Part shown: positions 1 to 57,815 of the stretch, piece by piece
Numbering within the stretch: position 1 is the stretch's first letter
How the letters are laid out: each line of letters begins with the position of its first letter
Source of the DNA: a virus
Taxonomy: Duplodnaviria > Caudoviricetes
Virus record (IMG/VR): IMGVR_UViG_3300022602_002355
Span: 1 to 57,815 of that record
Length of the DNA: 57,815 nt
Strand: one strand, 5' to 3'
The notes under the pieces: model-generated
What the model was told of the DNA's origin: nothing
Seen by the model: the letters and a program-made list of their open reading frames with translations, nothing else
The model's database searches: none
Translations under genes and position numbers: made by a program

Positions 1-345
1 CATCATCATTTCATCCGAGAAGGAGAGTACATCGATGCTAGTAGCGATCGTGTTAAACAGGTTGTTGATAGCTGGCGCGGTGTGCGTCCAACTTTACACT
101 ATAGCATTAGCCGGGAAGATGTATTAGTCGGCCACGATCCATTCACTTTACCCGAAATGCCCTTGCTGTTGGAACAGGGATACCGCAAGCAGAAATTACG
201 AGCACACAGCAACTTTATGTGGAACAAACCAGTTAACGAATGGGCCTACAAATTTTGGGAAAATTTTGATGTGATGGTGGAAGCCAAGGCGAAGAATCTT
301 GCCAGTTTTGAGCTATATGAGTTCTGGAAAAGCCTTGAAGAATAA
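1..345 (+). CDS. uvsE: UV-damage endonuclease UvsE/UvdE, C-terminal part (5' truncated by window)
   Basis: Frame is open from base 1: HHHFIREG...WRGVRPTLHYS...LRAHSNF...DVMVEAKAKNLA, matching the UvsE HH, HxS, AHS and MxEAKxK motifs. Confidence 0.85.
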   Translation, partial: HHHFIREGEYIDASSDRVKQVVDSWRGVRPTLHYSISREDVLVGHDPFTLPEMPLLLEQGYRKQKLRAHSNFMWNKPVNEWAYKFWENFDVMVEAKAKNLASFELYEFWKSLEE

Positions 346-413
346 GTGACTACGGTTCTTTAACTTAAAACATACACCCCTGCCAATACCTAATTGAGTA
401 GCACATCATCTAC

Positions 414-442
414 AAAAAGAAAAAGCACCCGAAGGTGCCTTT
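414..442 (-). terminator. Intrinsic terminator with cUUCGg loop
   Basis: Minus strand reads GCACC-TTCG-GGTGC-TTTTTCTTTTT, just after the stop of 461..748. Confidence 0.85.
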
Positions 443-460
443 ACTAAAACAAAATAAATC

Positions 461-748
461 TTACTTTGACTTTGGCTTGACTGCTGTCTTCTTTGCAACT
501 GGCTTCTTAACAGCTGGCTTCTTTGCAGGAGCCTTTGTTGCTTTTACTGCTTCTGCTTTAGGAGCACGTGGTTTACGTGGCTTCTTAGCAGGTGTTGAAA
601 GAGTTAATGGCTCTAAATCCAAAGCAACTGCAACAGGGTCTAATGCTGGAGCAGTAGTTACTACTTCTGCTGGTGCATCAACTTTATATGGTGCAACTGC
701 TACTTGTTCAGTAAAACCAAAAAACTTCTTGATATGTTTAATAACCAT
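461..748 (-). CDS. Small Lys/Ala/Pro-rich basic (histone H1-like tail) protein
   Basis: AAAAAGGA RBS, upstream TAAATA, PAKK/AVKK repeats, downstream terminator. Confidence 0.7.
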   Translation of the reverse strand: MVIKHIKKFFGFTEQVAVAPYKVDAPAEVVTTAPALDPVAVALDLEPLTLSTPAKKPRKPRAPKAEAVKATKAPAKKPAVKKPVAKKTAVKPKSK

Positions 749-779
749 GATTGTTCCTTTTTGAAAAGTTATATACGTA

Positions 780-799
780 TATTTAACTATTCATAAATA
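780..799. promoter_or_regulatory. Divergent T4-like late promoters
   Basis: TATTTA 780-785 (minus-strand TAAATA) and ATAAATA 793-799 (+). Confidence 0.65.
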
Positions 800-824
800 T
801 CAGTAACAGAAAAAGGATCAAGAT

Positions 825-924
825 GTCAAGTGCCAATTTACCTTTAAACCACATTGGCTGTACTACGCAAAGACAGGGAAAGTTCGTAGTTAGGGGTCCT
901 TGGATGCCCTGTTAACCACTTGAC
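825..924. ncRNA. Candidate structured RNA (multi-stem or pseudoknot) upstream of SOD
   Basis: GTCAAGTG/CACTTGAC, GCCAAT/ATTGGC, ACTACG/CGTAGT and ACAGGG/CCCTGT complementary pairs within 100 nt. Confidence 0.45.
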
Positions 925-937
925 GAGATATTTACCT

Positions 938-1492
938 ATGTATAATTTCATTAGAACAATAGCTGAAGGGCGTACTCCAAAAGAGCTTAAACAGGTACCA
1001 TTACCTGTAGCTCGAGATGGTTTGGGTCGTAGCCTGAGTAAACAAGCTGTAGATTACCATTATGGCAAATTATACAAGGCCTATGTTGACCGTTTTAACA
1101 GCGGAGAAGGGGATGCCGATTTTAATGAAGCAGGCGCCTTCTTACACAGCATATACTTCAGTCAGTTCCGTAGCCCAAAAGGATCTAACAATCCAGTCGG
1201 AAACATACTAGAATTCATCGAAAAACATCAAAAAAGTTGGGATAAATTCAAAGAAAAGTTTGAAAAAACTGCCATGGGTATACAGGGTAGCGGATGGGTT
1301 TATTTGTCTAAAAGCGGCGAAATTAAGACCATTACTAACCACGAAATTAAAAATGATATTGTATTGTTAATCGATTGGTGGGAACATGCCTGGGCATTAG
1401 ACTATCAAGCAGATAAAAAGAAGTATCTAGAAAATCAATGGAAAATTATTGATTGGGATGTAATCAATACTAGAATCAACGGTATAACATAA
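938..1492 (+). CDS. sod: Fe/Mn superoxide dismutase
   Basis: YHYGKLYKAYV, FLHSIYF, GIQGSGW, IDWWEHAW (His/His/Asp/His ligands); ATG 938 preferred over TTG 920. Confidence 0.9.
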   Translation: MYNFIRTIAEGRTPKELKQVPLPVARDGLGRSLSKQAVDYHYGKLYKAYVDRFNSGEGDADFNEAGAFLHSIYFSQFRSPKGSNNPVGNILEFIEKHQKSWDKFKEKFEKTAMGIQGSGWVYLSKSGEIKTITNHEIKNDIVLLIDWWEHAWALDYQADKKKYLENQWKIIDWDVINTRINGIT

Positions 1493-1502
1493 GGGGAATA
1501 TT

Positions 1503-1736
1503 ATGTCAGACAAGCCATTAGAAGTACGTGAAGCAACCGAAGAAGATTTTGATTTAGAAGACGATATTACAAGTGACGAAGATTATGGGTTTATCATAGG
1601 GCCCGATGGGGAACTAAAGAGATTGTTTTTGCCCGAGGGTTTCGATTTAGATCCTCCATTACGCATTAAAAGAATATTAAAACTATTTGGAATCAAGGAT
1701 ATTAATGCGGCAACAGAGTGGAATACTCTCCATTAA
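1503..1736 (+). CDS. Small acidic hypothetical protein
   Basis: AAGGGG RBS, ORF follows SOD. Confidence 0.65.
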   Translation: MSDKPLEVREATEEDFDLEDDITSDEDYGFIIGPDGELKRLFLPEGFDLDPPLRIKRILKLFGIKDINAATEWNTLH

Positions 1737-2020
1737 ATCTTACTAATATCTATATCGCTGTCGACGGGTAAATCCCATACCCGTTTACGCTCAACTCCCT
1801 TTCGTTGAGCAAATCTTTTAACATCACAGTTCGAGCAAACGTGAAAATAATTATTGCTCAAACGTCTGTGATCTAGTTTACCAATCTCTCTTTCAAAAAC
1901 ATCATTACAACTATCGCATCTAAACTCTGCGATAGTTTTTTTACGGTTGTAGACATGCACCTTGCCTAATTTGCTAGGTCGAGAATATTGCTTTTTAATT
2001 TGTCTTGTCTTTAAAAACAT
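1733..2020 (-). CDS. Basic zinc-ribbon protein
   Basis: CDSC...CSNC; minus-strand TAAATA at 2026-2031. Confidence 0.7.
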   Translation of the reverse strand: MFLKTRQIKKQYSRPSKLGKVHVYNRKKTIAEFRCDSCNDVFEREIGKLDHRRLSNNYFHVCSNCDVKRFAQRKGVERKRVWDLPVDSDIDISKI

Positions 2021-2025
2021 ATAGG

Positions 2026-2061
2026 TATTTACATTCGGATTATAAAATCCAAAACTAAATA
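2026..2061. promoter_or_regulatory. Divergent late promoters
   Basis: TATTTA 2026-2031 and CTAAATA 2055-2061. Confidence 0.65.
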
Positions 2062-2105
2062 CTGTTTGAAGTGCTATTTAGATATTAGCGACAAGGACAA
2101 AAAAC

Positions 2106-5100
2106 ATGGCTGGTCAAAGAACAATCAATATTGGTAATCAAAGCAATGACGGTACTGGTGACAGTATACGTGATGCGTTCAATAAAGTTAATGAAAACTT
2201 TAGCGACATTTATAACCTAGTAGGTGCAGGTAATGGATTCAGTTTCCTAAACCTAAACGAAGCTCCTAGTTATTTGCGAGCCAGTAATTCAGCTTCCGGA
2301 CAAGTAACAGTGTTAGGTATCAATGAGTTTGGTACCAAAATTCTTAACAAAACAATGGTTGCAGGTACTGGCATGCAGTTGGTATTGTATGATGATACTA
2401 TTATCATTAACAGTACATCTTCAAACTTGTCTTCTGAATCATCACCGGTCCTTGGTGGTAACTTAGATGGTCGAAATATCTATAACCTAGTTAACATGGA
2501 TAACAATGCCCCACACCATGACTACGATGCAGTTAGTCGCAAGTGGGTATATGATAACTTTGTAAACAGAGATGCAGAAACTGTTTATGATACAGGTGCC
2601 GGCAGTTCTTCGACAATATTTTACAGTTCTAGTACAATTAGACAAAATGTCAGTTTATTGACCACTGCTACAACTGGTACGCATTTGGTTAATAAATTCT
2701 ATGCTGATACTAAGATTGGCCTAGCAGGTACTTCAACTATTGACACATTCTCAGGATTACCAAATCCTGCATTAGGAACAATGACAGGGGCATTGTTACT
2801 ATTTAGAGATCCAGTAGATACTGATCATCCTAGTCAAGCCGCTACTAAAAATTATGTAGATAATAGTTCGTTTGTCAGCCAAGTTAACTTCTTTGTTAGC
2901 TTATATGGTAACGATAATAGAATCGATATTCCTGCTTACAAGAAAGGTCGTGCTTGGGCTTACGCATTTAAAACAATTAACCAAGCATGTTATGTTGCAG
3001 AACAATATTTGAACTCTACACAAGTTACACTAGGACCATACCAAAAAACAATTTCAATCTATAACGAAGAAGAATTTGTTACCTTAGCAAACTTGTCTAC
3101 TCCAAGTACAAGTGTACTTGATGCATCTCAATTTGGTATTACCCTAACTGTCGGGGTTCCAACAGCATTAGGGTCCGATGCTTTCCAAAATGGAAGTTTA
3201 TTCCCAGGTAACTATATTGTTGGTGCAAGATCAGGTGCCACCGCATTAATCGAAAGAATTACTACAGGTACAGAATCTTTAGGATCATTTGACTACTTTG
3301 AAAGATACGATGTTGTTCCAGTCGACTATGCTAGTTCATTTCCATCTGATCTAGAGTATCAAAGCGGTACCACAGCAACTACTATTACATATCGTTTTGT
3401 TACTCCTAACCTAATTAAGATTCCAAGTTTCTGGACAGACTATGGTTATACATTCAGAATAACAAGTGGTAGTCCAGATTATGCAACTGTTAGTCAAGGT
3501 ACTGTAGTTGAAACAGGATATTACACAGATGTAACAACAGGTTATGTGTATGATACCGTTACTGTTGATTTTACCCAAGGAACTTGGCCTACTAATACAA
3601 ATAATATTATCAACGGCAATTGGCATATCTACAGCGGATACGGCGGTACATTTGACTTAGGCGAAGAATTAATCTGGGGACAATATCAACCTAGAGAACA
3701 AATTACAATCAACATCGAATCAGGTGAGCACGAAGATCAATATCCTATTCGTGTTCCAAATAACGTTTCCCTAAAAGGTGACGAGTTTAGACGTAGTGTT
3801 GTTAAGCCTGCCAAATTATATGGATCACAAATTTCTAGTATTAGTGATTCTATTTTTGCAAATACAAAATTCTATCGAGATACTCAAGTTGACGGAATTA
3901 TTCCCGTACAACTTAACACATCTACAAACTATGCACAGCTATTAACTGATCCTATTAGCAATGCAACAACGGCTACTTATGCAGTTCCGTCTGCTGTTGT
4001 AAATTCAACACAAACAAACTCAACTGTATTCTCTGTTTACGAAGTAGGTACAAACGCAGAAGTTTATCCTCCTGCATCCTGGGTTGGGCAAGTATTCCAA
4101 GGCGGTGGAGGTCAAGGTGAAATTACCTCAGTTATTGGAAATACCTTTGCAGTTAACCTAGCTCAAAATGCAGAGTATGTTAATGAATTAACTGTTGCCT
4201 CAGGTACACAATTATTTGCAAATGGACATTACGGTACAAACAACTGGTATGCAGTTTATGAACCAATCAATTACGGATTCCATTATTTGCGAGATAGTTC
4301 ACGTTATCTTGACGTATTAACTACTACAACTAATAACGGTGGTTTCTTAAACGCGGCCGCTGTACTTGCAGAAAACAAAAAGTTTATTCAAACAGAAGTT
4401 ACAGATTGGTTTGCAACTAACTTTAGCTATTCTACAGCTACCCAAGAATTATGTTACAGAGATGCAGGTACTATTGTTGATGGCCTAGTTAGCGATTTAA
4501 CAACAGGCGGATGGTGGAGAACTGTCAACAACGGTGATAGTATTGTTAACTATGTAACAAGCCTAACTACAGCCTGTGTTGATACCATTTATCAAATTGG
4601 TGTAATCGCACAGTATGTTTTACAAAATACCACGTCGACAATTTATAATTCTCCAAGAGACTTTAGTTCGTCAATTACATACAACGAAAAGAGTTATCAG
4701 GTTAATGTATCAACTGCCACTGCGTTAGCTGTTGAAGTTGGTTGGACAATTATTGATCCTACTATTCCTGCAGGTTTCTCGACTATTACTGCTGTAAACA
4801 CATTTACCGGAGTATTAACTACTGACGTGGAAATGATTATCACTCCACGATTAACATTAACAAGTACAGCAACTTTTGTTGCACAAACTCTTGATGGTGC
4901 ATATACTTCTGAATCAGGTTCATATCTTGCGTTAGCAGACTTAGTACAAGCATGTGCTAGAATTGTTGCTAACGATCCTGCATTTAATCCTCCATTGTAT
5001 AACGATCAAATGGATGTGTTCTTAATGAACGATTCTACTATGATACGTTATTTGAGCTGTCAAGGCCATGGCGGTTTCATGAAGGTACTTGACCCTGCTG

Positions 5101-8100
5101 GTCAGATACTTGCAAAATCTCCATACACACAAACTGCATCTAGTTTCTCTAAGAGTTACAACCGTCATGTATTCAGCGGTGGTATGTTTGTTGACGGCTT
5201 TACCGGTAACGTTACTGCTACCCCTGATCCAAGTCAAGGAAGCTATGCACAATTAGATAGTAATAACCTTCCAACTAAGATTGCAGTTTATGGATTAGGA
5301 CGTCCTGATGTTTATAACACATCAACTTATGTAAGACCACAAACTCCGTGTTTCTTTGTAAACAACGGTATTACATACGATGTAGACTTTATTAGTGAAT
5401 TCGATCCTGTAGCTAACTACGGTGTGTTAAATCTTAATCCAGATGCGGCTGGCGGTGTTAAATCATTTACTTTCTCAGCTGGCAGTATTTCAGGATTTGC
5501 GGCAAATACAACAACTACACTAACATTTAGTAGTCCACAGGCACCAGGCGGTTTGGCCGCATACGGTACTGTAACCACTAACGGCACCGGTGTTGTTACC
5601 AATGTAACAGTTACATTCCCTGGCGTAGGATACGAAAGTGTTCCTACATTTACTATCGGTGGTGCTTTCCTAGGATTTAGCTACAATGCAGGAACTGGTG
5701 CTATTTCTGGATACAACATTATCCTTCCAGGTACTGGATATAAAGTAGGAACTCCAGTTAACTTTAATACTCCACAAGGCGGTACAGCGGCCGCGGCAAC
5801 TGTGTCTAGTGTGAACTCAAGTGGTGGTATTACTGGACTAACATTTAGCACTCATGGTACATTATACAATTCATCAAATGCTCCTGCAACATATACATTT
5901 GGTACTATAAACTATAACAATGTAACAATCCTAACCGAAGTAGGTTATTTAGGAACACTACCGACGGAGATTACTTTAGTTACTGCGGGTAACAGAAGTA
6001 TGTTGGCAAATGACTTTACGCAGTTAAATGACTTAGGTTACGGTATTTTTGCTACCAACGGTGGTTTTATTGAAAACGTTTCTATGTTCTCATACTACTG
6101 CCATACTTCTTACTATGCACTAAATGGTGCGCAATTAAGAACTATTACTGGTTCAAGTGCATACGGTGATTGGGGCTTGGTTGCTGAAGGTAGTAACCCA
6201 CAAGAAGTTCCTATTTCAGTTATCAATAAAAACCCAATGGTGGTTGAAGGTACTATTGTTAACACAGGAAATTATATTACCTTAGCAGGTGCTTCGACAA
6301 TTTATGTAAATTGCCCAGCAGGTTATATACCTCAGCTACAAAGCTATGTAGATATTTTACAAGATGGTTATGTTTATACCTATACTGTAAAGAGTGCCAC
6401 TTCTGTTGCAGATGGCAGTTATTCTAATTTATATTCTTTAGCAATTTCATATGGTGCGGCAGGAACAGGTCTTGCAGACGTTGCACCATTAGACGGTCAA
6501 GGAGTAACACTACGTATTGGTTACGATCAAGAATTAATTGGTCTACAATCAAGCGTTATCAGTCGCCCAAGCACTGCGATGATATTCAACGAAAATCCAA
6601 ATCAAGTTTATAAGATTTTATCTTATACTGATGAAGGTAATGATACTGTTATCGCAGAAGGTAATGTTGCTTATGATTACATCGTGCTTAACCCTTATAC
6701 AAACATAGCAGGTTTAGGTCAACAAGGTATTGGTAACATTAGTTGGGCAGACAAAAGGTATGTTGGTCCAAGTAATACACTACCAGTCGGTATCATTAAC
6801 TCGGGTACTGGTTATGCAAGCCTTGGCACATATCATGTTACGTTCCCAACTCCGCCGACTATTACTGCACAATCAAATGGCGTTAACGGAACTAATACTG
6901 CGCCAGTGAGTGTAATTAATATTACCGGTGCTAGTGGAACAATTCACCCTGGTATGATTTTCACAACAACTTCGTTGACAGCAGTTATTCCTGCTAATAC
7001 GTATGTTTCTTGGGCAAACTCTACAGGCAGTAATGTTACTACTGTTCGTTTAAACAATAACGTTTATGGATTGGCAAATAGTGATCATATCGGATTCGTT
7101 GGTGTAGCCGCGACAGGTACTGCTCACGTTAGTGCAATCAATACTATTGATTACATCCAATTAACAAATCACGGTGCAGGTTATCCTAACAATGTATTAT
7201 ACCAAACTGGTACTATTGATTCCCCAGGCGGTGGTGGTACACAAGCAACTGTAATCGGTAGTGTACAAGGTATCATCGGTTCAGACAGTATTAAGATTGC
7301 TCCATTAGGATCATTAGATCAAGCTCGTATTACAACCGGCTTGTCTGCATCAACACCATACTATTACTATTTTGGTTACCTAGGTAAGACCTACAGAATT
7401 ACCGGTTATACTCCTCCTTCAATCACAGGAGATGCAAGTTTTGGTGAAATTCAATTTGTTCTTGATTCAGACGGTGTAAGTGGATTACAAGACGAAATTA
7501 TTCTTCCAAATGCTGTTATCGGTATCGGCGGCAGTAACGCTGGTTTACAAGCAGGTATTGGAGCAGGCCAGACAGGTAACATCACTGTTAAGATTTCTAC
7601 ATTACGTGCTACGGCACATGACATGGTAGACGTTGGTACTGGCGGTTATGCTACAAGTAAGATTCCAAATGACTTATATGGTCCTCCATTGCAAGGTCCA
7701 TTCCAAAGTCAAGAAGTTAACATGATCGGTAAGGGTGTTGTTTATTATGTAACAACCGACCAAGATGGTAACTTCCGTGTTGGTGAATATTTTAACGTTG
7801 ACCAAGGTCACGGCACTGTTACAATTAGTGCTCCAATTGGTTTAAGCAACGTTGACAGTATTACATTCAAACGCGGTGATACAACTGTTAATAGATTTAG
7901 TACAGATGGTACTATGGCCGCAAACGCTACTACCAAAGTACCAGTCGAACAAGCGATTGTAACTTTTGTTAACAAACGTTTAGGTCTAGATCAAACAGGT
8001 GCGGTTTATCAACAGTCATTGTTAGGACCTGGCTTCTTAGATCGTACAGGTCTGTTGCCAATGACTGGTAACATCAACATGAATAGCGAAGCTATTATTA

Positions 8101-11012
8101 ATGTTTCGTTAACAGGTAATACTAGCACAAATGTTCCTAACAAGGGATGGGTTGATGAAAAATTAAGTCTATTTGGTATCTGGGCAACAGATTGGGACGG
8201 TATAACACCTCGTCCAAATTGGGGTAAAATGCAAGGGCCGTTAGACTTAGGCATGGATCCGATTACTGGCATTAGTACAGCAACACAAGCCGCAAGCAAG
8301 CGTTATGTTGATCAACGTGCTCAATTCTCAAGACTACCCGATGTAACATTAACAAATCCTGTTAATCAAGATTTAGTAATGTTCAGCAGTACAACCGTTC
8401 CATATAACACTGCAAGTCAGTACACTGTATGGTCAACAACTACTCAGGCTGTTAACGTTTCATTAAGCACAGCAACTATTACTAACACTTCTTCTGCAAA
8501 TGGCGGTGGCAGTGATGTAGCATTTACTCGTGTAAACAATACATTGACTATCAAACTAGTAGGCGGTAATGGAGCTAATAATCCAATTACTGACTACCAC
8601 GTTAATAACAATGCGGCTATTCAACAAAGCAAGTTAGCAATGCAGGCCGCAAATACTGCTCAAGTATCTGCTCCAAGATCATTTATACAAGCTGACTTAG
8701 GTTTAGCAACATTTGATCCATCATACTTTATGGCTACCAACGGTTGGGTTACATTTGACATCGGCAATAATGTTGTGCCAAATGCTACCAATACATACAA
8801 CCTAGGTAGCAACGCAGATCGTTGGGCAACTGTGTACGGTGTAAACGCAGACTTTACTGCTGGCACTACATTCCTTAGCACAACCACAGTCAACAATACG
8901 TTAACCGTTACACTGTCTACCAATGCAACTAACACAATGACAGGTGCATTAGTAGTAACAGGTGGTGTTGGTATCGGCCGAGATTTATGGATTGGTGGAA
9001 ACTTGTATGTTAATGGTAGTCGAACTATCATTAATTCAACTGCTATTGAAACAGGCGATGCATTAATTTATTTGTCAACCGCTACTTCTTCCGCAGTTGG
9101 TGCAAACAACAGCGGTATTGCTGTTGGTCCGGTAAGTACTCCTTGGATTACTTTCGAGTATGACGGTGTAGCTAACTTTGTATCAAGCAACGGTCTTAAA
9201 ACTTCGGGTGGTGTAGATTCAACAAGCATTACTACTGGTGATTTACAGATAGGTGGCGGTGTTGGTATTGGTAAGAATACCTATATGGGTGGAAGTTTAA
9301 ATGTTGCCCATGTAACTACATCCGGTTATGTTGTTGTAACAAATGATTTAACTGTATCTGGTAATGCTACTGTAACTAATACATTGAATGTTTCAAGCAC
9401 ATTTAATGTAGGTAATAAATTTAATGTACAGGCTGTTACTGGTAACTTAACAATCAATACTAATAAATTCCAAGTTGATGCTGGTACAGGTAATGTAATT
9501 ACAGCAGGCTCTATTGGAAGTACAGGATCATTTGTTGTAGGTGCTAGTAAATTTACTGTAGATGCTACTTCAGGTAATATTGTTGCGGCAGGTACTATTA
9601 CAGGTAATCTAGTACATACCTTAAGTTTCGATGGTTATTTAGGCAGTGGTTCATTTAATAACGGCAGTTCAGTATCAATTACAACTAACCAAAGTGCTAC
9701 TGGCGGTTCAAGTAACTTAGTTTCTCGTAATGCTAGTGGTGATGTAACAATTGGTGGTAATTTAACTGCAACCAATATCTGGGGTACATTAGAAACAGCT
9801 AGTCAGCCAAATGTAACAACAATGGCAGGATTAACTTCAGCAAGTGCCTTAGCAACAGTTGGCACAATTACATCCGGTGTATGGCACGGTAGTACTATTG
9901 ATAATACATACCTAACTAATAATACAATTAGTGGTATTGCATTAGGCAGTAATTTAGATAATCTAACAGCAGGAACTGGTATTACAATTGGTGGATCCGT
10001 TAGTGGAACATATAACGGTGGAACAGCTGAGACTATTGCCACTGTTCAAGATATTAGTACCAGTGCAAGTCCAACATTTAACGCATTAACAATTGGTGTG
10101 CTGGGTTCAAGCCAAGGAATTGTATTCACTAATGGCGGAGTACTTATTCCGTACACTAGTACAAATGTACGTCAGTTGACATTTGCACCAGAATCAGCTG
10201 TAAGCAACGGTGTTGCTGGTCAAGTAGATTTTGCTGTAGAAAATTTAAGCACTGCCGCAAACGGACAGGCGTCAGTATATGTTAGAGCAGACAATTCTGG
10301 CGCTAAAATACAACTGTTGGCGGCCAATAGTAATGCATCTACTCCAGTAAATAGCATGGGTGGATTGTATGGTACTAGCCCAAATGGTATGTTCCTTTGG
10401 GAGAATAGCAGTTGTCTTATGCAGTTCTTGGCCAGCGGAACTGGCGCGGCTTCTGCTTACAATGGACGTTCACCAGACAGCGTAGCTCAGTTAACAATCA
10501 ACGGAAGTTGGGACCATGCCAATGCATATAATCAAGCAACTGTTACAATTAATGGCGGATTAGGTGTAAGTGGAAAGATATATTCTGGTTCCGATATGTA
10601 TGCTACTATATTCCACGGTACCGCTACATCAGCATATTACGCTGACTTAGCAGAAAAATATCTAGCAGATGCTGACTGTGCACCAGGGACAGTTATGTCA
10701 TTTGGTGGTGTAGCAGAAGTTACAGCATCAGTAACTTATATGGACCGAAGAGTAGCGGGTGTTGTATCTACTAATCCTGCTCACTTAATGAATGACAAAT
10801 TAGAAGGCGGTATTGCTATTGCGTTAACAGGTCGCGTGCCATGTAAGGTTGTAGGTACAATTAAGAAAGGTGATATGTTAGTAGCAAGCGGCATCAAAGG
10901 TGTTGCTACATCAGATCCCGATCCTAAACTAGGAGCCGTAATAGGTAAAGCTCTCGAAGATTACAACAGTCAATCAATCGGGGTAATTGAAGTAGTAGTA
11001 GGGAGACTATAA
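2106..11012 (+). CDS. Giant baseplate/tail-fibre protein (2968 aa)
   Basis: N-terminal INIG..NDGTGDSIRDAFxKVNxNF motif as in T4 gp9/gp10-type baseplate proteins; repeated A.K.YVD motifs; Thr/Gly/Asn-rich beta regions; C-terminal ADLAE...GRVP chaperone-like domain. Confidence 0.8.
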   Translation: MAGQRTINIGNQSNDGTGDSIRDAFNKVNENFSDIYNLVGAGNGFSFLNLNEAPSYLRASNSASGQVTVLGINEFGTKILNKTMVAGTGMQLVLYDDTIIINSTSSNLSSESSPVLGGNLDGRNIYNLVNMDNNAPHHDYDAVSRKWVYDNFVNRDAETVYDTGAGSSSTIFYSSSTIRQNVSLLTTATTGTHLVNKFYADTKIGLAGTSTIDTFSGLPNPALGTMTGALLLFRDPVDTDHPSQAATKNYVDNSSFVSQVNFFVSLYGNDNRIDIPAYKKGRAWAYAFKTINQACYVAEQYLNSTQVTLGPYQKTISIYNEEEFVTLANLSTPSTSVLDASQFGITLTVGVPTALGSDAFQNGSLFPGNYIVGARSGATALIERITTGTESLGSFDYFERYDVVPVDYASSFPSDLEYQSGTTATTITYRFVTPNLIKIPSFWTDYGYTFRITSGSPDYATVSQGTVVETGYYTDVTTGYVYDTVTVDFTQGTWPTNTNNIINGNWHIYSGYGGTFDLGEELIWGQYQPREQITINIESGEHEDQYPIRVPNNVSLKGDEFRRSVVKPAKLYGSQISSISDSIFANTKFYRDTQVDGIIPVQLNTSTNYAQLLTDPISNATTATYAVPSAVVNSTQTNSTVFSVYEVGTNAEVYPPASWVGQVFQGGGGQGEITSVIGNTFAVNLAQNAEYVNELTVASGTQLFANGHYGTNNWYAVYEPINYGFHYLRDSSRYLDVLTTTTNNGGFLNAAAVLAENKKFIQTEVTDWFATNFSYSTATQELCYRDAGTIVDGLVSDLTTGGWWRTVNNGDSIVNYVTSLTTACVDTIYQIGVIAQYVLQNTTSTIYNSPRDFSSSITYNEKSYQVNVSTATALAVEVGWTIIDPTIPAGFSTITAVNTFTGVLTTDVEMIITPRLTLTSTATFVAQTLDGAYTSESGSYLALADLVQACARIVANDPAFNPPLYNDQMDVFLMNDSTMIRYLSCQGHGGFMKVLDPAGQILAKSPYTQTASSFSKSYNRHVFSGGMFVDGFTGNVTATPDPSQGSYAQLDSNNLPTKIAVYGLGRPDVYNTSTYVRPQTPCFFVNNGITYDVDFISEFDPVANYGVLNLNPDAAGGVKSFTFSAGSISGFAANTTTTLTFSSPQAPGGLAAYGTVTTNGTGVVTNVTVTFPGVGYESVPTFTIGGAFLGFSYNAGTGAISGYNIILPGTGYKVGTPVNFNTPQGGTAAAATVSSVNSSGGITGLTFSTHGTLYNSSNAPATYTFGTINYNNVTILTEVGYLGTLPTEITLVTAGNRSMLANDFTQLNDLGYGIFATNGGFIENVSMFSYYCHTSYYALNGAQLRTITGSSAYGDWGLVAEGSNPQEVPISVINKNPMVVEGTIVNTGNYITLAGASTIYVNCPAGYIPQLQSYVDILQDGYVYTYTVKSATSVADGSYSNLYSLAISYGAAGTGLADVAPLDGQGVTLRIGYDQELIGLQSSVISRPSTAMIFNENPNQVYKILSYTDEGNDTVIAEGNVAYDYIVLNPYTNIAGLGQQGIGNISWADKRYVGPSNTLPVGIINSGTGYASLGTYHVTFPTPPTITAQSNGVNGTNTAPVSVINITGASGTIHPGMIFTTTSLTAVIPANTYVSWANSTGSNVTTVRLNNNVYGLANSDHIGFVGVAATGTAHVSAINTIDYIQLTNHGAGYPNNVLYQTGTIDSPGGGGTQATVIGSVQGIIGSDSIKIAPLGSLDQARITTGLSASTPYYYYFGYLGKTYRITGYTPPSITGDASFGEIQFVLDSDGVSGLQDEIILPNAVIGIGGSNAGLQAGIGAGQTGNITVKISTLRATAHDMVDVGTGGYATSKIPNDLYGPPLQGPFQSQEVNMIGKGVVYYVTTDQDGNFRVGEYFNVDQGHGTVTISAPIGLSNVDSITFKRGDTTVNRFSTDGTMAANATTKVPVEQAIVTFVNKRLGLDQTGAVYQQSLLGPGFLDRTGLLPMTGNINMNSEAIINVSLTGNTSTNVPNKGWVDEKLSLFGIWATDWDGITPRPNWGKMQGPLDLGMDPITGISTATQAASKRYVDQRAQFSRLPDVTLTNPVNQDLVMFSSTTVPYNTASQYTVWSTTTQAVNVSLSTATITNTSSANGGGSDVAFTRVNNTLTIKLVGGNGANNPITDYHVNNNAAIQQSKLAMQAANTAQVSAPRSFIQADLGLATFDPSYFMATNGWVTFDIGNNVVPNATNTYNLGSNADRWATVYGVNADFTAGTTFLSTTTVNNTLTVTLSTNATNTMTGALVVTGGVGIGRDLWIGGNLYVNGSRTIINSTAIETGDALIYLSTATSSAVGANNSGIAVGPVSTPWITFEYDGVANFVSSNGLKTSGGVDSTSITTGDLQIGGGVGIGKNTYMGGSLNVAHVTTSGYVVVTNDLTVSGNATVTNTLNVSSTFNVGNKFNVQAVTGNLTINTNKFQVDAGTGNVITAGSIGSTGSFVVGASKFTVDATSGNIVAAGTITGNLVHTLSFDGYLGSGSFNNGSSVSITTNQSATGGSSNLVSRNASGDVTIGGNLTATNIWGTLETASQPNVTTMAGLTSASALATVGTITSGVWHGSTIDNTYLTNNTISGIALGSNLDNLTAGTGITIGGSVSGTYNGGTAETIATVQDISTSASPTFNALTIGVLGSSQGIVFTNGGVLIPYTSTNVRQLTFAPESAVSNGVAGQVDFAVENLSTAANGQASVYVRADNSGAKIQLLAANSNASTPVNSMGGLYGTSPNGMFLWENSSCLMQFLASGTGAASAYNGRSPDSVAQLTINGSWDHANAYNQATVTINGGLGVSGKIYSGSDMYATIFHGTATSAYYADLAEKYLADADCAPGTVMSFGGVAEVTASVTYMDRRVAGVVSTNPAHLMNDKLEGGIAIALTGRVPCKVVGTIKKGDMLVASGIKGVATSDPDPKLGAVIGKALEDYNSQSIGVIEVVVGRL

Positions 11013-11668
11013 TGACATATCAATGGACAACAGCGACGAACTTAATCAACTTAGGTTCGTCACCTAACTCAGGCGACGGCGATAGCATTCGTGTTGCATT
11101 TGCTAAAGTTAACAACACATTTTTAGGATTGTTTACTGCAACTGCTACTGTTCTTCCAGCAACAAATAGTGTTGCAGGTGTTGTTATACCTGGAACAGGA
11201 TTATCAGTAGCACCTGATGGTACTTTATCGGTTACAGGTGCCGCTACTACTTCGACTGTTAATATCATCGACAATGCAGGTAGTGAGGCAATTGATATTC
11301 GAGCATATAGTGGAAGTTTTACATTACCGTCAAACACATCGACATTTGTATCACTTTTTACATTTAGTAACGTAGTTTATAGAGGAGCCGAAGTAGATAT
11401 TATAGCAAATAATACTACAGACAATACATTAGATTCTGCAACCAGTTACATGATAACTTACTTTAATGGGCATGCTACTACAGTGGGCATGAGTCCTACT
11501 TCTGTAAATACATCAGGTGCAGTAACAACCGCTATTTGGGAAATAGGCACTGCTACAGTTAATACAGCAACTAATGGAGTCAGTGTTAACTTGTACAATG
11601 TTAGCGGTTCAACTGCTACTAACCATGTGTACACTTGGCGAGCAAAAGTAACATTATTTAGATTGTAA
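11012..11668 (+). CDS. Baseplate/tail structural protein
   Basis: Same N-terminal motif (INLG..PNSGDGDSIRVAFAKVN); TAATG coupling to upstream gene. Confidence 0.75.
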   Translation: MTYQWTTATNLINLGSSPNSGDGDSIRVAFAKVNNTFLGLFTATATVLPATNSVAGVVIPGTGLSVAPDGTLSVTGAATTSTVNIIDNAGSEAIDIRAYSGSFTLPSNTSTFVSLFTFSNVVYRGAEVDIIANNTTDNTLDSATSYMITYFNGHATTVGMSPTSVNTSGAVTTAIWEIGTATVNTATNGVSVNLYNVSGSTATNHVYTWRAKVTLFRL

Positions 11669-11671
11669 AAT

Positions 11672-14329
11672 ATGAGCGCACCAATTTGGTATACACCTTC
11701 TGGGTTTTTAGGAACAGCTACAGAACGAACAGCACAATCAATTCCGATTGTAGTTCAAGACTTTGGCCAAGCTGTTAACTTTTCTGTTATATCAGGAAAT
11801 TTACCTTCTGGACTAGTGTTAGATAAAGCTACTACGTCAACTAATATAATAGTTCCTAATCCAGACACAGGTGCTCTTACGACTGTGTCAGGTACAGTTT
11901 GTTTTATTGTAGGTGACCCTACAAGTGTTCCTAGCGTAATTAATTCTAAATTTGTTATTAGAGCATCTAATTCAGATGGCATCGCAGACGCCACATTCAA
12001 CATAGATGTGTTAGGTGAAGTTGCACCTGAGTGGGTAACAGATGGCGGAATGTTACCGATAGGTACTACTGGAGAATTATTTACAGTTAATCAAGAGCAG
12101 GTAAATTATCAATTAGTAGCAGAAGCAAATGTTTTAGAAAAAGGCCAACAATTAATTTATTTTATTGCAGATGGCGATGGTCAATTACCTCCCGGATTAG
12201 TATTAAGTGAGTCTGGTATTATTTCAGGTGTTGTTACAGAAGATTTAACTATCCCAACTTCGTCTTATCTAGCAGGGTACGACACATCTTATTACGATGC
12301 ATATCCATATGATGTAGTGTCTAAAGTAGGTGACCTAAGTACTGCTCCTAAATTTTATACAAAGATCTATCAATTTTATGTAACAGCTAGCGATGGTTTT
12401 AATAGTTCTAGAAGATTGTTTTCTATTCAATTATTTGATTCTAACAGCCTACGTGCTGATACTTCATACATTTCTGCCGATTCGGGATTCTTTGCAAGCG
12501 ATGGTTACTTGTTTGCACCTAACTGGTTGAGTCCAGTTAACTTAGGAACTAGACGTGCTGGTAATTATCAAATAATTGAAATTGGGACCTATGATCCATT
12601 CCCAAGTACAGGTCCTGTAACATTTGATTGGACTAGTGTAAGCGTTAATCCACAGATACGAGGAGTTGCTAATGGTGCAATAGATCCTAATACAGGTAGA
12701 CAGACACAAAATTTAGTCGGTGCTAGTATATTGTATCTAGAGAACATTACTACATTACCTAGTACGGGTCAATATTTTAGATTAGATTCATATGTGGCGG
12801 GTGCAGATTCAACTGAATACGAAATTGTATCAGTAACTGATACTGGCAATGGTACATGCTATCTAACATTCCAATATAACCCTGTGTTGTCAAATGGTGT
12901 AGTTATATACTCAACTTCATTAAAAACAACAATTCCAGATCAAACTAATTTGTACTTTGGTTCATTATCTAAACATCCAGATGGATTTAGTTTAGATTCT
13001 GCATCAGGCGACCTATATGGTCAAATTCCATATCTACCATCCTATAGTCTAACATATCAGTTTACAGTTAGAATGACTAAAACTGATGCGGTAACAGGAA
13101 ACGTTGTTAAGAGTGATAGGGTATTCTTAATGACTCTTAAAGGTAATATTGATAGTACAATGCAATGGATTACCGGAGATAGTCCAGGTGCCCTAAAGCC
13201 AGGATACACAAGTGAACTGTATATTCAAGCAGAGCATACCAATGCCACCGATGTTGCTGTACAATATACACTAGTGGGCGGAGAACTTCCTACCGGTTTA
13301 GAACTAATGCGTGATGGTACCATTGTAGGTACTGTTCCATATAACGGATTAACCTATGTCGATTATACCAGTACAACTCCATTTACAATTGATGGTGGTG
13401 CAACAACTATCGATAGACATGCTAGTTTCACTGTTACAGCTAACGATGTATATAGACTAAGTTCATTAACAAAAACTTTTTATATAGATTTACAAGATCA
13501 AGATTTTGGTAATACACAATTTAGTAATATCTATGTAAGACCGTTCCTTGCTAAGTCTGTAAGACAATCGTACAGAGATTTTGTGTTAAGCAAAACAACA
13601 TTTGATCCTACCACTATATATCGTCCTAGTGATCCCAAGTTTGGTATACAAAATCAAATTGCAATGACAATTGAGTTTGGTATACAAAGATTACAACTTG
13701 CAGATTATGTAGCGTGTCTACAAGAATATTTTTATAATAAACGTTTCTATTTTGGCGATGTTAAATCTGTAATGGCACAAGATGAGAATGGTAAGAATGT
13801 ATATGAATTAGTCTATGTAGATATTATCGATTCTGCACAGAATTCAGCAGGCGCAAGTCCTAATGATGTTACTGTTTTAGTAAATCAACAATTACAAGAC
13901 GTATATGTTAACAGTTTAGATAACTGGCAAGGAAGATTAGAAGGTGTTACTATTAATGGCGATACTATTCTCACTGACGAATATCTAAGACCTAGATATA
14001 TGCGCACACTTCAAGCAAATGGCCAGCCATTAGGATTTATTAAGGCAGTGCCAATTTGTTATGTTAAACCTGGCTACGGTGCAAGTACCGTAGAGAAAAT
14101 AAACTTAACAGGTTTTGATTTTAAATTAATTGACTTTGAAGTTGATAGATTAATCATAGATCAAACCATAGATTATACCAGTGATAAATATCTCAAGTTC
14201 CCAGCTACTGGAGAAACTTTCATTCCAGACGGTACTCAACCACTGGATCCGTTGGCTGGTCCAGACGGTATTATATTGGAAGCAGAAGACGGAACCGATC
14301 TATTCACACAAGGCGATATAGTTAAATGA
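11672..14329 (+). CDS. Putative Ig-like repeat virion/baseplate protein
   Basis: Repeated GxLPxGLxL...GxIxG units ([22 protein letters not shown]). Confidence 0.7.
14184..14190 (+). promoter_or_regulatory. Late promoter embedded in a gene end
   Basis: ATAAATA within the DKY codons, about 135 nt before the collagen gene. Confidence 0.4.
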
Positions 14330-17300
14330 GTACAATTAGTAATCTACCGATAATTTCAACAATAACTAACACCGTTATCATTCCGGTAGTAGACACTTAT
14401 TCGCCAATTGAACAAACTAAACAGGCTACAGTAGGACAAATACAAGCATTTATTAGTAAGAGTATTTCACAAGGTGCAACAGGTTTGCAAGGAACAACAG
14501 GTGCCACAGGAGCAACAGGTGCAGGTGCTACTGGCGCTACTGGAGCAACAGGTGCTACAGGACCAAATGGTCCAATTGGTAGTACAGGTGCTACAGGACA
14601 AGGAGCAACAGGTGCTACAGGACCTACAAGTACAGTTCCTGGTCCAAGTGGTGCTACTGGTGCTACTGGAGAAGGCGCCACTGGTGCTACTGGTCTAAGA
14701 GGATTACAAGGTTATGTAGGAGCAACTGGTGTTCAGGGTGCTACTGGGGCAGGTGCTACAGGTGCTACAGGTATCGGTAGTACAGGTGCAACCGGTAGTC
14801 AAGGTGCTACAGGTCCAGCGGGTGCTACTGGTGCAGGTGCAACAGGCGCTACAGGTATTGGTAGCACAGGTGCTACTGGTGTACAAGGAAATGTTGGAGC
14901 CACAGGTGCAACCGGTGGTGTTGGTGCTACTGGAGTAGCAGGCCAAGGCGGCACTGGAGCAACAGGCGCTACAGGTGCAACAGGCCCACAAGGAAATGTA
15001 GGTCCTGTCGGAGCTACAGGTAGTACAGGTGCTACTGGTATACAAGGAACAACGGGTGCTACTGGTGTAGGATTTAAAATTAACGCATATGGCAATTATC
15101 CTAGTCCAGATGATAGAACACAATATAATAATTCAGGAACTGGGTTTGTATTTTTAGCAACCAATACAAACTTTTTATATATTTTACAATCAACTTCAAC
15201 ATGGGGACCTCCTGTGTTGTTTGGTGCAATTGGTAGTACAGGTGCCACTGGATATAACGGTGCTACAGGTGCAAGTGGTACAGGGTATCTATGGACAACA
15301 TACGATGCAGGTGGGGTAACACCATTTGACGGAGAAACTTCCACCCTTACTATTAACAATTACAATACATCTACGTTTGGTTATCAAACAGGTTCACGAG
15401 TACGTGCAAGTGTTCAAGCAGATTACACACAATGGTTTGAAGGACAGATTGATCTAGTAGATTACGTACACGGAATTATACAAGTACAAGTAGATAGAAT
15501 TGCAGGAGTTGCAAGTACAACAAGTTACAATTTATCAATTTCAGGAGAAATTGGTAGCACTGGATTTGAAGGTAATCAAGGAAGTACCGGAGCCACAGGT
15601 AGTGGTGCTACCGGAGCCACAGGGGCTACTGGCGCAACTGGTGCCACAGGACCATTAGGTCCAATCGGTGCTACAGGCGCATCAGGTGCTACAGGTAGTA
15701 TCGGTGCTACAGGTAGTACAGGTGCTACAGGACCACAAGGAGCGACAGGATTAGGAGCGACAGGTGCCACAGGTATGTTCGGTGCTACAGGTGCTACTGG
15801 TCAATATGGTAGTACAGGTGCTACCGGTCCATTAGGAGGAACAGGTGCTACCGGAGCTACTGGTGTACAAGGTGCTACCGGTTATCAAGGAAGTACGGGT
15901 GCGCAAGGAAGTACTGGCGCTACAGGAATCGGAGCAAGTGGTGCTACTGGAGCAACAGGAGCAACAGGAGTACAAGGTGCTACAGGACCTAATGGTGCTA
16001 CTGGTGCCACTGGCCAAGGTTTTCCTGGTGCTACAGGTGCCACTGGCGGTCCTGGTTCCACAGGTGCTACTGGGTTTGGTGCTACTGGTGCTACTGGTCT
16101 TAATGGACAGAACGGCGGACCTGGTGCTACTGGTGCTACTGGCTCGGGTGCTACTGGTGCTACTGGTGCAAGCGGATTTGCAGGAACTAGTGTTATAATT
16201 ATAGGCAGTGTTTCTACTAGTACTGATTTACCATATCCATATACAGGTGCTACTGGTAATTCTTATATTAACCAAGGCGATGGAAATCTTTACGAATGGT
16301 TAGGAACATGGACTAACGTAGGTACTATTGTTGGTGTAGGTGCTACAGGTGCTGTTGGACAAACAGGTGCTACTGGTTTAGGTACTACCGGCGCTACTGG
16401 TGCTTTTGGTTCTACTGGTGCTACTGGTCAGCAAGGTGCTACTGGAAATGCAGGGGATGTAGGAGCATCAGGCCCTACAGGTGCTACTGGTGCTACAGGT
16501 GTAGGTGCTACTGGCGCTTCTGGTTTACCTGGTGCTACAGGTAGTGGTGCTACTGGCGCTACAGGACCATACGGCGCTTCTGGCGCTACTGGGCCATTAG
16601 GTTCTACAGGTGCTACTGGATTAGGTGCTACAGGTGCCACTGGCCCGCAAGGTGCCACTGGACAAACTGGTCCATCAGTTATATCAACTACGGCAAATGC
16701 ATTATATGTATTTGATTTAAATTCTGGTTCGTATGTAGGCGGATCCGTTGGTAATAATGCATCTTCAATTGTTGCTAGAGATTCAACTGGTACTATTAAC
16801 GCTACTACAATTAATGCTACCACGGTTAATGCTACAACATATAACGGAACAGTAGGACAAGCAAATAATCTGTATGTAACCGACGGAGGTTATTATCAGG
16901 TCGGTGAAATCAGCGGACTTTACAATTCATTAATTAATCAATTTACCACAGGAACTATAGTTGCAAGAGACGGTAACGGAACGATCTACAGTAACGGAAT
17001 GGTTATTGCAGACGGGAATGATCTTATTTGGGTAACCGGTGGAGCATCTAATTACGAAACACTAGGTTCTAGTATTTCTGTAAATAGAATTCAAGCAAAT
17101 AGCGGTTTTGGAATGTCATTAGTCAGCGACGGTGGTGGTTTTAAATTATACACCGGCGGAGTTGAATCAGTGGTTATTAGTACCGGAACTGTAACTGCTA
17201 AAGTGTTTACTGCTAACATATTTGCTGGTACTGCTACCAGTGCTTATTATGCTGACTTGGCAGAAATTTATGCAACAGATCAAGTATATCCAGCAGGCAC

Positions 17301-17591
17301 AGTAGTTCGAGTAGGCGGAAGTGCCGAAGTTACTGCTATTACTACAAGCGAATGTTATGTACTAGGTGCAATTAGTACCAATCCTGCTTATCTAATGAAT
17401 AGAGATGCTCCAGGTCAACCTGTTGCACTAACTGGTCGAGTGCCTATGTTATTAGCAGGACCAGTTAAGAAAGGCGATCCAATTTGGCCATATGCAAATG
17501 GTGCTGGTTGGAATCAAGACAACGGTAAACAGCCATTTGCGTTTGCCCTAGAGGACGGTGGTCCTGGACTAGTGGAGTGTGTAATTAAATA

Positions 17592-17592
<1 letters not shown>
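14326..17592 (+). CDS. Collagen-like fibre protein with C-terminal ADLAE/GRVP domain
   Basis: Several long Gly-X-Y (mostly GAT) blocks separated by globular inserts; [12 protein letters not shown]-terminal domain. Confidence 0.85.
14473..16672 (+). repeat. Degenerate 9-nt coding repeats (GGTGCTACW, Gly-Ala-Thr)
   Basis: Dense imperfect tandem units inside the CDS, interrupted by non-repeat inserts. Confidence 0.85.
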
Positions 17593-19037
<1,445 letters not shown>

Positions 19038-19038
19038 C

Positions 19039-20604
19039 ATGCTACAAAGATATTTTGTTACTGTAGATCATCCAGACTACAAAACTGATGTTCATACAGA
19101 ATTACAAGCATACCAAGGTAGCTCTACTATTCCTGTAAGATCAGTACAATGTATTGATTCGTGCGATGGTAGTGAATACAACGGCATATTCATGCTTTCT
19201 GCAGATGAGGCCGCGCAACTTGTAAATGATCCTAGAGTACGAGCAGTAGAACAACCTGCGGCTGATCGAGGATTATATCCATCACATTCAGGAAGCCGAT
19301 CAGGTCCATTTGATAGATCAAGCACAGTTACCTATGGTTTAAAAAATTGGGCATTGAGTAGATGTATCAATAACTATGATAATTTTTCTTCATTCTCTAG
19401 CACATCAACTCCATACACATACAATTTAGATGGCACCGGTGTTGATATTATTATTATGGATACAGGTGTCGAAGCCGGTCATCCAGAGCTAGCAGTTAAC
19501 TCAAATGGAACAGGAGGTAGCAGAGTTGTTAATTGGGACTGGACTCAATACGGTTTCATTAGTTCTGCACCAACAGGCGGATTTTTAGGGGATTGGGACG
19601 GACACGGTAGTAATGTTGCAACTATTGCGGCAGGTAACACTTGCGGATGGGCGCCGGGGGCCGCAGTATATTCATTAAGAGTAGTAGGTAGCGATTCCGG
19701 TAATGTACTAGATATAACTACAAAGTCTACTTTAGGATTAGTAGATGAATTCAGTGCCTGGGAAAGTATCCGTGCATTTCATCTTGCTAAAACACCTACC
19801 AGTACAGGATACATTAGACCAACAATAGTATCGTGCAGTTACGCATACAATTATTCATTTAGCACCATCAAGAGTGTTAATTACAGAGGTACAACTTATA
19901 CAACTAGTACATTCAATGCTAATTACGGGTTGATCAAATCGTTAACTAGTACGTTTGGTGCTAGAATATCATACATCGAAGCAGAAATAGAAAGTTGTAT
20001 TGCGGCAGGAATTGTAGTAGTAGGTGCCGCAGGCAATAACAGTATGAAAGTAGATGTGCCAACTGGAATTGATTATAATAATTATTATGTGGATAATTCA
20101 AATACTACATATTATTATCATCAAGGAAATACACCAAGTGCTACACCCGGATGCATCTGTGTAGGGGCTACTGATATTTACGCACCAGATCATAAGGTAT
20201 ATTTTAGTGCCACTGGTCCTAGAGTTGATATTTTTGCACCAGGTGTGGAAATTATGGGTGCATATAGTAATACCAATTACATTGTGGCCGCAGTACAAGA
20301 TGGCAGAAATACATCATATTACCTAAATAAAATATCAGGCACTAGTCAAGCAACACCTAATGTTACTGGTTTAAGTGCATTGCTGTTAAGTTTACGTCCT
20401 TGGTACACAGCAACTAATGTATTAAATTGGATTAATTCTGTGTCATCTAAAGGTCAACTTAATGAGAGTTATTACACAGGCTATACTTTAGGTGGTGTAA
20501 ACATTGGAGTCGGAACTTATACAAATTTAGCAAGTTTGCAAGGTGCAACTAACGGATATCTATATATGCCGTTTAATTCTGCAACACCCGGCAATATCAG
20601 CTGA
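19039..20604 (+). CDS. Subtilisin-like serine protease (S8)
   Basis: Catalytic motifs DIIIMDTG, DGHGSNVA, AAGN, SGTSQATP. Confidence 0.9.
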   Translation: MLQRYFVTVDHPDYKTDVHTELQAYQGSSTIPVRSVQCIDSCDGSEYNGIFMLSADEAAQLVNDPRVRAVEQPAADRGLYPSHSGSRSGPFDRSSTVTYGLKNWALSRCINNYDNFSSFSSTSTPYTYNLDGTGVDIIIMDTGVEAGHPELAVNSNGTGGSRVVNWDWTQYGFISSAPTGGFLGDWDGHGSNVATIAAGNTCGWAPGAAVYSLRVVGSDSGNVLDITTKSTLGLVDEFSAWESIRAFHLAKTPTSTGYIRPTIVSCSYAYNYSFSTIKSVNYRGTTYTTSTFNANYGLIKSLTSTFGARISYIEAEIESCIAAGIVVVGAAGNNSMKVDVPTGIDYNNYYVDNSNTTYYYHQGNTPSATPGCICVGATDIYAPDHKVYFSATGPRVDIFAPGVEIMGAYSNTNYIVAAVQDGRNTSYYLNKISGTSQATPNVTGLSALLLSLRPWYTATNVLNWINSVSSKGQLNESYYTGYTLGGVNIGVGTYTNLASLQGATNGYLYMPFNSATPGNIS

Positions 20605-20610
20605 TAAATA
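20604..20610 (+). promoter_or_regulatory. Late promoter
   Basis: ATAAATA 23 nt upstream of ATG 20634. Confidence 0.6.
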
Positions 20611-20633
20611 GATAACAACTGTGAGACATTCAA

Positions 20634-21236
20634 ATGACTAGTACTGTAACCAATTTTAGTAACAATATAAACACACTATACCCTGTAGCAGGTGTAGATA
20701 ACGACACACAAGGTTTTAGAGATAACTTTACCTATATTCAAAACGCCCTAGGAAGTGCGGCTAATGAAATTTCAAATCTACAAGCAGGTAGCGTTAATGT
20801 TACAGAAAGCACAAACGACTTTTATTTCAGTACAATTTACCGAGCAGAATTGCAAGCAGAATCTTTAGTAACTCCTGCTGTAAATGTTTTAACAACGGTA
20901 AACACATCAGTTAGTTTTCTATTAGGCGGCTATCAAACAATTCAGGTTAGCACATCGTCTGCAACCTTAACCGTTACAGATTGGCCAAGTGGAAGTACTC
21001 CTTCGTCTGGTAAAATTTCTTTTGAAATCTATAACGCAAATACTAATACTACTGCAACCTTAACAGTATTAACAACTCCTGGCTTTACACTTAAGGTAGA
21101 TCAATATAGTACTTCTACAATAAATTTAACATCTAGTTCTTATTACAATCCTGTAATTATCGAAATGTGGTCTAATACACAGTCTCCAAATGGCGCTAGT
21201 TTATTCTTAAGAAAAGTAGGCGGAACCTATCAATGA
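20634..21236 (+). CDS. Putative virion structural protein
   Basis: YPVAGVDNDTQGFRDNF N-terminus, Thr/Ser-rich, late promoter. Confidence 0.6.
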   Translation: MTSTVTNFSNNINTLYPVAGVDNDTQGFRDNFTYIQNALGSAANEISNLQAGSVNVTESTNDFYFSTIYRAELQAESLVTPAVNVLTTVNTSVSFLLGGYQTIQVSTSSATLTVTDWPSGSTPSSGKISFEIYNANTNTTATLTVLTTPGFTLKVDQYSTSTINLTSSSYYNPVIIEMWSNTQSPNGASLFLRKVGGTYQ

Positions 21237-21484
21237 GCTTAAATTTTCATCCACTTTTAGGTGATCTTACTTCTTTGAAAGATACTGATATAGAGGAAAA
21301 AGTAAGCGAACTTAGCAGAAAATATATGATTGCTATGAAGTATGGCTATAATGATGTACTTTACCAAATCATTGCGGCATTAGATGCTTATAAAATGGAA
21401 CTTCAAAAACGCCAACAAGCCGCATTAGCATCGGTAAACAAAAATCAAAACAAAGAACTTGGCAATCTTATCAAAGTGAATTGA
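21233..21484 (+). CDS. Hypothetical helical protein
   Basis: ATGA-coupled ORF. Confidence 0.65.
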   Translation: MSLNFHPLLGDLTSLKDTDIEEKVSELSRKYMIAMKYGYNDVLYQIIAALDAYKMELQKRQQAALASVNKNQNKELGNLIKVN

Positions 21485-21509
21485 CTTTAACTTTACAGAA
21501 GTGTATAGT
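21481..21509 (+). promoter_or_regulatory. Sigma70-type promoter (likely leaderless transcript)
   Basis: TTGACT-17-TATAGT; ATG at 21516. Confidence 0.7.
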
Positions 21510-21515
21510 TAACTG

Positions 21516-22034
21516 ATGAGAACCACAGACTACGGAGAGGTAATTTTAAATACATCAGATGTATTATCTGGCCTGTATTCTGGTAAAATTGTCGATCTAA
21601 ATAATATATTTTTAGACGACCCCGAAGAAGTAAAAAAGTTCAATCAAGCTATCAAGGAAAATTTTGATAAGCTCAATTCGTTAAAAATCTACCAAGATCC
21701 TAACATTAGTATAGATGAGTTTGATAAAACCAATCAATCAAATTGGTTTATGCCCGACGATTACTGTCCAAATTTAATGGAATATCTATACGGGTGTTGT
21801 ACAACCGCAGAACAAATAGATAGAGTAAATCAAGAATTAGAACTGTTTAGCCAACATGGCATGATAGACCTATTATTTTATCTTAAATACTTAGTAGATA
21901 CTATGCGTGAACACAAGATAGTATGGGGTGTAGGACGTGGCAGTAGTGTAGCAAGTTATGTGCTATTCTTAATAGGTGTTCACAAAGTTGATAGTATAAA
22001 ATATGAACTTGATATACACGAGTTCTTAAAATAA
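21516..22034 (+). CDS. dnaE: DNA polymerase III alpha (DnaE)-like fragment
   Basis: GVGRGSSVASYVLFLIG...DSIKYELDIHEFL mirrors DnaE GxGRGS...DP...L.FERFL; only 172 aa. Confidence 0.8.
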   Translation: MRTTDYGEVILNTSDVLSGLYSGKIVDLNNIFLDDPEEVKKFNQAIKENFDKLNSLKIYQDPNISIDEFDKTNQSNWFMPDDYCPNLMEYLYGCCTTAEQIDRVNQELELFSQHGMIDLLFYLKYLVDTMREHKIVWGVGRGSSVASYVLFLIGVHKVDSIKYELDIHEFLK

Positions 22035-22045
22035 GGAGATTTAAA

Positions 22046-22351
22046 ATGGCAAGACAATATAGAACAATGAACGGCAAAGTAGTTGACATGGACAAACTAT
22101 TGGTTCAAAATGAAATGATGCCAGCAGTAGGCAATGTGCGTATGAACGCCCGCGGTGACGAATTAGGACCTGGTGGTAAGATTGTTAAGACACGTGAACA
22201 AAAAATGACAGCATATTACGAAAACAATCCAAATGCACAGCCTAGTAGCCCAAGACCAATTCCTACAAAACCTGTTCAACAGGCCGCACCTGCACCAGTT
22301 CAAGAATCAACAGTTGATGTTAAAAAGTCAACAAAGCCACAAGGTGAATAA
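22046..22351 (+). CDS. Hypothetical protein
   Basis: TAAGGAG RBS; AVGNVRMNARGDELGPGG core and Pro-rich tail. Confidence 0.75.
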   Translation: MARQYRTMNGKVVDMDKLLVQNEMMPAVGNVRMNARGDELGPGGKIVKTREQKMTAYYENNPNAQPSSPRPIPTKPVQQAAPAPVQESTVDVKKSTKPQGE

Positions 22352-22687
22352 ATGACAGTAGCAAGAGGAACGATAAACCCAATTCGTGACAGAATACTCG
22401 TCACTGATATGAACTTCGGAGATGTTAAAGCCGCTAGTGGAATTATTATTCCCGGCGCTGACGGGAAGACCGCTGGTATTCATCCACGGTGGGGCAAAGT
22501 GTGGGCAGTAGGTCCGCAACAAAAAGATGTTAAGGTAGGAGAATGGATTCTTATCGAACACGGCCGTTGGACTCGAAAATTTGAAATTGAAGAAAACGGA
22601 GAAGTAATCCGTGTACACGGAGTAGACAACAAAGCAATTATGATGTCTGCAGATGAAAAACCAAATGATGTTTTAAGAGGAAACTAA
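22352..22687 (+). CDS. groES: GroES-like co-chaperonin
   Basis: PIRDRILV, SGIII mobile loop, VWAVGP, DVKVGE. Confidence 0.85.
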   Translation: MTVARGTINPIRDRILVTDMNFGDVKAASGIIIPGADGKTAGIHPRWGKVWAVGPQQKDVKVGEWILIEHGRWTRKFEIEENGEVIRVHGVDNKAIMMSADEKPNDVLRGN

Positions 22688-23055
22688 TGACAAATCCATT
22701 TCGCGACCAAGAGAAATTTATGAAGGCTTGTGATCAAAGCACAGATACCTTCAATGAGGCACAATTTGAAATGTACAAAAATCTAATCGAAGAAGAATTT
22801 AACGAGCTAGTTGCGGCTGAAACAGCCAACGACCGAGTTGAACAATTAGATGCTTTAATTGATATTTTGGTTGTTACTATTGGCGCATTACACAGTATGG
22901 GCGCAGATGCTGAAGGTGCTTGGAAAGAAGTTATGCGTACCAACTTTGCTAAGATTGACAAAGAAACAGGCAAGGTCCGTAAACGTGAAGATGGAAAGGT
23001 ATTGAAACCCGTAGGGTGGATGCCTCCAGAGTTGGCTCCATTTGTGGGCAAGTAA
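22687..23055 (+). CDS. MazG-like/PRA-PH NTP pyrophosphohydrolase
   Basis: LIEEEFNEL...DALID...N..K...KREDGKVLKP. Confidence 0.85.
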   Translation: MTNPFRDQEKFMKACDQSTDTFNEAQFEMYKNLIEEEFNELVAAETANDRVEQLDALIDILVVTIGALHSMGADAEGAWKEVMRTNFAKIDKETGKVRKREDGKVLKPVGWMPPELAPFVGK

Positions 23056-23058
23056 CTC

Positions 23059-23085
23059 AAAGGGTCTTGACAGACCCTTTTTTTT
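23059..23085 (+). terminator. Intrinsic terminator whose loop carries a -35 box
   Basis: AAAGGGTCT-TGAC-AGACCCTTT followed by a T-run. Confidence 0.85.
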
Positions 23086-23095
23086 ATTATACAAT
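23067..23095 (+). promoter_or_regulatory. Sigma70-type promoter
   Basis: TTGACA-17-TACAAT; ATG at 23101. Confidence 0.75.
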
Positions 23096-23100
23096 GTATT

Positions 23101-23346
23101 ATGGGATTCAAATATTCATATGATGTAACTAAGGCGGCTCGAGAAATTAATGCGGCCGCGTACGATGCTACGTCTAGACTTAATGACGGATTTATTCAAT
23201 GGGGTGCTAAACAAGATTTGTACATCCTAAAATGGATTGTCGAAGATGCACTACGGCGCTGTTCAAGTTTTGGTGATACCGAAGCAGAATGGCTTAAACA
23301 AAAAGAGCAGGAAAAACTTATAAGGATACTTAAAAGTGACGTGTAA
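23101..23346 (+). CDS. Hypothetical protein
   Basis: ORF directly after the promoter. Confidence 0.65.
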   Translation: MGFKYSYDVTKAAREINAAAYDATSRLNDGFIQWGAKQDLYILKWIVEDALRRCSSFGDTEAEWLKQKEQEKLIRILKSDV

Positions 23347-23482
23347 AACTTGCGGTAAAGACTATAGTCCAAGTTGCGACTTTCAACAAGGCCGTTGTCC
23401 TAATCACCCGCCTATGATAATGCTAGATAATTACAAGGCTAGATTTTATAATCTATTACAGTGGTTTAGAGGAAAGAAATGA
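23336..23482 (+). CDS. Small Cys/His-rich protein (48 aa, not in ORF track)
   Basis: GTG start after AAGGA; MTCKTCGKDYSPSCDFQQGRCPNH...; fills the gap and is coupled to the next ORF. Confidence 0.5.
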   Translation: MTCKTCGKDYSPSCDFQQGRCPNHPPMIMLDNYKARFYNLLQWFRGKK

Positions 23483-23658
23483 GCTTAGAAAAAAGAATGG
23501 CAGAAATGATGGTACCAATCGATGCATGTATTCGATTAACCGATGATCGAAATGAAATGCTTATGTTGGCATGTGCCATGCTACAGCGTGTACACGAAAT
23601 ATTCGATTCTACCCTAGGCGAAGACGGGCGCAAGCAGATGTTTAAGGATCTTACTTAA
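23479..23658 (+). CDS. Hypothetical protein (59 aa, not in ORF track)
   Basis: GAGGA RBS; MSLEKRMAEMM...; ATGA and TAATG overlaps at the two ends. Confidence 0.6.
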   Translation: MSLEKRMAEMMVPIDACIRLTDDRNEMLMLACAMLQRVHEIFDSTLGEDGRKQMFKDLT

Positions 23659-24407
23659 TGTTTTTCTTTTTTAGAAAAAGCACAGTAGTTCTTGATTGTT
23701 TTACAGATAATAACTACCTGCATGATTTTTTGCCTATCGATTATGGACATAAGTTTTATCCCGATTGGTGGAAACAATTACCAAAAGATTTTGTCAGCAA
23801 AAAAAGTCCTACACAATTAAAACTCAACACGATGAAGTCGTGCAGGGGTTTGATTAGCTATTATCAAAATAGTGCTGTAATTCCTCTTTGGAGTGATTAC
23901 AATATTAAAATTGGTAGTTTAAAAACTCCCAAGGTTATGTTTGAATCTGCAAGTCAATACAAGGGAGTATTTCACGAGCCCGAGCAATGGGGCAATTATC
24001 TACCATCGACGAAATACGGGCACCTGAAACTTGATTGTCCCTGGTTCATTAGAGAAAAAGAAGGCATACAATTTTCGTTCTCTCAACCTTTCTATAACAA
24101 CCTAAACCCTACAGAATATTTGTTCTGTCCCGGTATCGTTGACTACAAATATCAAAATTCAGGAAATTTAAACATAATGTTCGATTTCCGAGATGACGAA
24201 CGAATCATAGAACTTAGAGCGGGCGAACCTGCGGCTATGATTATTCCGCTTACAGAGAGAACACTTAAAATTAAAACACATTTAGTTTCCCCACAGGAAC
24301 TTAATAATATGAATCCAAAGCCTATTACTTTTAATCATCATTATCAGTTTGTTAAAAAGGCAATGGATAAAAAAGAGGCTAAATGCCCATTCGGATTTGG
24401 AAAATGA
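23658..24407 (+). CDS. Hypothetical beta-rich protein
   Basis: 249-aa ORF with PDWWK, TMKSC, GEPAAMIIP motifs and a KCPF C-terminus. Confidence 0.7.
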   Translation: MFFFFRKSTVVLDCFTDNNYLHDFLPIDYGHKFYPDWWKQLPKDFVSKKSPTQLKLNTMKSCRGLISYYQNSAVIPLWSDYNIKIGSLKTPKVMFESASQYKGVFHEPEQWGNYLPSTKYGHLKLDCPWFIREKEGIQFSFSQPFYNNLNPTEYLFCPGIVDYKYQNSGNLNIMFDFRDDERIIELRAGEPAAMIIPLTERTLKIKTHLVSPQELNNMNPKPITFNHHYQFVKKAMDKKEAKCPFGFGK

Positions 24408-24877
24408 TATTCAATAAAATAAAACAATTAAAAGAAGATGGATTAAAAGTAGGAATAGTATTCAGTTCATTCGATCTGTTTCATGCAGGTCATGTTGCTA
24501 TGCTGGCAGAAGCAAAGAATCATTGTGATTACTTGATTGCCGCATTACAAACTGATCCTACTATTGACAGACCCGATACTAAAAATCCTCCGATTCAAAG
24601 CATTGTAGAAAGACAAATTCAAGTTAGTACAAATCGTAACGTAGATGAAGTTGTGGTTTATCAAACAGAAAAAGATCTAGAAGACTTATTGCTTATTCTT
24701 CCTGTCGATGTTAGAATATTAGGTGTAGAGTATAAAGACGTAGAATTTACAGGCAAACAAATTTGTCTAAATCGAGGAATTGAAATTGTCTACAATGGAC
24801 GAGATCATTCGTTTAGCAGTTCAAGTCTACGCAAGCGTGTAGCACAAGCTGAGAAAAGTAAAAATGCGAAATCTTAA
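24404..24877 (+). CDS. Cytidylyltransferase-family protein (TagD-like)
   Basis: FDLFHAGH HxGH motif, ER...VDEV, SSSSLR; ATGA-coupled start at 24404. Confidence 0.85.
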   Translation: MIFNKIKQLKEDGLKVGIVFSSFDLFHAGHVAMLAEAKNHCDYLIAALQTDPTIDRPDTKNPPIQSIVERQIQVSTNRNVDEVVVYQTEKDLEDLLLILPVDVRILGVEYKDVEFTGKQICLNRGIEIVYNGRDHSFSSSSLRKRVAQAEKSKNAKS

Positions 24878-25055
24878 ATTAGTCGATGCAGTAATTCAAT
24901 TGCATGATATTGCTCGTATGGTCGAAGCAGAAGTTGGCATAGGCGAATTAAGTAACGATATGCGAGCATTAGCAGATAGATTACATCTATATTCTATTCA
25001 AGACGATAAAGCAAATACAATAGCACAAAACATTATTAATCAGGTAAAAGAATGA
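24864..25055 (+). CDS. Hypothetical protein
   Basis: Overlap-coupled small ORF. Confidence 0.6.
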   Translation: MRNLKLVDAVIQLHDIARMVEAEVGIGELSNDMRALADRLHLYSIQDDKANTIAQNIINQVKE

Positions 25056-25975
25056 AAGAATTATGGGTAGAAAAATACCGTCCTAAAACAGTTGACGGTT
25101 ATGTATTTAGAGATGCGGCACAAAAGAAACAAATCCTAACTTGGATCAAAGAAGGCAGTATCCCTCATCTATTGTTGAGTGGAGGTCCAGGTATTGGTAA
25201 GACAACACTTGCCAAGATGTTGTTGAATGAAATTGGTATTCCCGATTATGATATTTTAGAAATCAATGCATCACGTGAACGTGGTATTGATGAAGTTAGA
25301 GATCGTATTACAAACTTTATTCAAATGATGCCGTTTGGCCCATTTAAGGTTGTATTGTTAGATGAGGCAGATTTCTTAACACAATCAGCACAGGCCGCAA
25401 TGCGTGGTGTGATGGAAGAATACAGTAACACCAGTAGATTTATTCTAACTTGCAATCAACCACAGTTGCTTAGTCCAGCTATTCACAGTCGTTGTCAACA
25501 GATGCATTTTGCAAGCATTGACAGAACAGATTTTACTGCAAGAGTGCTTACAATATTGATCGAAGAAAATGTCGAATTTGATCCAGACATTATTGATAGC
25601 TATGTGCTAACAACTTATCCAGACTTAAGAAAGTGTATTAACTTCGTACAACAAAATGTACAGGATGGAAAGTTAATTGCTCCTAATAACGGAGATGTCG
25701 ATACAGTAGATTACAAAGTCGAAATGGTTAAGTTATTTAAAGCAGGCAAAATACAAGAAGCACGTAAGCTATTGTGTGCTAGAGCTAGACCAGAAGAGAT
25801 TGAAGGAATTTTCCGTTGGTGTTATGACAACATCGAATTGTTTGGAAGAAACGAAGAAGAAAAAGATCAAGCAATTATTATCCTTAAACAAGGAGCAGTT
25901 GATCATAGACTTATCGGAGATCCAGAAATCAATCTGTCTGCTACATTTGCCAAACTAGCAAGAGTACAACAATAA
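25052..25975 (+). CDS. gp44: Clamp loader AAA+ subunit (RFC small/T4 gp44-like)
   Basis: LWVEKYRP, GGPGIGKTT, INAS.ERGID, LLDEAD, SRC motif. Confidence 0.92.
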   Translation: MKELWVEKYRPKTVDGYVFRDAAQKKQILTWIKEGSIPHLLLSGGPGIGKTTLAKMLLNEIGIPDYDILEINASRERGIDEVRDRITNFIQMMPFGPFKVVLLDEADFLTQSAQAAMRGVMEEYSNTSRFILTCNQPQLLSPAIHSRCQQMHFASIDRTDFTARVLTILIEENVEFDPDIIDSYVLTTYPDLRKCINFVQQNVQDGKLIAPNNGDVDTVDYKVEMVKLFKAGKIQEARKLLCARARPEEIEGIFRWCYDNIELFGRNEEEKDQAIIILKQGAVDHRLIGDPEINLSATFAKLARVQQ

Positions 25976-25978
25976 AAT

Positions 25979-26020
25979 AAAACCGCATAGTCGATTGCAG
26001 GTCGGTTACTATGCGGTTTT
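25979..26020. terminator. Probable bidirectional terminator between convergent genes
   Basis: AAAACCGCATAGT ... ACTATGCGGTTTT 13-bp inverted repeat. Confidence 0.8.
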
Positions 26021-26046
26021 CTGTTGACTGGTTTTCGAGTTAAAAA

Positions 26047-26796
26047 TTATTCGTTATCTAATTCCTTATAAATTTTAAGAACTTCTCTTACCGCTGGATG
26101 GCGCTCGACATCCTTGACCTCAAATTTTGCCATAGCGATCATACGCGAATCACCCCCTTGTCCGTATAAATCGCAGAATTCTAGCAAACCGTTTTCGCTT
26201 GGGCGATCGGCTTGATTTAGGTCTCCGGTAACTATCATTCGGCTGTTTTCGCCGAGTCTGGTTAATAACATCTTCATCTGTGACGGTGTAGCATTTTGCA
26301 TCTCGTCTGCTATTACAAATGCGTTCTTAAACGTTCGACCGCGCATATAAGCAAGTGGACTAATTTCAATAACGCCATCCTCTAACATTTCTGCTATTTC
26401 TTTCGGATGGTAATATTCTTCGAATACGTCGAAGATTGGACGAGTCCAAGGCTCCATTTTTTGATTCAATGTACCAGGTAAAAAGCCATGGTCTTCGTCT
26501 ACCGATACAGCAGGGCGAGTAACAATAATTTTACTGATTTGACCTTCTTTAAACAGCTTGATAGCCATTTGAACCGCAAGCATAGTTTTACCCGTTCCCG
26601 CAGGACCGATGGCAAAAACAATATATTTCTTAGGGTTTTTAAGTAGATCAACGTAAAATTCTTGGCTCACGTTGCGTGGGACAATATTAACTTGTTGCTT
26701 TTTACGCAGATATTGGTTGATTTGAATCAAGTTTTGACCTTGATTTTGATTAGATTCAAAGCGTGGATCACGCTCTTTTCTTCGTGCTCTAGACAA
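26047..26796 (-). CDS. phoH: PhoH-like ATPase
   Basis: GPAGTGKT, GFLPG, YMRGRTF, DEMQN, TGD..Q.D; TTG start at 26796 after AGGAGG. Confidence 0.92.
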   Translation of the reverse strand: MSRARRKERDPRFESNQNQGQNLIQINQYLRKKQQVNIVPRNVSQEFYVDLLKNPKKYIVFAIGPAGTGKTMLAVQMAIKLFKEGQISKIIVTRPAVSVDEDHGFLPGTLNQKMEPWTRPIFDVFEEYYHPKEIAEMLEDGVIEISPLAYMRGRTFKNAFVIADEMQNATPSQMKMLLTRLGENSRMIVTGDLNQADRPSENGLLEFCDLYGQGGDSRMIAMAKFEVKDVERHPAVREVLKIYKELDNE

Positions 26797-26828
26797 ATTA
26801 TGCCTCCTTTTTGAGCGACCTGCATAGA

Positions 26829-26887
26829 TATTTACATCCAAACGAAAAAAACATAATCAAATAGGTATCTTTTGAATCGCATAAATA
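26829..26887. promoter_or_regulatory. Divergent late promoters
   Basis: TATTTA 26829-26834 (minus) and ATAAATA 26881-26887 (+). Confidence 0.6.
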
Positions 26888-26908
26888 TTAACATTGAAGA
26901 GAGCTCTC

Positions 26909-27475
26909 ATGCACGATATAGTAGACATTATTAAGAATATACAAACATTATCCGTCAATGATAGTGCGTTTAAAATCCTAAAAGACTTTGAACGTGTATT
27001 AGACGAATTAGATATCTATGTATTTGCCAACTGGGAAGATGGTGAATTACTTGCTGGTCCAGAAGTAACTCGTTATGCAGTTGCTTGCAAATTCCTATGG
27101 CCACGAGATAAGATGCCAGATCCAGAAGGTGGAGAGCGTTTACTAGACTACGGATGCAAAGTAGTTTATAGAAAAGAATCATTAATGGTTCCACGTAAAG
27201 TATACAAACCAAGCGATTTTCGCCCTGGTACAAAAAAGGGTAAGATTGATGCACACCCAGTTTGGGTAGTAGATATCACTATACCTAAGAAACTAATGCA
27301 AGATATATTCCAAGGTTATGATGATAAAGAAAATCGTAAACTTGCTGATATGATGCGTATAGAAGAATTAACACAAATGAATGCTGGGGCGGCCGCAGGT
27401 GATGCTATAGATACTCAGCCAACTGAACCAACTGACATGGGAGGCACAGATGTACAAGCACCAGCACCGCAATAA
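26909..27475 (+). CDS. Hypothetical late protein
   Basis: ATG 26909 after late promoter; DFERVLD..D.Y...NW, MPDP.GG motifs. Confidence 0.7.
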   Translation: MHDIVDIIKNIQTLSVNDSAFKILKDFERVLDELDIYVFANWEDGELLAGPEVTRYAVACKFLWPRDKMPDPEGGERLLDYGCKVVYRKESLMVPRKVYKPSDFRPGTKKGKIDAHPVWVVDITIPKKLMQDIFQGYDDKENRKLADMMRIEELTQMNAGAAAGDAIDTQPTEPTDMGGTDVQAPAPQ

Positions 27476-28208
27476 ATTGTTTGAAGGTTTAAGATCAAAG
27501 GATCTTAAAGGATTTGTTTCCGATGTGTTCACCATTGACCAATACAAGAGTAAAATGGGCGAAGACAAGGATATCACTGTTATAGGCTTTAAAGTAAATG
27601 ATAAATTTCCTGCAACAGATTTGATGGAATTTATTGAAAAAGGTTATCCGTATGTTCTAGATGCTGACATGAGTTCAGGTGAAGAACAAGATGGACACTA
27701 TCAAGTGTTTGTTGAGATGGAAAGAAATAAAAATCTTCCAAAACAATTACACAATCTATTAAGAGGCATTAGTCAACTAACTGATAATTGGGATTGGCGT
27801 TTTAGATACCACAAAGATTTTCAAGGCTATGACTTTAGCGAAGAAGCGATAACAGAGCATGTTCCCTTAGATCCAGAACAATATGAAAATAAAATAACAG
27901 AAATTAAAAATGAATCTGTTGGAGAGTTTTTTGATCAGGGTGCAAATGAAGTTGTTATAGACGAAAATAATACTTTGTTTGTTTCTAAACCTTATTCAGG
28001 CGAGATCAGTATGAACTTGTTAGCATTGGGTGACTATGAAACTATTAAAGAAAGTATTCAAGGTCCTATTCAATTAGACGAAGCAAGTCAAAGCCAAGTA
28101 ACTTTCCTAGAAAAGTATCTCGGTAATTACGAAATACATAAAATTAATAATATGTTCCTAATTAGGAATGGAGATAAAGCGGCAATCGTTAAGAAAGATA
28201 GGTGGTAA
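27450..28208 (+). CDS. Hypothetical late protein
   Basis: GGAGG RBS; LFEGL near the N-terminus; acidic. Confidence 0.7.
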   Translation: MYKHQHRNKLFEGLRSKDLKGFVSDVFTIDQYKSKMGEDKDITVIGFKVNDKFPATDLMEFIEKGYPYVLDADMSSGEEQDGHYQVFVEMERNKNLPKQLHNLLRGISQLTDNWDWRFRYHKDFQGYDFSEEAITEHVPLDPEQYENKITEIKNESVGEFFDQGANEVVIDENNTLFVSKPYSGEISMNLLALGDYETIKESIQGPIQLDEASQSQVTFLEKYLGNYEIHKINNMFLIRNGDKAAIVKKDRW

Positions 28209-28209
28209 C

Positions 28210-28674
28210 ATGTGGCTATTAAGTTTCCTACCAGATAACTGGTTGCATCTTGCGGTATTTGCAATTTTAGCAACCGGCGGAGCATTATACTTGATAGGGT
28301 TATTACTAAACCTTTATCCACCTTCATATCCATACAGAGAACCTGTTAGAATTATTTCTACAGTTCTTATGATTGCCGGCGTATATTGCTACGGCAGTTA
28401 CGACACAGAAATGCACTGGAGATTGAAAGTAGAAGAGGTCCAGGCTAAGTTAGATGCGGCTGAAGCAAAAAGTAACTCAGTTAATGCTCAAGTACAAACT
28501 AAAATAGTTGTACAAAAACAAATAATACACGACAGACAGGTTGTAGTACAAAAAGAAATACAAACAGTAGAAAAACGCATCGACGAAGAATGTAAATTAG
28601 ATCCAGTGATACCTAAAATATTAAACGATGCGGCAGTTAATCCTACAACAATACCACCAGGCGGTAAAAAATGA
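28210..28674 (+). CDS. Inner-membrane spanin (Rz-like)
   Basis: Two N-terminal hydrophobic helices, coiled coil, C-terminal Cys; followed by a lipoprotein. Confidence 0.6.
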   Translation: MWLLSFLPDNWLHLAVFAILATGGALYLIGLLLNLYPPSYPYREPVRIISTVLMIAGVYCYGSYDTEMHWRLKVEEVQAKLDAAEAKSNSVNAQVQTKIVVQKQIIHDRQVVVQKEIQTVEKRIDEECKLDPVIPKILNDAAVNPTTIPPGGKK

Positions 28675-28946
28675 AACGGTTACTATTACTTTTAATTCCT
28701 TTAATGATCTTAACAGGTTGCAAGGAAGATGCTGTTCCAATTGTGGCTAAATTTCCAGACGTGCCTGCTGATTTAAAAGTAGCATGTCCAGACCTAGCAT
28801 CAGTAGATCCTAAGACTGACAAAATAAGTGATGTACTTACTGTTGTTACATCTAACTATAGCCAATACTACGAATGTAAGATTAAAGTAGACAATTGGAT
28901 TGAATGGTATAACAGTCAAAAAGCAATATTTGATAAGGTAAACTAA
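28671..28946 (+). CDS. Outer-membrane spanin lipoprotein (Rz1-like)
   Basis: Signal peptide with LTGC lipobox, FPDVP..L...CP, Y.EC. Confidence 0.65.
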   Translation: MKRLLLLLIPLMILTGCKEDAVPIVAKFPDVPADLKVACPDLASVDPKTDKISDVLTVVTSNYSQYYECKIKVDNWIEWYNSQKAIFDKVN

Positions 28947-28947
28947 T

Positions 28948-29352
28948 ATGAAAAAATCATTACTGGCATTATCGTTATTAACATTATCGGGGTGTGCAGT
29001 AGTAGATGCATACATGATGACAAAGTATGATCCAAACGAATACGCACTAATTACAAGCATTCGAGCAGAAGCACAAACTTACAAAGATCATTGTGACGAT
29101 CTAGCATTTAGTAGAAATGCCGCAACCAAAGTAGCTACTGATACTCAAACTTTTGTATTATATAGCGAACATATTCCTAAAAACAAGGATATGATTTCCG
29201 CAGGTAATCAATTAAATGAAATAGCAAAAGGATTGGCAGATCAATATGCTAAGACAGATAAAGTTAGTCCTGCATTTTGTAAAATCAAATTTAACAGTAT
29301 AGAACAATCTGCAGATAAAATGCAAACAGTTATTGGAGGAAGACCAAGATGA
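28948..29352 (+). CDS. Lipoprotein of unknown function
   Basis: MKK plus hydrophobic stretch plus LSGC lipobox. Confidence 0.75.
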   Translation: MKKSLLALSLLTLSGCAVVDAYMMTKYDPNEYALITSIRAEAQTYKDHCDDLAFSRNAATKVATDTQTFVLYSEHIPKNKDMISAGNQLNEIAKGLADQYAKTDKVSPAFCKIKFNSIEQSADKMQTVIGGRPR

Positions 29353-29612
29353 GCGTAGAACAATTACAGCAACAATTAGGTGAGTGCTTTAATGGCTCAC
29401 AAGATCCTAATGTACAACAGGCCGCACAAACTGCTAATCAATATACAGAAATGTTTAAAGCAGGCCAGTTAAACAAAGACGAATATACTCAGCTAATAGC
29501 TGATATTGCTAGAACAAACGAAATAAACAAAAGTGTAGATAATCAGCAGGTATTAGAATACATGAATGTAGCAATTAATGGTCTAATTACTTTAGCAAGT
29601 TTAGCGGCGTAA
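29349..29612 (+). CDS. Hypothetical protein
   Basis: GGAGG RBS, ATGA coupling. Confidence 0.65.
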   Translation: MSVEQLQQQLGECFNGSQDPNVQQAAQTANQYTEMFKAGQLNKDEYTQLIADIARTNEINKSVDNQQVLEYMNVAINGLITLASLAA

Positions 29613-29643
29613 TATACATATATAATTTATTTTTTTAAGCCAT

Positions 29644-29649
29644 TAAATA
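29644..29649 (+). promoter_or_regulatory. Late promoter for endolysin
   Basis: TAAATA in the intergenic gap. Confidence 0.6.
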
Positions 29650-29674
29650 CTGCTATAACCGAGAGGGGTATTCA

Positions 29675-30298
29675 ATGGCAGACGATTTCATTCTAACGCA
29701 AGACCAACTGGCACAAATAATTCCAGGCAATCCTTACGTTGAACACTGGTATAACGCATTATCTCAATGCTTACCTGATTACGATATCACAACTCCACAT
29801 CGCATTGCGGCTTTTTTAGCTCAATGCGCACACGAAAGTGGAGGTTTTACAGCAATCAAAGAAAATTTAAATTACCGTGCAGAAACTTTATCTAAAGTTT
29901 GGCCGCGTTTATTCCCTGCAGATATAGCACAGCAATATGCACACAATCAAGTAGCGATTGCCAATCGTGCATACGGCGGGCGAATGGGTAACGGTGATGA
30001 ATCAAGTGGTGATGGATTTAAGTTCTGCGGTCGTGGACTAATTCAAATCACAGGACGTAGTAATTATCAAGCGTTCTCAGATAGTTTACAAATGAGCATA
30101 GATGATGCTCCTGCGTATCTAGCAACTTTTGAAGGTGCCGTACAAAGTGCCTGTTGGTTCTGGGAAGCTAACAATTTAAACGCATTAGCAGATAAAGGCG
30201 ATATTTTAACACTAACAAAGAAAATTAATGGTGGTACACTAGGATTAGACGATCGCACTCGTCGTTACCAACATGCATTACAAGTAATCGGAGCATAA
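29675..30298 (+). CDS. Endolysin, glycoside hydrolase family 19
   Basis: AAFLAQCAHESGGF, ENLNY, GRGLIQITGRSNY, SACWFW, INGG..GL.DR. Confidence 0.9.
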   Translation: MADDFILTQDQLAQIIPGNPYVEHWYNALSQCLPDYDITTPHRIAAFLAQCAHESGGFTAIKENLNYRAETLSKVWPRLFPADIAQQYAHNQVAIANRAYGGRMGNGDESSGDGFKFCGRGLIQITGRSNYQAFSDSLQMSIDDAPAYLATFEGAVQSACWFWEANNLNALADKGDILTLTKKINGGTLGLDDRTRRYQHALQVIGA

Positions 30299-30299
30299 T

Positions 30300-30857
30300 A
30301 TGAGTTTAGTAGATACAGTTTTAAATCTAATCAATAAAAAACCAAAAGACGCACCAACAGGTTCACGTAGCGAGCGTGAAGCAAAGATCAAAGACAAAGC
30401 GGGTATGGTTATTAACGTGTTTGCTTTGTTATTGGCAATCAACGCATGGTATGGCGGATCATTAAGTAGTACTGTCATGAACAATACTATCAAAGCAAAT
30501 GATGTATGGAATTTTTATCAGGCAAAAAGTATTAAACAAACAGATTATCAATTAGCAAGTGAACAAACTAACGACCCTAAAAAAGCTAAAGCATGGGCTG
30601 AAAAAGCGGCTAGCTATGAAGAAGGTCCCGAAGGCAAAAAAGCATTGTTTGAAAAAGCCAAGAAACTTGAAGCAGATCGTGACGAAGCTAAAAAGCGTAG
30701 CCCATGGATCAGTTATGCAAGTACCGCATACCAATTAAGTATTGTTGTACTATCAGCAAGTATTCTAGCAGTCAGCATGTACTTGTTCTGGGGTAGTTTT
30801 GTAGTAGCAGGTATCGGATTATTATTAATGAGCCAAGGGCTCTTTTTATGGTTTTAA
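30300..30857 (+). CDS. Membrane protein (DUF4337-like)
   Basis: Three hydrophobic segments, WNFYQAKSIK motif. Confidence 0.65.
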   Translation: MSLVDTVLNLINKKPKDAPTGSRSEREAKIKDKAGMVINVFALLLAINAWYGGSLSSTVMNNTIKANDVWNFYQAKSIKQTDYQLASEQTNDPKKAKAWAEKAASYEEGPEGKKALFEKAKKLEADRDEAKKRSPWISYASTAYQLSIVVLSASILAVSMYLFWGSFVVAGIGLLLMSQGLFLWF

Positions 30858-30874
30858 TTTTTTAGGAGCAAAAA

Positions 30875-31603
30875 ATGCCAGAAAGCGCAAGTGAAAAGAA
30901 AAAAGAAGATTGGATGAATTCTAAATGGCGTCCAATGATGGGTTGGATGTACATGTTAGTCTGTTTTATGGACTTTGTAGGATTTCCAGTTCTTTGGAGT
31001 TTAATACAGGCATACGACCACGGAAATGTCACAAGCCAATGGCAACCACTAACACTACAGGGTGCAGGGTTATTCCATATCGCAATGGGTGCTGTTATTG
31101 GTATTAGCGCATACGGCCGCACACAAGAAAAACTAAACGGTGCCGAAGGCGGCGGTTTAGGATCATTTGGTCCAGGTGTAGGAACTACCTATGTTCCGCC
31201 CTCAGGAACTACTACACCAACAGGAGGGTTTGGAAATGCGTCAACAACACCAACAGCAGGATTTTCGAGCGGGTCAACAGCATTTGGCTCTGCGCCAGCA
31301 GGAGGATTCGGCGCACCCGCCGCAGTACCTGCTACAAGCGGGTTTGGAAGCGCATCTCCAGCACCAGCTACAACACCAGCACCAGCCACAGGAGGGTTTG
31401 GATCGGGTTTTAATAGCGGGTCAGGGGCAACACCCGCACCACAAGCTCCAACAGTTACCGAAACAGTCGACGTAACTGTAAATGTAAAGGAAACAGGAGT
31501 AGGTAGTGCAACACCAAATACACCAGTTCCAGTTACTGGACAGGTTGCTCCTGGGTTTGGCGGAAAGTTAGGTCCTGTTCCAGCAGATGATCCGATATTA
31601 TAA
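30875..31603 (+). CDS. Holin-like membrane protein with Gly/Pro/Thr-rich tail
   Basis: KWRPMMGW motif plus TM helices as in GTA-type holins; located in lysis cassette. Confidence 0.6.
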   Translation: MPESASEKKKEDWMNSKWRPMMGWMYMLVCFMDFVGFPVLWSLIQAYDHGNVTSQWQPLTLQGAGLFHIAMGAVIGISAYGRTQEKLNGAEGGGLGSFGPGVGTTYVPPSGTTTPTGGFGNASTTPTAGFSSGSTAFGSAPAGGFGAPAAVPATSGFGSASPAPATTPAPATGGFGSGFNSGSGATPAPQAPTVTETVDVTVNVKETGVGSATPNTPVPVTGQVAPGFGGKLGPVPADDPIL

Positions 31604-31612
31604 GGAAACAAC

Positions 31613-31819
31613 ATGAAAAAATTACTATTGTTAATAGCAAGCGTAGCATTGGTGGGCACAGCCTATGCAGGCGGCGAGATGAAAAGTGTGTGTCATGATA
31701 AATTAGACAAGGCCGGCAAGCCAGTTAAAGATAAGGAAGGTAACAGTATCCAAGTTTGTAAGACTATTAAAGTTCATAAAAAATTGGATGATACAACTCC
31801 TGTACCAGTCAAAAAGTAA
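31613..31819 (+). CDS. Small secreted protein
   Basis: Signal peptide ending AYA, two Cys. Confidence 0.65.
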   Translation: MKKLLLLIASVALVGTAYAGGEMKSVCHDKLDKAGKPVKDKEGNSIQVCKTIKVHKKLDDTTPVPVKK

Positions 31820-31822
31820 TAA

Positions 31823-31851
31823 TTGACAAATCCCAAAAGGTATAGTATAAT
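31823..31851 (+). promoter_or_regulatory. Consensus sigma70 promoter
   Basis: TTGACA-17-TATAAT. Confidence 0.85.
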
Positions 31852-31866
31852 TGTACTATACCTTTT
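31835..31866. terminator. Inverted repeat (terminator or operator) overlapping the -10 box
   Basis: AAAAGGTATAGTA / TACTATACCTTTT, 13 bp perfect. Confidence 0.65.
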
Positions 31867-31879
31867 CTAATGGACTGCT

Positions 31880-32722
31880 GTGGATTATTATAAAACATTA
31901 GGCGTTGCTAAGAACGCTTCCGAAGATGAAATCAAAAAGGCTTATCGCAAACTAGCGATGAAGCACCATCCTGATCGCACAGGAGGGGATGATGCTGAAT
32001 TTAAAAAAATTCAAGAAGCATACGCTACACTAAGTGATTCGCAAAAACGTGCCCAATACGATAATCCTCAACCTCAAGGATTTGGAGGATTTGATTTTGG
32101 CGGAGGTGTTCCGCCCGGAATGGAAGACATTCTTTCTCAAATGTTTGGTGGCGGATTTGGCGGTGGCCCGTTTGGTAACAGCTTTAGACAACGACAACCG
32201 CAACGAAATAACACTGTTGGGTTACAAACTCAAATTACATTAGAAGAAGCATACGCAGGCAAGGAAATAATCGCTAGTTTTAAATTGCCGTCGGGTGGCG
32301 AACGCACTATTGAAGTTAAAATTCCGCCTGGTATACAAAATGGTACAACATTAAGAGTGCAAGGAGTAGGCGAGCATATTCATACTCACTTGCCGCCTGG
32401 TGATGTTCACCTAACAATTAATGTCCTTCCTAGTAGTGAGTTTTACCGGGACGGAGATGACCTAGTTAAAGAATTAGAAATATCAGTATGGGATGCTATT
32501 CTGGGCAAAGATATAACTGTAAACTGCATAGGCGGTAGACAAGTTGTTGCTACAGTACCGCCTGGGGTTCAGCCAGGTGCTACATTACGATTGCACGGAT
32601 ATGGCATGCCTAATCAACGTGACTCTAGATTTAGAGGCAATATGATGTTAAAATTAAAAATAGTAATTCCGACTAATTTGACCGAGACACAAAAAGATTT
32701 GGTCAAGCAACTTTCGAATTAA
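31880..32722 (+). CDS. dnaJ: DnaJ-class chaperone (type II, no Zn finger)
   Basis: J-domain with HPD, G/F-rich linker, C-terminal substrate domains. Confidence 0.93.
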
Positions 32723-32730
32723 ATACCTTT

Positions 32731-33237
32731 ATGTTACAAATTGTAAAATTTCCAGACCCAATACTAAGAGAGCGGATGCCCGATTTTGATTTTGAGAATC
32801 CTATTATGGATCCAAAAGAACTCGAACGAGAAATGCTTGCGGCCATGTTTGCTAATAATGCAATCGGGCTTGCGGCTAATCAAGTAGGCATTCGTACACG
32901 AGTCTTTACCATAGGAGATAAAGAAAATTTCCTAATGGCTAAAGCATATTTTAATCCAAAGGTTATTGCAAATACCAGCGACATTAAAGACCTAGAAGAA
33001 GGTTGTCTAAGTTTCCCTGGTGTGTATGTTAATATCAAACGCCCTAGTGCAATTAAAGTAGAATATCAAAATGCAGACGGTGAAACCGAAACAGCAGAAT
33101 TCGAAGGTTATGACTGTAAGGTATTCTTACACGAATATGACCATTTGGAAGGCATTACATTCCAAGATAGAGTAAGTCCACTTAAATGGGCTATGGCAGT
33201 AAAGAAATCAAAACCAAATAAAAGGAAAGGCGTATAA
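32731..33237 (+). CDS. def: Peptide deformylase
   Basis: GLAANQVG, EGCLS, HEYDHLEG; TAAATA at 32720-32725. Confidence 0.93.
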   Translation: MLQIVKFPDPILRERMPDFDFENPIMDPKELEREMLAAMFANNAIGLAANQVGIRTRVFTIGDKENFLMAKAYFNPKVIANTSDIKDLEEGCLSFPGVYVNIKRPSAIKVEYQNADGETETAEFEGYDCKVFLHEYDHLEGITFQDRVSPLKWAMAVKKSKPNKRKGV

Positions 33238-35513
33238 TGTTAGAACCAAATAGCGATCTAGAAGGAATTTTTGAGCGAGCAGTAGCAATCGCGGCTAAAA
33301 ATCAACACGAGTATATTACTCTTGAACACTTCTTATATAGCATGGTTACAGATCAAAAATTTGGTCAGTTGCTTACAGACTTCGGAGCAGAAGTTGATGA
33401 TTTGAAAAAGAATCTTGAAAAATTTATCCATGATGATTTGAATGAAATTAAGTCTAATAAACCAGACGCTAAACCAAAGAAGACAAATACTGTAGAACGT
33501 ATGTTAAATCGTGCGTTTACACAGGTGTTATTCAACGGCCGTAATGTTATTGAACCAATTGATTGTTTTATCAGTTTATTTTCAGAGAAGAAAAGTTTTG
33601 CTAACTTTTTTATTCGAAAGGCTAAAATTGATAAAGATAAATTTATCGAATTTATCAACAACGAAGCTGATACACAAGAGGGTGAAGTTAAGGAAGTCAA
33701 CACCAAACAACTTGAACGTTTGATTGTACAGTATTGTCTTAATCTTACTGCAAAGGCAAAAGCAAAGCAAATCGATCCTGTTATCGGTCGAGAAAAAGAA
33801 ATCGAAGACATTACTCTTGTGCTAGCACGTAGACAAAAAGCCAATGTTATGTTAGTAGGTGATCCGGGCGTGGGTAAGACTGCTATTGCAGAAGGACTTG
33901 CACGTAGAATCATCGAAGGCAATGTTCCAAAGTTTATTAAAGACAGTACAGTTTATAGTCTAGACATTAGTGCTATGTTGGCTGGTAGTAAGTATCGCGG
34001 AGATTTTGAAGAGCGCCTAAAGTTAGTCATTACTGCATTAGAAAAGAAAAAGAATTGTATTCTGTTCATTGACGAAGCACACATGATGAGTGGTGCAGGT
34101 GCAGTAAGCGGTGGAAGCAATGATATGGCCAATATGTTAAAGCCAGCATTGGGCAAAGGCACTATTAAAGTTATTGCTTCAACTACATGGGAAGAATACC
34201 GTAAACACTTTGAAAAGGATCGTGCTTTAATGCGTCGATTCCAACGTGTTACCGTAGATGAGCCTAGCGAAGCAACTGCTATTAAAATTATTAAAGGTCT
34301 ACGTAAGTATTACGAAAAACATCACGGTGTTAAGATTACTAACCAAGCAGTTATTGATTCAGTTAAGTATTCTATCAAGTACATGTCTGATAAGAAATTA
34401 CCAGATAAGGCAATTGACTTAATCGATTGTGCATGTGCTCGCTTTAAAGTTCGTGACGAAGAGTCAGGTATTGTTGATCATGACGAAATTATGTTTGAAG
34501 TTGCTAAAGTAACAAACTTGCCACTAGAACAAATTTCTGCTAAAGAAAACAAGAACCTGAAAGACCTTGATAAGAATATGCGTAGCAAAGTCTATGGCCA
34601 AGAACAGGCTATCGATATTTTGTTAGATAAAATCTTTATTGCTCAAGCAGGACTTAAAGGACTTAATAAACCAGTTGGTAGTTTCTTGTTTACAGGACCC
34701 ACAGGTGTTGGAAAGACCGAAACTGCTAAAGTATTGGCAGGAGGCTTAGGTGTAGAATTAGTACGTTTTGATATGAGTGAATATCAAGAGAAACATTCTG
34801 TTGCTAAGTTTATCGGAGCTCCTCCGGGCTATGTCGGTTTTGAAGATAATGCCGGTATGCTTATCACTAAACTTCAAGAGCATCCAAACAGCGTTTTATT
34901 GTTTGACGAAATTGAAAAAGCTCATCCAGACGTTGCTAATGTATTGTTAGGATTGATGGACAATGGATTTGTTACAGGAAGTAATGGCAAAAAGGCCGAT
35001 GGTCGAAATGCAATCATTATCTTAACTTCTAATTTGGGCTCAGCAGACAACGAACGTAATGCAGTTGGATTCGGTGGACTAGAACGTGAAGACGAAACTG
35101 ATACAGCAATTAACGCATTCTTTAAACCCGAGTTCCGCAATCGTTTAGATGGTATTATTAAGTTTGGTAAACTTGATCACAGCACAATGGCTAAGATCGT
35201 TAAGAAATTCATCGACGAACTTAATGCGTTGTTGAAAGAAAAGAATGTACATGTTAAACTTGATGGCGATGCAGGTGAACTTTTGATTAAGAAAGGGTTC
35301 AATCGTAAGATGGGTGCAAGACCACTACAACGAACCATTGACGACATGATCAAGAAGCCGTTAAGTAAAGAAATCCTTTTTGGTAATTTAGTGAACGGTG
35401 GTATTGTAGAAGTTACTGCCGACGATGGTGAATTAAAACTAAAATTTATCGAAGTGCTACCGGTTGAAAAACCCAAAGTAGAAGAAGAAGATGTTAGTCA
35501 AGAAGACAACTAA
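33237..35513 (+). CDS. clpA: ClpA-like AAA+ unfoldase
   Basis: Clp N-domain, GDPGVGKT and GPTGVGKT, GAPPGYVG, VGF ClpP-docking loop, no ClpB middle domain. Confidence 0.92.
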   Translation: MLEPNSDLEGIFERAVAIAAKNQHEYITLEHFLYSMVTDQKFGQLLTDFGAEVDDLKKNLEKFIHDDLNEIKSNKPDAKPKKTNTVERMLNRAFTQVLFNGRNVIEPIDCFISLFSEKKSFANFFIRKAKIDKDKFIEFINNEADTQEGEVKEVNTKQLERLIVQYCLNLTAKAKAKQIDPVIGREKEIEDITLVLARRQKANVMLVGDPGVGKTAIAEGLARRIIEGNVPKFIKDSTVYSLDISAMLAGSKYRGDFEERLKLVITALEKKKNCILFIDEAHMMSGAGAVSGGSNDMANMLKPALGKGTIKVIASTTWEEYRKHFEKDRALMRRFQRVTVDEPSEATAIKIIKGLRKYYEKHHGVKITNQAVIDSVKYSIKYMSDKKLPDKAIDLIDCACARFKVRDEESGIVDHDEIMFEVAKVTNLPLEQISAKENKNLKDLDKNMRSKVYGQEQAIDILLDKIFIAQAGLKGLNKPVGSFLFTGPTGVGKTETAKVLAGGLGVELVRFDMSEYQEKHSVAKFIGAPPGYVGFEDNAGMLITKLQEHPNSVLLFDEIEKAHPDVANVLLGLMDNGFVTGSNGKKADGRNAIIILTSNLGSADNERNAVGFGGLEREDETDTAINAFFKPEFRNRLDGIIKFGKLDHSTMAKIVKKFIDELNALLKEKNVHVKLDGDAGELLIKKGFNRKMGARPLQRTIDDMIKKPLSKEILFGNLVNGGIVEVTADDGELKLKFIEVLPVEKPKVEEEDVSQEDN

Positions 35514-36189
35514 ACTTTTTTACGGAAAATATCCGTATAAAATCGAAACAAAGGTAAAGGGCGCAAGCTCTTTACTTCGTCGCGGGTACAACTATATTCT
35601 CGATTTTTGTAATTCAAACAGGAGTGAGATCTCACAGTCATGGACATATAGAGGGGTAATGTTTTCTAAGATTGATAAGGACATTCTTTTAGAATATGCA
35701 GAAACAATTAAACCATACTTAGAAAAAGATAACGAGATTAAAAAACGTACCGAAGGTAGTGTTATTAGTTTTTTTATCGAAGATAAGCCCACCTATGATA
35801 AAATTAGTCAACACATGTTTAGGTGGATCTCTGAAGTACATGAACCCGGTAGTCAAGAAGATTTAGACTTTCTGCTGGCCAACGGTGCTAAAAAGATTCT
35901 CGTTGACGAGATCCCTTATGGAAAATATAACTATAAAGTTACTTTAAAATGTGACCTAGCAGTTAATCGACGTAGTGACTTTTTTAGTTGGTTGTCTAAG
36001 TATACTGAAGATACTTTTAAGGTTAGTAAAGAAACTGCTAGATGGCTTAAAAACGAAAGAAAATGGAGTGCAGATCCGTTTATATATGTTAGTAATTCAT
36101 CTATGCTAACAATGATGGGTATGTATGTATCAGGGCATATTAGACGGATAGATCAGTACGTTCTACGTAGTTCTATTCATACGGAATAA
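35491..36189 (+). CDS. Hypothetical protein
   Basis: 232-aa ORF with a twice-occurring YGKYxYK motif. Confidence 0.7.
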   Translation: MLVKKTTKLFYGKYPYKIETKVKGASSLLRRGYNYILDFCNSNRSEISQSWTYRGVMFSKIDKDILLEYAETIKPYLEKDNEIKKRTEGSVISFFIEDKPTYDKISQHMFRWISEVHEPGSQEDLDFLLANGAKKILVDEIPYGKYNYKVTLKCDLAVNRRSDFFSWLSKYTEDTFKVSKETARWLKNERKWSADPFIYVSNSSMLTMMGMYVSGHIRRIDQYVLRSSIHTE

Positions 36190-36192
36190 ATA
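36186..36192 (+). promoter_or_regulatory. Late promoter
   Basis: ATAAATA overlapping the upstream stop. Confidence 0.6.
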
Positions 36193-36212
36193 GTGTATTA
36201 AGGGATTATAAC

Positions 36213-36626
36213 ATGGCCGGATTAAGCATACCATTAACTTTTGTATCACAAGTTTCATCATCTACTACTGCAACCACAGTACAGATTGTGTATCCACAAT
36301 TAACCACAGGAAACTTAACCTACATAAGCAACCCAGAGAAGGGCGATGGATATTTCGGCTCTAGCGATGGATTACATACAGTAACCTATTCTGTAGCACA
36401 GAATTTCATAGGTGAAATTAAAATGCAAGGTACGCTAGCACTTAATCCTATTGACGTTAGTTCTACACAAACTGATTGGTTTGATATCGTAGGAACCGAC
36501 ATCGTTTACCCTTATCCAGGCTCAAATAACACACAATATGCCAATTTTACTGGACTTTTTGTGTGGGTTCGTGGCGTAGTTGTCATAAGCCAAGGAGCCG
36601 TTACTGTACTCAACTACAATCATTAA
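36213..36626 (+). CDS. Putative virion beta-sandwich protein
   Basis: KGDGYFG..DGLHTV, QGTL, NFTG.FVWVR; late promoter. Confidence 0.6.
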   Translation: MAGLSIPLTFVSQVSSSTTATTVQIVYPQLTTGNLTYISNPEKGDGYFGSSDGLHTVTYSVAQNFIGEIKMQGTLALNPIDVSSTQTDWFDIVGTDIVYPYPGSNNTQYANFTGLFVWVRGVVVISQGAVTVLNYNH

Positions 36627-36639
36627 TAGTAAAATCCAA

Positions 36640-36646
36640 CTAAATA
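36640..36646 (+). promoter_or_regulatory. Late promoter heading the 36.7-43.6 kb cluster
   Basis: CTAAATA in the intergenic gap. Confidence 0.65.
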
Positions 36647-36709
36647 CTCTATTAATTGGGTGTTTAGCTGTATCATTGCGACATCTTAAAAAAGATCGGT
36701 GAAACTATT

Positions 36710-37060
36710 ATGCTATTAAATGAATTTTTCGGTAAGTCACAAACTCATGATGTAACTGACAAAAATAAGTTCAGAGAAGAACAAGTCATGGACGAAGTAT
36801 TTGAATATATCTTAAATCAAGATGATCTACATAAGAAGTTTTTCTTACCAACTGCAAACAAAGTTAAGAATACTAAAAAAGACGATCCTAAACTCTGGGA
36901 ACCATTAGTCAATCACGGTTGCATGAAGTTTTACAAAGAAAAAGAAATCATCGAAGATCCTAGAGATTTGTTTACTAAAAAAATGAGAGAGAAACTATGT
37001 CAGCGTTTTGCTAAACATTTTCACGATGACATACGTAAAGACGAATACAAATTAGGATAA
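36710..37060 (+). CDS. Hypothetical late protein (MLLNEFF N-terminus)
   Basis: Shares the N-terminal M-x-h-x-E-h motif with neighbours. Confidence 0.7.
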   Translation: MLLNEFFGKSQTHDVTDKNKFREEQVMDEVFEYILNQDDLHKKFFLPTANKVKNTKKDDPKLWEPLVNHGCMKFYKEKEIIEDPRDLFTKKMREKLCQRFAKHFHDDIRKDEYKLG

Positions 37061-37063
37061 TTC

Positions 37064-37942
37064 ATGGCAGGTAAAAGACTTTCATCTGCTGGTATCGATG
37101 TTGCCCGTGTAACCAAGGATGATTTCACTGCGGCTAAGGCTAAAATAGATCCACTATTAAAGAAAGCAGGTATTACAGCAGGATGGACTTCAGGTGGGGC
37201 AGGTAGTTTTGACCCAGAGCACCCATACCCTGGCACATTAAGAACAGACTCTGGGGATATCGACATTATGATCGATCCTCAAGAATTATTACATAAATTT
37301 CCAGCCGACATCGAAGCATGGAACGCATCATCAAAGAAGCCATTAGGTCCTAAAGCACTAGCAACAGCATTTGCTGATCCTGCTAAAAAAATTAAATTAC
37401 AAATGAGTGCTAGTAAAGCCGCGTTGGCAAACTATATGACTCAACACGGTATGCCAACTGATCCAGGAACACTTACCGTACAATATTCAGCTAACAATAA
37501 AAATTATTCAATCGACCTAATTGTTAGACCTCGAGATAGTTGGAATTTACACACGCACGATTTTAGTTTAGACCCTGGTATGCGTGGTGGCGATTTATGG
37601 AATGAAATTTATCCAGCACTGGCTAAAGTTAGTAGTCAAAAGAAATTCATTGATCCCAAAACAGGCGAAGAAAAAGGTAATATCCAATTTAGTCCAGACA
37701 AAGGATTAGTTGATAGAGAAACAGGACAAGTAGTTGCTAGTGGCGCTGAAAAAGATAAGATTGCTAAATTTTTAATTGGCCCAGAAGCGGGTGCTCGTGA
37801 CATATCCAGTCTAACCGGAATTAAAAATGCCTTGCGAAAATATCCAGATAAATGGAACGCAGTTAAACAATTTTTCCCAACACAAGAAAACATTCAATTT
37901 GGTTCAGGTGCGTGGATGCGTAAAATGATGGAGAGACTATAA
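37064..37942 (+). CDS. Pol-beta superfamily nucleotidyltransferase-like protein
   Basis: AGS...DSGDIDIMI plus third Asp in YSIDLIV. Confidence 0.65.
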   Translation: MAGKRLSSAGIDVARVTKDDFTAAKAKIDPLLKKAGITAGWTSGGAGSFDPEHPYPGTLRTDSGDIDIMIDPQELLHKFPADIEAWNASSKKPLGPKALATAFADPAKKIKLQMSASKAALANYMTQHGMPTDPGTLTVQYSANNKNYSIDLIVRPRDSWNLHTHDFSLDPGMRGGDLWNEIYPALAKVSSQKKFIDPKTGEEKGNIQFSPDKGLVDRETGQVVASGAEKDKIAKFLIGPEAGARDISSLTGIKNALRKYPDKWNAVKQFFPTQENIQFGSGAWMRKMMERL

Positions 37943-38961
37943 TGCGTATTATAGAAATTCTCAAAGAGGGCGGTTGGGATACTGCGGCTACACAAGGAAC
38001 AGTTATTACTCCTAGTGTTACCAAACAAGGATTAGCCGCTATGAATAAATTCTTAGAAGGCTTTAATCAATATCTAAAACAAAAAGGAATTGGTCCAGTT
38101 CGTGCAGGTACACCTACAGGAAGTAGTGCATATCACAATGTCGATCCAGAAACAGCAATCTACGGCGATATAGATTTACAAATTATTGTACCAGAGATTC
38201 CAGAGTTAGCAGGTAAGACACAATCACAGGTACAAACCTATTGGCACAAATTAGCAGGTGATTATGTCGCGGCACATCCTAATGTAGCACATGAAGAAAG
38301 TAAACCGGGTCATCCAGTATTACCAATCGGTAATAATCAATTTGTGCAAGTGGATATGATGATACACCCTGAACCATTGGCTAAATGGGGTGCGGCTCGT
38401 ACTATTCCAGAACGCGGAGTTAAAGGATTATTGCACGGGAACATGTTCTCTGTATTCGGTGAATTGTTAAACATGAGTATACAACACAGTGGTGTACAGT
38501 TTAAGGTTAGAGATAATGTAAGACAACCGTACACTACCACACGCAAAAACTATGAATTGAAAACTATTAGCACAAATCCGGAAACATTTGTCTATGATAC
38601 GTTTATGCACGAAGCACAATTATTGGGAATTAAACATCCAAAAATTGATCCGTTGTTAAAACAATTCCCTGGAAAGAACTTAGAAGATGTTAAAATATCT
38701 AATCTAGTTAATGCCGTTAAAGGATTTGCACGTAGTTGTGACATGAACAATATGTTTACACAAGGCGAATTATCTGGATTCATGTCAGGCGAAGATTTCT
38801 TAAAACAATTCTGGGAACGATATGAAGGTAAGGCATTAAAAGACATCGCTGGATCTAAGAGAGATAAGGCAATTGGTAACCCAGATGCAGAAGCTCGTGC
38901 CGAAGCAGATAAACAAAAAATATTAAGCGGATTAAAAATGGTTAAAGGACTGTTTCAATGA
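37942..38961 (+). CDS. Pol-beta superfamily nucleotidyltransferase-like protein
   Basis: PTGSS...YGDIDLQI plus VQVDMM. Confidence 0.7.
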   Translation: MRIIEILKEGGWDTAATQGTVITPSVTKQGLAAMNKFLEGFNQYLKQKGIGPVRAGTPTGSSAYHNVDPETAIYGDIDLQIIVPEIPELAGKTQSQVQTYWHKLAGDYVAAHPNVAHEESKPGHPVLPIGNNQFVQVDMMIHPEPLAKWGAARTIPERGVKGLLHGNMFSVFGELLNMSIQHSGVQFKVRDNVRQPYTTTRKNYELKTISTNPETFVYDTFMHEAQLLGIKHPKIDPLLKQFPGKNLEDVKISNLVNAVKGFARSCDMNNMFTQGELSGFMSGEDFLKQFWERYEGKALKDIAGSKRDKAIGNPDAEARAEADKQKILSGLKMVKGLFQ

Positions 38962-41759
38962 ACCTATTTGAAATCTTTAATAACCCTAGAAGAGTAATCA
39001 ACGAAGGTATAGATCACCCCGAGGACCTTATTATTCAACAAGGTGCGGCTGGTGCTGACCGTGTTATTGATGAGCTTTCAGGATTGAGCAAAGATTCAGG
39101 AACAGTTACTATCAAGTGGGATGGTTTCCCAGCAGTTGTATTTGGTCGTGATGCAAGTGGACAATTAGTGTTTGTTGATAAACACATGTTTGATAAAATT
39201 GCAAAAGGCAAGATGGAATTTACAACTATTCAAGATTATGATATTAGCCGTGAAGCAGATCGTGCAAGTCTTTGGCAAGCAGAAGAAACAATTCGTCCAG
39301 CATTAGATGCTATTGTACCGGCAGTAAAAGATCAATATTGGATGGGCGATTTAATGTGGACGGGTGTTCCAAAAACAGTCAACGGATATTATGATTTTAA
39401 ACCTAACACAGTAGAATATCGTATTCCTGTAGACAGCGAATTAGGTAATAAGATAGAAAACAGTGTAGGCGGAATTGCTGTACACACATTTATTCCCGGT
39501 CTTGGTCAAGGCGATGTACCATTAAAAGGACTTAAAGGATTAAAAGATAAAGCAGGCATTACTTTCTTAACAAGTGAGATGCATGAAAAGCCTAAAGTAA
39601 CTGTTGATCCTAAATTAGTAAACCATGCTAAAGCAGTCGTGAATCAATACAGAGGTGCTGTAGATAAATTCATGTCAGACCTAACTGCTATGAAAGGCAA
39701 GATGGTATTAACTGCCATGAGCCCATTCATTACTAGCATGTTAGAAGAAAATGATATTAGTAATGAAATTGTTCCTAGATTTTTAGAATTTTTAAAGAGC
39801 AGATTAAGCCCGGCCGCCGCACAGAAATTCTTAGGTGCAAATCAAGACGGCTGGTTGTTTCAAGCAGATGGCGGTGCTATGGGATTGCTAGGTGTGTGGA
39901 GCATGTGGGCCGCTGTGACAGATTTAAAAATTCATACAAAACAAATTATCGATAGTCAGCAACAGGGCAGTGAAGTTATTGCGTTGATTGACGGTCAAAC
40001 AAGTCACGAAGGTTATGTATTCGGATCAGGCAAGGACAAATTAAAATTAGTTGATAGACTAGGATTTAGTCGTGCTAACTTTGCTAAACATAAAGTACCA
40101 GATGAAGAAATCCAGGCTAAGAGTAAAACTCCATTAGCTGTATTTTGTTTCGGTCGTATGAATCCTCCTACACTAGGACATAAACTAGTAATGGAGAAAA
40201 CAGTACAGATGGGTGGCAAGAACGCATTTATTTTCTTAAGTAACAGCGAAGGTAAAGATGATCCTTTAGACCCAGCAACTAAGGCCGCTTTCATATCTCA
40301 AATGTATCCTAATTTTGCAGGACATATTGTAAAAGATTTCGTACAAGGTCCTATATATGCGGCTAACTGGTTATACGACAGAGGCTTTCGTAACATGGCG
40401 TTTGTTGCAGGAAGCGATAGATTAGGCAAGGAAAAAGGCAGTATTGAAAAACTATTAAATAGTTGGAACAGCGGTCCTGTGCGTACAACAGACAATTCTC
40501 GAGGTGAACAAGGTCGCGAACATGTTGTCATACAATTTGTCAGCAGTGGTCAGCGAGATCCAGATAGCGAAGGAATACAAGGGTACAGTGGAACTAAAGC
40601 AAGACAGGCCGCAGAAGCAGGCAATGAAGCACAGTTTCAACAATTTACAGGAGTCAAGTCAAATGTTGTTGTAGGTGGCAAAACTCTGTATCAAGCAACA
40701 AGAGAAGGTTTGGGGATTAAAGATCAACAACCTCCACAACCGACTCCGGGGAATAATATGAAATTAAACACATTTACTAATCAACATACAACTAATGAAG
40801 ATTTAGGCGCAGGTGGCGAACACACTGGTATGAGTCCTGTTAATGGAAATACGCAGAAATTAGATATGAGCGGGCATGGTAGAGGATGGAATTCTGCAAT
40901 GCAAAATCCAGAAGAATACGATACAGATGATCATCCAAATGAAAAATTTGCTCGTCTTAATAAACTTAAAGACAAGTTAAGTGGAATAAAATCAGAGCTA
41001 GCAAAACGTAAAGTTAAAGAAAGCATGGCAGGAGTTGGCATGGAACAACATGCTCGCGAAACTGGTCAACGCTGGAAGGGATATGCCGGTGGCGAAAGTT
41101 CCGGAATGGACGAAGCACAGTTTAATAGTAAACAAGAAGTCATTGATTATTTTGTTAAGAATGGTAAGAGTGCATCTGCAGGTGCTATGGCATGGGAACG
41201 AGGTTGGAGAGGACATACTCCTAAAAAGAAAAAAGAATTGCGTCCACCTGTAAGAAGCTATCATGATGATTTAGATGACAAGCGTTACAATGAAGCTATG
41301 TTACCAAAAAGCGATTTTGTAGGTTCCAAGAAAAATAAATTAGGGCCTGCTGGACAACTAAAAGGCAACATGAAACGCCCTGCACGTCAGGGTGACCTAG
41401 TAGGCGGCAGTGAAAGTATTGAAGAATTATCATTTATGGGCAGTCCTTGTACTAAGGATTGTAGCGGACATAAAGCAGGTTTTAATTGGGCGAAAAAGAA
41501 TAGCGGTAGATTAGCGGCTTCACCTAGTCAAAGTTTTAATAACGGTGCGGCTATTCAACAAGCACAAAAAACAAAAAAGAAAAGAGTTAGAACACCTGAT
41601 GTAGCAGAAGATCAACGCTTAGATAAAAGTTGCTGGAAAGGTTACCGAAAACAAGGTACTAAAATGAAGGGCGGCACTCGTGTAAACAACTGCGTCAAAG
41701 TAGGCGAAGCTTGGGAAAACGAAATTGCAAAAGCTATCAAATTATTAGAAAACAAGTGA
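38958..41759 (+). CDS. Ligase-fold nucleotidyltransferase plus HxGH-type transferase fusion with modular C-terminal tail
   Basis: KWDG (motif I), WMGDLM (III), HEGYVF (IV), KLKLVDR (V); then FGRMNPPTLGH, AGSDR, SGTKAR. Confidence 0.7.
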   Translation: MNLFEIFNNPRRVINEGIDHPEDLIIQQGAAGADRVIDELSGLSKDSGTVTIKWDGFPAVVFGRDASGQLVFVDKHMFDKIAKGKMEFTTIQDYDISREADRASLWQAEETIRPALDAIVPAVKDQYWMGDLMWTGVPKTVNGYYDFKPNTVEYRIPVDSELGNKIENSVGGIAVHTFIPGLGQGDVPLKGLKGLKDKAGITFLTSEMHEKPKVTVDPKLVNHAKAVVNQYRGAVDKFMSDLTAMKGKMVLTAMSPFITSMLEENDISNEIVPRFLEFLKSRLSPAAAQKFLGANQDGWLFQADGGAMGLLGVWSMWAAVTDLKIHTKQIIDSQQQGSEVIALIDGQTSHEGYVFGSGKDKLKLVDRLGFSRANFAKHKVPDEEIQAKSKTPLAVFCFGRMNPPTLGHKLVMEKTVQMGGKNAFIFLSNSEGKDDPLDPATKAAFISQMYPNFAGHIVKDFVQGPIYAANWLYDRGFRNMAFVAGSDRLGKEKGSIEKLLNSWNSGPVRTTDNSRGEQGREHVVIQFVSSGQRDPDSEGIQGYSGTKARQAAEAGNEAQFQQFTGVKSNVVVGGKTLYQATREGLGIKDQQPPQPTPGNNMKLNTFTNQHTTNEDLGAGGEHTGMSPVNGNTQKLDMSGHGRGWNSAMQNPEEYDTDDHPNEKFARLNKLKDKLSGIKSELAKRKVKESMAGVGMEQHARETGQRWKGYAGGESSGMDEAQFNSKQEVIDYFVKNGKSASAGAMAWERGWRGHTPKKKKELRPPVRSYHDDLDDKRYNEAMLPKSDFVGSKKNKLGPAGQLKGNMKRPARQGDLVGGSESIEELSFMGSPCTKDCSGHKAGFNWAKKNSGRLAASPSQSFNNGAAIQQAQKTKKKRVRTPDVAEDQRLDKSCWKGYRKQGTKMKGGTRVNNCVKVGEAWENEIAKAIKLLENK

Positions 41760-41980
41760 ACGATCTAGACGAAATAAAAATTCTTGCAGGTATTAGTAAT
41801 CGCCCTCGATTACGAGAATACAGCTCCCATCTAGAAGAAATAAATAAAGGTATAAACATATCTGTTACAGGCACTGAAAAGGGACGGTTGCAGAAAGAAC
41901 ACAATATTAAACCAGGAACTCCAGAATGGTTTAAATTGTGGTTTAGTTTACCGTATTTTACAGGCGAAAAACCAATATGA
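41756..41980 (+). CDS. Small late protein
   Basis: GTGA-coupled start; IKILAGI and IKPGTPEWF motifs. Confidence 0.6.
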   Translation: MNDLDEIKILAGISNRPRLREYSSHLEEINKGINISVTGTEKGRLQKEHNIKPGTPEWFKLWFSLPYFTGEKPI

Positions 41981-42357
41981 GAGCAAAAGAGTTTATTTTT
42001 AAAGAAGCAAAGGATTTTAAACCTAATGAGTTTAGACACGATGCTATGGCAGGATTACCTGGTGCTCATGCTTGGCCAGAATTAGATAACAGCTCTGGGT
42101 ATCTTGCATATCGTTTCGGAGTCGCACTTGCCGGACAGCCAGATCAAAAGATGGATGTAGTTGGACCAACTGGATTGAAGATGGTTACTATTGCGTACAC
42201 TCCTGCAGAACAAGCAATTTTAGATGCGGCCGCTGGATTAGTAGGAACACCTAAAGTACGATTAACACCAGATAGTAGTACAGAATTAGCAGACACAAAT
42301 AAACAAAGCCCTGTTGCCAATTGGAATAAACATGCTAACGGGAAAATGAAAAAATGA
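41977..42357 (+). CDS. Hypothetical late protein (MRAKEF)
   Basis: ATGA coupling; N-terminal motif shared with cluster. Confidence 0.7.
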   Translation: MRAKEFIFKEAKDFKPNEFRHDAMAGLPGAHAWPELDNSSGYLAYRFGVALAGQPDQKMDVVGPTGLKMVTIAYTPAEQAILDAAAGLVGTPKVRLTPDSSTELADTNKQSPVANWNKHANGKMKK

Positions 42358-42638
42358 AAATTGTAGAGTTGATCAATGAGAGTGATGACAATTGGGATGA
42401 GTTATCTCAAAAAGTATCAAAAAAATCAGCTGATCAAGCAATCAAACATCTTCAAAAGGATTTAAAAGATCCTATTGGATATGAAGCAGTGGACCATATG
42501 ATGACCAGTATAGCTAAAAAATACAATATGACTCCTCATAACCTACATTTATTATTTGTAGAAAAAGTTGGCACTACACCAGATGTTTGGATTAGAAAAA
42601 TCGGTCCAAGTTTAGACAAGTGGATTAACAAAAAATGA
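42354..42638 (+). CDS. Hypothetical late protein (MKIVELINE)
   Basis: ATGA coupling; N-terminal motif shared with cluster. Confidence 0.7.
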   Translation: MKIVELINESDDNWDELSQKVSKKSADQAIKHLQKDLKDPIGYEAVDHMMTSIAKKYNMTPHNLHLLFVEKVGTTPDVWIRKIGPSLDKWINKK

Positions 42639-42814
42639 AAATCAACGAATTATTAGAATCAGCTACCTCGGGTGGTACTAGTTCGGGCGCAATAGCATCT
42701 GTTGTAAATCCAGGCGGCAAAAAGAAAAGCGAAGTAGGTTCATTGTTCGGCGGAAGCTATGGTGAAACAATGAATAATAAACCTAAGAAAAAAACCAAAA
42801 TAGTTAAGAGATAA
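42635..42814 (+). CDS. Small late protein (59 aa, not in ORF track)
   Basis: MKINELLESATSGGTSSGAIA...KKKTKIVKR; ATGA coupling. Confidence 0.7.
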   Translation: MKINELLESATSGGTSSGAIASVVNPGGKKKSEVGSLFGGSYGETMNNKPKKKTKIVKR

Positions 42815-42818
42815 CATT

Positions 42819-43601
42819 ATGATGAATGAACATAAAAAAGGTGTAAAGGCGGTAAAGTACACAACTAAGCCAAGAAACTTTGTTGCTAAAAATGCTACTA
42901 CAGCTGGTGCAGGTGCTCACAAAGATAAAAAGAAAGCCGCTAAACAAGGTGAAGTGAAACATAAGAATAAAGATTATGCAGAACATCTTGAACAATCACT
43001 TAAATTAGCACTGTCGGAAGGCAGACATGGTTACGATTCTTATGGATATAGTCTTGCGCCGGGACATGATGAGGGCGAACCAGTTTACAGTCGCTACCAT
43101 GATGTAGCAGGCGGCGGAGCACCTCGTAATTATTCTAGTGCAAATTCTCAAGGCGGAGCATATGATGTTTACATTGACGGACGTCGTTGGAAAACATTCG
43201 ATACCCGTAGCCATGCATCAGCCGTTGCTAACAAACTAATTGCCAAAGGTAAAAGAGCCCAAATTAAAGCAGTTTCTGAAAGTTTTGCCAAAGAAGATCA
43301 TGGCGAATTTGGCAAGGCTAGTTTTGATACAGCAATTAGCTCAAAGATTCAACCTAGCAATCATCAGCAAATTGGTCGCAAAGATCCCAGAAGTCAGATC
43401 GGTGAAGGCGAAGATGCAGAAGGTGCAATGGCACGTACACAACTAATTGGTGCGGCTAAACAAGCATTAGAACTTGCTGGTAAATTGAAAAGCGATACTC
43501 AATTAGATTCTTGGGTACAATCCAAAATTACTGTAGGTACTAATTATATTGATACTGTTTATAATTTCTTAATGAATGGTAAACAAGACGTAGACAAATA
43601 A
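42819..43601 (+). CDS. Modular basic late protein
   Basis: PRNFVAK...GAGAH.DKKK and WVQSKIT modules separated by hxE sites. Confidence 0.7.
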   Translation: MMNEHKKGVKAVKYTTKPRNFVAKNATTAGAGAHKDKKKAAKQGEVKHKNKDYAEHLEQSLKLALSEGRHGYDSYGYSLAPGHDEGEPVYSRYHDVAGGGAPRNYSSANSQGGAYDVYIDGRRWKTFDTRSHASAVANKLIAKGKRAQIKAVSESFAKEDHGEFGKASFDTAISSKIQPSNHQQIGRKDPRSQIGEGEDAEGAMARTQLIGAAKQALELAGKLKSDTQLDSWVQSKITVGTNYIDTVYNFLMNGKQDVDK

Positions 43602-43613
43602 ATCACAAAAGCA

Positions 43614-43642
43614 TTGACTTCTCCTGTGTAGGTATATATACT
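43614..43642 (+). promoter_or_regulatory. Sigma70-type promoter
   Basis: TTGACT-17-TATACT. Confidence 0.75.
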
Positions 43643-43663
43643 ATAGCACACAGGAGATTTTTT
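43620..43663 (+). terminator. Hairpin plus T-run that also sequesters the RBS
   Basis: TCTCCTGTGT / ACACAGGAGA followed by TTTTTT then ATG. Confidence 0.7.
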
Positions 43664-43933
43664 ATGAGTAAAGCATTTGGCGCACCAGAGCAGGCAAAAA
43701 TCAAACAAATCGTTTCAGAAGGCATGACAGTTATGCAAGAGATTCAAGATTTGACAGATGGTCTCAACGAGACTATTAAAGCAGTAGCAGAAGAACTAGA
43801 AGTAAAACCCAGCGTTATTAAAAAAGCAATTAAAGTATCAATGAAAGATCAATGGGATCAAGTTTGGAGAGAATTTGACGATCTCGAAACTATTGTCGAT
43901 ATTTCTGGACACTCTCATCGCCGTGAAGAATAA
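43664..43933 (+). CDS. Small dsDNA-binding protein (T4 DsbA/GapR-like)
   Basis: Coiled coil then AEELEVKPSVIKKAIK; size and position near the polymerase. Confidence 0.55.
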   Translation: MSKAFGAPEQAKIKQIVSEGMTVMQEIQDLTDGLNETIKAVAEELEVKPSVIKKAIKVSMKDQWDQVWREFDDLETIVDISGHSHRREE

Positions 43934-44226
43934 TGAACGATTTATTCTACGGTATTTTTTCTTGGATCAAAGATGATTTTAGAAGTCATCCTTTTCGTTT
44001 TTGTATCGAGCTTCTTGCTTGGGCTATTAGTATTGGCTGTAGTATCACAATGGCCCTTACAGTCCCTACACCACCTCTCATTGTTCTTTATCCTATTTGG
44101 ATCAGTGGTTGTGCTATGTACGCTTGGGCTAGTTACACTAGGAAATCATTTGGCATGTTGGCTAATTACATCCTGTTAGTATCGATCGATACAACTGGAT
44201 TGATTAGGATGTTAACGCATCTATGA
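43933..44226 (+). CDS. Small membrane protein
   Basis: Three hydrophobic segments. Confidence 0.7.
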   Translation: MNDLFYGIFSWIKDDFRSHPFRFCIELLAWAISIGCSITMALTVPTPPLIVLYPIWISGCAMYAWASYTRKSFGMLANYILLVSIDTTGLIRMLTHL

Positions 44227-44753
44227 TTAAAGTATTTGAGAATTGTATTCCTATTGAACTGCAAAATCGATATTTAGATTTTGCTAATAAGTTAGATTGG
44301 ATTTACAATAACTCAACTATATATAATCAAGAAGTCAAAGAATCTAGAATAACGGATGAGATTTATGATGTCGGACAATTATCTCGTCCGCTTTATCCTA
44401 AAGAATATCATTCATTTGACCCACTAATAAAATTGTTTGATCAACAGTATGTGTTAAGAATAAAATACAATTTATTGTGGCGTTGTGCAGATACATTAGG
44501 AAGATGGAATTCTCCACATAGGGATATGGAGGAGAACGAATATGTATCTGGAATATATTATGTAAAAGACAGTGATGGCGATACTGTTTTTTTTGGTGAT
44601 ACAATAACAAGAATTACACCCAAAAAAGGAACACTGGTAATTTTTCCTTCTAACTTGTTACACGCATCATCTAACCCACAAATCAGTCAAGAACGCATCG
44701 TGATTAATTTTGTAGCAAGACAGAAAGATATAAATATTAGTGCGAAAGGTTAA
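44223..44753 (+). CDS. 2OG-Fe(II) oxygenase
   Basis: PHRD, IYY..DSDGDT, IFPS..LHAS, RIVIN. Confidence 0.85.
   Translation: MIKVFENCIPIELQNRYLDFANKLDWIYNNSTIYNQEVKESRITDEIYDVGQLSRPLYPKEYHSFDPLIKLFDQQYVLRIKYNLLWRCADTLGRWNSPHRDMEENEYVSGIYYVKDSDGDTVFFGDTITRITPKKGTLVIFPSNLLHASSNPQISQERIVINFVARQKDINISAKG
44729..44736 (+). promoter_or_regulatory. T4-consensus late promoter upstream of the polymerase
   Basis: TATAAATA. Confidence 0.55.
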
Positions 44754-44801
44754 GCAAGCCATAAATTGCTAACAAGGTATTTTGCAAGCCGTAAATTGCA
44801 A
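44746..44801 (+). promoter_or_regulatory. Tandem hairpin/pseudoknot repeat, putative translational operator
   Basis: AAGGT..GCAAGCCRTAAATTGC twice, immediately before the GGAG RBS. Confidence 0.55.
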
Positions 44802-44813
44802 TGGAGAAAATAA

Positions 44814-47483
44814 ATGAGTTATGTCGATGCCATCTGGAATCGCGACACTGATACTGTTCACGTTGTCGAGCGAGATCCAAAAAAGGGTAGAATCTACACA
44901 GATTACCCAGCCCGTTATGTGTTCTATCATCCAGACCACAAGGGAAAATACAAATCAATCTTCGGCGAAAGCCTATCAAAAGTTTCTTGTAAGAATTGGA
45001 AAGAATTTATCAAGGAACAAAAAATCCATTCAGGACAAAAATTATACGAAAGCGATATTAATGCGGTCTTCCGTATTTTAGAAGAAAACTATCTTGGTAA
45101 AGAACCTCCAAAACTAAATGTAGCATTTTGGGATATTGAGGTGGACTTCGATCCAGAACGTGGTTATGCGTCTCCAGAAGATGCGTTCATGCCAATTACT
45201 GCGATTGCTGTTCACCTACAATGGTTAGATACTCTTGTTTGTCTTGCTGTTCCTCCAAAGACACTAACAATGGAGCAAGCACAAGAGCAAATTAAAGAAT
45301 TTCCTAATACTATCTTGTTTGATAATGAAGCAGATATGTTAGAAACATTCTTAACACTAATAGAAGATGCTGATGTACTAAGCGGTTGGAACAGCGAAGG
45401 CTTTGATATGCCGTACACAGTTAACCGTATTATTAAAACACTGAGCAAAGAAGACACACGCAGACTTTGTTTGTGGAATCAATTTCCTAAGAAGCGTGAA
45501 TACGAAAAGTTTGGTAAAGATGCAGTTACTTATGACCTAATCGGTCGTGTACACGTTGATAGTTTAGAATTGTATCGTAAGTATACATATGAAGAACGTC
45601 ATAGTTACAGACTTGATGCTATTGCCGAATATGAATTAGGTGAAAAGAAAACACAATACGAAGGTACACTTGATCAACTATATAACAATGACTTTAAAAA
45701 GTTCATTGAATATAACAGACAAGATACTGCACTTCTAGATAAGTTAGATAAAAAACTCAAATTCATTGATTTGGCAAATACTGTTGCACACGAAAATACA
45801 GTATTAATTCAAACTACAATGGGTGCTGTTGCTGTTACTGAACAAGCAATTATCAACGAGGCACATCATAGAGGTTTAATTGTTCCTAGTCGTCCTAAGC
45901 GAGATGAAAATCTTGATACACAGGCCGCAGGTGCTTATGTTGCATATCCTAAAAAAGGATTACATGACTATATAGGATCAATGGATATTAACTCGCTGTA
46001 TCCATCTGTAATTCGTGCATTAAACATGGGTCCAGAAACAATTATTGGGCAGTTGCGACAAGATTATACCAAAGAAGAAATTGAAAATAAAATGGCCAAG
46101 GGCGCAAGTTTTGCGGCCGCGTGGGAAGGTAAGTTTGGCAGTAACGAATACGAATTTGTTATGAAGCGAGATATTGCTCACGACATTATTATCGATTGGG
46201 AAGATGGTCGAACTGATGTATTAAGCGGTGCTCAGATCTACGAATTAATCTTTGAAAGCAACCAACCTTGGATGCTTAGTGCTAATGGCACAATTTTCAC
46301 ACACGAACACGAAGGAGTTATTCCCGGATTGTTAAAGCGTTGGTATGCCGAACGTAAAGAAATGCAGGCAAAACTAAAAGAAGCAATCAAAGCGGAGAAT
46401 AAAATTGAAGAAGAATACTGGGACAAACGACAACTCGTTAAGAAGATTAACCTTAATAGCCTGTATGGTGCTATTCTTAACGCTGGGTGCCGCTTTTTTG
46501 ATAATCGTATCGGGCAGTCAACCACCCTTACAGGCAGAGGAATTGCCAGACATATGGCATCTAAAATTAATGAAGTCATCACAGGCGAATACGACCACCT
46601 CGGAAAAAGTATCATTTACGGAGATACTGACTCAGCCTATTTTAGCGCCTATCCATCCTTGAAGAAAGATATTGAAAAGGGTGCTATTCCATGGAATAAA
46701 GATACTGCTGTTCAACTATATGATACTATTTCCGATGAAGTTAATAGTACCTTCCCACAATTCATGGTAGATGCACATCATTGTCCAAAGTCACGTGGTG
46801 AAGTTATTAAGGCTGGTCGTGAAATTGTTGCTATTAAAGGATTGTTCATTACTAAGAAACGTTATGCTGTATTGTATTATGATAAGGAAGGCAAGCGACA
46901 AGACGTTGATGGTAAGCCAGGTAAGATCAAGGCCATGGGATTGGATTTGAAACGCAGTGATACTCCTGAATTTATGCAAAAGTTCTTAGAAGAAGTTTTG
47001 ACTAAAGTTCTTAACGGTAGTCAAGAACAAGAAATTCTAGATATGATTAGCGAATTCCGAACTGAATTCAAGGCCCGCCCTGGTTGGGAAAAAGGTAGTC
47101 CAAAACGTGCAAACAATATTACTGAATATCAGGCTAAAGAAGCCAAGTTTGGTAAAGCTAATATGCCAGGACATGTACGTGCAAGCATTAATTGGAATAC
47201 ATTGAAGCGTATGAACGGTGACAAATATAGTCAACAGATTGTAGATGGTATGAAAGTTATTGTTTGTAAGGTAAAAGATAATCCACTTGGATATACTTCA
47301 GTAGCATATCCAGTAGATGAAATGCGTTTACCTAAATGGTTCCAAGAATTACCGTTTAATCACGCAGAGATGGAAACAACTATTATTAACAACAAGCTGG
47401 AAAATCTTATTGGAGTGTTAGAGTGGGATTTAGAATCTACTACACAAAACAATAATTACAATTCTTTATTCACATTTGATTAA
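44814..47483 (+). CDS. gp43: Family B DNA polymerase
   Basis: Exonuclease DIE, GWN..FD, YN..D; polymerase DINSLYPS, K...NSLYG, YGDTDS, KKRY. Confidence 0.96.
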   Translation: MSYVDAIWNRDTDTVHVVERDPKKGRIYTDYPARYVFYHPDHKGKYKSIFGESLSKVSCKNWKEFIKEQKIHSGQKLYESDINAVFRILEENYLGKEPPKLNVAFWDIEVDFDPERGYASPEDAFMPITAIAVHLQWLDTLVCLAVPPKTLTMEQAQEQIKEFPNTILFDNEADMLETFLTLIEDADVLSGWNSEGFDMPYTVNRIIKTLSKEDTRRLCLWNQFPKKREYEKFGKDAVTYDLIGRVHVDSLELYRKYTYEERHSYRLDAIAEYELGEKKTQYEGTLDQLYNNDFKKFIEYNRQDTALLDKLDKKLKFIDLANTVAHENTVLIQTTMGAVAVTEQAIINEAHHRGLIVPSRPKRDENLDTQAAGAYVAYPKKGLHDYIGSMDINSLYPSVIRALNMGPETIIGQLRQDYTKEEIENKMAKGASFAAAWEGKFGSNEYEFVMKRDIAHDIIIDWEDGRTDVLSGAQIYELIFESNQPWMLSANGTIFTHEHEGVIPGLLKRWYAERKEMQAKLKEAIKAENKIEEEYWDKRQLVKKINLNSLYGAILNAGCRFFDNRIGQSTTLTGRGIARHMASKINEVITGEYDHLGKSIIYGDTDSAYFSAYPSLKKDIEKGAIPWNKDTAVQLYDTISDEVNSTFPQFMVDAHHCPKSRGEVIKAGREIVAIKGLFITKKRYAVLYYDKEGKRQDVDGKPGKIKAMGLDLKRSDTPEFMQKFLEEVLTKVLNGSQEQEILDMISEFRTEFKARPGWEKGSPKRANNITEYQAKEAKFGKANMPGHVRASINWNTLKRMNGDKYSQQIVDGMKVIVCKVKDNPLGYTSVAYPVDEMRLPKWFQELPFNHAEMETTIINNKLENLIGVLEWDLESTTQNNNYNSLFTFD

Positions 47484-47490
47484 AATAAAT

Positions 47491-47519
47491 TTGACTTTAC
47501 TCAAAAACCTAAATATACT
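47491..47519 (+). promoter_or_regulatory. Overlapping sigma70 and late promoters
   Basis: TTGACT-17-TATACT with TAAATA at 47510-47515. Confidence 0.7.
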
Positions 47520-47537
47520 TAACAAAAGGAAAATATT

Positions 47538-48275
47538 ATGAGAGACATTTTGCAAGACATCGTAAGCCATACACACAATCTTGGCTTTTTAAATATCGTC
47601 AAGGTTACAGGCGAGCCAACTAAAACTGCTATCGACGCTATTTCGGACGATCGCAAGGTAGTTATGTTTGGTGAAACGACTACACCAAACCCAGAAATGC
47701 TTGGCACATTTGGTATGCCACAGCTTAATAAGTTAAAATTCCTATTAGATGGTCCAGATTACAAAGGTGATGCTACTATTGCTATCTATCGAGGCGATAA
47801 GGCAGGACACGTTGACATTCCACTAGGTGTTAACTTTGATAGCGCATTAGGTGATATCCACAATGACTATCAATTTATGAATGTTGATATTATCAACGAA
47901 AAAGTTAAAACAGGTAAGTTCCGTGGCGTTACTTGGCACGTAGAAGTTACTCCGACTGTACAGGCTATCCAACGTTTTGCGTTCCAGGCAGGTGCTAACA
48001 ACGAACACGAAACTTTCTTAGCAAAAACAGACGGTGATAAGCTAGTGTTTAGCTTTGGAGATACAAGTACACACAATGGCGAATTTGTATTTGCTACTGG
48101 TGTTACAGGTAAGATCACTAAGGCATGGACATGGCCAGTTAGTAGCGTTCTTGCTATTTTGAAGATTGCTGATGCTAACAATGCAAAACTTAGCTTCTCA
48201 AATGACGGTGCAATGCAAATTACACTAGATAGCGGTATTGCAACTTACAAGTATATTATTCCAGCACAAGCATGA
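47538..48275 (+). CDS. gp45: Sliding clamp (gp45/PCNA-like)
   Basis: 245 aa, alternating beta/alpha pattern, follows PolB, ends Y.YIIPA; clamp loader present in window. Confidence 0.65.
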   Translation: MRDILQDIVSHTHNLGFLNIVKVTGEPTKTAIDAISDDRKVVMFGETTTPNPEMLGTFGMPQLNKLKFLLDGPDYKGDATIAIYRGDKAGHVDIPLGVNFDSALGDIHNDYQFMNVDIINEKVKTGKFRGVTWHVEVTPTVQAIQRFAFQAGANNEHETFLAKTDGDKLVFSFGDTSTHNGEFVFATGVTGKITKAWTWPVSSVLAILKIADANNAKLSFSNDGAMQITLDSGIATYKYIIPAQA

Positions 48276-48634
48276 TAAAAGGTATAAATCAGGGTGGCAG
48301 ATATATTAAGGTTGTCGGCGGACAACCTGGAGGTAATTATATTAACAACTACTCTGGTTCTCAAGGTGTAGGTAATATGAGATTCAATACTACCAACCAA
48401 AACATAGAAATATGGGATGGTAATAGTTGGATAACCATGCAGACAACTTATGCCACAGTGGAATTAGAATACGAAGCAGTAAATCTATTAGATTGGGCTA
48501 AAGAAAAACGTGCCGAAGAACAGCGAGTAAAAGAGTTGATTAAAACTAATCCTGCTGTTAAAATAGCATATGAAAATGTTTTAAAAGCACAAGAACAATT
48601 AAAAATAACAACTATATTGAGTACAGATGAATAA
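48272..48634 (+). CDS. Hypothetical protein
   Basis: G.MRFN...EIWDG.SW motif plus C-terminal helix. Confidence 0.65.
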   Translation: MIKGINQGGRYIKVVGGQPGGNYINNYSGSQGVGNMRFNTTNQNIEIWDGNSWITMQTTYATVELEYEAVNLLDWAKEKRAEEQRVKELIKTNPAVKIAYENVLKAQEQLKITTILSTDE

Positions 48635-50273
48635 AGAACCAGTTAACCTAACCCCATTACAAAAGGACTACGCTGTATACTTGCCCGCTATCAGCAGTTT
48701 CTATAGCACGTACATAGCAAAGCAACGCCTAGAAAAGTTCATTGCAGATGAAAGAATTCCTGCAGGATTCGATCGAGGAATTGAAGGCATGAACTTTTTA
48801 AATCCTGAACAAGGATACTTTACATACAAATATGGATTGTATTCAGCAGGTCACGCACAGTTAGACTTACAAAAAAGTCTAACACAAGAATCAATGATTC
48901 AACAGCGAGATCGTGCTAACACAATGATCTTAGGCGATTCAGGTGGATACCAAATTGGTAAGGGTGTTCTTAAGTTTGACTGGCTAGACTTCGAAGGTGC
49001 AAGTGCTAACAAGACACGTCAACAAATCCTAGAATGGTTAGAATTAACTGCCGACTGGTCAATGATGCTAGACGTTCCAACATGGGCATGTGATCACGTA
49101 CATAGTCCAAAGACAGGATTAAAAACTGTTGAAGAATGTTTAGAAAAGACTAGATTTAATAACGAATATTTTTTAAAGAATCGCTTAGGACAAACTAAGT
49201 TCTTAAATGTTCTACAAGGATGGGATTGGGATTCTGCCGAGAACTGGTATAACGGTGTTAAAGAATTTAGCGATACAGCAGTGTGGGGAGACAAAGCCGC
49301 CGAAGGTTGGGCGTTTGGAGGTGCTAACATGTGTAAGATGGACATCACTCTTAAGCGTCTAATGACCATGAGAGAAGATGGCATGTTAAAAGGTAAGAAT
49401 TGGATTCACTTCTTGGGTACAGCACAATTAGACTGGGCGTGTTACTTAACAAGTATCCAACGTCAAATCCGTAAACACATTAATCCAGAACTTACAATTA
49501 GTTTTGACTGTGCAAGCCCGTTTATTGCTACTGCACACGGGTTAGTTTATACCAACGCACAGCATACAACTAAACGTTGGTCTGTTATTATGGACAAGGC
49601 TCCAGATAATAAAGCACTTTCAGGAAGCGATATTCCATTCCCGTTTGAATCAACTATTGGTCGTAGATTAACAATGGGAGATATTGCGTATTATGATCTC
49701 GGAGTAAGAAAGACAGATGCTGAATTAGGCAATGTTAAATTTAATCATTTAGATCCATCGCACTATCATGTTGTTCCTAGAATGAATAAGTTAGGTAAGA
49801 TTCCAAATAGAACAAGTTGGGATAGTTTTGCCTACGCATTGATGATGGGACATAATGTTGAATGTCATATTGTTGCTGTACAACGTGCTAATCAACTAAT
49901 GGATATTGAAACAGCCAGAGTCAAGCCTGATTGGCGTCATTGGAAGAAACTAAAAGACTCTGAAATAAGCAGTGATCAATACTCTGAATGGGTTCCACGT
50001 AACATTTTATATTTTAATCGTTTTGTAGAAGAACTGTTTAATACACAAACTAAAGCAGAAGCATTTGAAATGATTGAACAAGCCAAGACCATGCTTAATT
50101 CTATGATGGGTATGCGTTTACGTGGCGGTAATGCAAATAATATCTATGGAACATTATTTGATACAGACGAAGTTGTTCTAGATAAATCAGTATCACCGGT
50201 TAGTGCTATGCCAGTACTAGATGAAGATAAGTTAGATGATCTTGAATCGGAATTCTTAGATAAGGGAGAATAA
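48627..50273 (+). CDS. dpdA: TGT-fold transglycosylase (DpdA-like, 7-deazaguanine insertion)
   Basis: GDSGGYQ, MLDVP, VLQG, AFGG, IHFLG, SFD, HN motifs; clustered with folE/queD/queE. Confidence 0.75.
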   Translation: MNKEPVNLTPLQKDYAVYLPAISSFYSTYIAKQRLEKFIADERIPAGFDRGIEGMNFLNPEQGYFTYKYGLYSAGHAQLDLQKSLTQESMIQQRDRANTMILGDSGGYQIGKGVLKFDWLDFEGASANKTRQQILEWLELTADWSMMLDVPTWACDHVHSPKTGLKTVEECLEKTRFNNEYFLKNRLGQTKFLNVLQGWDWDSAENWYNGVKEFSDTAVWGDKAAEGWAFGGANMCKMDITLKRLMTMREDGMLKGKNWIHFLGTAQLDWACYLTSIQRQIRKHINPELTISFDCASPFIATAHGLVYTNAQHTTKRWSVIMDKAPDNKALSGSDIPFPFESTIGRRLTMGDIAYYDLGVRKTDAELGNVKFNHLDPSHYHVVPRMNKLGKIPNRTSWDSFAYALMMGHNVECHIVAVQRANQLMDIETARVKPDWRHWKKLKDSEISSDQYSEWVPRNILYFNRFVEELFNTQTKAEAFEMIEQAKTMLNSMMGMRLRGGNANNIYGTLFDTDEVVLDKSVSPVSAMPVLDEDKLDDLESEFLDKGE

Positions 50274-50274
50274 T

Positions 50275-50616
50275 ATGCCACGTAAGAAAAAAGATGAAAT
50301 TGCAAAAGTTGCGCCAGTTCCAGCCGGAACGCCATTAGTAAATGATGCCGGTAAGGTTGTTGCTATTGCCGATGGTAAACCAGCAAAAGGACCTAAGGTT
50401 ACTCCAGCTAAACAGACAAAAAAAACAACCGAAACTTGGCCTAAAGTTACTGTAGGTAGTCACTTAACTGTGACCACTTATGAAAATGGCAAGACTGAAC
50501 TTAAATGGGATGACGAAGCGTTGGCTCGAGATATTCGCAATGCTCTTGCCGAGTATGAAGCCAGTTTGGCAAAGCCAAAACGTAGCAGAAAGCCAAAAGA
50601 TATTGCTATTTCTTAA
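50275..50616 (+). CDS. Basic hypothetical protein
   Basis: GGGAG RBS; G.T.L.WDDEAL motif. Confidence 0.65.
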   Translation: MPRKKKDEIAKVAPVPAGTPLVNDAGKVVAIADGKPAKGPKVTPAKQTKKTTETWPKVTVGSHLTVTTYENGKTELKWDDEALARDIRNALAEYEASLAKPKRSRKPKDIAIS

Positions 50617-50631
50617 ACTTTAATATATAAT
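50603..50631 (+). promoter_or_regulatory. Sigma70-type promoter (likely leaderless)
   Basis: TTGCTA-17-TATAAT; ATG at 50638. Confidence 0.55.
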
Positions 50632-50637
50632 TTATAC

Positions 50638-51168
50638 ATGAACAGAGATTACGCAGACGGAGTAACAGCAGAGAATATTACATTCTTTGTAGGTTTAGAA
50701 GTCGAACACACAGCCGCATACGGAATGGAAACCTTATTTGTTACAGGTGTACATGATCCAGATGTTATCTTAGATATGGCAAAAGAACACGGTGTCAAAC
50801 ACATTTACTTTGGTGCTAATCAGAGTTTTCCAAAACTCGATATAAATGATGTAACAAGTTGGCGACCATGGGAAAATATGATCAAATCCTGCTTGCAACA
50901 AGATTTTTGGTGTACGTTAGATTTTGATGTATCTTGTGTTGAAGGTGTATTAGAAGGCGGACTTAACGAATATAGAAAATTCATTTCTATGATCAGTGTT
51001 AAGATCCCGTATATTAATCAATTCAATTATCATGCAACTGTAAAGATTGATGATAAAGATTTCGAAGCAACTAATCCAGGTGTATGGACACATAGGCTCC
51101 GTGACTTACAACGTGAAACAAAGTTTACGGATTGGGATCAATATAAAGATGACGAGATTCAAGAATGA
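50638..51168 (+). CDS. Hypothetical protein in the deazaguanine cluster
   Basis: G.EVEHT, TLFV, HIYFGAN.SF, KIDD..F..TNPGVW. Confidence 0.7.
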   Translation: MNRDYADGVTAENITFFVGLEVEHTAAYGMETLFVTGVHDPDVILDMAKEHGVKHIYFGANQSFPKLDINDVTSWRPWENMIKSCLQQDFWCTLDFDVSCVEGVLEGGLNEYRKFISMISVKIPYINQFNYHATVKIDDKDFEATNPGVWTHRLRDLQRETKFTDWDQYKDDEIQE

Positions 51169-51551
51169 TTATTAAACAAGATATTAGGCCATTAAAGATG
51201 ATTTGGGTTACCTTTCAAAAAGAAGGTATTCACAAGTATCCAGCCGCACTAACAGATCCTGCTCTTAAAACAGGCGACGAGTACGATGTTAGTTTCTTAG
51301 GATATCCACATCGTCATACATTCCATTTTAAAGTATGGATTCAAGTAACACACAATGATCGTGATATTGAATTCATTCAGTTTAAACGCTGGTTGGAAAA
51401 ACTCTACACAGGGTTACTACAACTAGATTACAAGAGTTGTGAAATGATGTCAGATGAATTACATGACGTTATTTCTCACAGGTATCCAAATCGAGAGATT
51501 TGGATTGAAGTCTCCGAAGATGGAGAAAATGGTTCATTTATTAAGTACTAA
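51165..51551 (+). CDS. queD: QueD/PTPS-like T-fold protein (divergent)
   Basis: H...HRHTFH...SCE...EVSEDGEN pattern and context; lacks canonical CxxxHGH. Confidence 0.55.
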   Translation: MIIKQDIRPLKMIWVTFQKEGIHKYPAALTDPALKTGDEYDVSFLGYPHRHTFHFKVWIQVTHNDRDIEFIQFKRWLEKLYTGLLQLDYKSCEMMSDELHDVISHRYPNREIWIEVSEDGENGSFIKY

Positions 51552-51568
51552 AATAAGGAAATAGAAAA

Positions 51569-51814
51569 ATGGCAATTCCTGCCTATATTCAAAAAACTCT
51601 CCGCTTGAAACCCGAAGTTGAAAAGATCTTTGATGATCTAGAAGCATGGCATGATCATTGCCGTTTCAACCTTCTTCCTTTTAACCCTACAGACTTGTAT
51701 AAGTCGAAAGAATATCGCGATTGGCAGTATCGCAAGAACGGCGGCAAGTTCCGCGAACGCAAACCTTACTTAGGTAAGAATCCACGGTACAACAATGACC
51801 GTATTTCTAATTGA
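51569..51814 (+). CDS. Hypothetical protein
   Basis: AAGGA RBS; IFDDLE...CR motif. Confidence 0.65.
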   Translation: MAIPAYIQKTLRLKPEVEKIFDDLEAWHDHCRFNLLPFNPTDLYKSKEYRDWQYRKNGGKFRERKPYLGKNPRYNNDRISN

Positions 51815-52865
51815 TCTAGAAGCTGTCGAGACTAGGTACACTGGCGAATGGAAAAGCCATGTACCTAATCTCTTGCGAAAGGCAGGACACGATGTTCAAA
51901 TTATATCTGGCCCTACTGATATTCCTTCAGCCACTACTCCTGGTGCTTTTCTTAATTTTGGCGGTACCAATATATATAAGTCAGCACAGGTTGAGCAGAT
52001 GGGTAGGTTGTTTTGCGACGGAGCCGTTCATCCCGGTGATCACTTTATCTTTACTGATGCTTGGCACCCTGGTATCATAAATTTAAAGTACATGAGTGAA
52101 TTGTTAAAAATTCCAGTAACTATTCACGCATTATGGCACGCCGGCAGTTATGATCCAGCAGATTTTTTAGGTCGCTTAATTGGTGATACACCGTGGGTTA
52201 GGAACGCTGAAAAGAGTTTCTATCACGCAATTAATCACAATTACTTTGCTACAGAATTTCATATTGAAATGTTCTGTAAAAATCTGTTAGGATATGAAAG
52301 TTCTGACATTGTTCGAAAATTTGCTAAAAACAAAATTGTACGAACAGGTTGGCCAATGGAGTATATGGATAGTACGTTAACAATGTACAAGAACATGCCC
52401 AAGCGTGATCTTATTTTGTTTCCGCATCGTATTGCTCCAGAAAAACAAGTTGAAATATTTAGAGACTTAAAAGAGCAACTACCCCAGTATGAATTTGTAA
52501 TTTGCCAGGATCAACATCTAACAAAGAATGAATATCATAATTTGTTAGGTGAAGCTAAGATAGTATTCAGTGCTAACTTACAAGAAACTTTAGGCATTAG
52601 TTGTTATGAAGGCGCATTGGTAGATGCTATACCGATGGTGCCGGATCGTTTGTCATACAGCGAAATGTATTATGAAGGATTTAAGTATCCTAGTGAATGG
52701 ACTGAAAATTGGGATAGTTATTTACAAAACGTCGAAAAATTATGTCATCATATCCTTGTAACAATGACACACTATGAGAAACGTATTCCGCAGGTAAGAA
52801 AACAAGCACTAGATTTAACTGAATATTTTTTTAGTGCAGATAAGTTATTGGAAAATATTAAATGA
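51795..52865 (+). CDS. GT-B glycosyltransferase
   Basis: WHAGSYD, FPHR..PEK, QETLGIS..EG, P.VPDRLSY.EM. Confidence 0.8.
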   Translation: MTVFLIDLEAVETRYTGEWKSHVPNLLRKAGHDVQIISGPTDIPSATTPGAFLNFGGTNIYKSAQVEQMGRLFCDGAVHPGDHFIFTDAWHPGIINLKYMSELLKIPVTIHALWHAGSYDPADFLGRLIGDTPWVRNAEKSFYHAINHNYFATEFHIEMFCKNLLGYESSDIVRKFAKNKIVRTGWPMEYMDSTLTMYKNMPKRDLILFPHRIAPEKQVEIFRDLKEQLPQYEFVICQDQHLTKNEYHNLLGEAKIVFSANLQETLGISCYEGALVDAIPMVPDRLSYSEMYYEGFKYPSEWTENWDSYLQNVEKLCHHILVTMTHYEKRIPQVRKQALDLTEYFFSADKLLENIK

Positions 52866-53653
52866 TTGGAATTATTGGATTAGGTTTTGTAGGAGGTGCT
52901 ATTAAGGCATCAATTGATTGGGATCCTTCTACGGTATTAGTCGACGCAGATCCGTCACGCGGTACACATCCGTTTGAAGATCTAGCAAGAACAGAAGGTG
53001 TGTTTATTTGTGTCCCAACTCCGCAGGATGACGATGGAACATGTGACACAAGTATCCTAGAAGATATTCTAGCAAAATTAAAAGCACTAGATTATCATGG
53101 TGTTATTATTAGTAAATGCACAGCACCGCCCGATGTGTACACTCGCTTAAATGATCAATATATTAATCTAGTTCATGCTCCAGAATTTCTTACTGCGGCT
53201 AATGCTGTAAGAGATTATGCCAATGGTACCTTTGCCATTATTGGCGGCCGTGTTAAAGCCTATAGAGATCTAGCAGAAAAGATTATTAGAGAAACACAGC
53301 CTTCATTAGAATATGTACAACATTGTTCTATCGCCGAAGCAAGTCTAGCAAAATATACGATCAATTGTTTTATGAGTACAAAAGTAATATTCATGAACGA
53401 ACTAGCTAATTTAGCTAAACTGTCTAACTGCGATTATAATATAGTTGCTGGTTTGGTTAAAATGGATCCACGCATAGGCAAAAGCCACATGCAGGTACCA
53501 GGACCAGACGGATTGTACGGATTTGGCGGAGCATGCTTTCCAAAAGATACTAGTGCATTGCTCAAATATGCAGAAAGCGTTGGAGCTCAATTAAATGTAT
53601 TAGATGCGGCTGTAAAGAAAAATACACTGCTACGTTTGACAGAACCTAAATAA
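52862..53653 (+). CDS. ugd: UDP-glucose/GDP-mannose 6-dehydrogenase family (short form)
   Basis: GLGFVG, CVPTP, PEFL, KY..N, GFGGACFPKD. Confidence 0.88.
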   Translation: MIGIIGLGFVGGAIKASIDWDPSTVLVDADPSRGTHPFEDLARTEGVFICVPTPQDDDGTCDTSILEDILAKLKALDYHGVIISKCTAPPDVYTRLNDQYINLVHAPEFLTAANAVRDYANGTFAIIGGRVKAYRDLAEKIIRETQPSLEYVQHCSIAEASLAKYTINCFMSTKVIFMNELANLAKLSNCDYNIVAGLVKMDPRIGKSHMQVPGPDGLYGFGGACFPKDTSALLKYAESVGAQLNVLDAAVKKNTLLRLTEPK

Positions 53654-53664
53654 TCAAGTAAAAT
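53636..53664 (+). promoter_or_regulatory. Overlapping sigma70 and late promoters for folE
   Basis: TTGACA-17-TAAAAT with CTAAATA at 53646-53652. Confidence 0.6.
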
Positions 53665-53704
53665 AACTTAAAGACATCCACGTCATTAACTCGGAGAATA
53701 ATAA

Positions 53705-54469
53705 TTGACAACATTTACAACAGAAGATTTACAGAATGCACTCAATGGTGCAGAACAAATGAGCGATAAAGGCTACGAAGAAGCATACCTAGGCGACCAC
53801 TTGCGTTTTAAAATGAAACGTGAAGGTAAACGTTTTTGGGCAGGCGACAACATCAGCGAATATGTTACCGAAGAATTCAAAGCTAAACTAATCGACGAAG
53901 CAACAGAAGCATTTGAAACAGTTCTTGATCGATTGCTTATTGATCAAGAAAACGATCCTAACAGTAAAGGCACAGCACGTAGGCTTGCCAAGATGTACTT
54001 TAACGAAATAATGGCAGGTAGATATGATCCAGCACCAGACGCAACAGCATTTCCAAACGACAGCGCAGACCGTTATGAAGGTATGTTGGTTGTTCGTAGT
54101 GAGCTTCGCAGTATGTGTAGCCATCATCACCAACCCGTGGTTGGCGTTGCTTATATTGGCATTATTGCCGCCGAGAAACTTATCGGCTTATCAAAATACA
54201 CAAGAATTGCACAGTGGTGTGCCCGACGTGGAACTCTCCAGGAGGAACTTTGTAATGATATTGCTAGGGAAATCCAAAAAGCCACAGGCGCCACAGACTT
54301 AGGCGTATACATTCAAATGACACATGGGTGTTGTGAGAACAGAGGAATTATGGCTAAGAGTAGTTTAACACAGACTACAGTATTGCGTGGCGCATTTAAA
54401 GATGATATGGGAACAAAGAAAGAATTCTTTGACAATATTAAGATGCAACAAGAGTATGCTTCTAAATGA
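53705..54469 (+). CDS. folE: GTP cyclohydrolase I
   Basis: SMCSHH, GLSKY.R, LQE, HGC..NRG. Confidence 0.93.
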   Translation: MTTFTTEDLQNALNGAEQMSDKGYEEAYLGDHLRFKMKREGKRFWAGDNISEYVTEEFKAKLIDEATEAFETVLDRLLIDQENDPNSKGTARRLAKMYFNEIMAGRYDPAPDATAFPNDSADRYEGMLVVRSELRSMCSHHHQPVVGVAYIGIIAAEKLIGLSKYTRIAQWCARRGTLQEELCNDIAREIQKATGATDLGVYIQMTHGCCENRGIMAKSSLTQTTVLRGAFKDDMGTKKEFFDNIKMQQEYASK

Positions 54470-54693
54470 TAAGTGATTTAATTCTTTTATTTGTTGTACT
54501 AGGGCTCGGTATGCTTATTGGACACAATTGGCATTGGGAAAGTGAGCGTACTTACAAGGCACGACTATTGAAAGAATTAGATAGTGAACTTAAAGACGAA
54601 CTAACTGTAGCAAATAATCTAAATGATAGTCTTAAACAAGACCTGGCTGAATTAAAATCTAAACTACGCAAACTTCAATTAGAAAGGAAATAA
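54466..54693 (+). CDS. Membrane-anchored coiled-coil protein
   Basis: N-terminal hydrophobic helix and heptad repeats. Confidence 0.6.
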   Translation: MISDLILLFVVLGLGMLIGHNWHWESERTYKARLLKELDSELKDELTVANNLNDSLKQDLAELKSKLRKLQLERK

Positions 54694-54694
54694 A

Positions 54695-54889
54695 ATGGCA
54701 AATAAATTAGGTAAATTAGCAAAAGTAAATGAAAACATCACTCTTAATCGTTACGATAACGGTTGGATGGTAGAAGTCAGTGGTCGCAATAAGAAGGACG
54801 ACTGGGCATCTGTTAAAACTCTTTGTAACACAGAAGAAGAACTTATTGCTGTGATTAAAGAGTGGAATTTAATGGATTTGGAAAACTAA
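54695..54889 (+). CDS. Hypothetical protein
   Basis: AAGGA RBS; YDNGWMVEV. Confidence 0.65.
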   Translation: MANKLGKLAKVNENITLNRYDNGWMVEVSGRNKKDDWASVKTLCNTEEELIAVIKEWNLMDLEN

Positions 54890-54898
54890 GGAAATATC

Positions 54899-55396
54899 AT
54901 GGCAACTTGGACCGTTAGTACATATTATAAAAAGTCTTGTCAAGAAGTTGAATCATATCATCAACGAGAAGGCGAGGGCAAAGTCACAGTCACTAACGGT
55001 TTCCGTTATGGCGAATGGACTGTAGAAACTTCAGACGATAAACCGCCAGAGTTTGAATTTACATTTGTACCTGGCGGTGACGGAAAGAAAGACAGCATTG
55101 ATATGCTAGACTGCGAAGTCAACAACATCGAAAGCGTTGACCTTGTTGAAATGTTTGACGGCGGTTGCTGGTACGATATTGACATTGAAGGATTAGAAGA
55201 AGACGAGGAAGAAGAGATCCGTGAATTCCTCGAAGAAAACACTCCTTACGATTTAGAAGAAGAAGGTTGGATGCAAGGCGATACCCATTGGTGGATCTGG
55301 GGTCCAATCGAAATTAAAGATGAAGATGGCGAAACTGTACGTATCATTTGTGCAGACGCCGACGGTAATGTTGTTGATTTTAAGGATGAAGAATGA
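54899..55396 (+). CDS. Highly acidic hypothetical protein
   Basis: Very Asp/Glu-rich, with Trp. Confidence 0.7.
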   Translation: MATWTVSTYYKKSCQEVESYHQREGEGKVTVTNGFRYGEWTVETSDDKPPEFEFTFVPGGDGKKDSIDMLDCEVNNIESVDLVEMFDGGCWYDIDIEGLEEDEEEEIREFLEENTPYDLEEEGWMQGDTHWWIWGPIEIKDEDGETVRIICADADGNVVDFKDEE

Positions 55397-55686
55397 GCTG
55401 GCTTAAAAGAAAAATCCGCAATTGGTTAAACAACGATGATAGCGAATTAGTTGAATTATCAAAGATTCGTAGTAACACCCTCGGTATTGGTAGAGCTACA
55501 GAGTTAGACAATAATAATAAACTGTCTTTTTCTATGCATAGAGCAAGAGGCGGAACTGTTGTAGAAACTTCTAATTATGATAGAATCAAAGACCGACATA
55601 ATACTACGTTATATATTATTACTAACGAACAAGACCTTGGACATGAAATTGCCAAGATTTTTACCATGGAATCACTGCGTGGCTAA
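55393..55686 (+). CDS. Hypothetical protein
   Basis: ATGA coupling; A.GG.VVE..YD motif. Confidence 0.65.
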   Translation: MSWLKRKIRNWLNNDDSELVELSKIRSNTLGIGRATELDNNNKLSFSMHRARGGTVVETSNYDRIKDRHNTTLYIITNEQDLGHEIAKIFTMESLRG

Positions 55687-55885
55687 ACATAGAAAGTTAC
55701 CGTATCCAACACAAGTTCCGGGATTAGACCAACAGCATCAATGGTATTTAGAATATAATGTAGACGCAATTAATTTGGGTCGTATGTGTGAAGAATTTCC
55801 GGGGTTGCGAAAATCCTGGGAACAGTTTAAAATGATGTATCAACTTTGTAAGAGTAAAGATGAAACTAACAAACAAAATTCTTAA
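55679..55885 (+). CDS. Hypothetical protein
   Basis: Likely GTG start at 55679; MCEEFPGL..SWEQFK. Confidence 0.5.
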   Translation: MAKHRKLPYPTQVPGLDQQHQWYLEYNVDAINLGRMCEEFPGLRKSWEQFKMMYQLCKSKDETNKQNS

Positions 55886-56354
55886 TTGGTTGGAAGCACA
55901 CGGGCGTAAGCGTGTTATTCTTGATCGCGAAAGCAATGAACCATATCTAGAACGCTACTACGTTTTTCTAAAAGATCGTAAATGGTTTCCATTTAACGTG
56001 TTTGTACATAAGTTTCTTAAAAGTGATCCAGACGAGGTACATGATCATCCATGGCCATATGCCACACTTATTCTTAAAGGTGGCTATTATGAATACGTTC
56101 CTCGATTTAATTCACAAGGTTGGAAAATCGGAGAGACACGCTACTGGCGTGGTCCTGGACATTTCCGTATTTGTGGTCCAAAGAGTTTTCATCGTATTGA
56201 ATTACATCCAGATGTAACTGCATGGACTTGTTTTATCCCCGGACCACAAATCCGTGAATGGGGTTTTTTAGTAGGCCATTTTGAAAATCAAAAATGGATA
56301 CACAATGAAGATTTCTTAAAGGCTCGACGTGAAAAAGCAAATAATAACATATAG
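55860..56354 (+). CDS. Cupin-fold protein
   Basis: HDHPW....ILKGGY.E ... HRIEL metal-binding pattern. Confidence 0.75.
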   Translation: MKLTNKILNWLEAHGRKRVILDRESNEPYLERYYVFLKDRKWFPFNVFVHKFLKSDPDEVHDHPWPYATLILKGGYYEYVPRFNSQGWKIGETRYWRGPGHFRICGPKSFHRIELHPDVTAWTCFIPGPQIREWGFLVGHFENQKWIHNEDFLKARREKANNNI

Positions 56355-56826
56355 TGATTATGAAAATTTAATTAGCAACATTTGTAGAGAAATACATCAT
56401 AGCGGATGGACTCCAGACTATGTTGTAGGACTTACTCGCGGCGGGCTAATTCCTGCCGTTTTCCTTAGCCACTGGCTAGATGTTAAAATGAATAGTTTAG
56501 ACATTAGCCTTCGAGATGGCGGTGATTGCGTTAGTAACGCAGGTATGGCCGCAGATGCATTTGACGGAAAGAATATTCTTATTGTTGATGACATTAACGA
56601 TACAGGCGCTACATTTAATTGGTTGATGCGTGATTGGATGGATATGGCTCATCCAGAGAGCGAAGTATGGGAAAAGGTCTGGAACGGTAATGTTAAATTT
56701 GCTGTAGTTGTAGATAACTTATCAAGTAAGTCTAAGGTTAGTATGGATTTTGTTGGAATGGAAATAAACAAAGCAGACGAAGATGTCTGGATTGAATTCC
56801 CTTATGAGGAGTGGTGGAAAAAATGA
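56329..56826 (+). CDS. Type I (purine-type) phosphoribosyltransferase
   Basis: VVGLTRGGL, ILIVDDINDTGAT PRPP loop, WIEFPYE as in Gpt-like enzymes. Confidence 0.88.
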   Translation: MKKQIITYSDYENLISNICREIHHSGWTPDYVVGLTRGGLIPAVFLSHWLDVKMNSLDISLRDGGDCVSNAGMAADAFDGKNILIVDDINDTGATFNWLMRDWMDMAHPESEVWEKVWNGNVKFAVVVDNLSSKSKVSMDFVGMEINKADEDVWIEFPYEEWWKK

Positions 56827-57011
56827 CACAAGTTAAAGAAGGTAGTAAATGGGCCGGGGCAGATGGAAAAAGATTTCATGTCATTCATGTAATTGAAGCC
56901 AAAGATGGACACACATGGGTACATTATGAGCAAGACGGCGTGAAAGAATCACGCGAGTTTAGTTGCTATATCGAAAGTTTTTTAGAAAGATTTAGAGCGT
57001 TACCAGAATGA
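56823..57011 (+). CDS. Hypothetical protein
   Basis: ATGA-coupled start; WVHY, SC..ESFL.RF. Confidence 0.6.
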   Translation: MTQVKEGSKWAGADGKRFHVIHVIEAKDGHTWVHYEQDGVKESREFSCYIESFLERFRALPE

Positions 57012-57601
57012 TGATATCTAAATTTAACTATATTACAGCAAAGGCGCAGAATAAACTTTGCCGTTCCCTTATATATACGTTATCTAAATTAGAAAACATA
57101 GTAACATCTCCAGTTACATGGTTATTTCGATTAAAGGACGATTCAACTAAGATTATGACCGCCTATGAAATTCAACAAATAAAAACTGTTGATTTTAAAT
57201 GGTCAACTAGTGCATCGGGTGCAACTGGAACAACATCAAGACCGGCCGGACAGCGTGTTGGTTATACTGTCGGTAATGGATTTACACCACCGAGAGATTC
57301 TATCACATTTAATAGTGCAGATCGTAAACCTGTTCTGATTATCACTGGTGATGGTGACGTAGAATGGCATGGAAAACCTTCGGAGGCCGCAAAAGCATTA
57401 GAACGATCTTTTCAATTTACAGTAGAAGATATGAAAGGTGTTACTAAGGCCGCTAGACGCAGATATTATTTAAAGGCCTGTCAAAATATTCTAAATAAAG
57501 CAGAGAGTATGGAACATGCCGAATTTATTGACTTTTTAAAGAAACAAGTGTACAATAGAGAACGCAAAGTTATTATAGACAGTTTACAAGGAACAAATTA
57601 A
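57008..57601 (+). CDS. Hypothetical protein
   Basis: Overlap-coupled at both ends. Confidence 0.55.
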   Translation: MMISKFNYITAKAQNKLCRSLIYTLSKLENIVTSPVTWLFRLKDDSTKIMTAYEIQQIKTVDFKWSTSASGATGTTSRPAGQRVGYTVGNGFTPPRDSITFNSADRKPVLIITGDGDVEWHGKPSEAAKALERSFQFTVEDMKGVTKAARRRYYLKACQNILNKAESMEHAEFIDFLKKQVYNRERKVIIDSLQGTN

Positions 57602-57815
57602 TGTCAAAAATTAAAGTGGCGGAGCTTTTTTACTCTATACAGGGAGAGGGTAGATATATGGGAGTGCCCAGTGTGTTCCTTAGAACATTTGGTTGCAATT
57701 TTACTTGTAAGGGCTTTGGTATGCCAAAAGGCGAACTAAGCGATGAGGCAGACACTATTGCACAAGTAGCATTCCATTACGACAAGTACGAACAATTACC
57801 ATTGGTTAGTACAGG
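57601..57815 (+). CDS. queE: QueE-like radical SAM enzyme (3' truncated by window)
   Basis: My translation: MSKIKVAELFYSIQGEGRYMGVPSVFLRTFGCNFTCKGF... Confidence 0.88.
   Translation, partial: MSKIKVAELFYSIQGEGRYMGVPSVFLRTFGCNFTCKGFGMPKGELSDEADTIAQVAFHYDKYEQLPLVST

What the first reader, a model, noticed from the sequence alone, without database searches (positions are those of the whole stretch)
1..57815. Apparent GCWGC avoidance forces Ala-Ala into GCG/GCC codons and creates an excess of NotI sites
Seen: isolated Ala codons are mostly GCA/GCT, yet every Ala-Ala pair I checked (more than 30) begins GCG or GCC (for example caagccgct 2834, gatgcggct 5442, attgcggca 19624). GCGGCCGC occurs at 4353, 5787, 18381, 23152, 27389, 42226 and 46113, far more than expected in AT-rich DNA. 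I noticed no GCAGC/GCTGC, but my scan was not exhaustive. Inference: strong selection against a host GCWGC restriction-modification site (TseI/ApeKI-type) that the deazaguanine modification does not protect. This could help identify the host.
Basis: partly seen in the sequence, partly recalled or inferred. Interest (0 to 1): 0.7.

Follow-up and report, generated by a model that had tools for sequence, protein, structure and literature searches.

The report
Phage genome purged of GCWGC sites
A fragment of an uncultured giant phage has removed every copy of the short DNA word GCWGC by synonymous recoding, which is a clear but ordinary example of a virus dodging a host restriction enzyme.

Summary
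GCWGC occurs 0 times in 57,815 bases, against 66-86 expected from Markov models and 78-81 from synonymous-codon shuffles, where the lowest of 500 shuffles was 62. It is the most depleted of all 4-6-mers (z -16.4). All 88 Ala-Ala pairs start with GCG or GCC, against 15% for other Ala codons. All 7 NotI sites are in-frame Ala-Ala-Ala written GCG GCC GCN, so the NotI excess is a by-product.

The window is about 16% of a roughly 350-kb uncultured jumbo phage. Among 80 relatives the depletion is patchy, and a PolB tree needs at least 5 changes of state. Relatives have purged other palindromes instead: AGCT, GTWAC, TGCA and TGCGCA. AAGCTT, ACGCGT, AGCGCT and GTGCAC are low in all of them.

The best reading is avoidance of a host type II restriction site, either TseI/ApeKI-like GCWGC or BbvI-like GCAGC.

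The deazaguanine premise is not supported. Only FolE is present; no DpdA/TGT, QueC or QueD was found in the window, and no TGT in five large relatives.

The host remains unidentified. Site avoidance is a known kind of anti-restriction strategy, so interest is moderate to low.

The parts
1..57815 (.). Whole record (about 16% of a jumbo phage genome) without a single GCAGC or GCTGC on either strand
   Evidence: 0 observed against 66-86 (Markov) or 78-81 (codon shuffle) expected; virus record, linear, CheckV completeness 16%.
4353..4360 (+). NotI site, in-frame Ala-Ala-Ala (GCG GCC GCT) in the 2968-aa ORF
5787..5794 (+). NotI site, in-frame Ala-Ala-Ala(-Ala) in the 2968-aa ORF
18381..18388 (+). 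NotI site, in-frame Ala-Ala-Ala in tail-fibre ORF 17592-19037
23152..23159 (+). NotI site, in-frame Ala-Ala-Ala in ORF 23101-23346
27389..27396 (+). NotI site, in-frame Ala-Ala-Ala in ORF 26894-27475
42226..42233 (+). NotI site, in-frame Ala-Ala-Ala in ORF 41977-42357
46113..46120 (+). NotI site, in-frame Ala-Ala-Ala in the family-B DNA polymerase gene
44814..47483 (+). Family-B DNA polymerase, used as marker to find and tree the relatives
   Evidence: PF00136, PF03104
53705..54469 (+). GTP cyclohydrolase I (FolE), the only gene in the window that could belong to a 7-deazaguanine pathway
   Evidence: PF01227, E 1.6e-37

Best explanation
The window is a piece of a virulent, uncultured jumbo myophage of about 350 kb. 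Its lineage has been selected to lose every GCWGC because its hosts, or a large share of them, carry a type II restriction endonuclease that cuts unmethylated GCWGC. That enzyme could be a palindromic TseI/ApeKI-like enzyme or a BbvI-like type IIS enzyme reading GCAGC on either strand.

Every occurrence can be removed synonymously. Ala-Ala is written GCS GCN instead of GCW GCN. Codons ending in GC are not placed before AGC or TGC. CAG and CTG are not placed between a codon ending in G and one starting with C. So the protein sequences are untouched.

GCSGC, CGGCCG and NotI sites pile up as side effects.

Shown here: the depletion, its codon mechanics, its by-products and its patchy distribution among relatives. 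Inferred: that the selective agent is a host restriction enzyme.
For: 1. Total absence against four Markov nulls and two codon-aware nulls.
2. All three codon phases are empty (0 against 67.1, 8.8 and 3.1 expected). Both orientations are empty (GCAGC 0/48, GCTGC 0/38). So the target is a double-stranded DNA word, not a codon pair.
3. No DNA methyltransferase family (PF00145, PF01555, PF02086) was found in six frames of the window. No C5 or N4/N6 methyltransferase was found in five relatives' contigs of 105-230 kb. The group therefore has no visible self-methylation alternative.
4. The trait is labile.
   - Over the 80 PolB-linked loci, 13 are avoiders (O/E <= 0.25), 28 are non-avoiders (O/E >= 0.75) and 40 are unclassified. 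The PolB tree needs at least 5 changes.
   - Whole contigs form a gradient: 0/86, 1/22, 10/86, 12/79, 18/80, 96/229, 70/80, 402/371.
5. The share of GCG/GCC at the first Ala of Ala-Ala runs 1.00, 1.00, 0.92, 0.88, 0.81, 0.72, 0.40, 0.32, against 0.16-0.25 for other Ala codons. Selection has evidently been applied and relaxed at different times.
6. Relatives show the same kind of purge for other short palindromes.
   - Lineage-specific: AGCT 3/172 and 3/182; GTWAC 0/108; TGCGCA 0/29; TGCA 191/702.
   - Low in every contig: AAGCTT, ACGCGT, AGCGCT and GTGCAC.
   - This is what a varied host restriction-modification repertoire would produce.
7. Published background.
   - Site elimination is an established strategy, seen almost only for orthodox type II sites and mostly in non-temperate phages (PMC6286503, abstract and section 13).
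   - Phage K has lost GATC (PMC6532042, passage).
   - GCWGC is cut by TseI and ApeKI (PMC4926085, passage).
   - GCWGC methylation exists in freshwater and marine Chloroflexi bins and in Microcystis panniformis (PMC6329791, PMC8919816, PMC4730716, passages).
Against: - The host is unknown, so no cognate enzyme has been shown.
- Only about 16% of the genome is in hand. The other 84% could hold sites, a methyltransferase or a nuclease.
- 85% of the expected sites are Ala-Ala sites, so the evidence from the other two phases rests on about 12 expected sites.
- Even 'non-avoiding' relatives have somewhat more GCS at Ala-Ala (0.32-0.40 against about 0.2). This could be a mild codon-pair preference rather than a fossil of past selection.
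- Expected values for relatives come from an order-2 Markov model, not from codon shuffles.
Confidence: 0.8

Rival explanations
1. Methylation-dependent restriction. Phage progeny made in hosts with a solitary GCWGC methyltransferase would carry methylated GCWGC. They would then be cut in the next host by a BisI-like type IIM enzyme. Losing the sites removes that risk.
For: - BisI-family enzymes cut m5C-modified GCNGC, and some prefer GCWGC (PMC4926085, passages).
- GCWGC is listed among type IIM sites (PMC6286503, section 13).
- The GCWGC methyltransferase M.AbaBS3I of lake Chloroflexi has no restriction partner in that paper's table (PMC6329791, passages).
Against: BisI-type enzymes as described act on GCNGC, yet GCSGC is 2.7-fold enriched here (107 against 33-40). 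This reading also needs two kinds of host in sequence. Nothing in the window speaks for it specifically.
Confidence: 0.07
2. The phage itself encodes a GCWGC-specific nuclease that destroys host DNA. It is immune because its own genome has no sites.
For: - Absence is absolute in the window.
- No protecting methyltransferase was found.
- 84% of the genome is unseen, and many ORFs have no family.
Against: - Sister contigs keep 10-18 sites per 57-59 kb, and another keeps 96 in 166 kb. That would be lethal with a self-encoded nuclease but is expected under graded host pressure.
- At least eight different palindromes are depleted in different lineages, which would need as many phage nucleases.
- No nuclease family was found in the 40 of 69 ORFs scanned with Pfam.
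Confidence: 0.04
3. A translational codon-pair bias: GCA or GCT before another Ala codon is disfavoured for decoding reasons, with no DNA-level selection.
For: 85% of the expected sites are Ala-Ala. Relatives without depletion still show mildly raised GCS at Ala-Ala.
Against: - The two other codon phases are also empty (0 against 11.9 expected).
- Relatives with 83-86% identical polymerases use GCW GCN freely: 299 of 441 Ala-Ala pairs in G001.
- A bias would not give 88 of 88.
Confidence: 0.02
4. Mutational decay: GCWGC is methylated at cytosine and lost through m5C deamination.
For: GCWGC cytosine methylation is common in nature (PMC6329791, PMC4730716, passages).
Against: - 79 window positions are homologous to GCWGC in relatives. 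There the window differs at all five positions of the word (30, 30, 19, 33 and 36 differences), with all kinds of bases and not only C to T or G to A.
- The favoured replacement at Ala-Ala is W to S at the middle base, which deamination cannot produce.
Confidence: 0.02

Closest known systems
Restriction-site avoidance in virulent dsDNA phages (survey by Rusinov et al. 2018, PMC6286503; Staphylococcus phage K without GATC, PMC6532042)
   Same: A short type II palindrome is completely eliminated by synonymous change, in a non-temperate-looking phage with no visible methyltransferase.
   Different: - The site is the degenerate 5-mer GCWGC.
- The phage is an uncultured jumbo phage with no known host.
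- Close relatives differ in which palindrome they have purged, and they show graded decay.
TseI and ApeKI (type IIP, G^CWGC), with BbvI-type type IIS GCAGC enzymes as the alternative
   Same: Their recognition sequence is exactly the missing word (PMC3643589 abstract as shown in the search listing; PMC4926085 passage). BbvI's GCAGC specificity is recalled from memory, not taken from a call.
   Different: No such enzyme was found or searched for in a host, because the host is unknown. The sequence cannot tell the palindromic reading from the asymmetric one, since both orientations are equally depleted.
7-deazaguanine DNA modification systems of phages (DpdA with the preQ0 pathway: FolE, QueD, QueE, QueC)
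   Same: FolE is present.
   Different: DpdA/TGT, QueC and QueD are absent from the window. TGT is absent from five large relatives. The window cannot be filed under this system.

Membership tests
Anti-restriction by recognition-site elimination | Observed/expected far below 1 under composition-aware and codon-aware nulls | tested here: met
   0 against 66-86 and 78-81 with a minimum of 62 in 500 shuffles. It is the most depleted of all 4-6-mers.
Anti-restriction by recognition-site elimination | Depletion acts on the DNA word: all codon phases and both orientations | tested here: met
   Codon phases: 0 observed against 67.1, 8.8 and 3.1 expected. Orientations: GCAGC 0/48 and GCTGC 0/38.
Anti-restriction by recognition-site elimination | The word is the recognition site of known restriction enzymes | tested here: met
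   TseI and ApeKI cut GCWGC (PMC4926085 passage; PMC3643589 abstract in the listing).
Anti-restriction by recognition-site elimination | The host carries a restriction enzyme of that specificity | not testable with these tools
   Host unknown. The only lead is one 5.2-kb contig binned in a Crocinitomicaceae MAG. The search for RE_HindIII in 201 genomes of that family was empty and had no positive control.
Anti-restriction by recognition-site elimination | The phage lacks its own protecting methyltransferase | tested here: inconclusive
   None of PF00145, PF01555 or PF02086 was found in the window. No PF00145 or PF01555 was found in five relatives. All of these records are fragments (16-65% complete).
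7-deazaguanine DNA modification (DpdA system) | DpdA (a TGT-family DNA transglycosylase) | tested here: not met
   No PF01702 match at E <= 1 in the window or at E <= 0.1 in five relatives. The control rang in 14 of 14 genomes.
7-deazaguanine DNA modification (DpdA system) | preQ0 synthesis genes QueC and QueD | tested here: not met
   No PF06508 or PF01242 in the window. There is one weak QueC-like match (23.2 bits) in one of five relatives.
7-deazaguanine DNA modification (DpdA system) | FolE (GTP cyclohydrolase I) | tested here: met
   Window 53705-54466: PF01227 at E 1.6e-37. The NCBIfam FolE models match below their curated cut-offs.
7-deazaguanine DNA modification (DpdA system) | QueE (radical SAM) | tested here: inconclusive
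   No radical-SAM family appeared among the 40 of 69 ORFs scanned with Pfam. No six-frame search was made.

The most novel reading that the evidence does not exclude
The purge is not a defence against a host enzyme. It is self-immunity to a phage-encoded GCWGC-specific nuclease, carried in the unseen 84% of the genome, that shreds the host chromosome. This would be discrimination of self from non-self by absence of the site, with no DNA modification at all.
Probability: 0.04. Interest if true: 0.8.

Novelty: new member of a known kind. Interest (0 to 1): 0.35.

Why it matters
Site avoidance itself is textbook anti-restriction.

What may be useful is the pattern across this abundant, uncultured jumbo-phage group.
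- Four palindromes are low in all eight contigs examined.
- GCWGC, AGCT, GTWAC, TGCA and TGCGCA are purged lineage by lineage.
- The Ala-Ala first codon keeps a graded record of past GCWGC selection.

Such a fingerprint could be matched to methylomes of metagenome-assembled genomes from the same waters, to assign hosts at strain level. It would also let one follow how fast restriction pressure turns over in nature.

A practical point: DNA of this lineage should resist TseI and ApeKI but be cut unusually often by NotI and EagI-type enzymes.

Tried and rejected
**Identifying the phage and its host**
- Near-identity search of 12 kb of the window against cultured phages found no match.
- Host by tRNA: none present.
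- Host by genome contigs: one 5.2-kb contig (PolB 75% identical) in a Crocinitomicaceae MAG. That is too little to build on.
- Shine-Dalgarno-like motifs sit upstream of 27 of 69 ORFs, against a 9% background. As far as I recall, this fits Bacteroidota poorly.
- RE_HindIII in 201 genomes of that family: no match, and no control genome matched either, so the result is uninformative.
- Host by homologues of the phage's SOD: the 120 best hits listed are all unnamed metagenome proteins of the same phage group.
- Literature on jumbo phages with SOD and deformylase gave no match to this group.
- A search for GTWAC methylation found it only as an unassigned marine motif.

**Tool and method failures**
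- MAFFT on 81 polymerase genes timed out. It was replaced by a protein-guided codon alignment and FastTree. That tree is a quick one, rooted at midpoint. Recombination among these phages may make it differ from the history of the rest of the genome.

**Readings rejected**
- Sequencing or assembly artefact. The recoding is synonymous and codon-exact, and it recurs in independent records.
- Deamination.
- Codon-pair bias.

**Limits**
- My ORF set is a crude longest-ORF call. I dropped three minus-strand ORFs (1733-2020, 22734-23111, 43559-43708) and added 22687-23055 (+).
- Supplementary files of the papers could not be opened. They may list hosts or methylated motifs that bear on the host question.
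Full report
**1.

The window has 38.7% G+C and no GCAGC or GCTGC on either strand.

Expected GCWGC counts:
- Markov models of order 0 to 3 predict 48.9, 74.4, 85.9 and 65.7.
- Permuting synonymous codons within each of 69 crude ORFs gives 78.1 +/- 4.8, with a minimum of 62 in 500 shuffles.
- Drawing codons from a genome-wide pool gives 81.2 +/- 4.9, with a minimum of 64.
- Against 300 codon shuffles of every strand-merged 4-, 5- and 6-mer, this word is the most depleted (z -16.4). AGCT comes next (111 against 232.5, z -10.2). AAGCTT has 1 against 18.8.

**2. How the sites are avoided.**

All 88 Ala codons followed by Ala are GCG (45) or GCC (43). Of the 1363 other Ala codons, 665 are GCA, 488 GCT, 140 GCC and 70 GCG.

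Of the expected sites, 67.1 lie in the Ala-Ala phase, 8.8 in nGC|WGC and 3.1 in nnG|CWG|Cnn. All three phases are empty. Both orientations are empty too.

Of the 107 GCSGC, 88 are in-frame Ala-Ala. All seven NotI sites are in-frame Ala-Ala-Ala written GCG GCC GCN, and 7 of the 9 Ala-Ala-Ala tripeptides are written that way.

**3. What the window is.**

It is an entire IMG/VR virus record, linear, rated 16% complete. No tRNA gene was found.

Genes recognised:

| Gene |
|---|
| family-B DNA polymerase |
| clamp-loader-like AAA protein |
| PhoH |
| DnaJ |
| peptide deformylase |
| ClpA/B-like ATPase |
| Fe/Mn superoxide dismutase |
| GH19 lysin |
| S8 protease |
| FolE |
| phosphoribosyltransferase |
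| collagen-like tail fibres |
| 2968-aa ORF with no Pfam family |

The polymerase is at most 50.5% identical to that of any cultured phage. The best matches are jumbo phages: Sinorhizobium phage Phosso, the 121Q/PBECO4 group of E. coli, and Vibrio phage 2.275.O. The Clp-like ATPase also matches jumbo phages, including Phosso, Atu_ph07, 2.275.O and PA5oct.

Genome size is about 350 kb on three lines of evidence. A relative's 229,675-base contig is rated 65% complete. The window's 57,815 bases are rated 16% complete. An SOD homologue lies on a 354,680-base contig.

**4. Relatives.**

IMG/VR holds at least 591 confirmed polymerase relatives. The best 80 were fetched, at 83-91% amino-acid identity.

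- Over these 913 kb, GCWGC is 878 against 1265 expected. Individual loci range from 0/19 to 43/30.
- On a quick polymerase tree, the window's clade (L001, L004, L002) is depleted throughout. Several other clades are too, while others are not.
- With 13 avoiders, 28 non-avoiders and 40 unclassified tips, parsimony needs at least five changes.

Whole contigs give a gradient, and the share of GCG/GCC at the first Ala of Ala-Ala follows the same order:

| Contig | GCWGC observed/expected | GCS share at first Ala of Ala-Ala |
|---|---|---|
| window | 0/86 | 1.00 |
| G006 | 1/22 | 1.00 |
| G008 | 10/86 | 0.92 |
| G007 | 12/79 | 0.88 |
| G009 | 18/80 | 0.81 |
| G002 | 96/229 | 0.72 |
| G010 | 70/80 | 0.40 |
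| G001 | 402/371 | 0.32 |

Other Ala codons have a GCS share of 0.16-0.25 in every contig. I read this as selection switched on and off in different lineages, with slow decay after it is relaxed. A mild codon-pair preference cannot be excluded for the lowest values.

**5. Other purged palindromes.**

- Low in every contig: AAGCTT (6/75 in G001, 7/59 in G002, 1/17 in the window), ACGCGT (0/21, 0/23), AGCGCT (0/28, 1/26) and GTGCAC (8/43, 1/18).
- Lineage-specific: AGCT 3/172 and 3/182 in G007 and G008; GTWAC 0/108 in G009; TGCGCA 0/29 and TGCA 191/702 in G002.

This mosaic is what a host population with a varied, fast-changing type II repertoire would imprint.

**6. Mechanism.**

Site elimination is a long-known anti-restriction strategy. 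It is seen almost only for orthodox type II sites and mostly in non-temperate phages. Near-complete elimination occurs in about a tenth of viral genomes (PMC6286503, abstract and section 13). Phage K without GATC is the classic case (PMC6532042, passage).

GCWGC is the site of TseI and ApeKI (PMC4926085, passage; PMC3643589, abstract in the listing). A BbvI-like type IIS enzyme reading GCAGC (recalled from memory) would leave the same footprint. The equal loss of both orientations argues only against a strand-biased solution of the kind used against type III enzymes.

No DNA methyltransferase was seen in the window or in five large relatives.

Rivals:
- **Deamination** is not supported. At 79 window positions homologous to relatives' sites, the differences fall on all five positions and involve all bases.
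- **A phage-encoded nuclease** is hard to square with sisters that keep 10-96 sites.
- **Methyl-dependent restriction** stays possible but is not favoured, because GCSGC is enriched.

**7. Deazaguanine.**

Only FolE is present. TGT/DpdA, QueC and QueD are absent from six-frame searches of the window. TGT is absent from 771 kb of relatives, and one relative has a weak QueC-like match. The premise that a deazaguanine modification exists and fails to protect GCWGC is therefore unsupported, though 84% of the genome is unseen.

**8. Host.**

The host is unresolved; the searches made are listed under Tried and rejected. GCWGC methylation is reported in lake and marine Chloroflexi bins and in Microcystis panniformis (PMC6329791, PMC8919816, PMC4730716, passages). 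These are examples only, not host candidates backed by any link to this phage.

**9. Verdict.**

This is a real, very clean and fully explained compositional feature. It is a new instance of a known strategy. The comparative pattern has some value as a possible host-matching fingerprint.

Noticed in passing
window 1-57815, and relatives G001, G002, G006-G010: AAGCTT is nearly absent (1 against 17-19 expected in the window). It is low in every relative, as are ACGCGT, AGCGCT and GTGCAC. AGCT is halved in the window (111 against 191-232) and almost gone in G007 and G008 (3/172, 3/182).
   Followed up: partly
G009 (L091-L093); G002 (L110-L118): Other total purges occur in sister lineages: GTWAC 0/108 in G009, and TGCGCA 0/29 with TGCA 191/702 in G002. 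GTWAC is listed as a methylated motif without a known methyltransferase in a marine survey (PMC8919816, passage).
   Followed up: partly
window 14326-19037: Two tail-fibre ORFs are built of Gly-Ala-Thr collagen-like repeats, with GAT and ATG tripeptides 87 times each in the 1088-aa protein. This explains the strong excess of GGTGCTAC, AGCACC, GTAGCA and CACCTG.
   Followed up: yes
window 2106-11012: A 2968-aa ORF has no Pfam family at E <= 0.001. It lies upstream of the tail-fibre genes.
   Followed up: no
window 21516-22034: A 172-aa ORF matches only a short part of the DNA polymerase III alpha NTPase domain (PF07733) and the phrog_11127 'DNA polymerase' family. It is a stand-alone fragment-sized gene.
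   Followed up: no
window 920-1492; 31880-35513: The window carries an unusual set of host-like genes for a phage: Fe/Mn superoxide dismutase, full-length DnaJ, peptide deformylase and a ClpA/B-like double AAA ATPase. The SOD has 3801 homologues at E <= 1e-10, and the best 120 are all from metagenomes at 73-100% identity.
   Followed up: partly
window 52862-56826: FolE sits among a truncated-looking UDP-glucose dehydrogenase-like ORF (263 aa, matching only the middle of the roughly 413-position NCBIfam model), a cupin-type 'cysteine dioxygenase' PHROG and a phosphoribosyltransferase. The role of this cluster is unknown, and it is not a recognisable preQ0 pathway.
   Followed up: partly
IMG/VR records behind L002, L004, L036, L044, L079 and the window: Six fragments of this phage group are all 56-59 kb long, although the polymerase lies at different places in them. 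They are rated 15-17% complete. I could not tell whether this is chance or a recurrent assembly break.
   Followed up: no

Follow-up and report, generated by a model that had tools for sequence, protein, structure and literature searches.

The four consecutive genes g116, ORF1, ORF2 and ORF3 of an uncultured giant lake-water phage are best explained as an example of an enzyme module that is widespread among phages, has not been characterised, and is built from two candidate nucleotidyltransferases (NT1 and NT2), a DUF6267 domain and a HIGH-family (NMNAT/PPAT-like) adenylyltransferase. The window, by which we mean the entire stretch of 57,815 nt analyzed here, is a fragment of 16% completeness that contains no head genes. 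The presence of the four domains side by side is confirmed by gene structure and motifs. We tentatively read the block, with a probability of roughly 45%, as a late, head-packaged kit for the extension and sealing of polynucleotides; if this is true, the kit may mend broken nucleic acid as infection starts.

Organization of the gene block

All genes of the unit are read from the + strand. The opening gene, g116 (36710..37060; 116 amino acids), is without a family match, starts with the leader MLLNEFF and has homologs at the equivalent position in relatives. It is followed after 3 nt by ORF1 (NT1; 37064..37942; 292 amino acids), which overlaps ORF2 (NT2; 37942..38961; 339 amino acids) by 1 nt, and ORF2 in turn overlaps ORF3 (38958..41759; 933 amino acids) by 4 nt. 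ORF3 consists of a leader (residues 1-16, MNLFEIFNNPRRVINE; 38958..39005), the DUF6267 domain (residues 17-379; 39006..40094), a HIGH-family domain of the cytidylyltransferase/NMNAT/PPAT-like type (residues about 388-589; 40119..40724), and a basic C-terminal part (residues about 620-933; 40815..41759). Three small leader-bearing genes on the + strand, g126 (MRAKEFI), g94 (MKIVELI) and g59 (MKINELL), occupy positions 41977..42814; none of them has a family match, and they probably represent the same class of cargo as the leader-bearing proteins of the block. As a point against the kit reading, the block from g116 to ORF3 includes no end-healing kinase or phosphatase.

A promoter-like motif (AACTAAATACTCT; 36637..36649, + strand) is situated 61-73 nt upstream of g116, with TAAATA at 36641, 69 nt ahead of the g116 start at 36710. 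The preliminary description of this DNA had placed three tightly coupled genes, beginning with ORF1, behind a TAAATA promoter; the coupling stands, as the genes overlap or abut on the + strand, but since TAAATA precedes g116, the unit begins one gene earlier. On the + strand of the window, TAAATA is rarer than expected from base composition (24 occurrences versus 56), and 8 of the 24 are intergenic, with intergenic DNA accounting for 3735 of the 57815 bases. The 11-base sequence AACTAAATACT is common to the upstream region of g116 and the region before a giant fibre-like gene at 2106, which makes late expression of the block plausible. Upstream of the gene for gp154 of S-CREM2, a cytidylyltransferase related to ORF3, TATAAATA is found.

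ORF1 and ORF2 as candidate Pol-beta-type paralogs

The sequence signature of ORF1 and ORF2, weak but recurrent Pfam matches and language-model neighbours together suggest that both proteins are members of the Pol-beta superfamily. Each carries hG[GS], with [DE]-h-[DE]-h coming no more than about 10-20 residues later (G47-S48...D65-I-D67 in ORF1 and G60-S61...D76-I-D78 in ORF2), and the third carboxylates, D151 and D138, align with each other in hhalign and would be positioned on a later strand. The ORF1 motifs GGAGS (G44, A46, G47; G47-S48), GDID (G64, D65, D67) and D151 show no or almost no variation across 28 homologs, and in a set of 54 representatives with 18-41% identity the sole invariant columns are G44, D65, D67 and D151. 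G60-S61, G75-D76-x-D78 and D138 of ORF2 are invariant in 29 homologs. A comparison by hhalign identifies the two proteins as distant paralogs (95.5%, E 1.6e-8), and the only invariant columns shared between them are those of the Pol-beta signature G...DxD...D. The four active sites previously ascribed to the block consequently do derive from three folds, but with ORF1 and ORF2 being paralogous they are not four independent inventions.

Neither protein matches a curated family in Pfam, NCBIfam or PHROGs above threshold. Below threshold, the three most recurrent Pfam matches of the 54 NT1 representatives are all Pol-beta families, namely DNA_pol_B_palm (4/54, these weak palm matches reaching E 0.016 at best), AbiEii (3/54) and MTPAP-like (3/54), and 33% of the members of the language-model (Atlas) neighbourhood carry PF01909. 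With a limit as permissive as E <= 10, the palm (PF14792) and thumb (PF14791) of Pol X still gave no match at the NT1 or NT2 genes in the records of five related phages. The Pol-beta assignment made earlier is supported at the level of sequence.

Ligase-like and HIGH-family domains of ORF3

Pfam family DUF6267 (PF19782) matches ORF3 with a score of 130.8 bits (cut-off 27; E 1e-37; model positions 3-376 of 376). The AF2 model of this domain (pLDDT 86.5, pTM 0.81) and the fold search show the fold of an adenylyltransferase domain of the ligase-like, covalent type, its structural neighbours are polynucleotide ligases, and together with the conserved motif columns these data support the previously proposed ligase/capping fold. 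The BFVD list comprises members of the family itself and then mostly weak viral RNA-ligase rows amid unnamed and unrelated ones. The domain carries IKWDG (K53, the candidate adenylylated lysine, and D55), GDL (G130, D131), EGYV (E351, G352) and KLVDR (K363, R367); K53, D55, D131, E351 and G352 are invariant in 33 sequences with 25-68% identity, and G56, K363 and R367 are conserved in at least 90% of these. The candidate motif columns G130-D131-L132, F147/V152/Y154, E351-G352 and K363-L364..R367, all invariant or at least 90% conserved, follow one another in an order by which we take them to be ligase motifs III, IIIa, IV and V. No similarity at the sequence or profile level was detected between DUF6267 and any solved ligase, and the DUF6267 profile did not match the canonical DNA ligase of the phages themselves. 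DUF6267 is best explained as a predicted new lineage within the superfamily of ATP-dependent RNA/DNA ligases.

The assignment of the middle domain of ORF3 to the HxGH class of transferases is likewise supported, by two PHROG 'cytidyltransferase' families (1.3e-34 and 3.3e-17), by two motifs, and by the homolog gp154 of S-CREM2, which is 31% identical to the domain (E 3e-13), carries FGRYNPPHKGH and begins with MKNFSSFLTE. Both motifs, FCFGRMNPPT(L/M)GH (GRMNPPTLGH in ORF3) and SGTKAR, are invariant in 10 close homologs; the letters in ORF3 are T-x-G-H, not H-x-G-H. The residues S164-G165-T-K167-A168-R169 are invariant or at least 90% conserved, and SGTKAR presumably is the equivalent of the ISxTxxR motif. 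PF01467 (CTP_transf_like; 15-17.4 bits, cut-off 21) and TIGR00125 (14.8-16.4 bits, cut-off 27.7) remain under threshold on ORF3 itself; five fused relatives (P0387, P0388, P0261, P0328, P0337) pass PF01467. The NMNAT equivalog model reaches only E 0.24. In the C-terminal part, CWKGY...NNC is located at residue 892 and the protein ends with LLE-NK; of five relative loci in which the Cys motif occurs, four encode this part as a separate downstream gene.

Catalytic-type residues are thus kept in homologues of all four domains (28 homologs and 54 representatives of ORF1, 29 sequences for ORF2, 33 for DUF6267 and 10 for the HIGH-family domain).

Synteny and domain fusions

The domains of the module are adjacent or fused in hundreds of uncultured phages. 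In 69 loci the sequence continues for 1100 nt or more beyond ORF2; DUF6267 is encoded within 3 kb of the ORF2 homolog in 62 of them and within 150 nt in 44. Where both flanks are available (n=42), NT1 is present in 40 loci, DUF6267 in 39, and the HIGH-family domain in 12. DUF6267 is part of the same polypeptide in 27 of 46 long NT1 representatives, NT1 and DUF6267 are joined in 36 stored proteins, and NT2-NT1, LIG-NT2-NT1, NT1-LIG-HIGH and HIGH-NT2 fusions were seen as well. Synteny and these many fusions support a functional linkage of all four domains, in line with the co-conservation that the preliminary description had called for.

Further fusion partners are ART-PolyVal, Tad3, GNAT, amidoligase and kinase domains; such partners suit a general effector role equally as well as repair.

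Leader peptide and predicted packaging into the virion

A leader of the form M-x-[ILA]-x-E-h-h opens six genes between 36710 and 42814, and M-x-x-x-E-[FIL]-[FIL] is present in 6 of the 67 ORFs of the window, all six of them within this interval. As noted before, two of the three large genes possess it, ORF2 (MRIIEILKE) and ORF3; ORF1 of the window does not, and many ORF1 homologs do. In 80 related loci, 215 of 961 ORFs (22%) start with the leader. Its basic residue 2 is encoded by AAA, AGA, CGT, AAG or CGA, and this variety of codons indicates that the peptide is conserved, rather than the DNA. In the model of ORF3 the leader is disordered (pLDDT <50 for residues 1-15) and lies outside the folded domain. 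An [IL]xE sequence ends at residue 5 in ORF2, ORF3, g116, g94 and g59 (IIE-5 and LKE-9 in ORF2; LFE-5 and INE-16 in ORF3), and such a propeptide end is missing from ORF1 and g126 (AKE-5). We take the leader of the block to match the T4 leader sequence itself. Peptidase_S77, the family of the T4 protease gp21, is encoded in two close relatives (G002, 7e-27; G003, 1.5e-27), and no match was found in G001 (100% complete), G004 or G005.

In T4, Alt is processed at ITE-6 and LTE-619 (PMC5694885), and a capsid targeting sequence is present on the internal proteins (PMC5694885, PMC3012670). The protein gp154 of S-CREM2 was found with 3 peptides in the virion proteome, whose authors caution that abundant non-structural proteins may co-purify (PMC10665884). 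The T4-like leader, the gp21-type protease of the relatives and the virion match of a homolog suggest that the proteins of the block are probably packaged in the virion head. Packaging should not be universal for the DUF6267 family, since the leader is missing from ORF1 of the window and from the DUF6267 proteins of P-SSM4 and S-PM2, whose genes are located in the replication region.

A model for the function of the block and its alternatives

In our preferred model, the genes of the block would be transcribed late from the TAAATA-type promoter, and proteins with the leader (M-[KR]-[ILA]-x-E-h-h(-x-E)) would enter the prohead core. A protease of the T4 gp21 type would remove the leader after Glu, as it does for the T4 internal proteins and Alt, and the mature enzymes would leave the head with the DNA upon ejection. 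In the newly infected cell, NT1 and NT2 might extend or fill 3' ends, DUF6267 might seal breaks with 5'-phosphate and 3'-OH ends via a lysyl(K53)-AMP intermediate, and a broken incoming genome or broken RNA would thereby be repaired ahead of any phage gene expression. The HIGH-family domain might make or regenerate an adenylylated cofactor such as NAD+.

One rather unlikely alternative is that these are ordinary enzymes of the intracellular replication and repair period that are not packaged at all, with the leader serving translation initiation, folding or turnover, or being a relic of duplication and shuffling. The absence of the leader from ORF1 and from the DUF6267 proteins of P-SSM4 and S-PM2, whose genes follow gp43, uvsX, gp41 and mazG, would fit, as would the contamination allowed for by the authors of the virion proteome; the 22% of ORFs with a leader in related loci are also many for capsid cargo. 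This reading is opposed by the conservation of the leader as a peptide across unrelated proteins, its match to T4 gp21 sites, its position outside the folded domain in the model, the gp21-type protease of close relatives, and the fusions to wall hydrolases (Glyco_hydro_19 plus LysM, in ORF2 homologs) and to polyvalent-protein domains, which point to delivery.

Equally improbable, in our estimation, is a counter-defence kit acting on nucleotides, in which the HIGH-family domain would rebuild NAD+ in the manner of NMNAT, NT1 and NT2 would produce, cap or degrade signalling nucleotides, and a small molecule or a protein would be adenylylated by DUF6267, with defences that deplete NAD or use cyclic nucleotides, such as Thoeris or CBASS, as targets. 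A cyanophage homolog has been described as an NMNAT homolog (PMC10665884), the Pol-beta superfamily, as a survey has it, takes in cGAS-like and RelA-like enzymes (PMC5512222), and NT1 is fused to the Thoeris inhibitor Tad3, to NT5C nucleotidases and to ART-PolyVal. This is countered by the polynucleotide ligases as structural neighbours of DUF6267, by the retention of all candidate ligase motif columns, by the poor score of the NMNAT equivalog model, and by the far more frequent direct fusion of NT1 to DUF6267 (27 of 46 long NT1 representatives) than to nucleotide-metabolism domains (three with NT5C, one with Tad3); PADLOC gave no matches. The least probable reading is that host proteins are modified at takeover by NT1 and NT2 acting as AMPylators or similar protein nucleotidyltransferases, with the ligase-like and HIGH-family domains as unrelated cargo of polyvalent-type proteins. 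In its favour, the survey counts Pol-beta enzymes as protein-modifying domains of the polyvalent proteins that are injected (PMC5512222), and GNAT, ART-PolyVal and a T7 gp0.7-like kinase family occur as fusion partners. Against it, the very tight and specific coupling of NT1 to DUF6267 argues for a common substrate, and the polyvalent Pol-beta clade of that survey, a minimal form from firmicutes with a link to ArdC, is not the NT1/NT2 family.

Comparison with known systems

Like the ATP-dependent RNA ligases Naegleria NgrRnl (Rnl5), T4 Rnl2, T4 Rnl1 and the ligase domain of fungal Trl1, DUF6267 has the KxDG lysine, and its conserved columns have the order and spacing expected for motifs III, IIIa, IV and V of ligases. 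Unlike these enzymes, it contains an insert of ~140 mostly helical residues (about 205-335; helices 218-334), and HPED stands as an invariant motif upstream of motif I.

The preliminary description knew of no characterised system of this composition. The module is indeed uncharacterised, and the ligase fold, the HIGH class and the linkage of four domains bear out part of the overall interpretation, with the specific uses put forward there (repair against anticodon nucleases, NAD restoration, AMPylation) being hypothetical. The composition is not wholly new, however: DUF6267 and cytidylyltransferase form an old, long-annotated gene pair of T4-like cyanophages (T4-GC 71, T4-GC 190). This pair is homologous to ORF3 residues 1-613 at 25-33% identity and has the same domain order, in adjacent or, as in S-PM2 (S-PM2d138), fused genes. 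The cyanophage DUF6267 proteins examined are without the leader of ORF3, the fusion in the window has a third, C-terminal part beyond the pair, and the paralogs NT1 and NT2 are absent from cultured phages (tblastn, no match in 50,697 records).

Viral repair by Pol X plus ligase offers a further comparison, with the packaged pair of ASFV as one case; from such repair the block differs in that no AP endonuclease or lyase was identified in it. The PolX-ligase fusion of Phaeocystis globosa virus (PgV), which fills gaps and seals in vitro (PMC5537341), resembles the module in that a large DNA virus couples a small enzyme of the Pol-beta type with one that seals strands (candidates in the module), within a single polypeptide or operon. 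The ligase domain of PgV is of the NAD-dependent type, whereas DUF6267 resembles ATP-dependent RNA ligases, and PgV has a Pol X enzyme where ORF1 and ORF2 are only candidate Pol-beta-type proteins.

Polyvalent proteins of phages and conjugative elements (Iyer et al., 2017, PMC5512222) unite many disparate enzymatic domains in one polypeptide, and their injection along with the DNA is predicted. Similarly, ORF1 and ORF2 have relatives within proteins of 600-1650 amino acids with ART-PolyVal, GNAT, wall-hydrolase and other domains, whereas the domains in the window are mostly encoded by separate, coupled genes; the available text of the survey contains neither DUF6267 nor the NT1/NT2 Pol-beta clade, nor the word 'cyanophage'. 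Compared with the small basic proteins IPI-III of T4 and with Alt, an ADP-ribosyltransferase, the predicted cargo here would be multi-domain nucleotidyltransferases. As in T4, where IPI-III and Alt are likewise unrelated proteins with a common short N-terminal peptide ending in (I/L)-x-Glu, several leader-bearing genes stand side by side, and a gp21-family protease is encoded, here in close relatives.

Gene layout and neighbourhood

The module starts with g116 (36710-37060, +), a small gene for a 116-residue protein, and continues with the two Pol-beta-type candidates ORF1 (37064-37942, +; 292 aa) and ORF2 (37942-38961, +; 339 aa) and with the multidomain ORF3 (38958-41759, +; 933 aa). The genes are separated by +3 nt (g116/ORF1), -1 nt (ORF1/ORF2) and -4 nt (ORF2/ORF3), and an 83-nt intergenic stretch 5' of g116 contains AACTAAATACTCT at 36637-36649. 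Essentially all genes of the window (57.8 kb; completeness estimate 16%) reside on this strand, and the neighbourhood comprises tail-fibre-like giants, a T4-type DNA polymerase with its clamp loader, a ClpA-like ATPase, a peptide deformylase and an endolysin. A megablast search of the region against cultured phages returned no DNA-level match.

Several features of the surroundings are recorded here in their own right. The stretches 2106-11012 and 14326-19037 encode a 2968-aa protein with matches to tail-fibre families, and proteins of 1088 and 481 aa that match collagen-like fibre families; the G+C content is 0.43-0.46 over 14-20 kb as opposed to about 0.38 elsewhere. The peptide deformylase gene (168 aa) is directly followed by that for a ClpA/ClpB-like ATPase with two AAA+ domains (758 aa; phrog_4871, 1.5e-247; 32731-35513 for both), and close relatives keep this pair 5' of the module. 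The 176-aa protein encoded at 44223-44753 matches both the PHROG family 'DNA endonuclease V' (2.8e-27) and 2OG-Fe(II) oxygenase families (3.4e-12); the former name seems doubtful, and an AlkB-like oxygenase seems equally likely.

Contigs identical to the window are present in four lake-water metatranscriptome libraries (X1-X4), with 28, 22, 17 and 18 of 30 bins covered between 35000 and 44500, figures that attest to presence in RNA libraries only and not to transcription, strand or timing, uncovered bins being uninformative. Because these libraries derive from lake water, the phage is probably a freshwater one.

ORF1 and ORF2 are distant paralogs with a Pol-beta signature

The preliminary description had recognized two adjacent Pol-beta-type proteins by their catalytic-type aspartates, and these residues are indeed conserved among the homologs: the invariant positions include G44, A46, G47, G64, D65 and D67 in ORF1 (28 sequences, with D151 nearly invariant), and G60, S61, G75, D76, D78 and D138 in ORF2 (29 sequences). 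More distant phages encode, directly 5' of ORF2, a 255-aa protein that is homologous to ORF1 over its full length (hhalign 99.8%, E 3.9e-30), and the merged ORF1-family profile finds 453 representative clusters at E <= 0.001. In 54 short representatives with 18-41% identity to ORF1, the sole invariant columns are G44, D65, D67 and D151, which at the sequence level reproduce the Pol-beta superfamily signature, G[S]...DxD...D, exactly. Aligned with ORF2 by hhalign, the broad 54-member profile gave 95.5% probability (E 1.6e-8, 193 columns) with the three motifs in register; a local HMM search also detected this kinship (E 2.9e-6), which shallower alignments had missed (2% probability in the first hhalign comparison). 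In view of the broad-profile and HMM matches, we consider ORF1 and ORF2 to be distant paralogs.

Relatives of both proteins in a large protein collection (105 for ORF1 and 635 for ORF2) are all unnamed, and those listed carry no Pfam domain except in a few fused forms. No curated family model scored above threshold on either protein. The weak Pfam matches that recur most often in the 54 representatives are all of the Pol-beta type (DNA_pol_B_palm 4, AbiEii 3, MTPAP-like 3), and in a language-model atlas both proteins lie close to a viral cluster with PF01909 in 33% of its members. Pol X palm and thumb models found no relevant match in five related phage records, sequence and profile searches with ORF1, ORF2, ORF3, DUF6267 and the HIGH domain against solved structures gave nothing usable, and tblastn with ORF1, ORF2 and the 255-aa form of the ORF1 family matched none of the cultured phages. 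Some ORF2 or ORF1 relatives have an added GNAT acetyltransferase-like domain (related loci L004:6671-8005 and L029:6650-7999; stored proteins P0217, P0219 and P0239); the Pfam match of P0239 to this domain exceeds the threshold, and those of the ORF2 forms are weak.

ORF3 combines a ligase-like DUF6267 domain with two further parts

Residues 17-379 of ORF3 match Pfam DUF6267 (1e-37). Throughout 33 family members with 25-68% identity, H20-P21-E22, K53 and D55 (IKWDG), G130-D131-L132, F147, V152, Y154, H176 and E351-G352 are invariant, and K363, L364 and R367 are at least 90% conserved; by their order and spacing, we take these columns to fit ligase motifs I, III, IIIa, IV and V. The AlphaFold model built from this alignment (mean pLDDT 86.5, pTM 0.81; residues 1-15 disordered) retrieved no PDB row at E <= 0.001 with Foldseek, and the best of the weak rows are RNA, tRNA and DNA ligases. 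All 20 significant BFVD rows are viral and bear unnamed, uncharacterised or cytidyltransferase-like-domain designations, with one NrdB label; we take them for members of the DUF6267 family itself, the 591-aa S-PM2 fusion included. Below them rank weaker matches, chiefly to viral RNA ligases, with unnamed and unrelated entries in between. In a structural comparison scored by Z, RNA ligases come first by a margin of less than 2 Z units, and the substrate may be either RNA or DNA. The model, the structural comparison and the retained motif columns support the ligase/capping fold that had been proposed for this domain.

As the phage's only or replicative ligase, DUF6267 fails in this clade. Besides DUF6267, two related records (the complete, 354-kb G001 and G004) have a gene for a canonical ATP-dependent DNA ligase of the PF01068 family (L087:1189-2502 and L088:1204-2511, both on the minus strand), so DUF6267 does not simply serve as the replicative ligase in these phages. 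An hhalign comparison of DUF6267 with the relatives' canonical ligase gave 0.2% probability, and the NAD-ligase model had no relevant match in the five related records. DUF6267 is present in 274 records of cultured phages, mostly marine cyanophages; in the best 40 of these it is annotated as 'hypothetical protein' 38 times and otherwise as 'gp183' (Syn9) or with an NrdB label. A full-text literature search for DUF6267 found no paper.

The second domain of ORF3 matches PHROG 'cytidyltransferase' families at residues 349-617 (1.3e-34) and 388-589 (3.3e-17) and retains FCFGRMNPPT(L/M)GH and SGTKAR, the two motifs of HIGH-family nucleotidyltransferases; all curated models remained below threshold on it. 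A literature search combining 'cytitidyltransferase' with 'cyanophage' found no match. A separate second HIGH-family protein (164 aa) is encoded at 24383-24877 and matches phrog_7878, 'heptose 1-phosphate adenyltransferase' (3.8e-28).

The last ~310 residues of ORF3 (residues ~620-933; 40815-41759) are basic and contain a CWKGY...NNC motif. In four of the five relative loci that bear this motif (L006, L066, L068 and L075), the ORF3 homolog is shorter and the motif belongs to a gene of its own that follows it; the genes of the fifth locus, L072, are arranged differently. Since this part is an independent gene in relatives, the ORF3 of the window is a three-part fusion. The sequence NNMKLNTF within ORF3 may be a relic of the start of the C-terminal gene.

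Linkage and gene fusions

Synteny was assessed in the best 80 of the 203 viral loci encoding an ORF2 relative. In the loci of this set with enough downstream DNA, DUF6267 lies within 3 kb in 62 of 69 and within 150 nt in 44 of 69; where both flanks are available (n=42), an ORF1-family gene is found in 40, DUF6267 in 39 and the HIGH domain in 12. Together with the many fusions described below, these counts support a functional linkage of all four domains. The gene order is ORF1-ORF2-ORF3 in the window, whereas it is ORF2-ORF1-ORF3 in many close relatives.

Among 46 long ORF1-family representatives, 27 have DUF6267 and three have CTP_transf_like in the same chain. Scoring of 388 stored proteins with our own HMMs (NT1 for the ORF1 family, NT2 for ORF2, LIG for DUF6267) revealed the architectures NT1-LIG (26), LIG-NT1 (5), NT2-NT1 (4) and NT1-LIG-HIGH (2), and single cases of NT1-NT2, LIG-NT2-NT1, NT1-LIG-LIG, NT1-NT1-LIG and HIGH-NT2. 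Further fusion partners are Glyco_hydro_19 with LysM, GNAT, NT5C, ART-PolyVal, Tad3, amidoligase, GGACT and a kinase family; where parts of the fusion proteins were left unassigned, searches of these parts against PHROG and Pfam mostly found nothing. In cultured phages, the pair of DUF6267 and transferase occurs in 477 records, mostly T4-like cyanophages, under the labels 'hypothetical protein' and 'cytidyltransferase' (T4-GC 71 and 190), and as one fused gene in S-PM2. Its carriers in culture include Syn9, Pelagibacter phage HTVC008M and Methylophilales phage Melnitz in addition to S-PM2.

Proposed late expression and packaging into the head

On the plus strand, TAAATA is rarer than expected (24 versus 56) and is concentrated before genes, with eight of the 24 copies in intergenic sequence, which makes up 6.5% of the window; copies just before genes are at 2056, 20605, 26882, 29644, 36187, 36641, 41841, 44731 and 47510 (+). 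The extended motif AACTAAATACT lies ahead of the giant fibre-like gene and also ahead of g116. From this pre-gene concentration and the shared motif, we infer late expression of the module, which appears reasonable on sequence grounds. Between 35400 and 44300, neither sigma-70-like sites (18 versus 27.7 in shuffles) nor terminator-like sites (4 versus 5.7) are enriched. The strict T4 late octamer TATAAATA was discarded as the promoter here, with one occurrence in the window against 7.5 expected; the phage may use a shorter late-promoter core.

The internal head proteins of T4 are described as reaching the prohead core via a capsid targeting sequence, after which gp21 cleaves off N-terminal propeptides, for example in Alt at ITE-6 and LTE-619 (PMC5694885, PMC3012670). 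A comparable leader, M-x-x-x-E-[FIL]-[FIL], starts six of the 67 ORFs of the window, all within 36710-42814 (g116, ORF2, ORF3 and the small downstream genes g126, g94 and g59). It had been noted on two of the three large ORFs, and these are ORF2 and ORF3; ORF1 of the window lacks it, and many ORF1 homologs bear it. Five of the six proteins have an [IL]-x-E triad that ends at residue 5, and four of them a further one that ends at residue 8, 9 or 16. The leader is borne by 215 of the 961 ORFs of the 80 related loci, always on the ORF2 strand, and 118 of these 215 have a second Glu at position 9. The basic second residue is encoded by AAA, AGA, CGT, AAG and CGA, and the leader is therefore conserved as a peptide. 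The separate CWKGY...NNC gene carries the strict leader in L006 and the near-variant MKI[KT]QLL in L066, L068 and L075. Runs of adjacent, mutually unrelated genes start with M-[KR]-[IAL]-x-[ED]-h-h (window 36710-42814; L002-L081), and seven consecutive genes of L044 (6132-12977) start with MRAxEF/MRAxQF, including those for GP88-domain, chitinase-like and weakly RNase E/G-like proteins. The leader may mark a whole class of cargo.

Two close relatives that share the gene neighbourhood encode a gp21-family protease (Peptidase_S77; 1.5e-27 and 7e-27), and three other related records had no match to this family. [quoted passage not shown] ORF154 is homologous to the HIGH domain of ORF3 (31% over 129 aa, E 3e-13), starts with MKNFSSFLTE and has TATAAATA ~20 nt upstream; by contrast, the DUF6267 proteins of P-SSM4 and S-PM2 lack a leader. 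These leaderless proteins and possible co-purification would suit a module whose proteins are not packaged, an alternative that we consider unlikely beside the peptide-level conservation of the leader and the gp21-family protease of close relatives.

Function of the module and comparison with known systems

The tightest couple in the module is that of the Pol-beta-type and ligase-like domains, and the simplest joint activity to be expected of it is 3'-end extension or filling followed by sealing. We accordingly favour, at a probability of about 0.45, a head-packaged kit in which the Pol-beta-type domain would extend or fill a 3' end and the DUF6267 ligase-like domain would then seal it. We keep it at this level beside its three rivals because the block g116-ORF1-ORF2-ORF3 contains no end-healing enzyme and because the fusion partners are also compatible with a wider role as injected effectors, of the kind known from polyvalent proteins (PMC5512222). 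Nucleotide or NAD counter-defence, to which the HIGH-family domain might lend itself, strikes us as improbable, and PADLOC found no match on five proteins. Protein nucleotidylylation, conceivable for nucleotidyltransferase folds, appears very unlikely beside the coupling to a ligase-like domain.

The extend-and-seal reading can be elaborated further, although only tentatively. DUF6267 would then be a new, abundant family of polynucleotide ligases, part of an injected kit that also contains an adenylyltransferase and two miniature Pol-beta-type enzymes for polymerisation or tailing; loaded into the heads of aquatic T4-like and giant phages by a T4-style targeting peptide, this kit might fill and seal breaks in incoming DNA damaged by sunlight or nucleases, or in RNAs that host defences have cut, ahead of any phage gene expression.

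The superfamily of each fold, capsid targeting and viral polymerase-ligase repair are already known. New is their combination: a ligase-like DUF6267 family without a paper in the literature searched, two unrecognised Pol-beta paralogs, and the leader. The module is common yet unstudied. Should DUF6267 seal nucleic acids, it would constitute a new ligase family, possibly of practical use, and the leader provides a straightforward sequence criterion by which to predict the capsid cargo of uncultured T4-related phages. If the module is head cargo, the range of injected phage enzymes would widen to polymerase-type and ligase-type activities. A giant algal virus is reported to possess a Pol X-ligase fusion that fills and seals in vitro (PMC5537341), and the likeness to the window lies in the pairing of polymerase-type with ligase-like domains; as head cargo, the module would be the bacterial-virus counterpart to this repair fusion.
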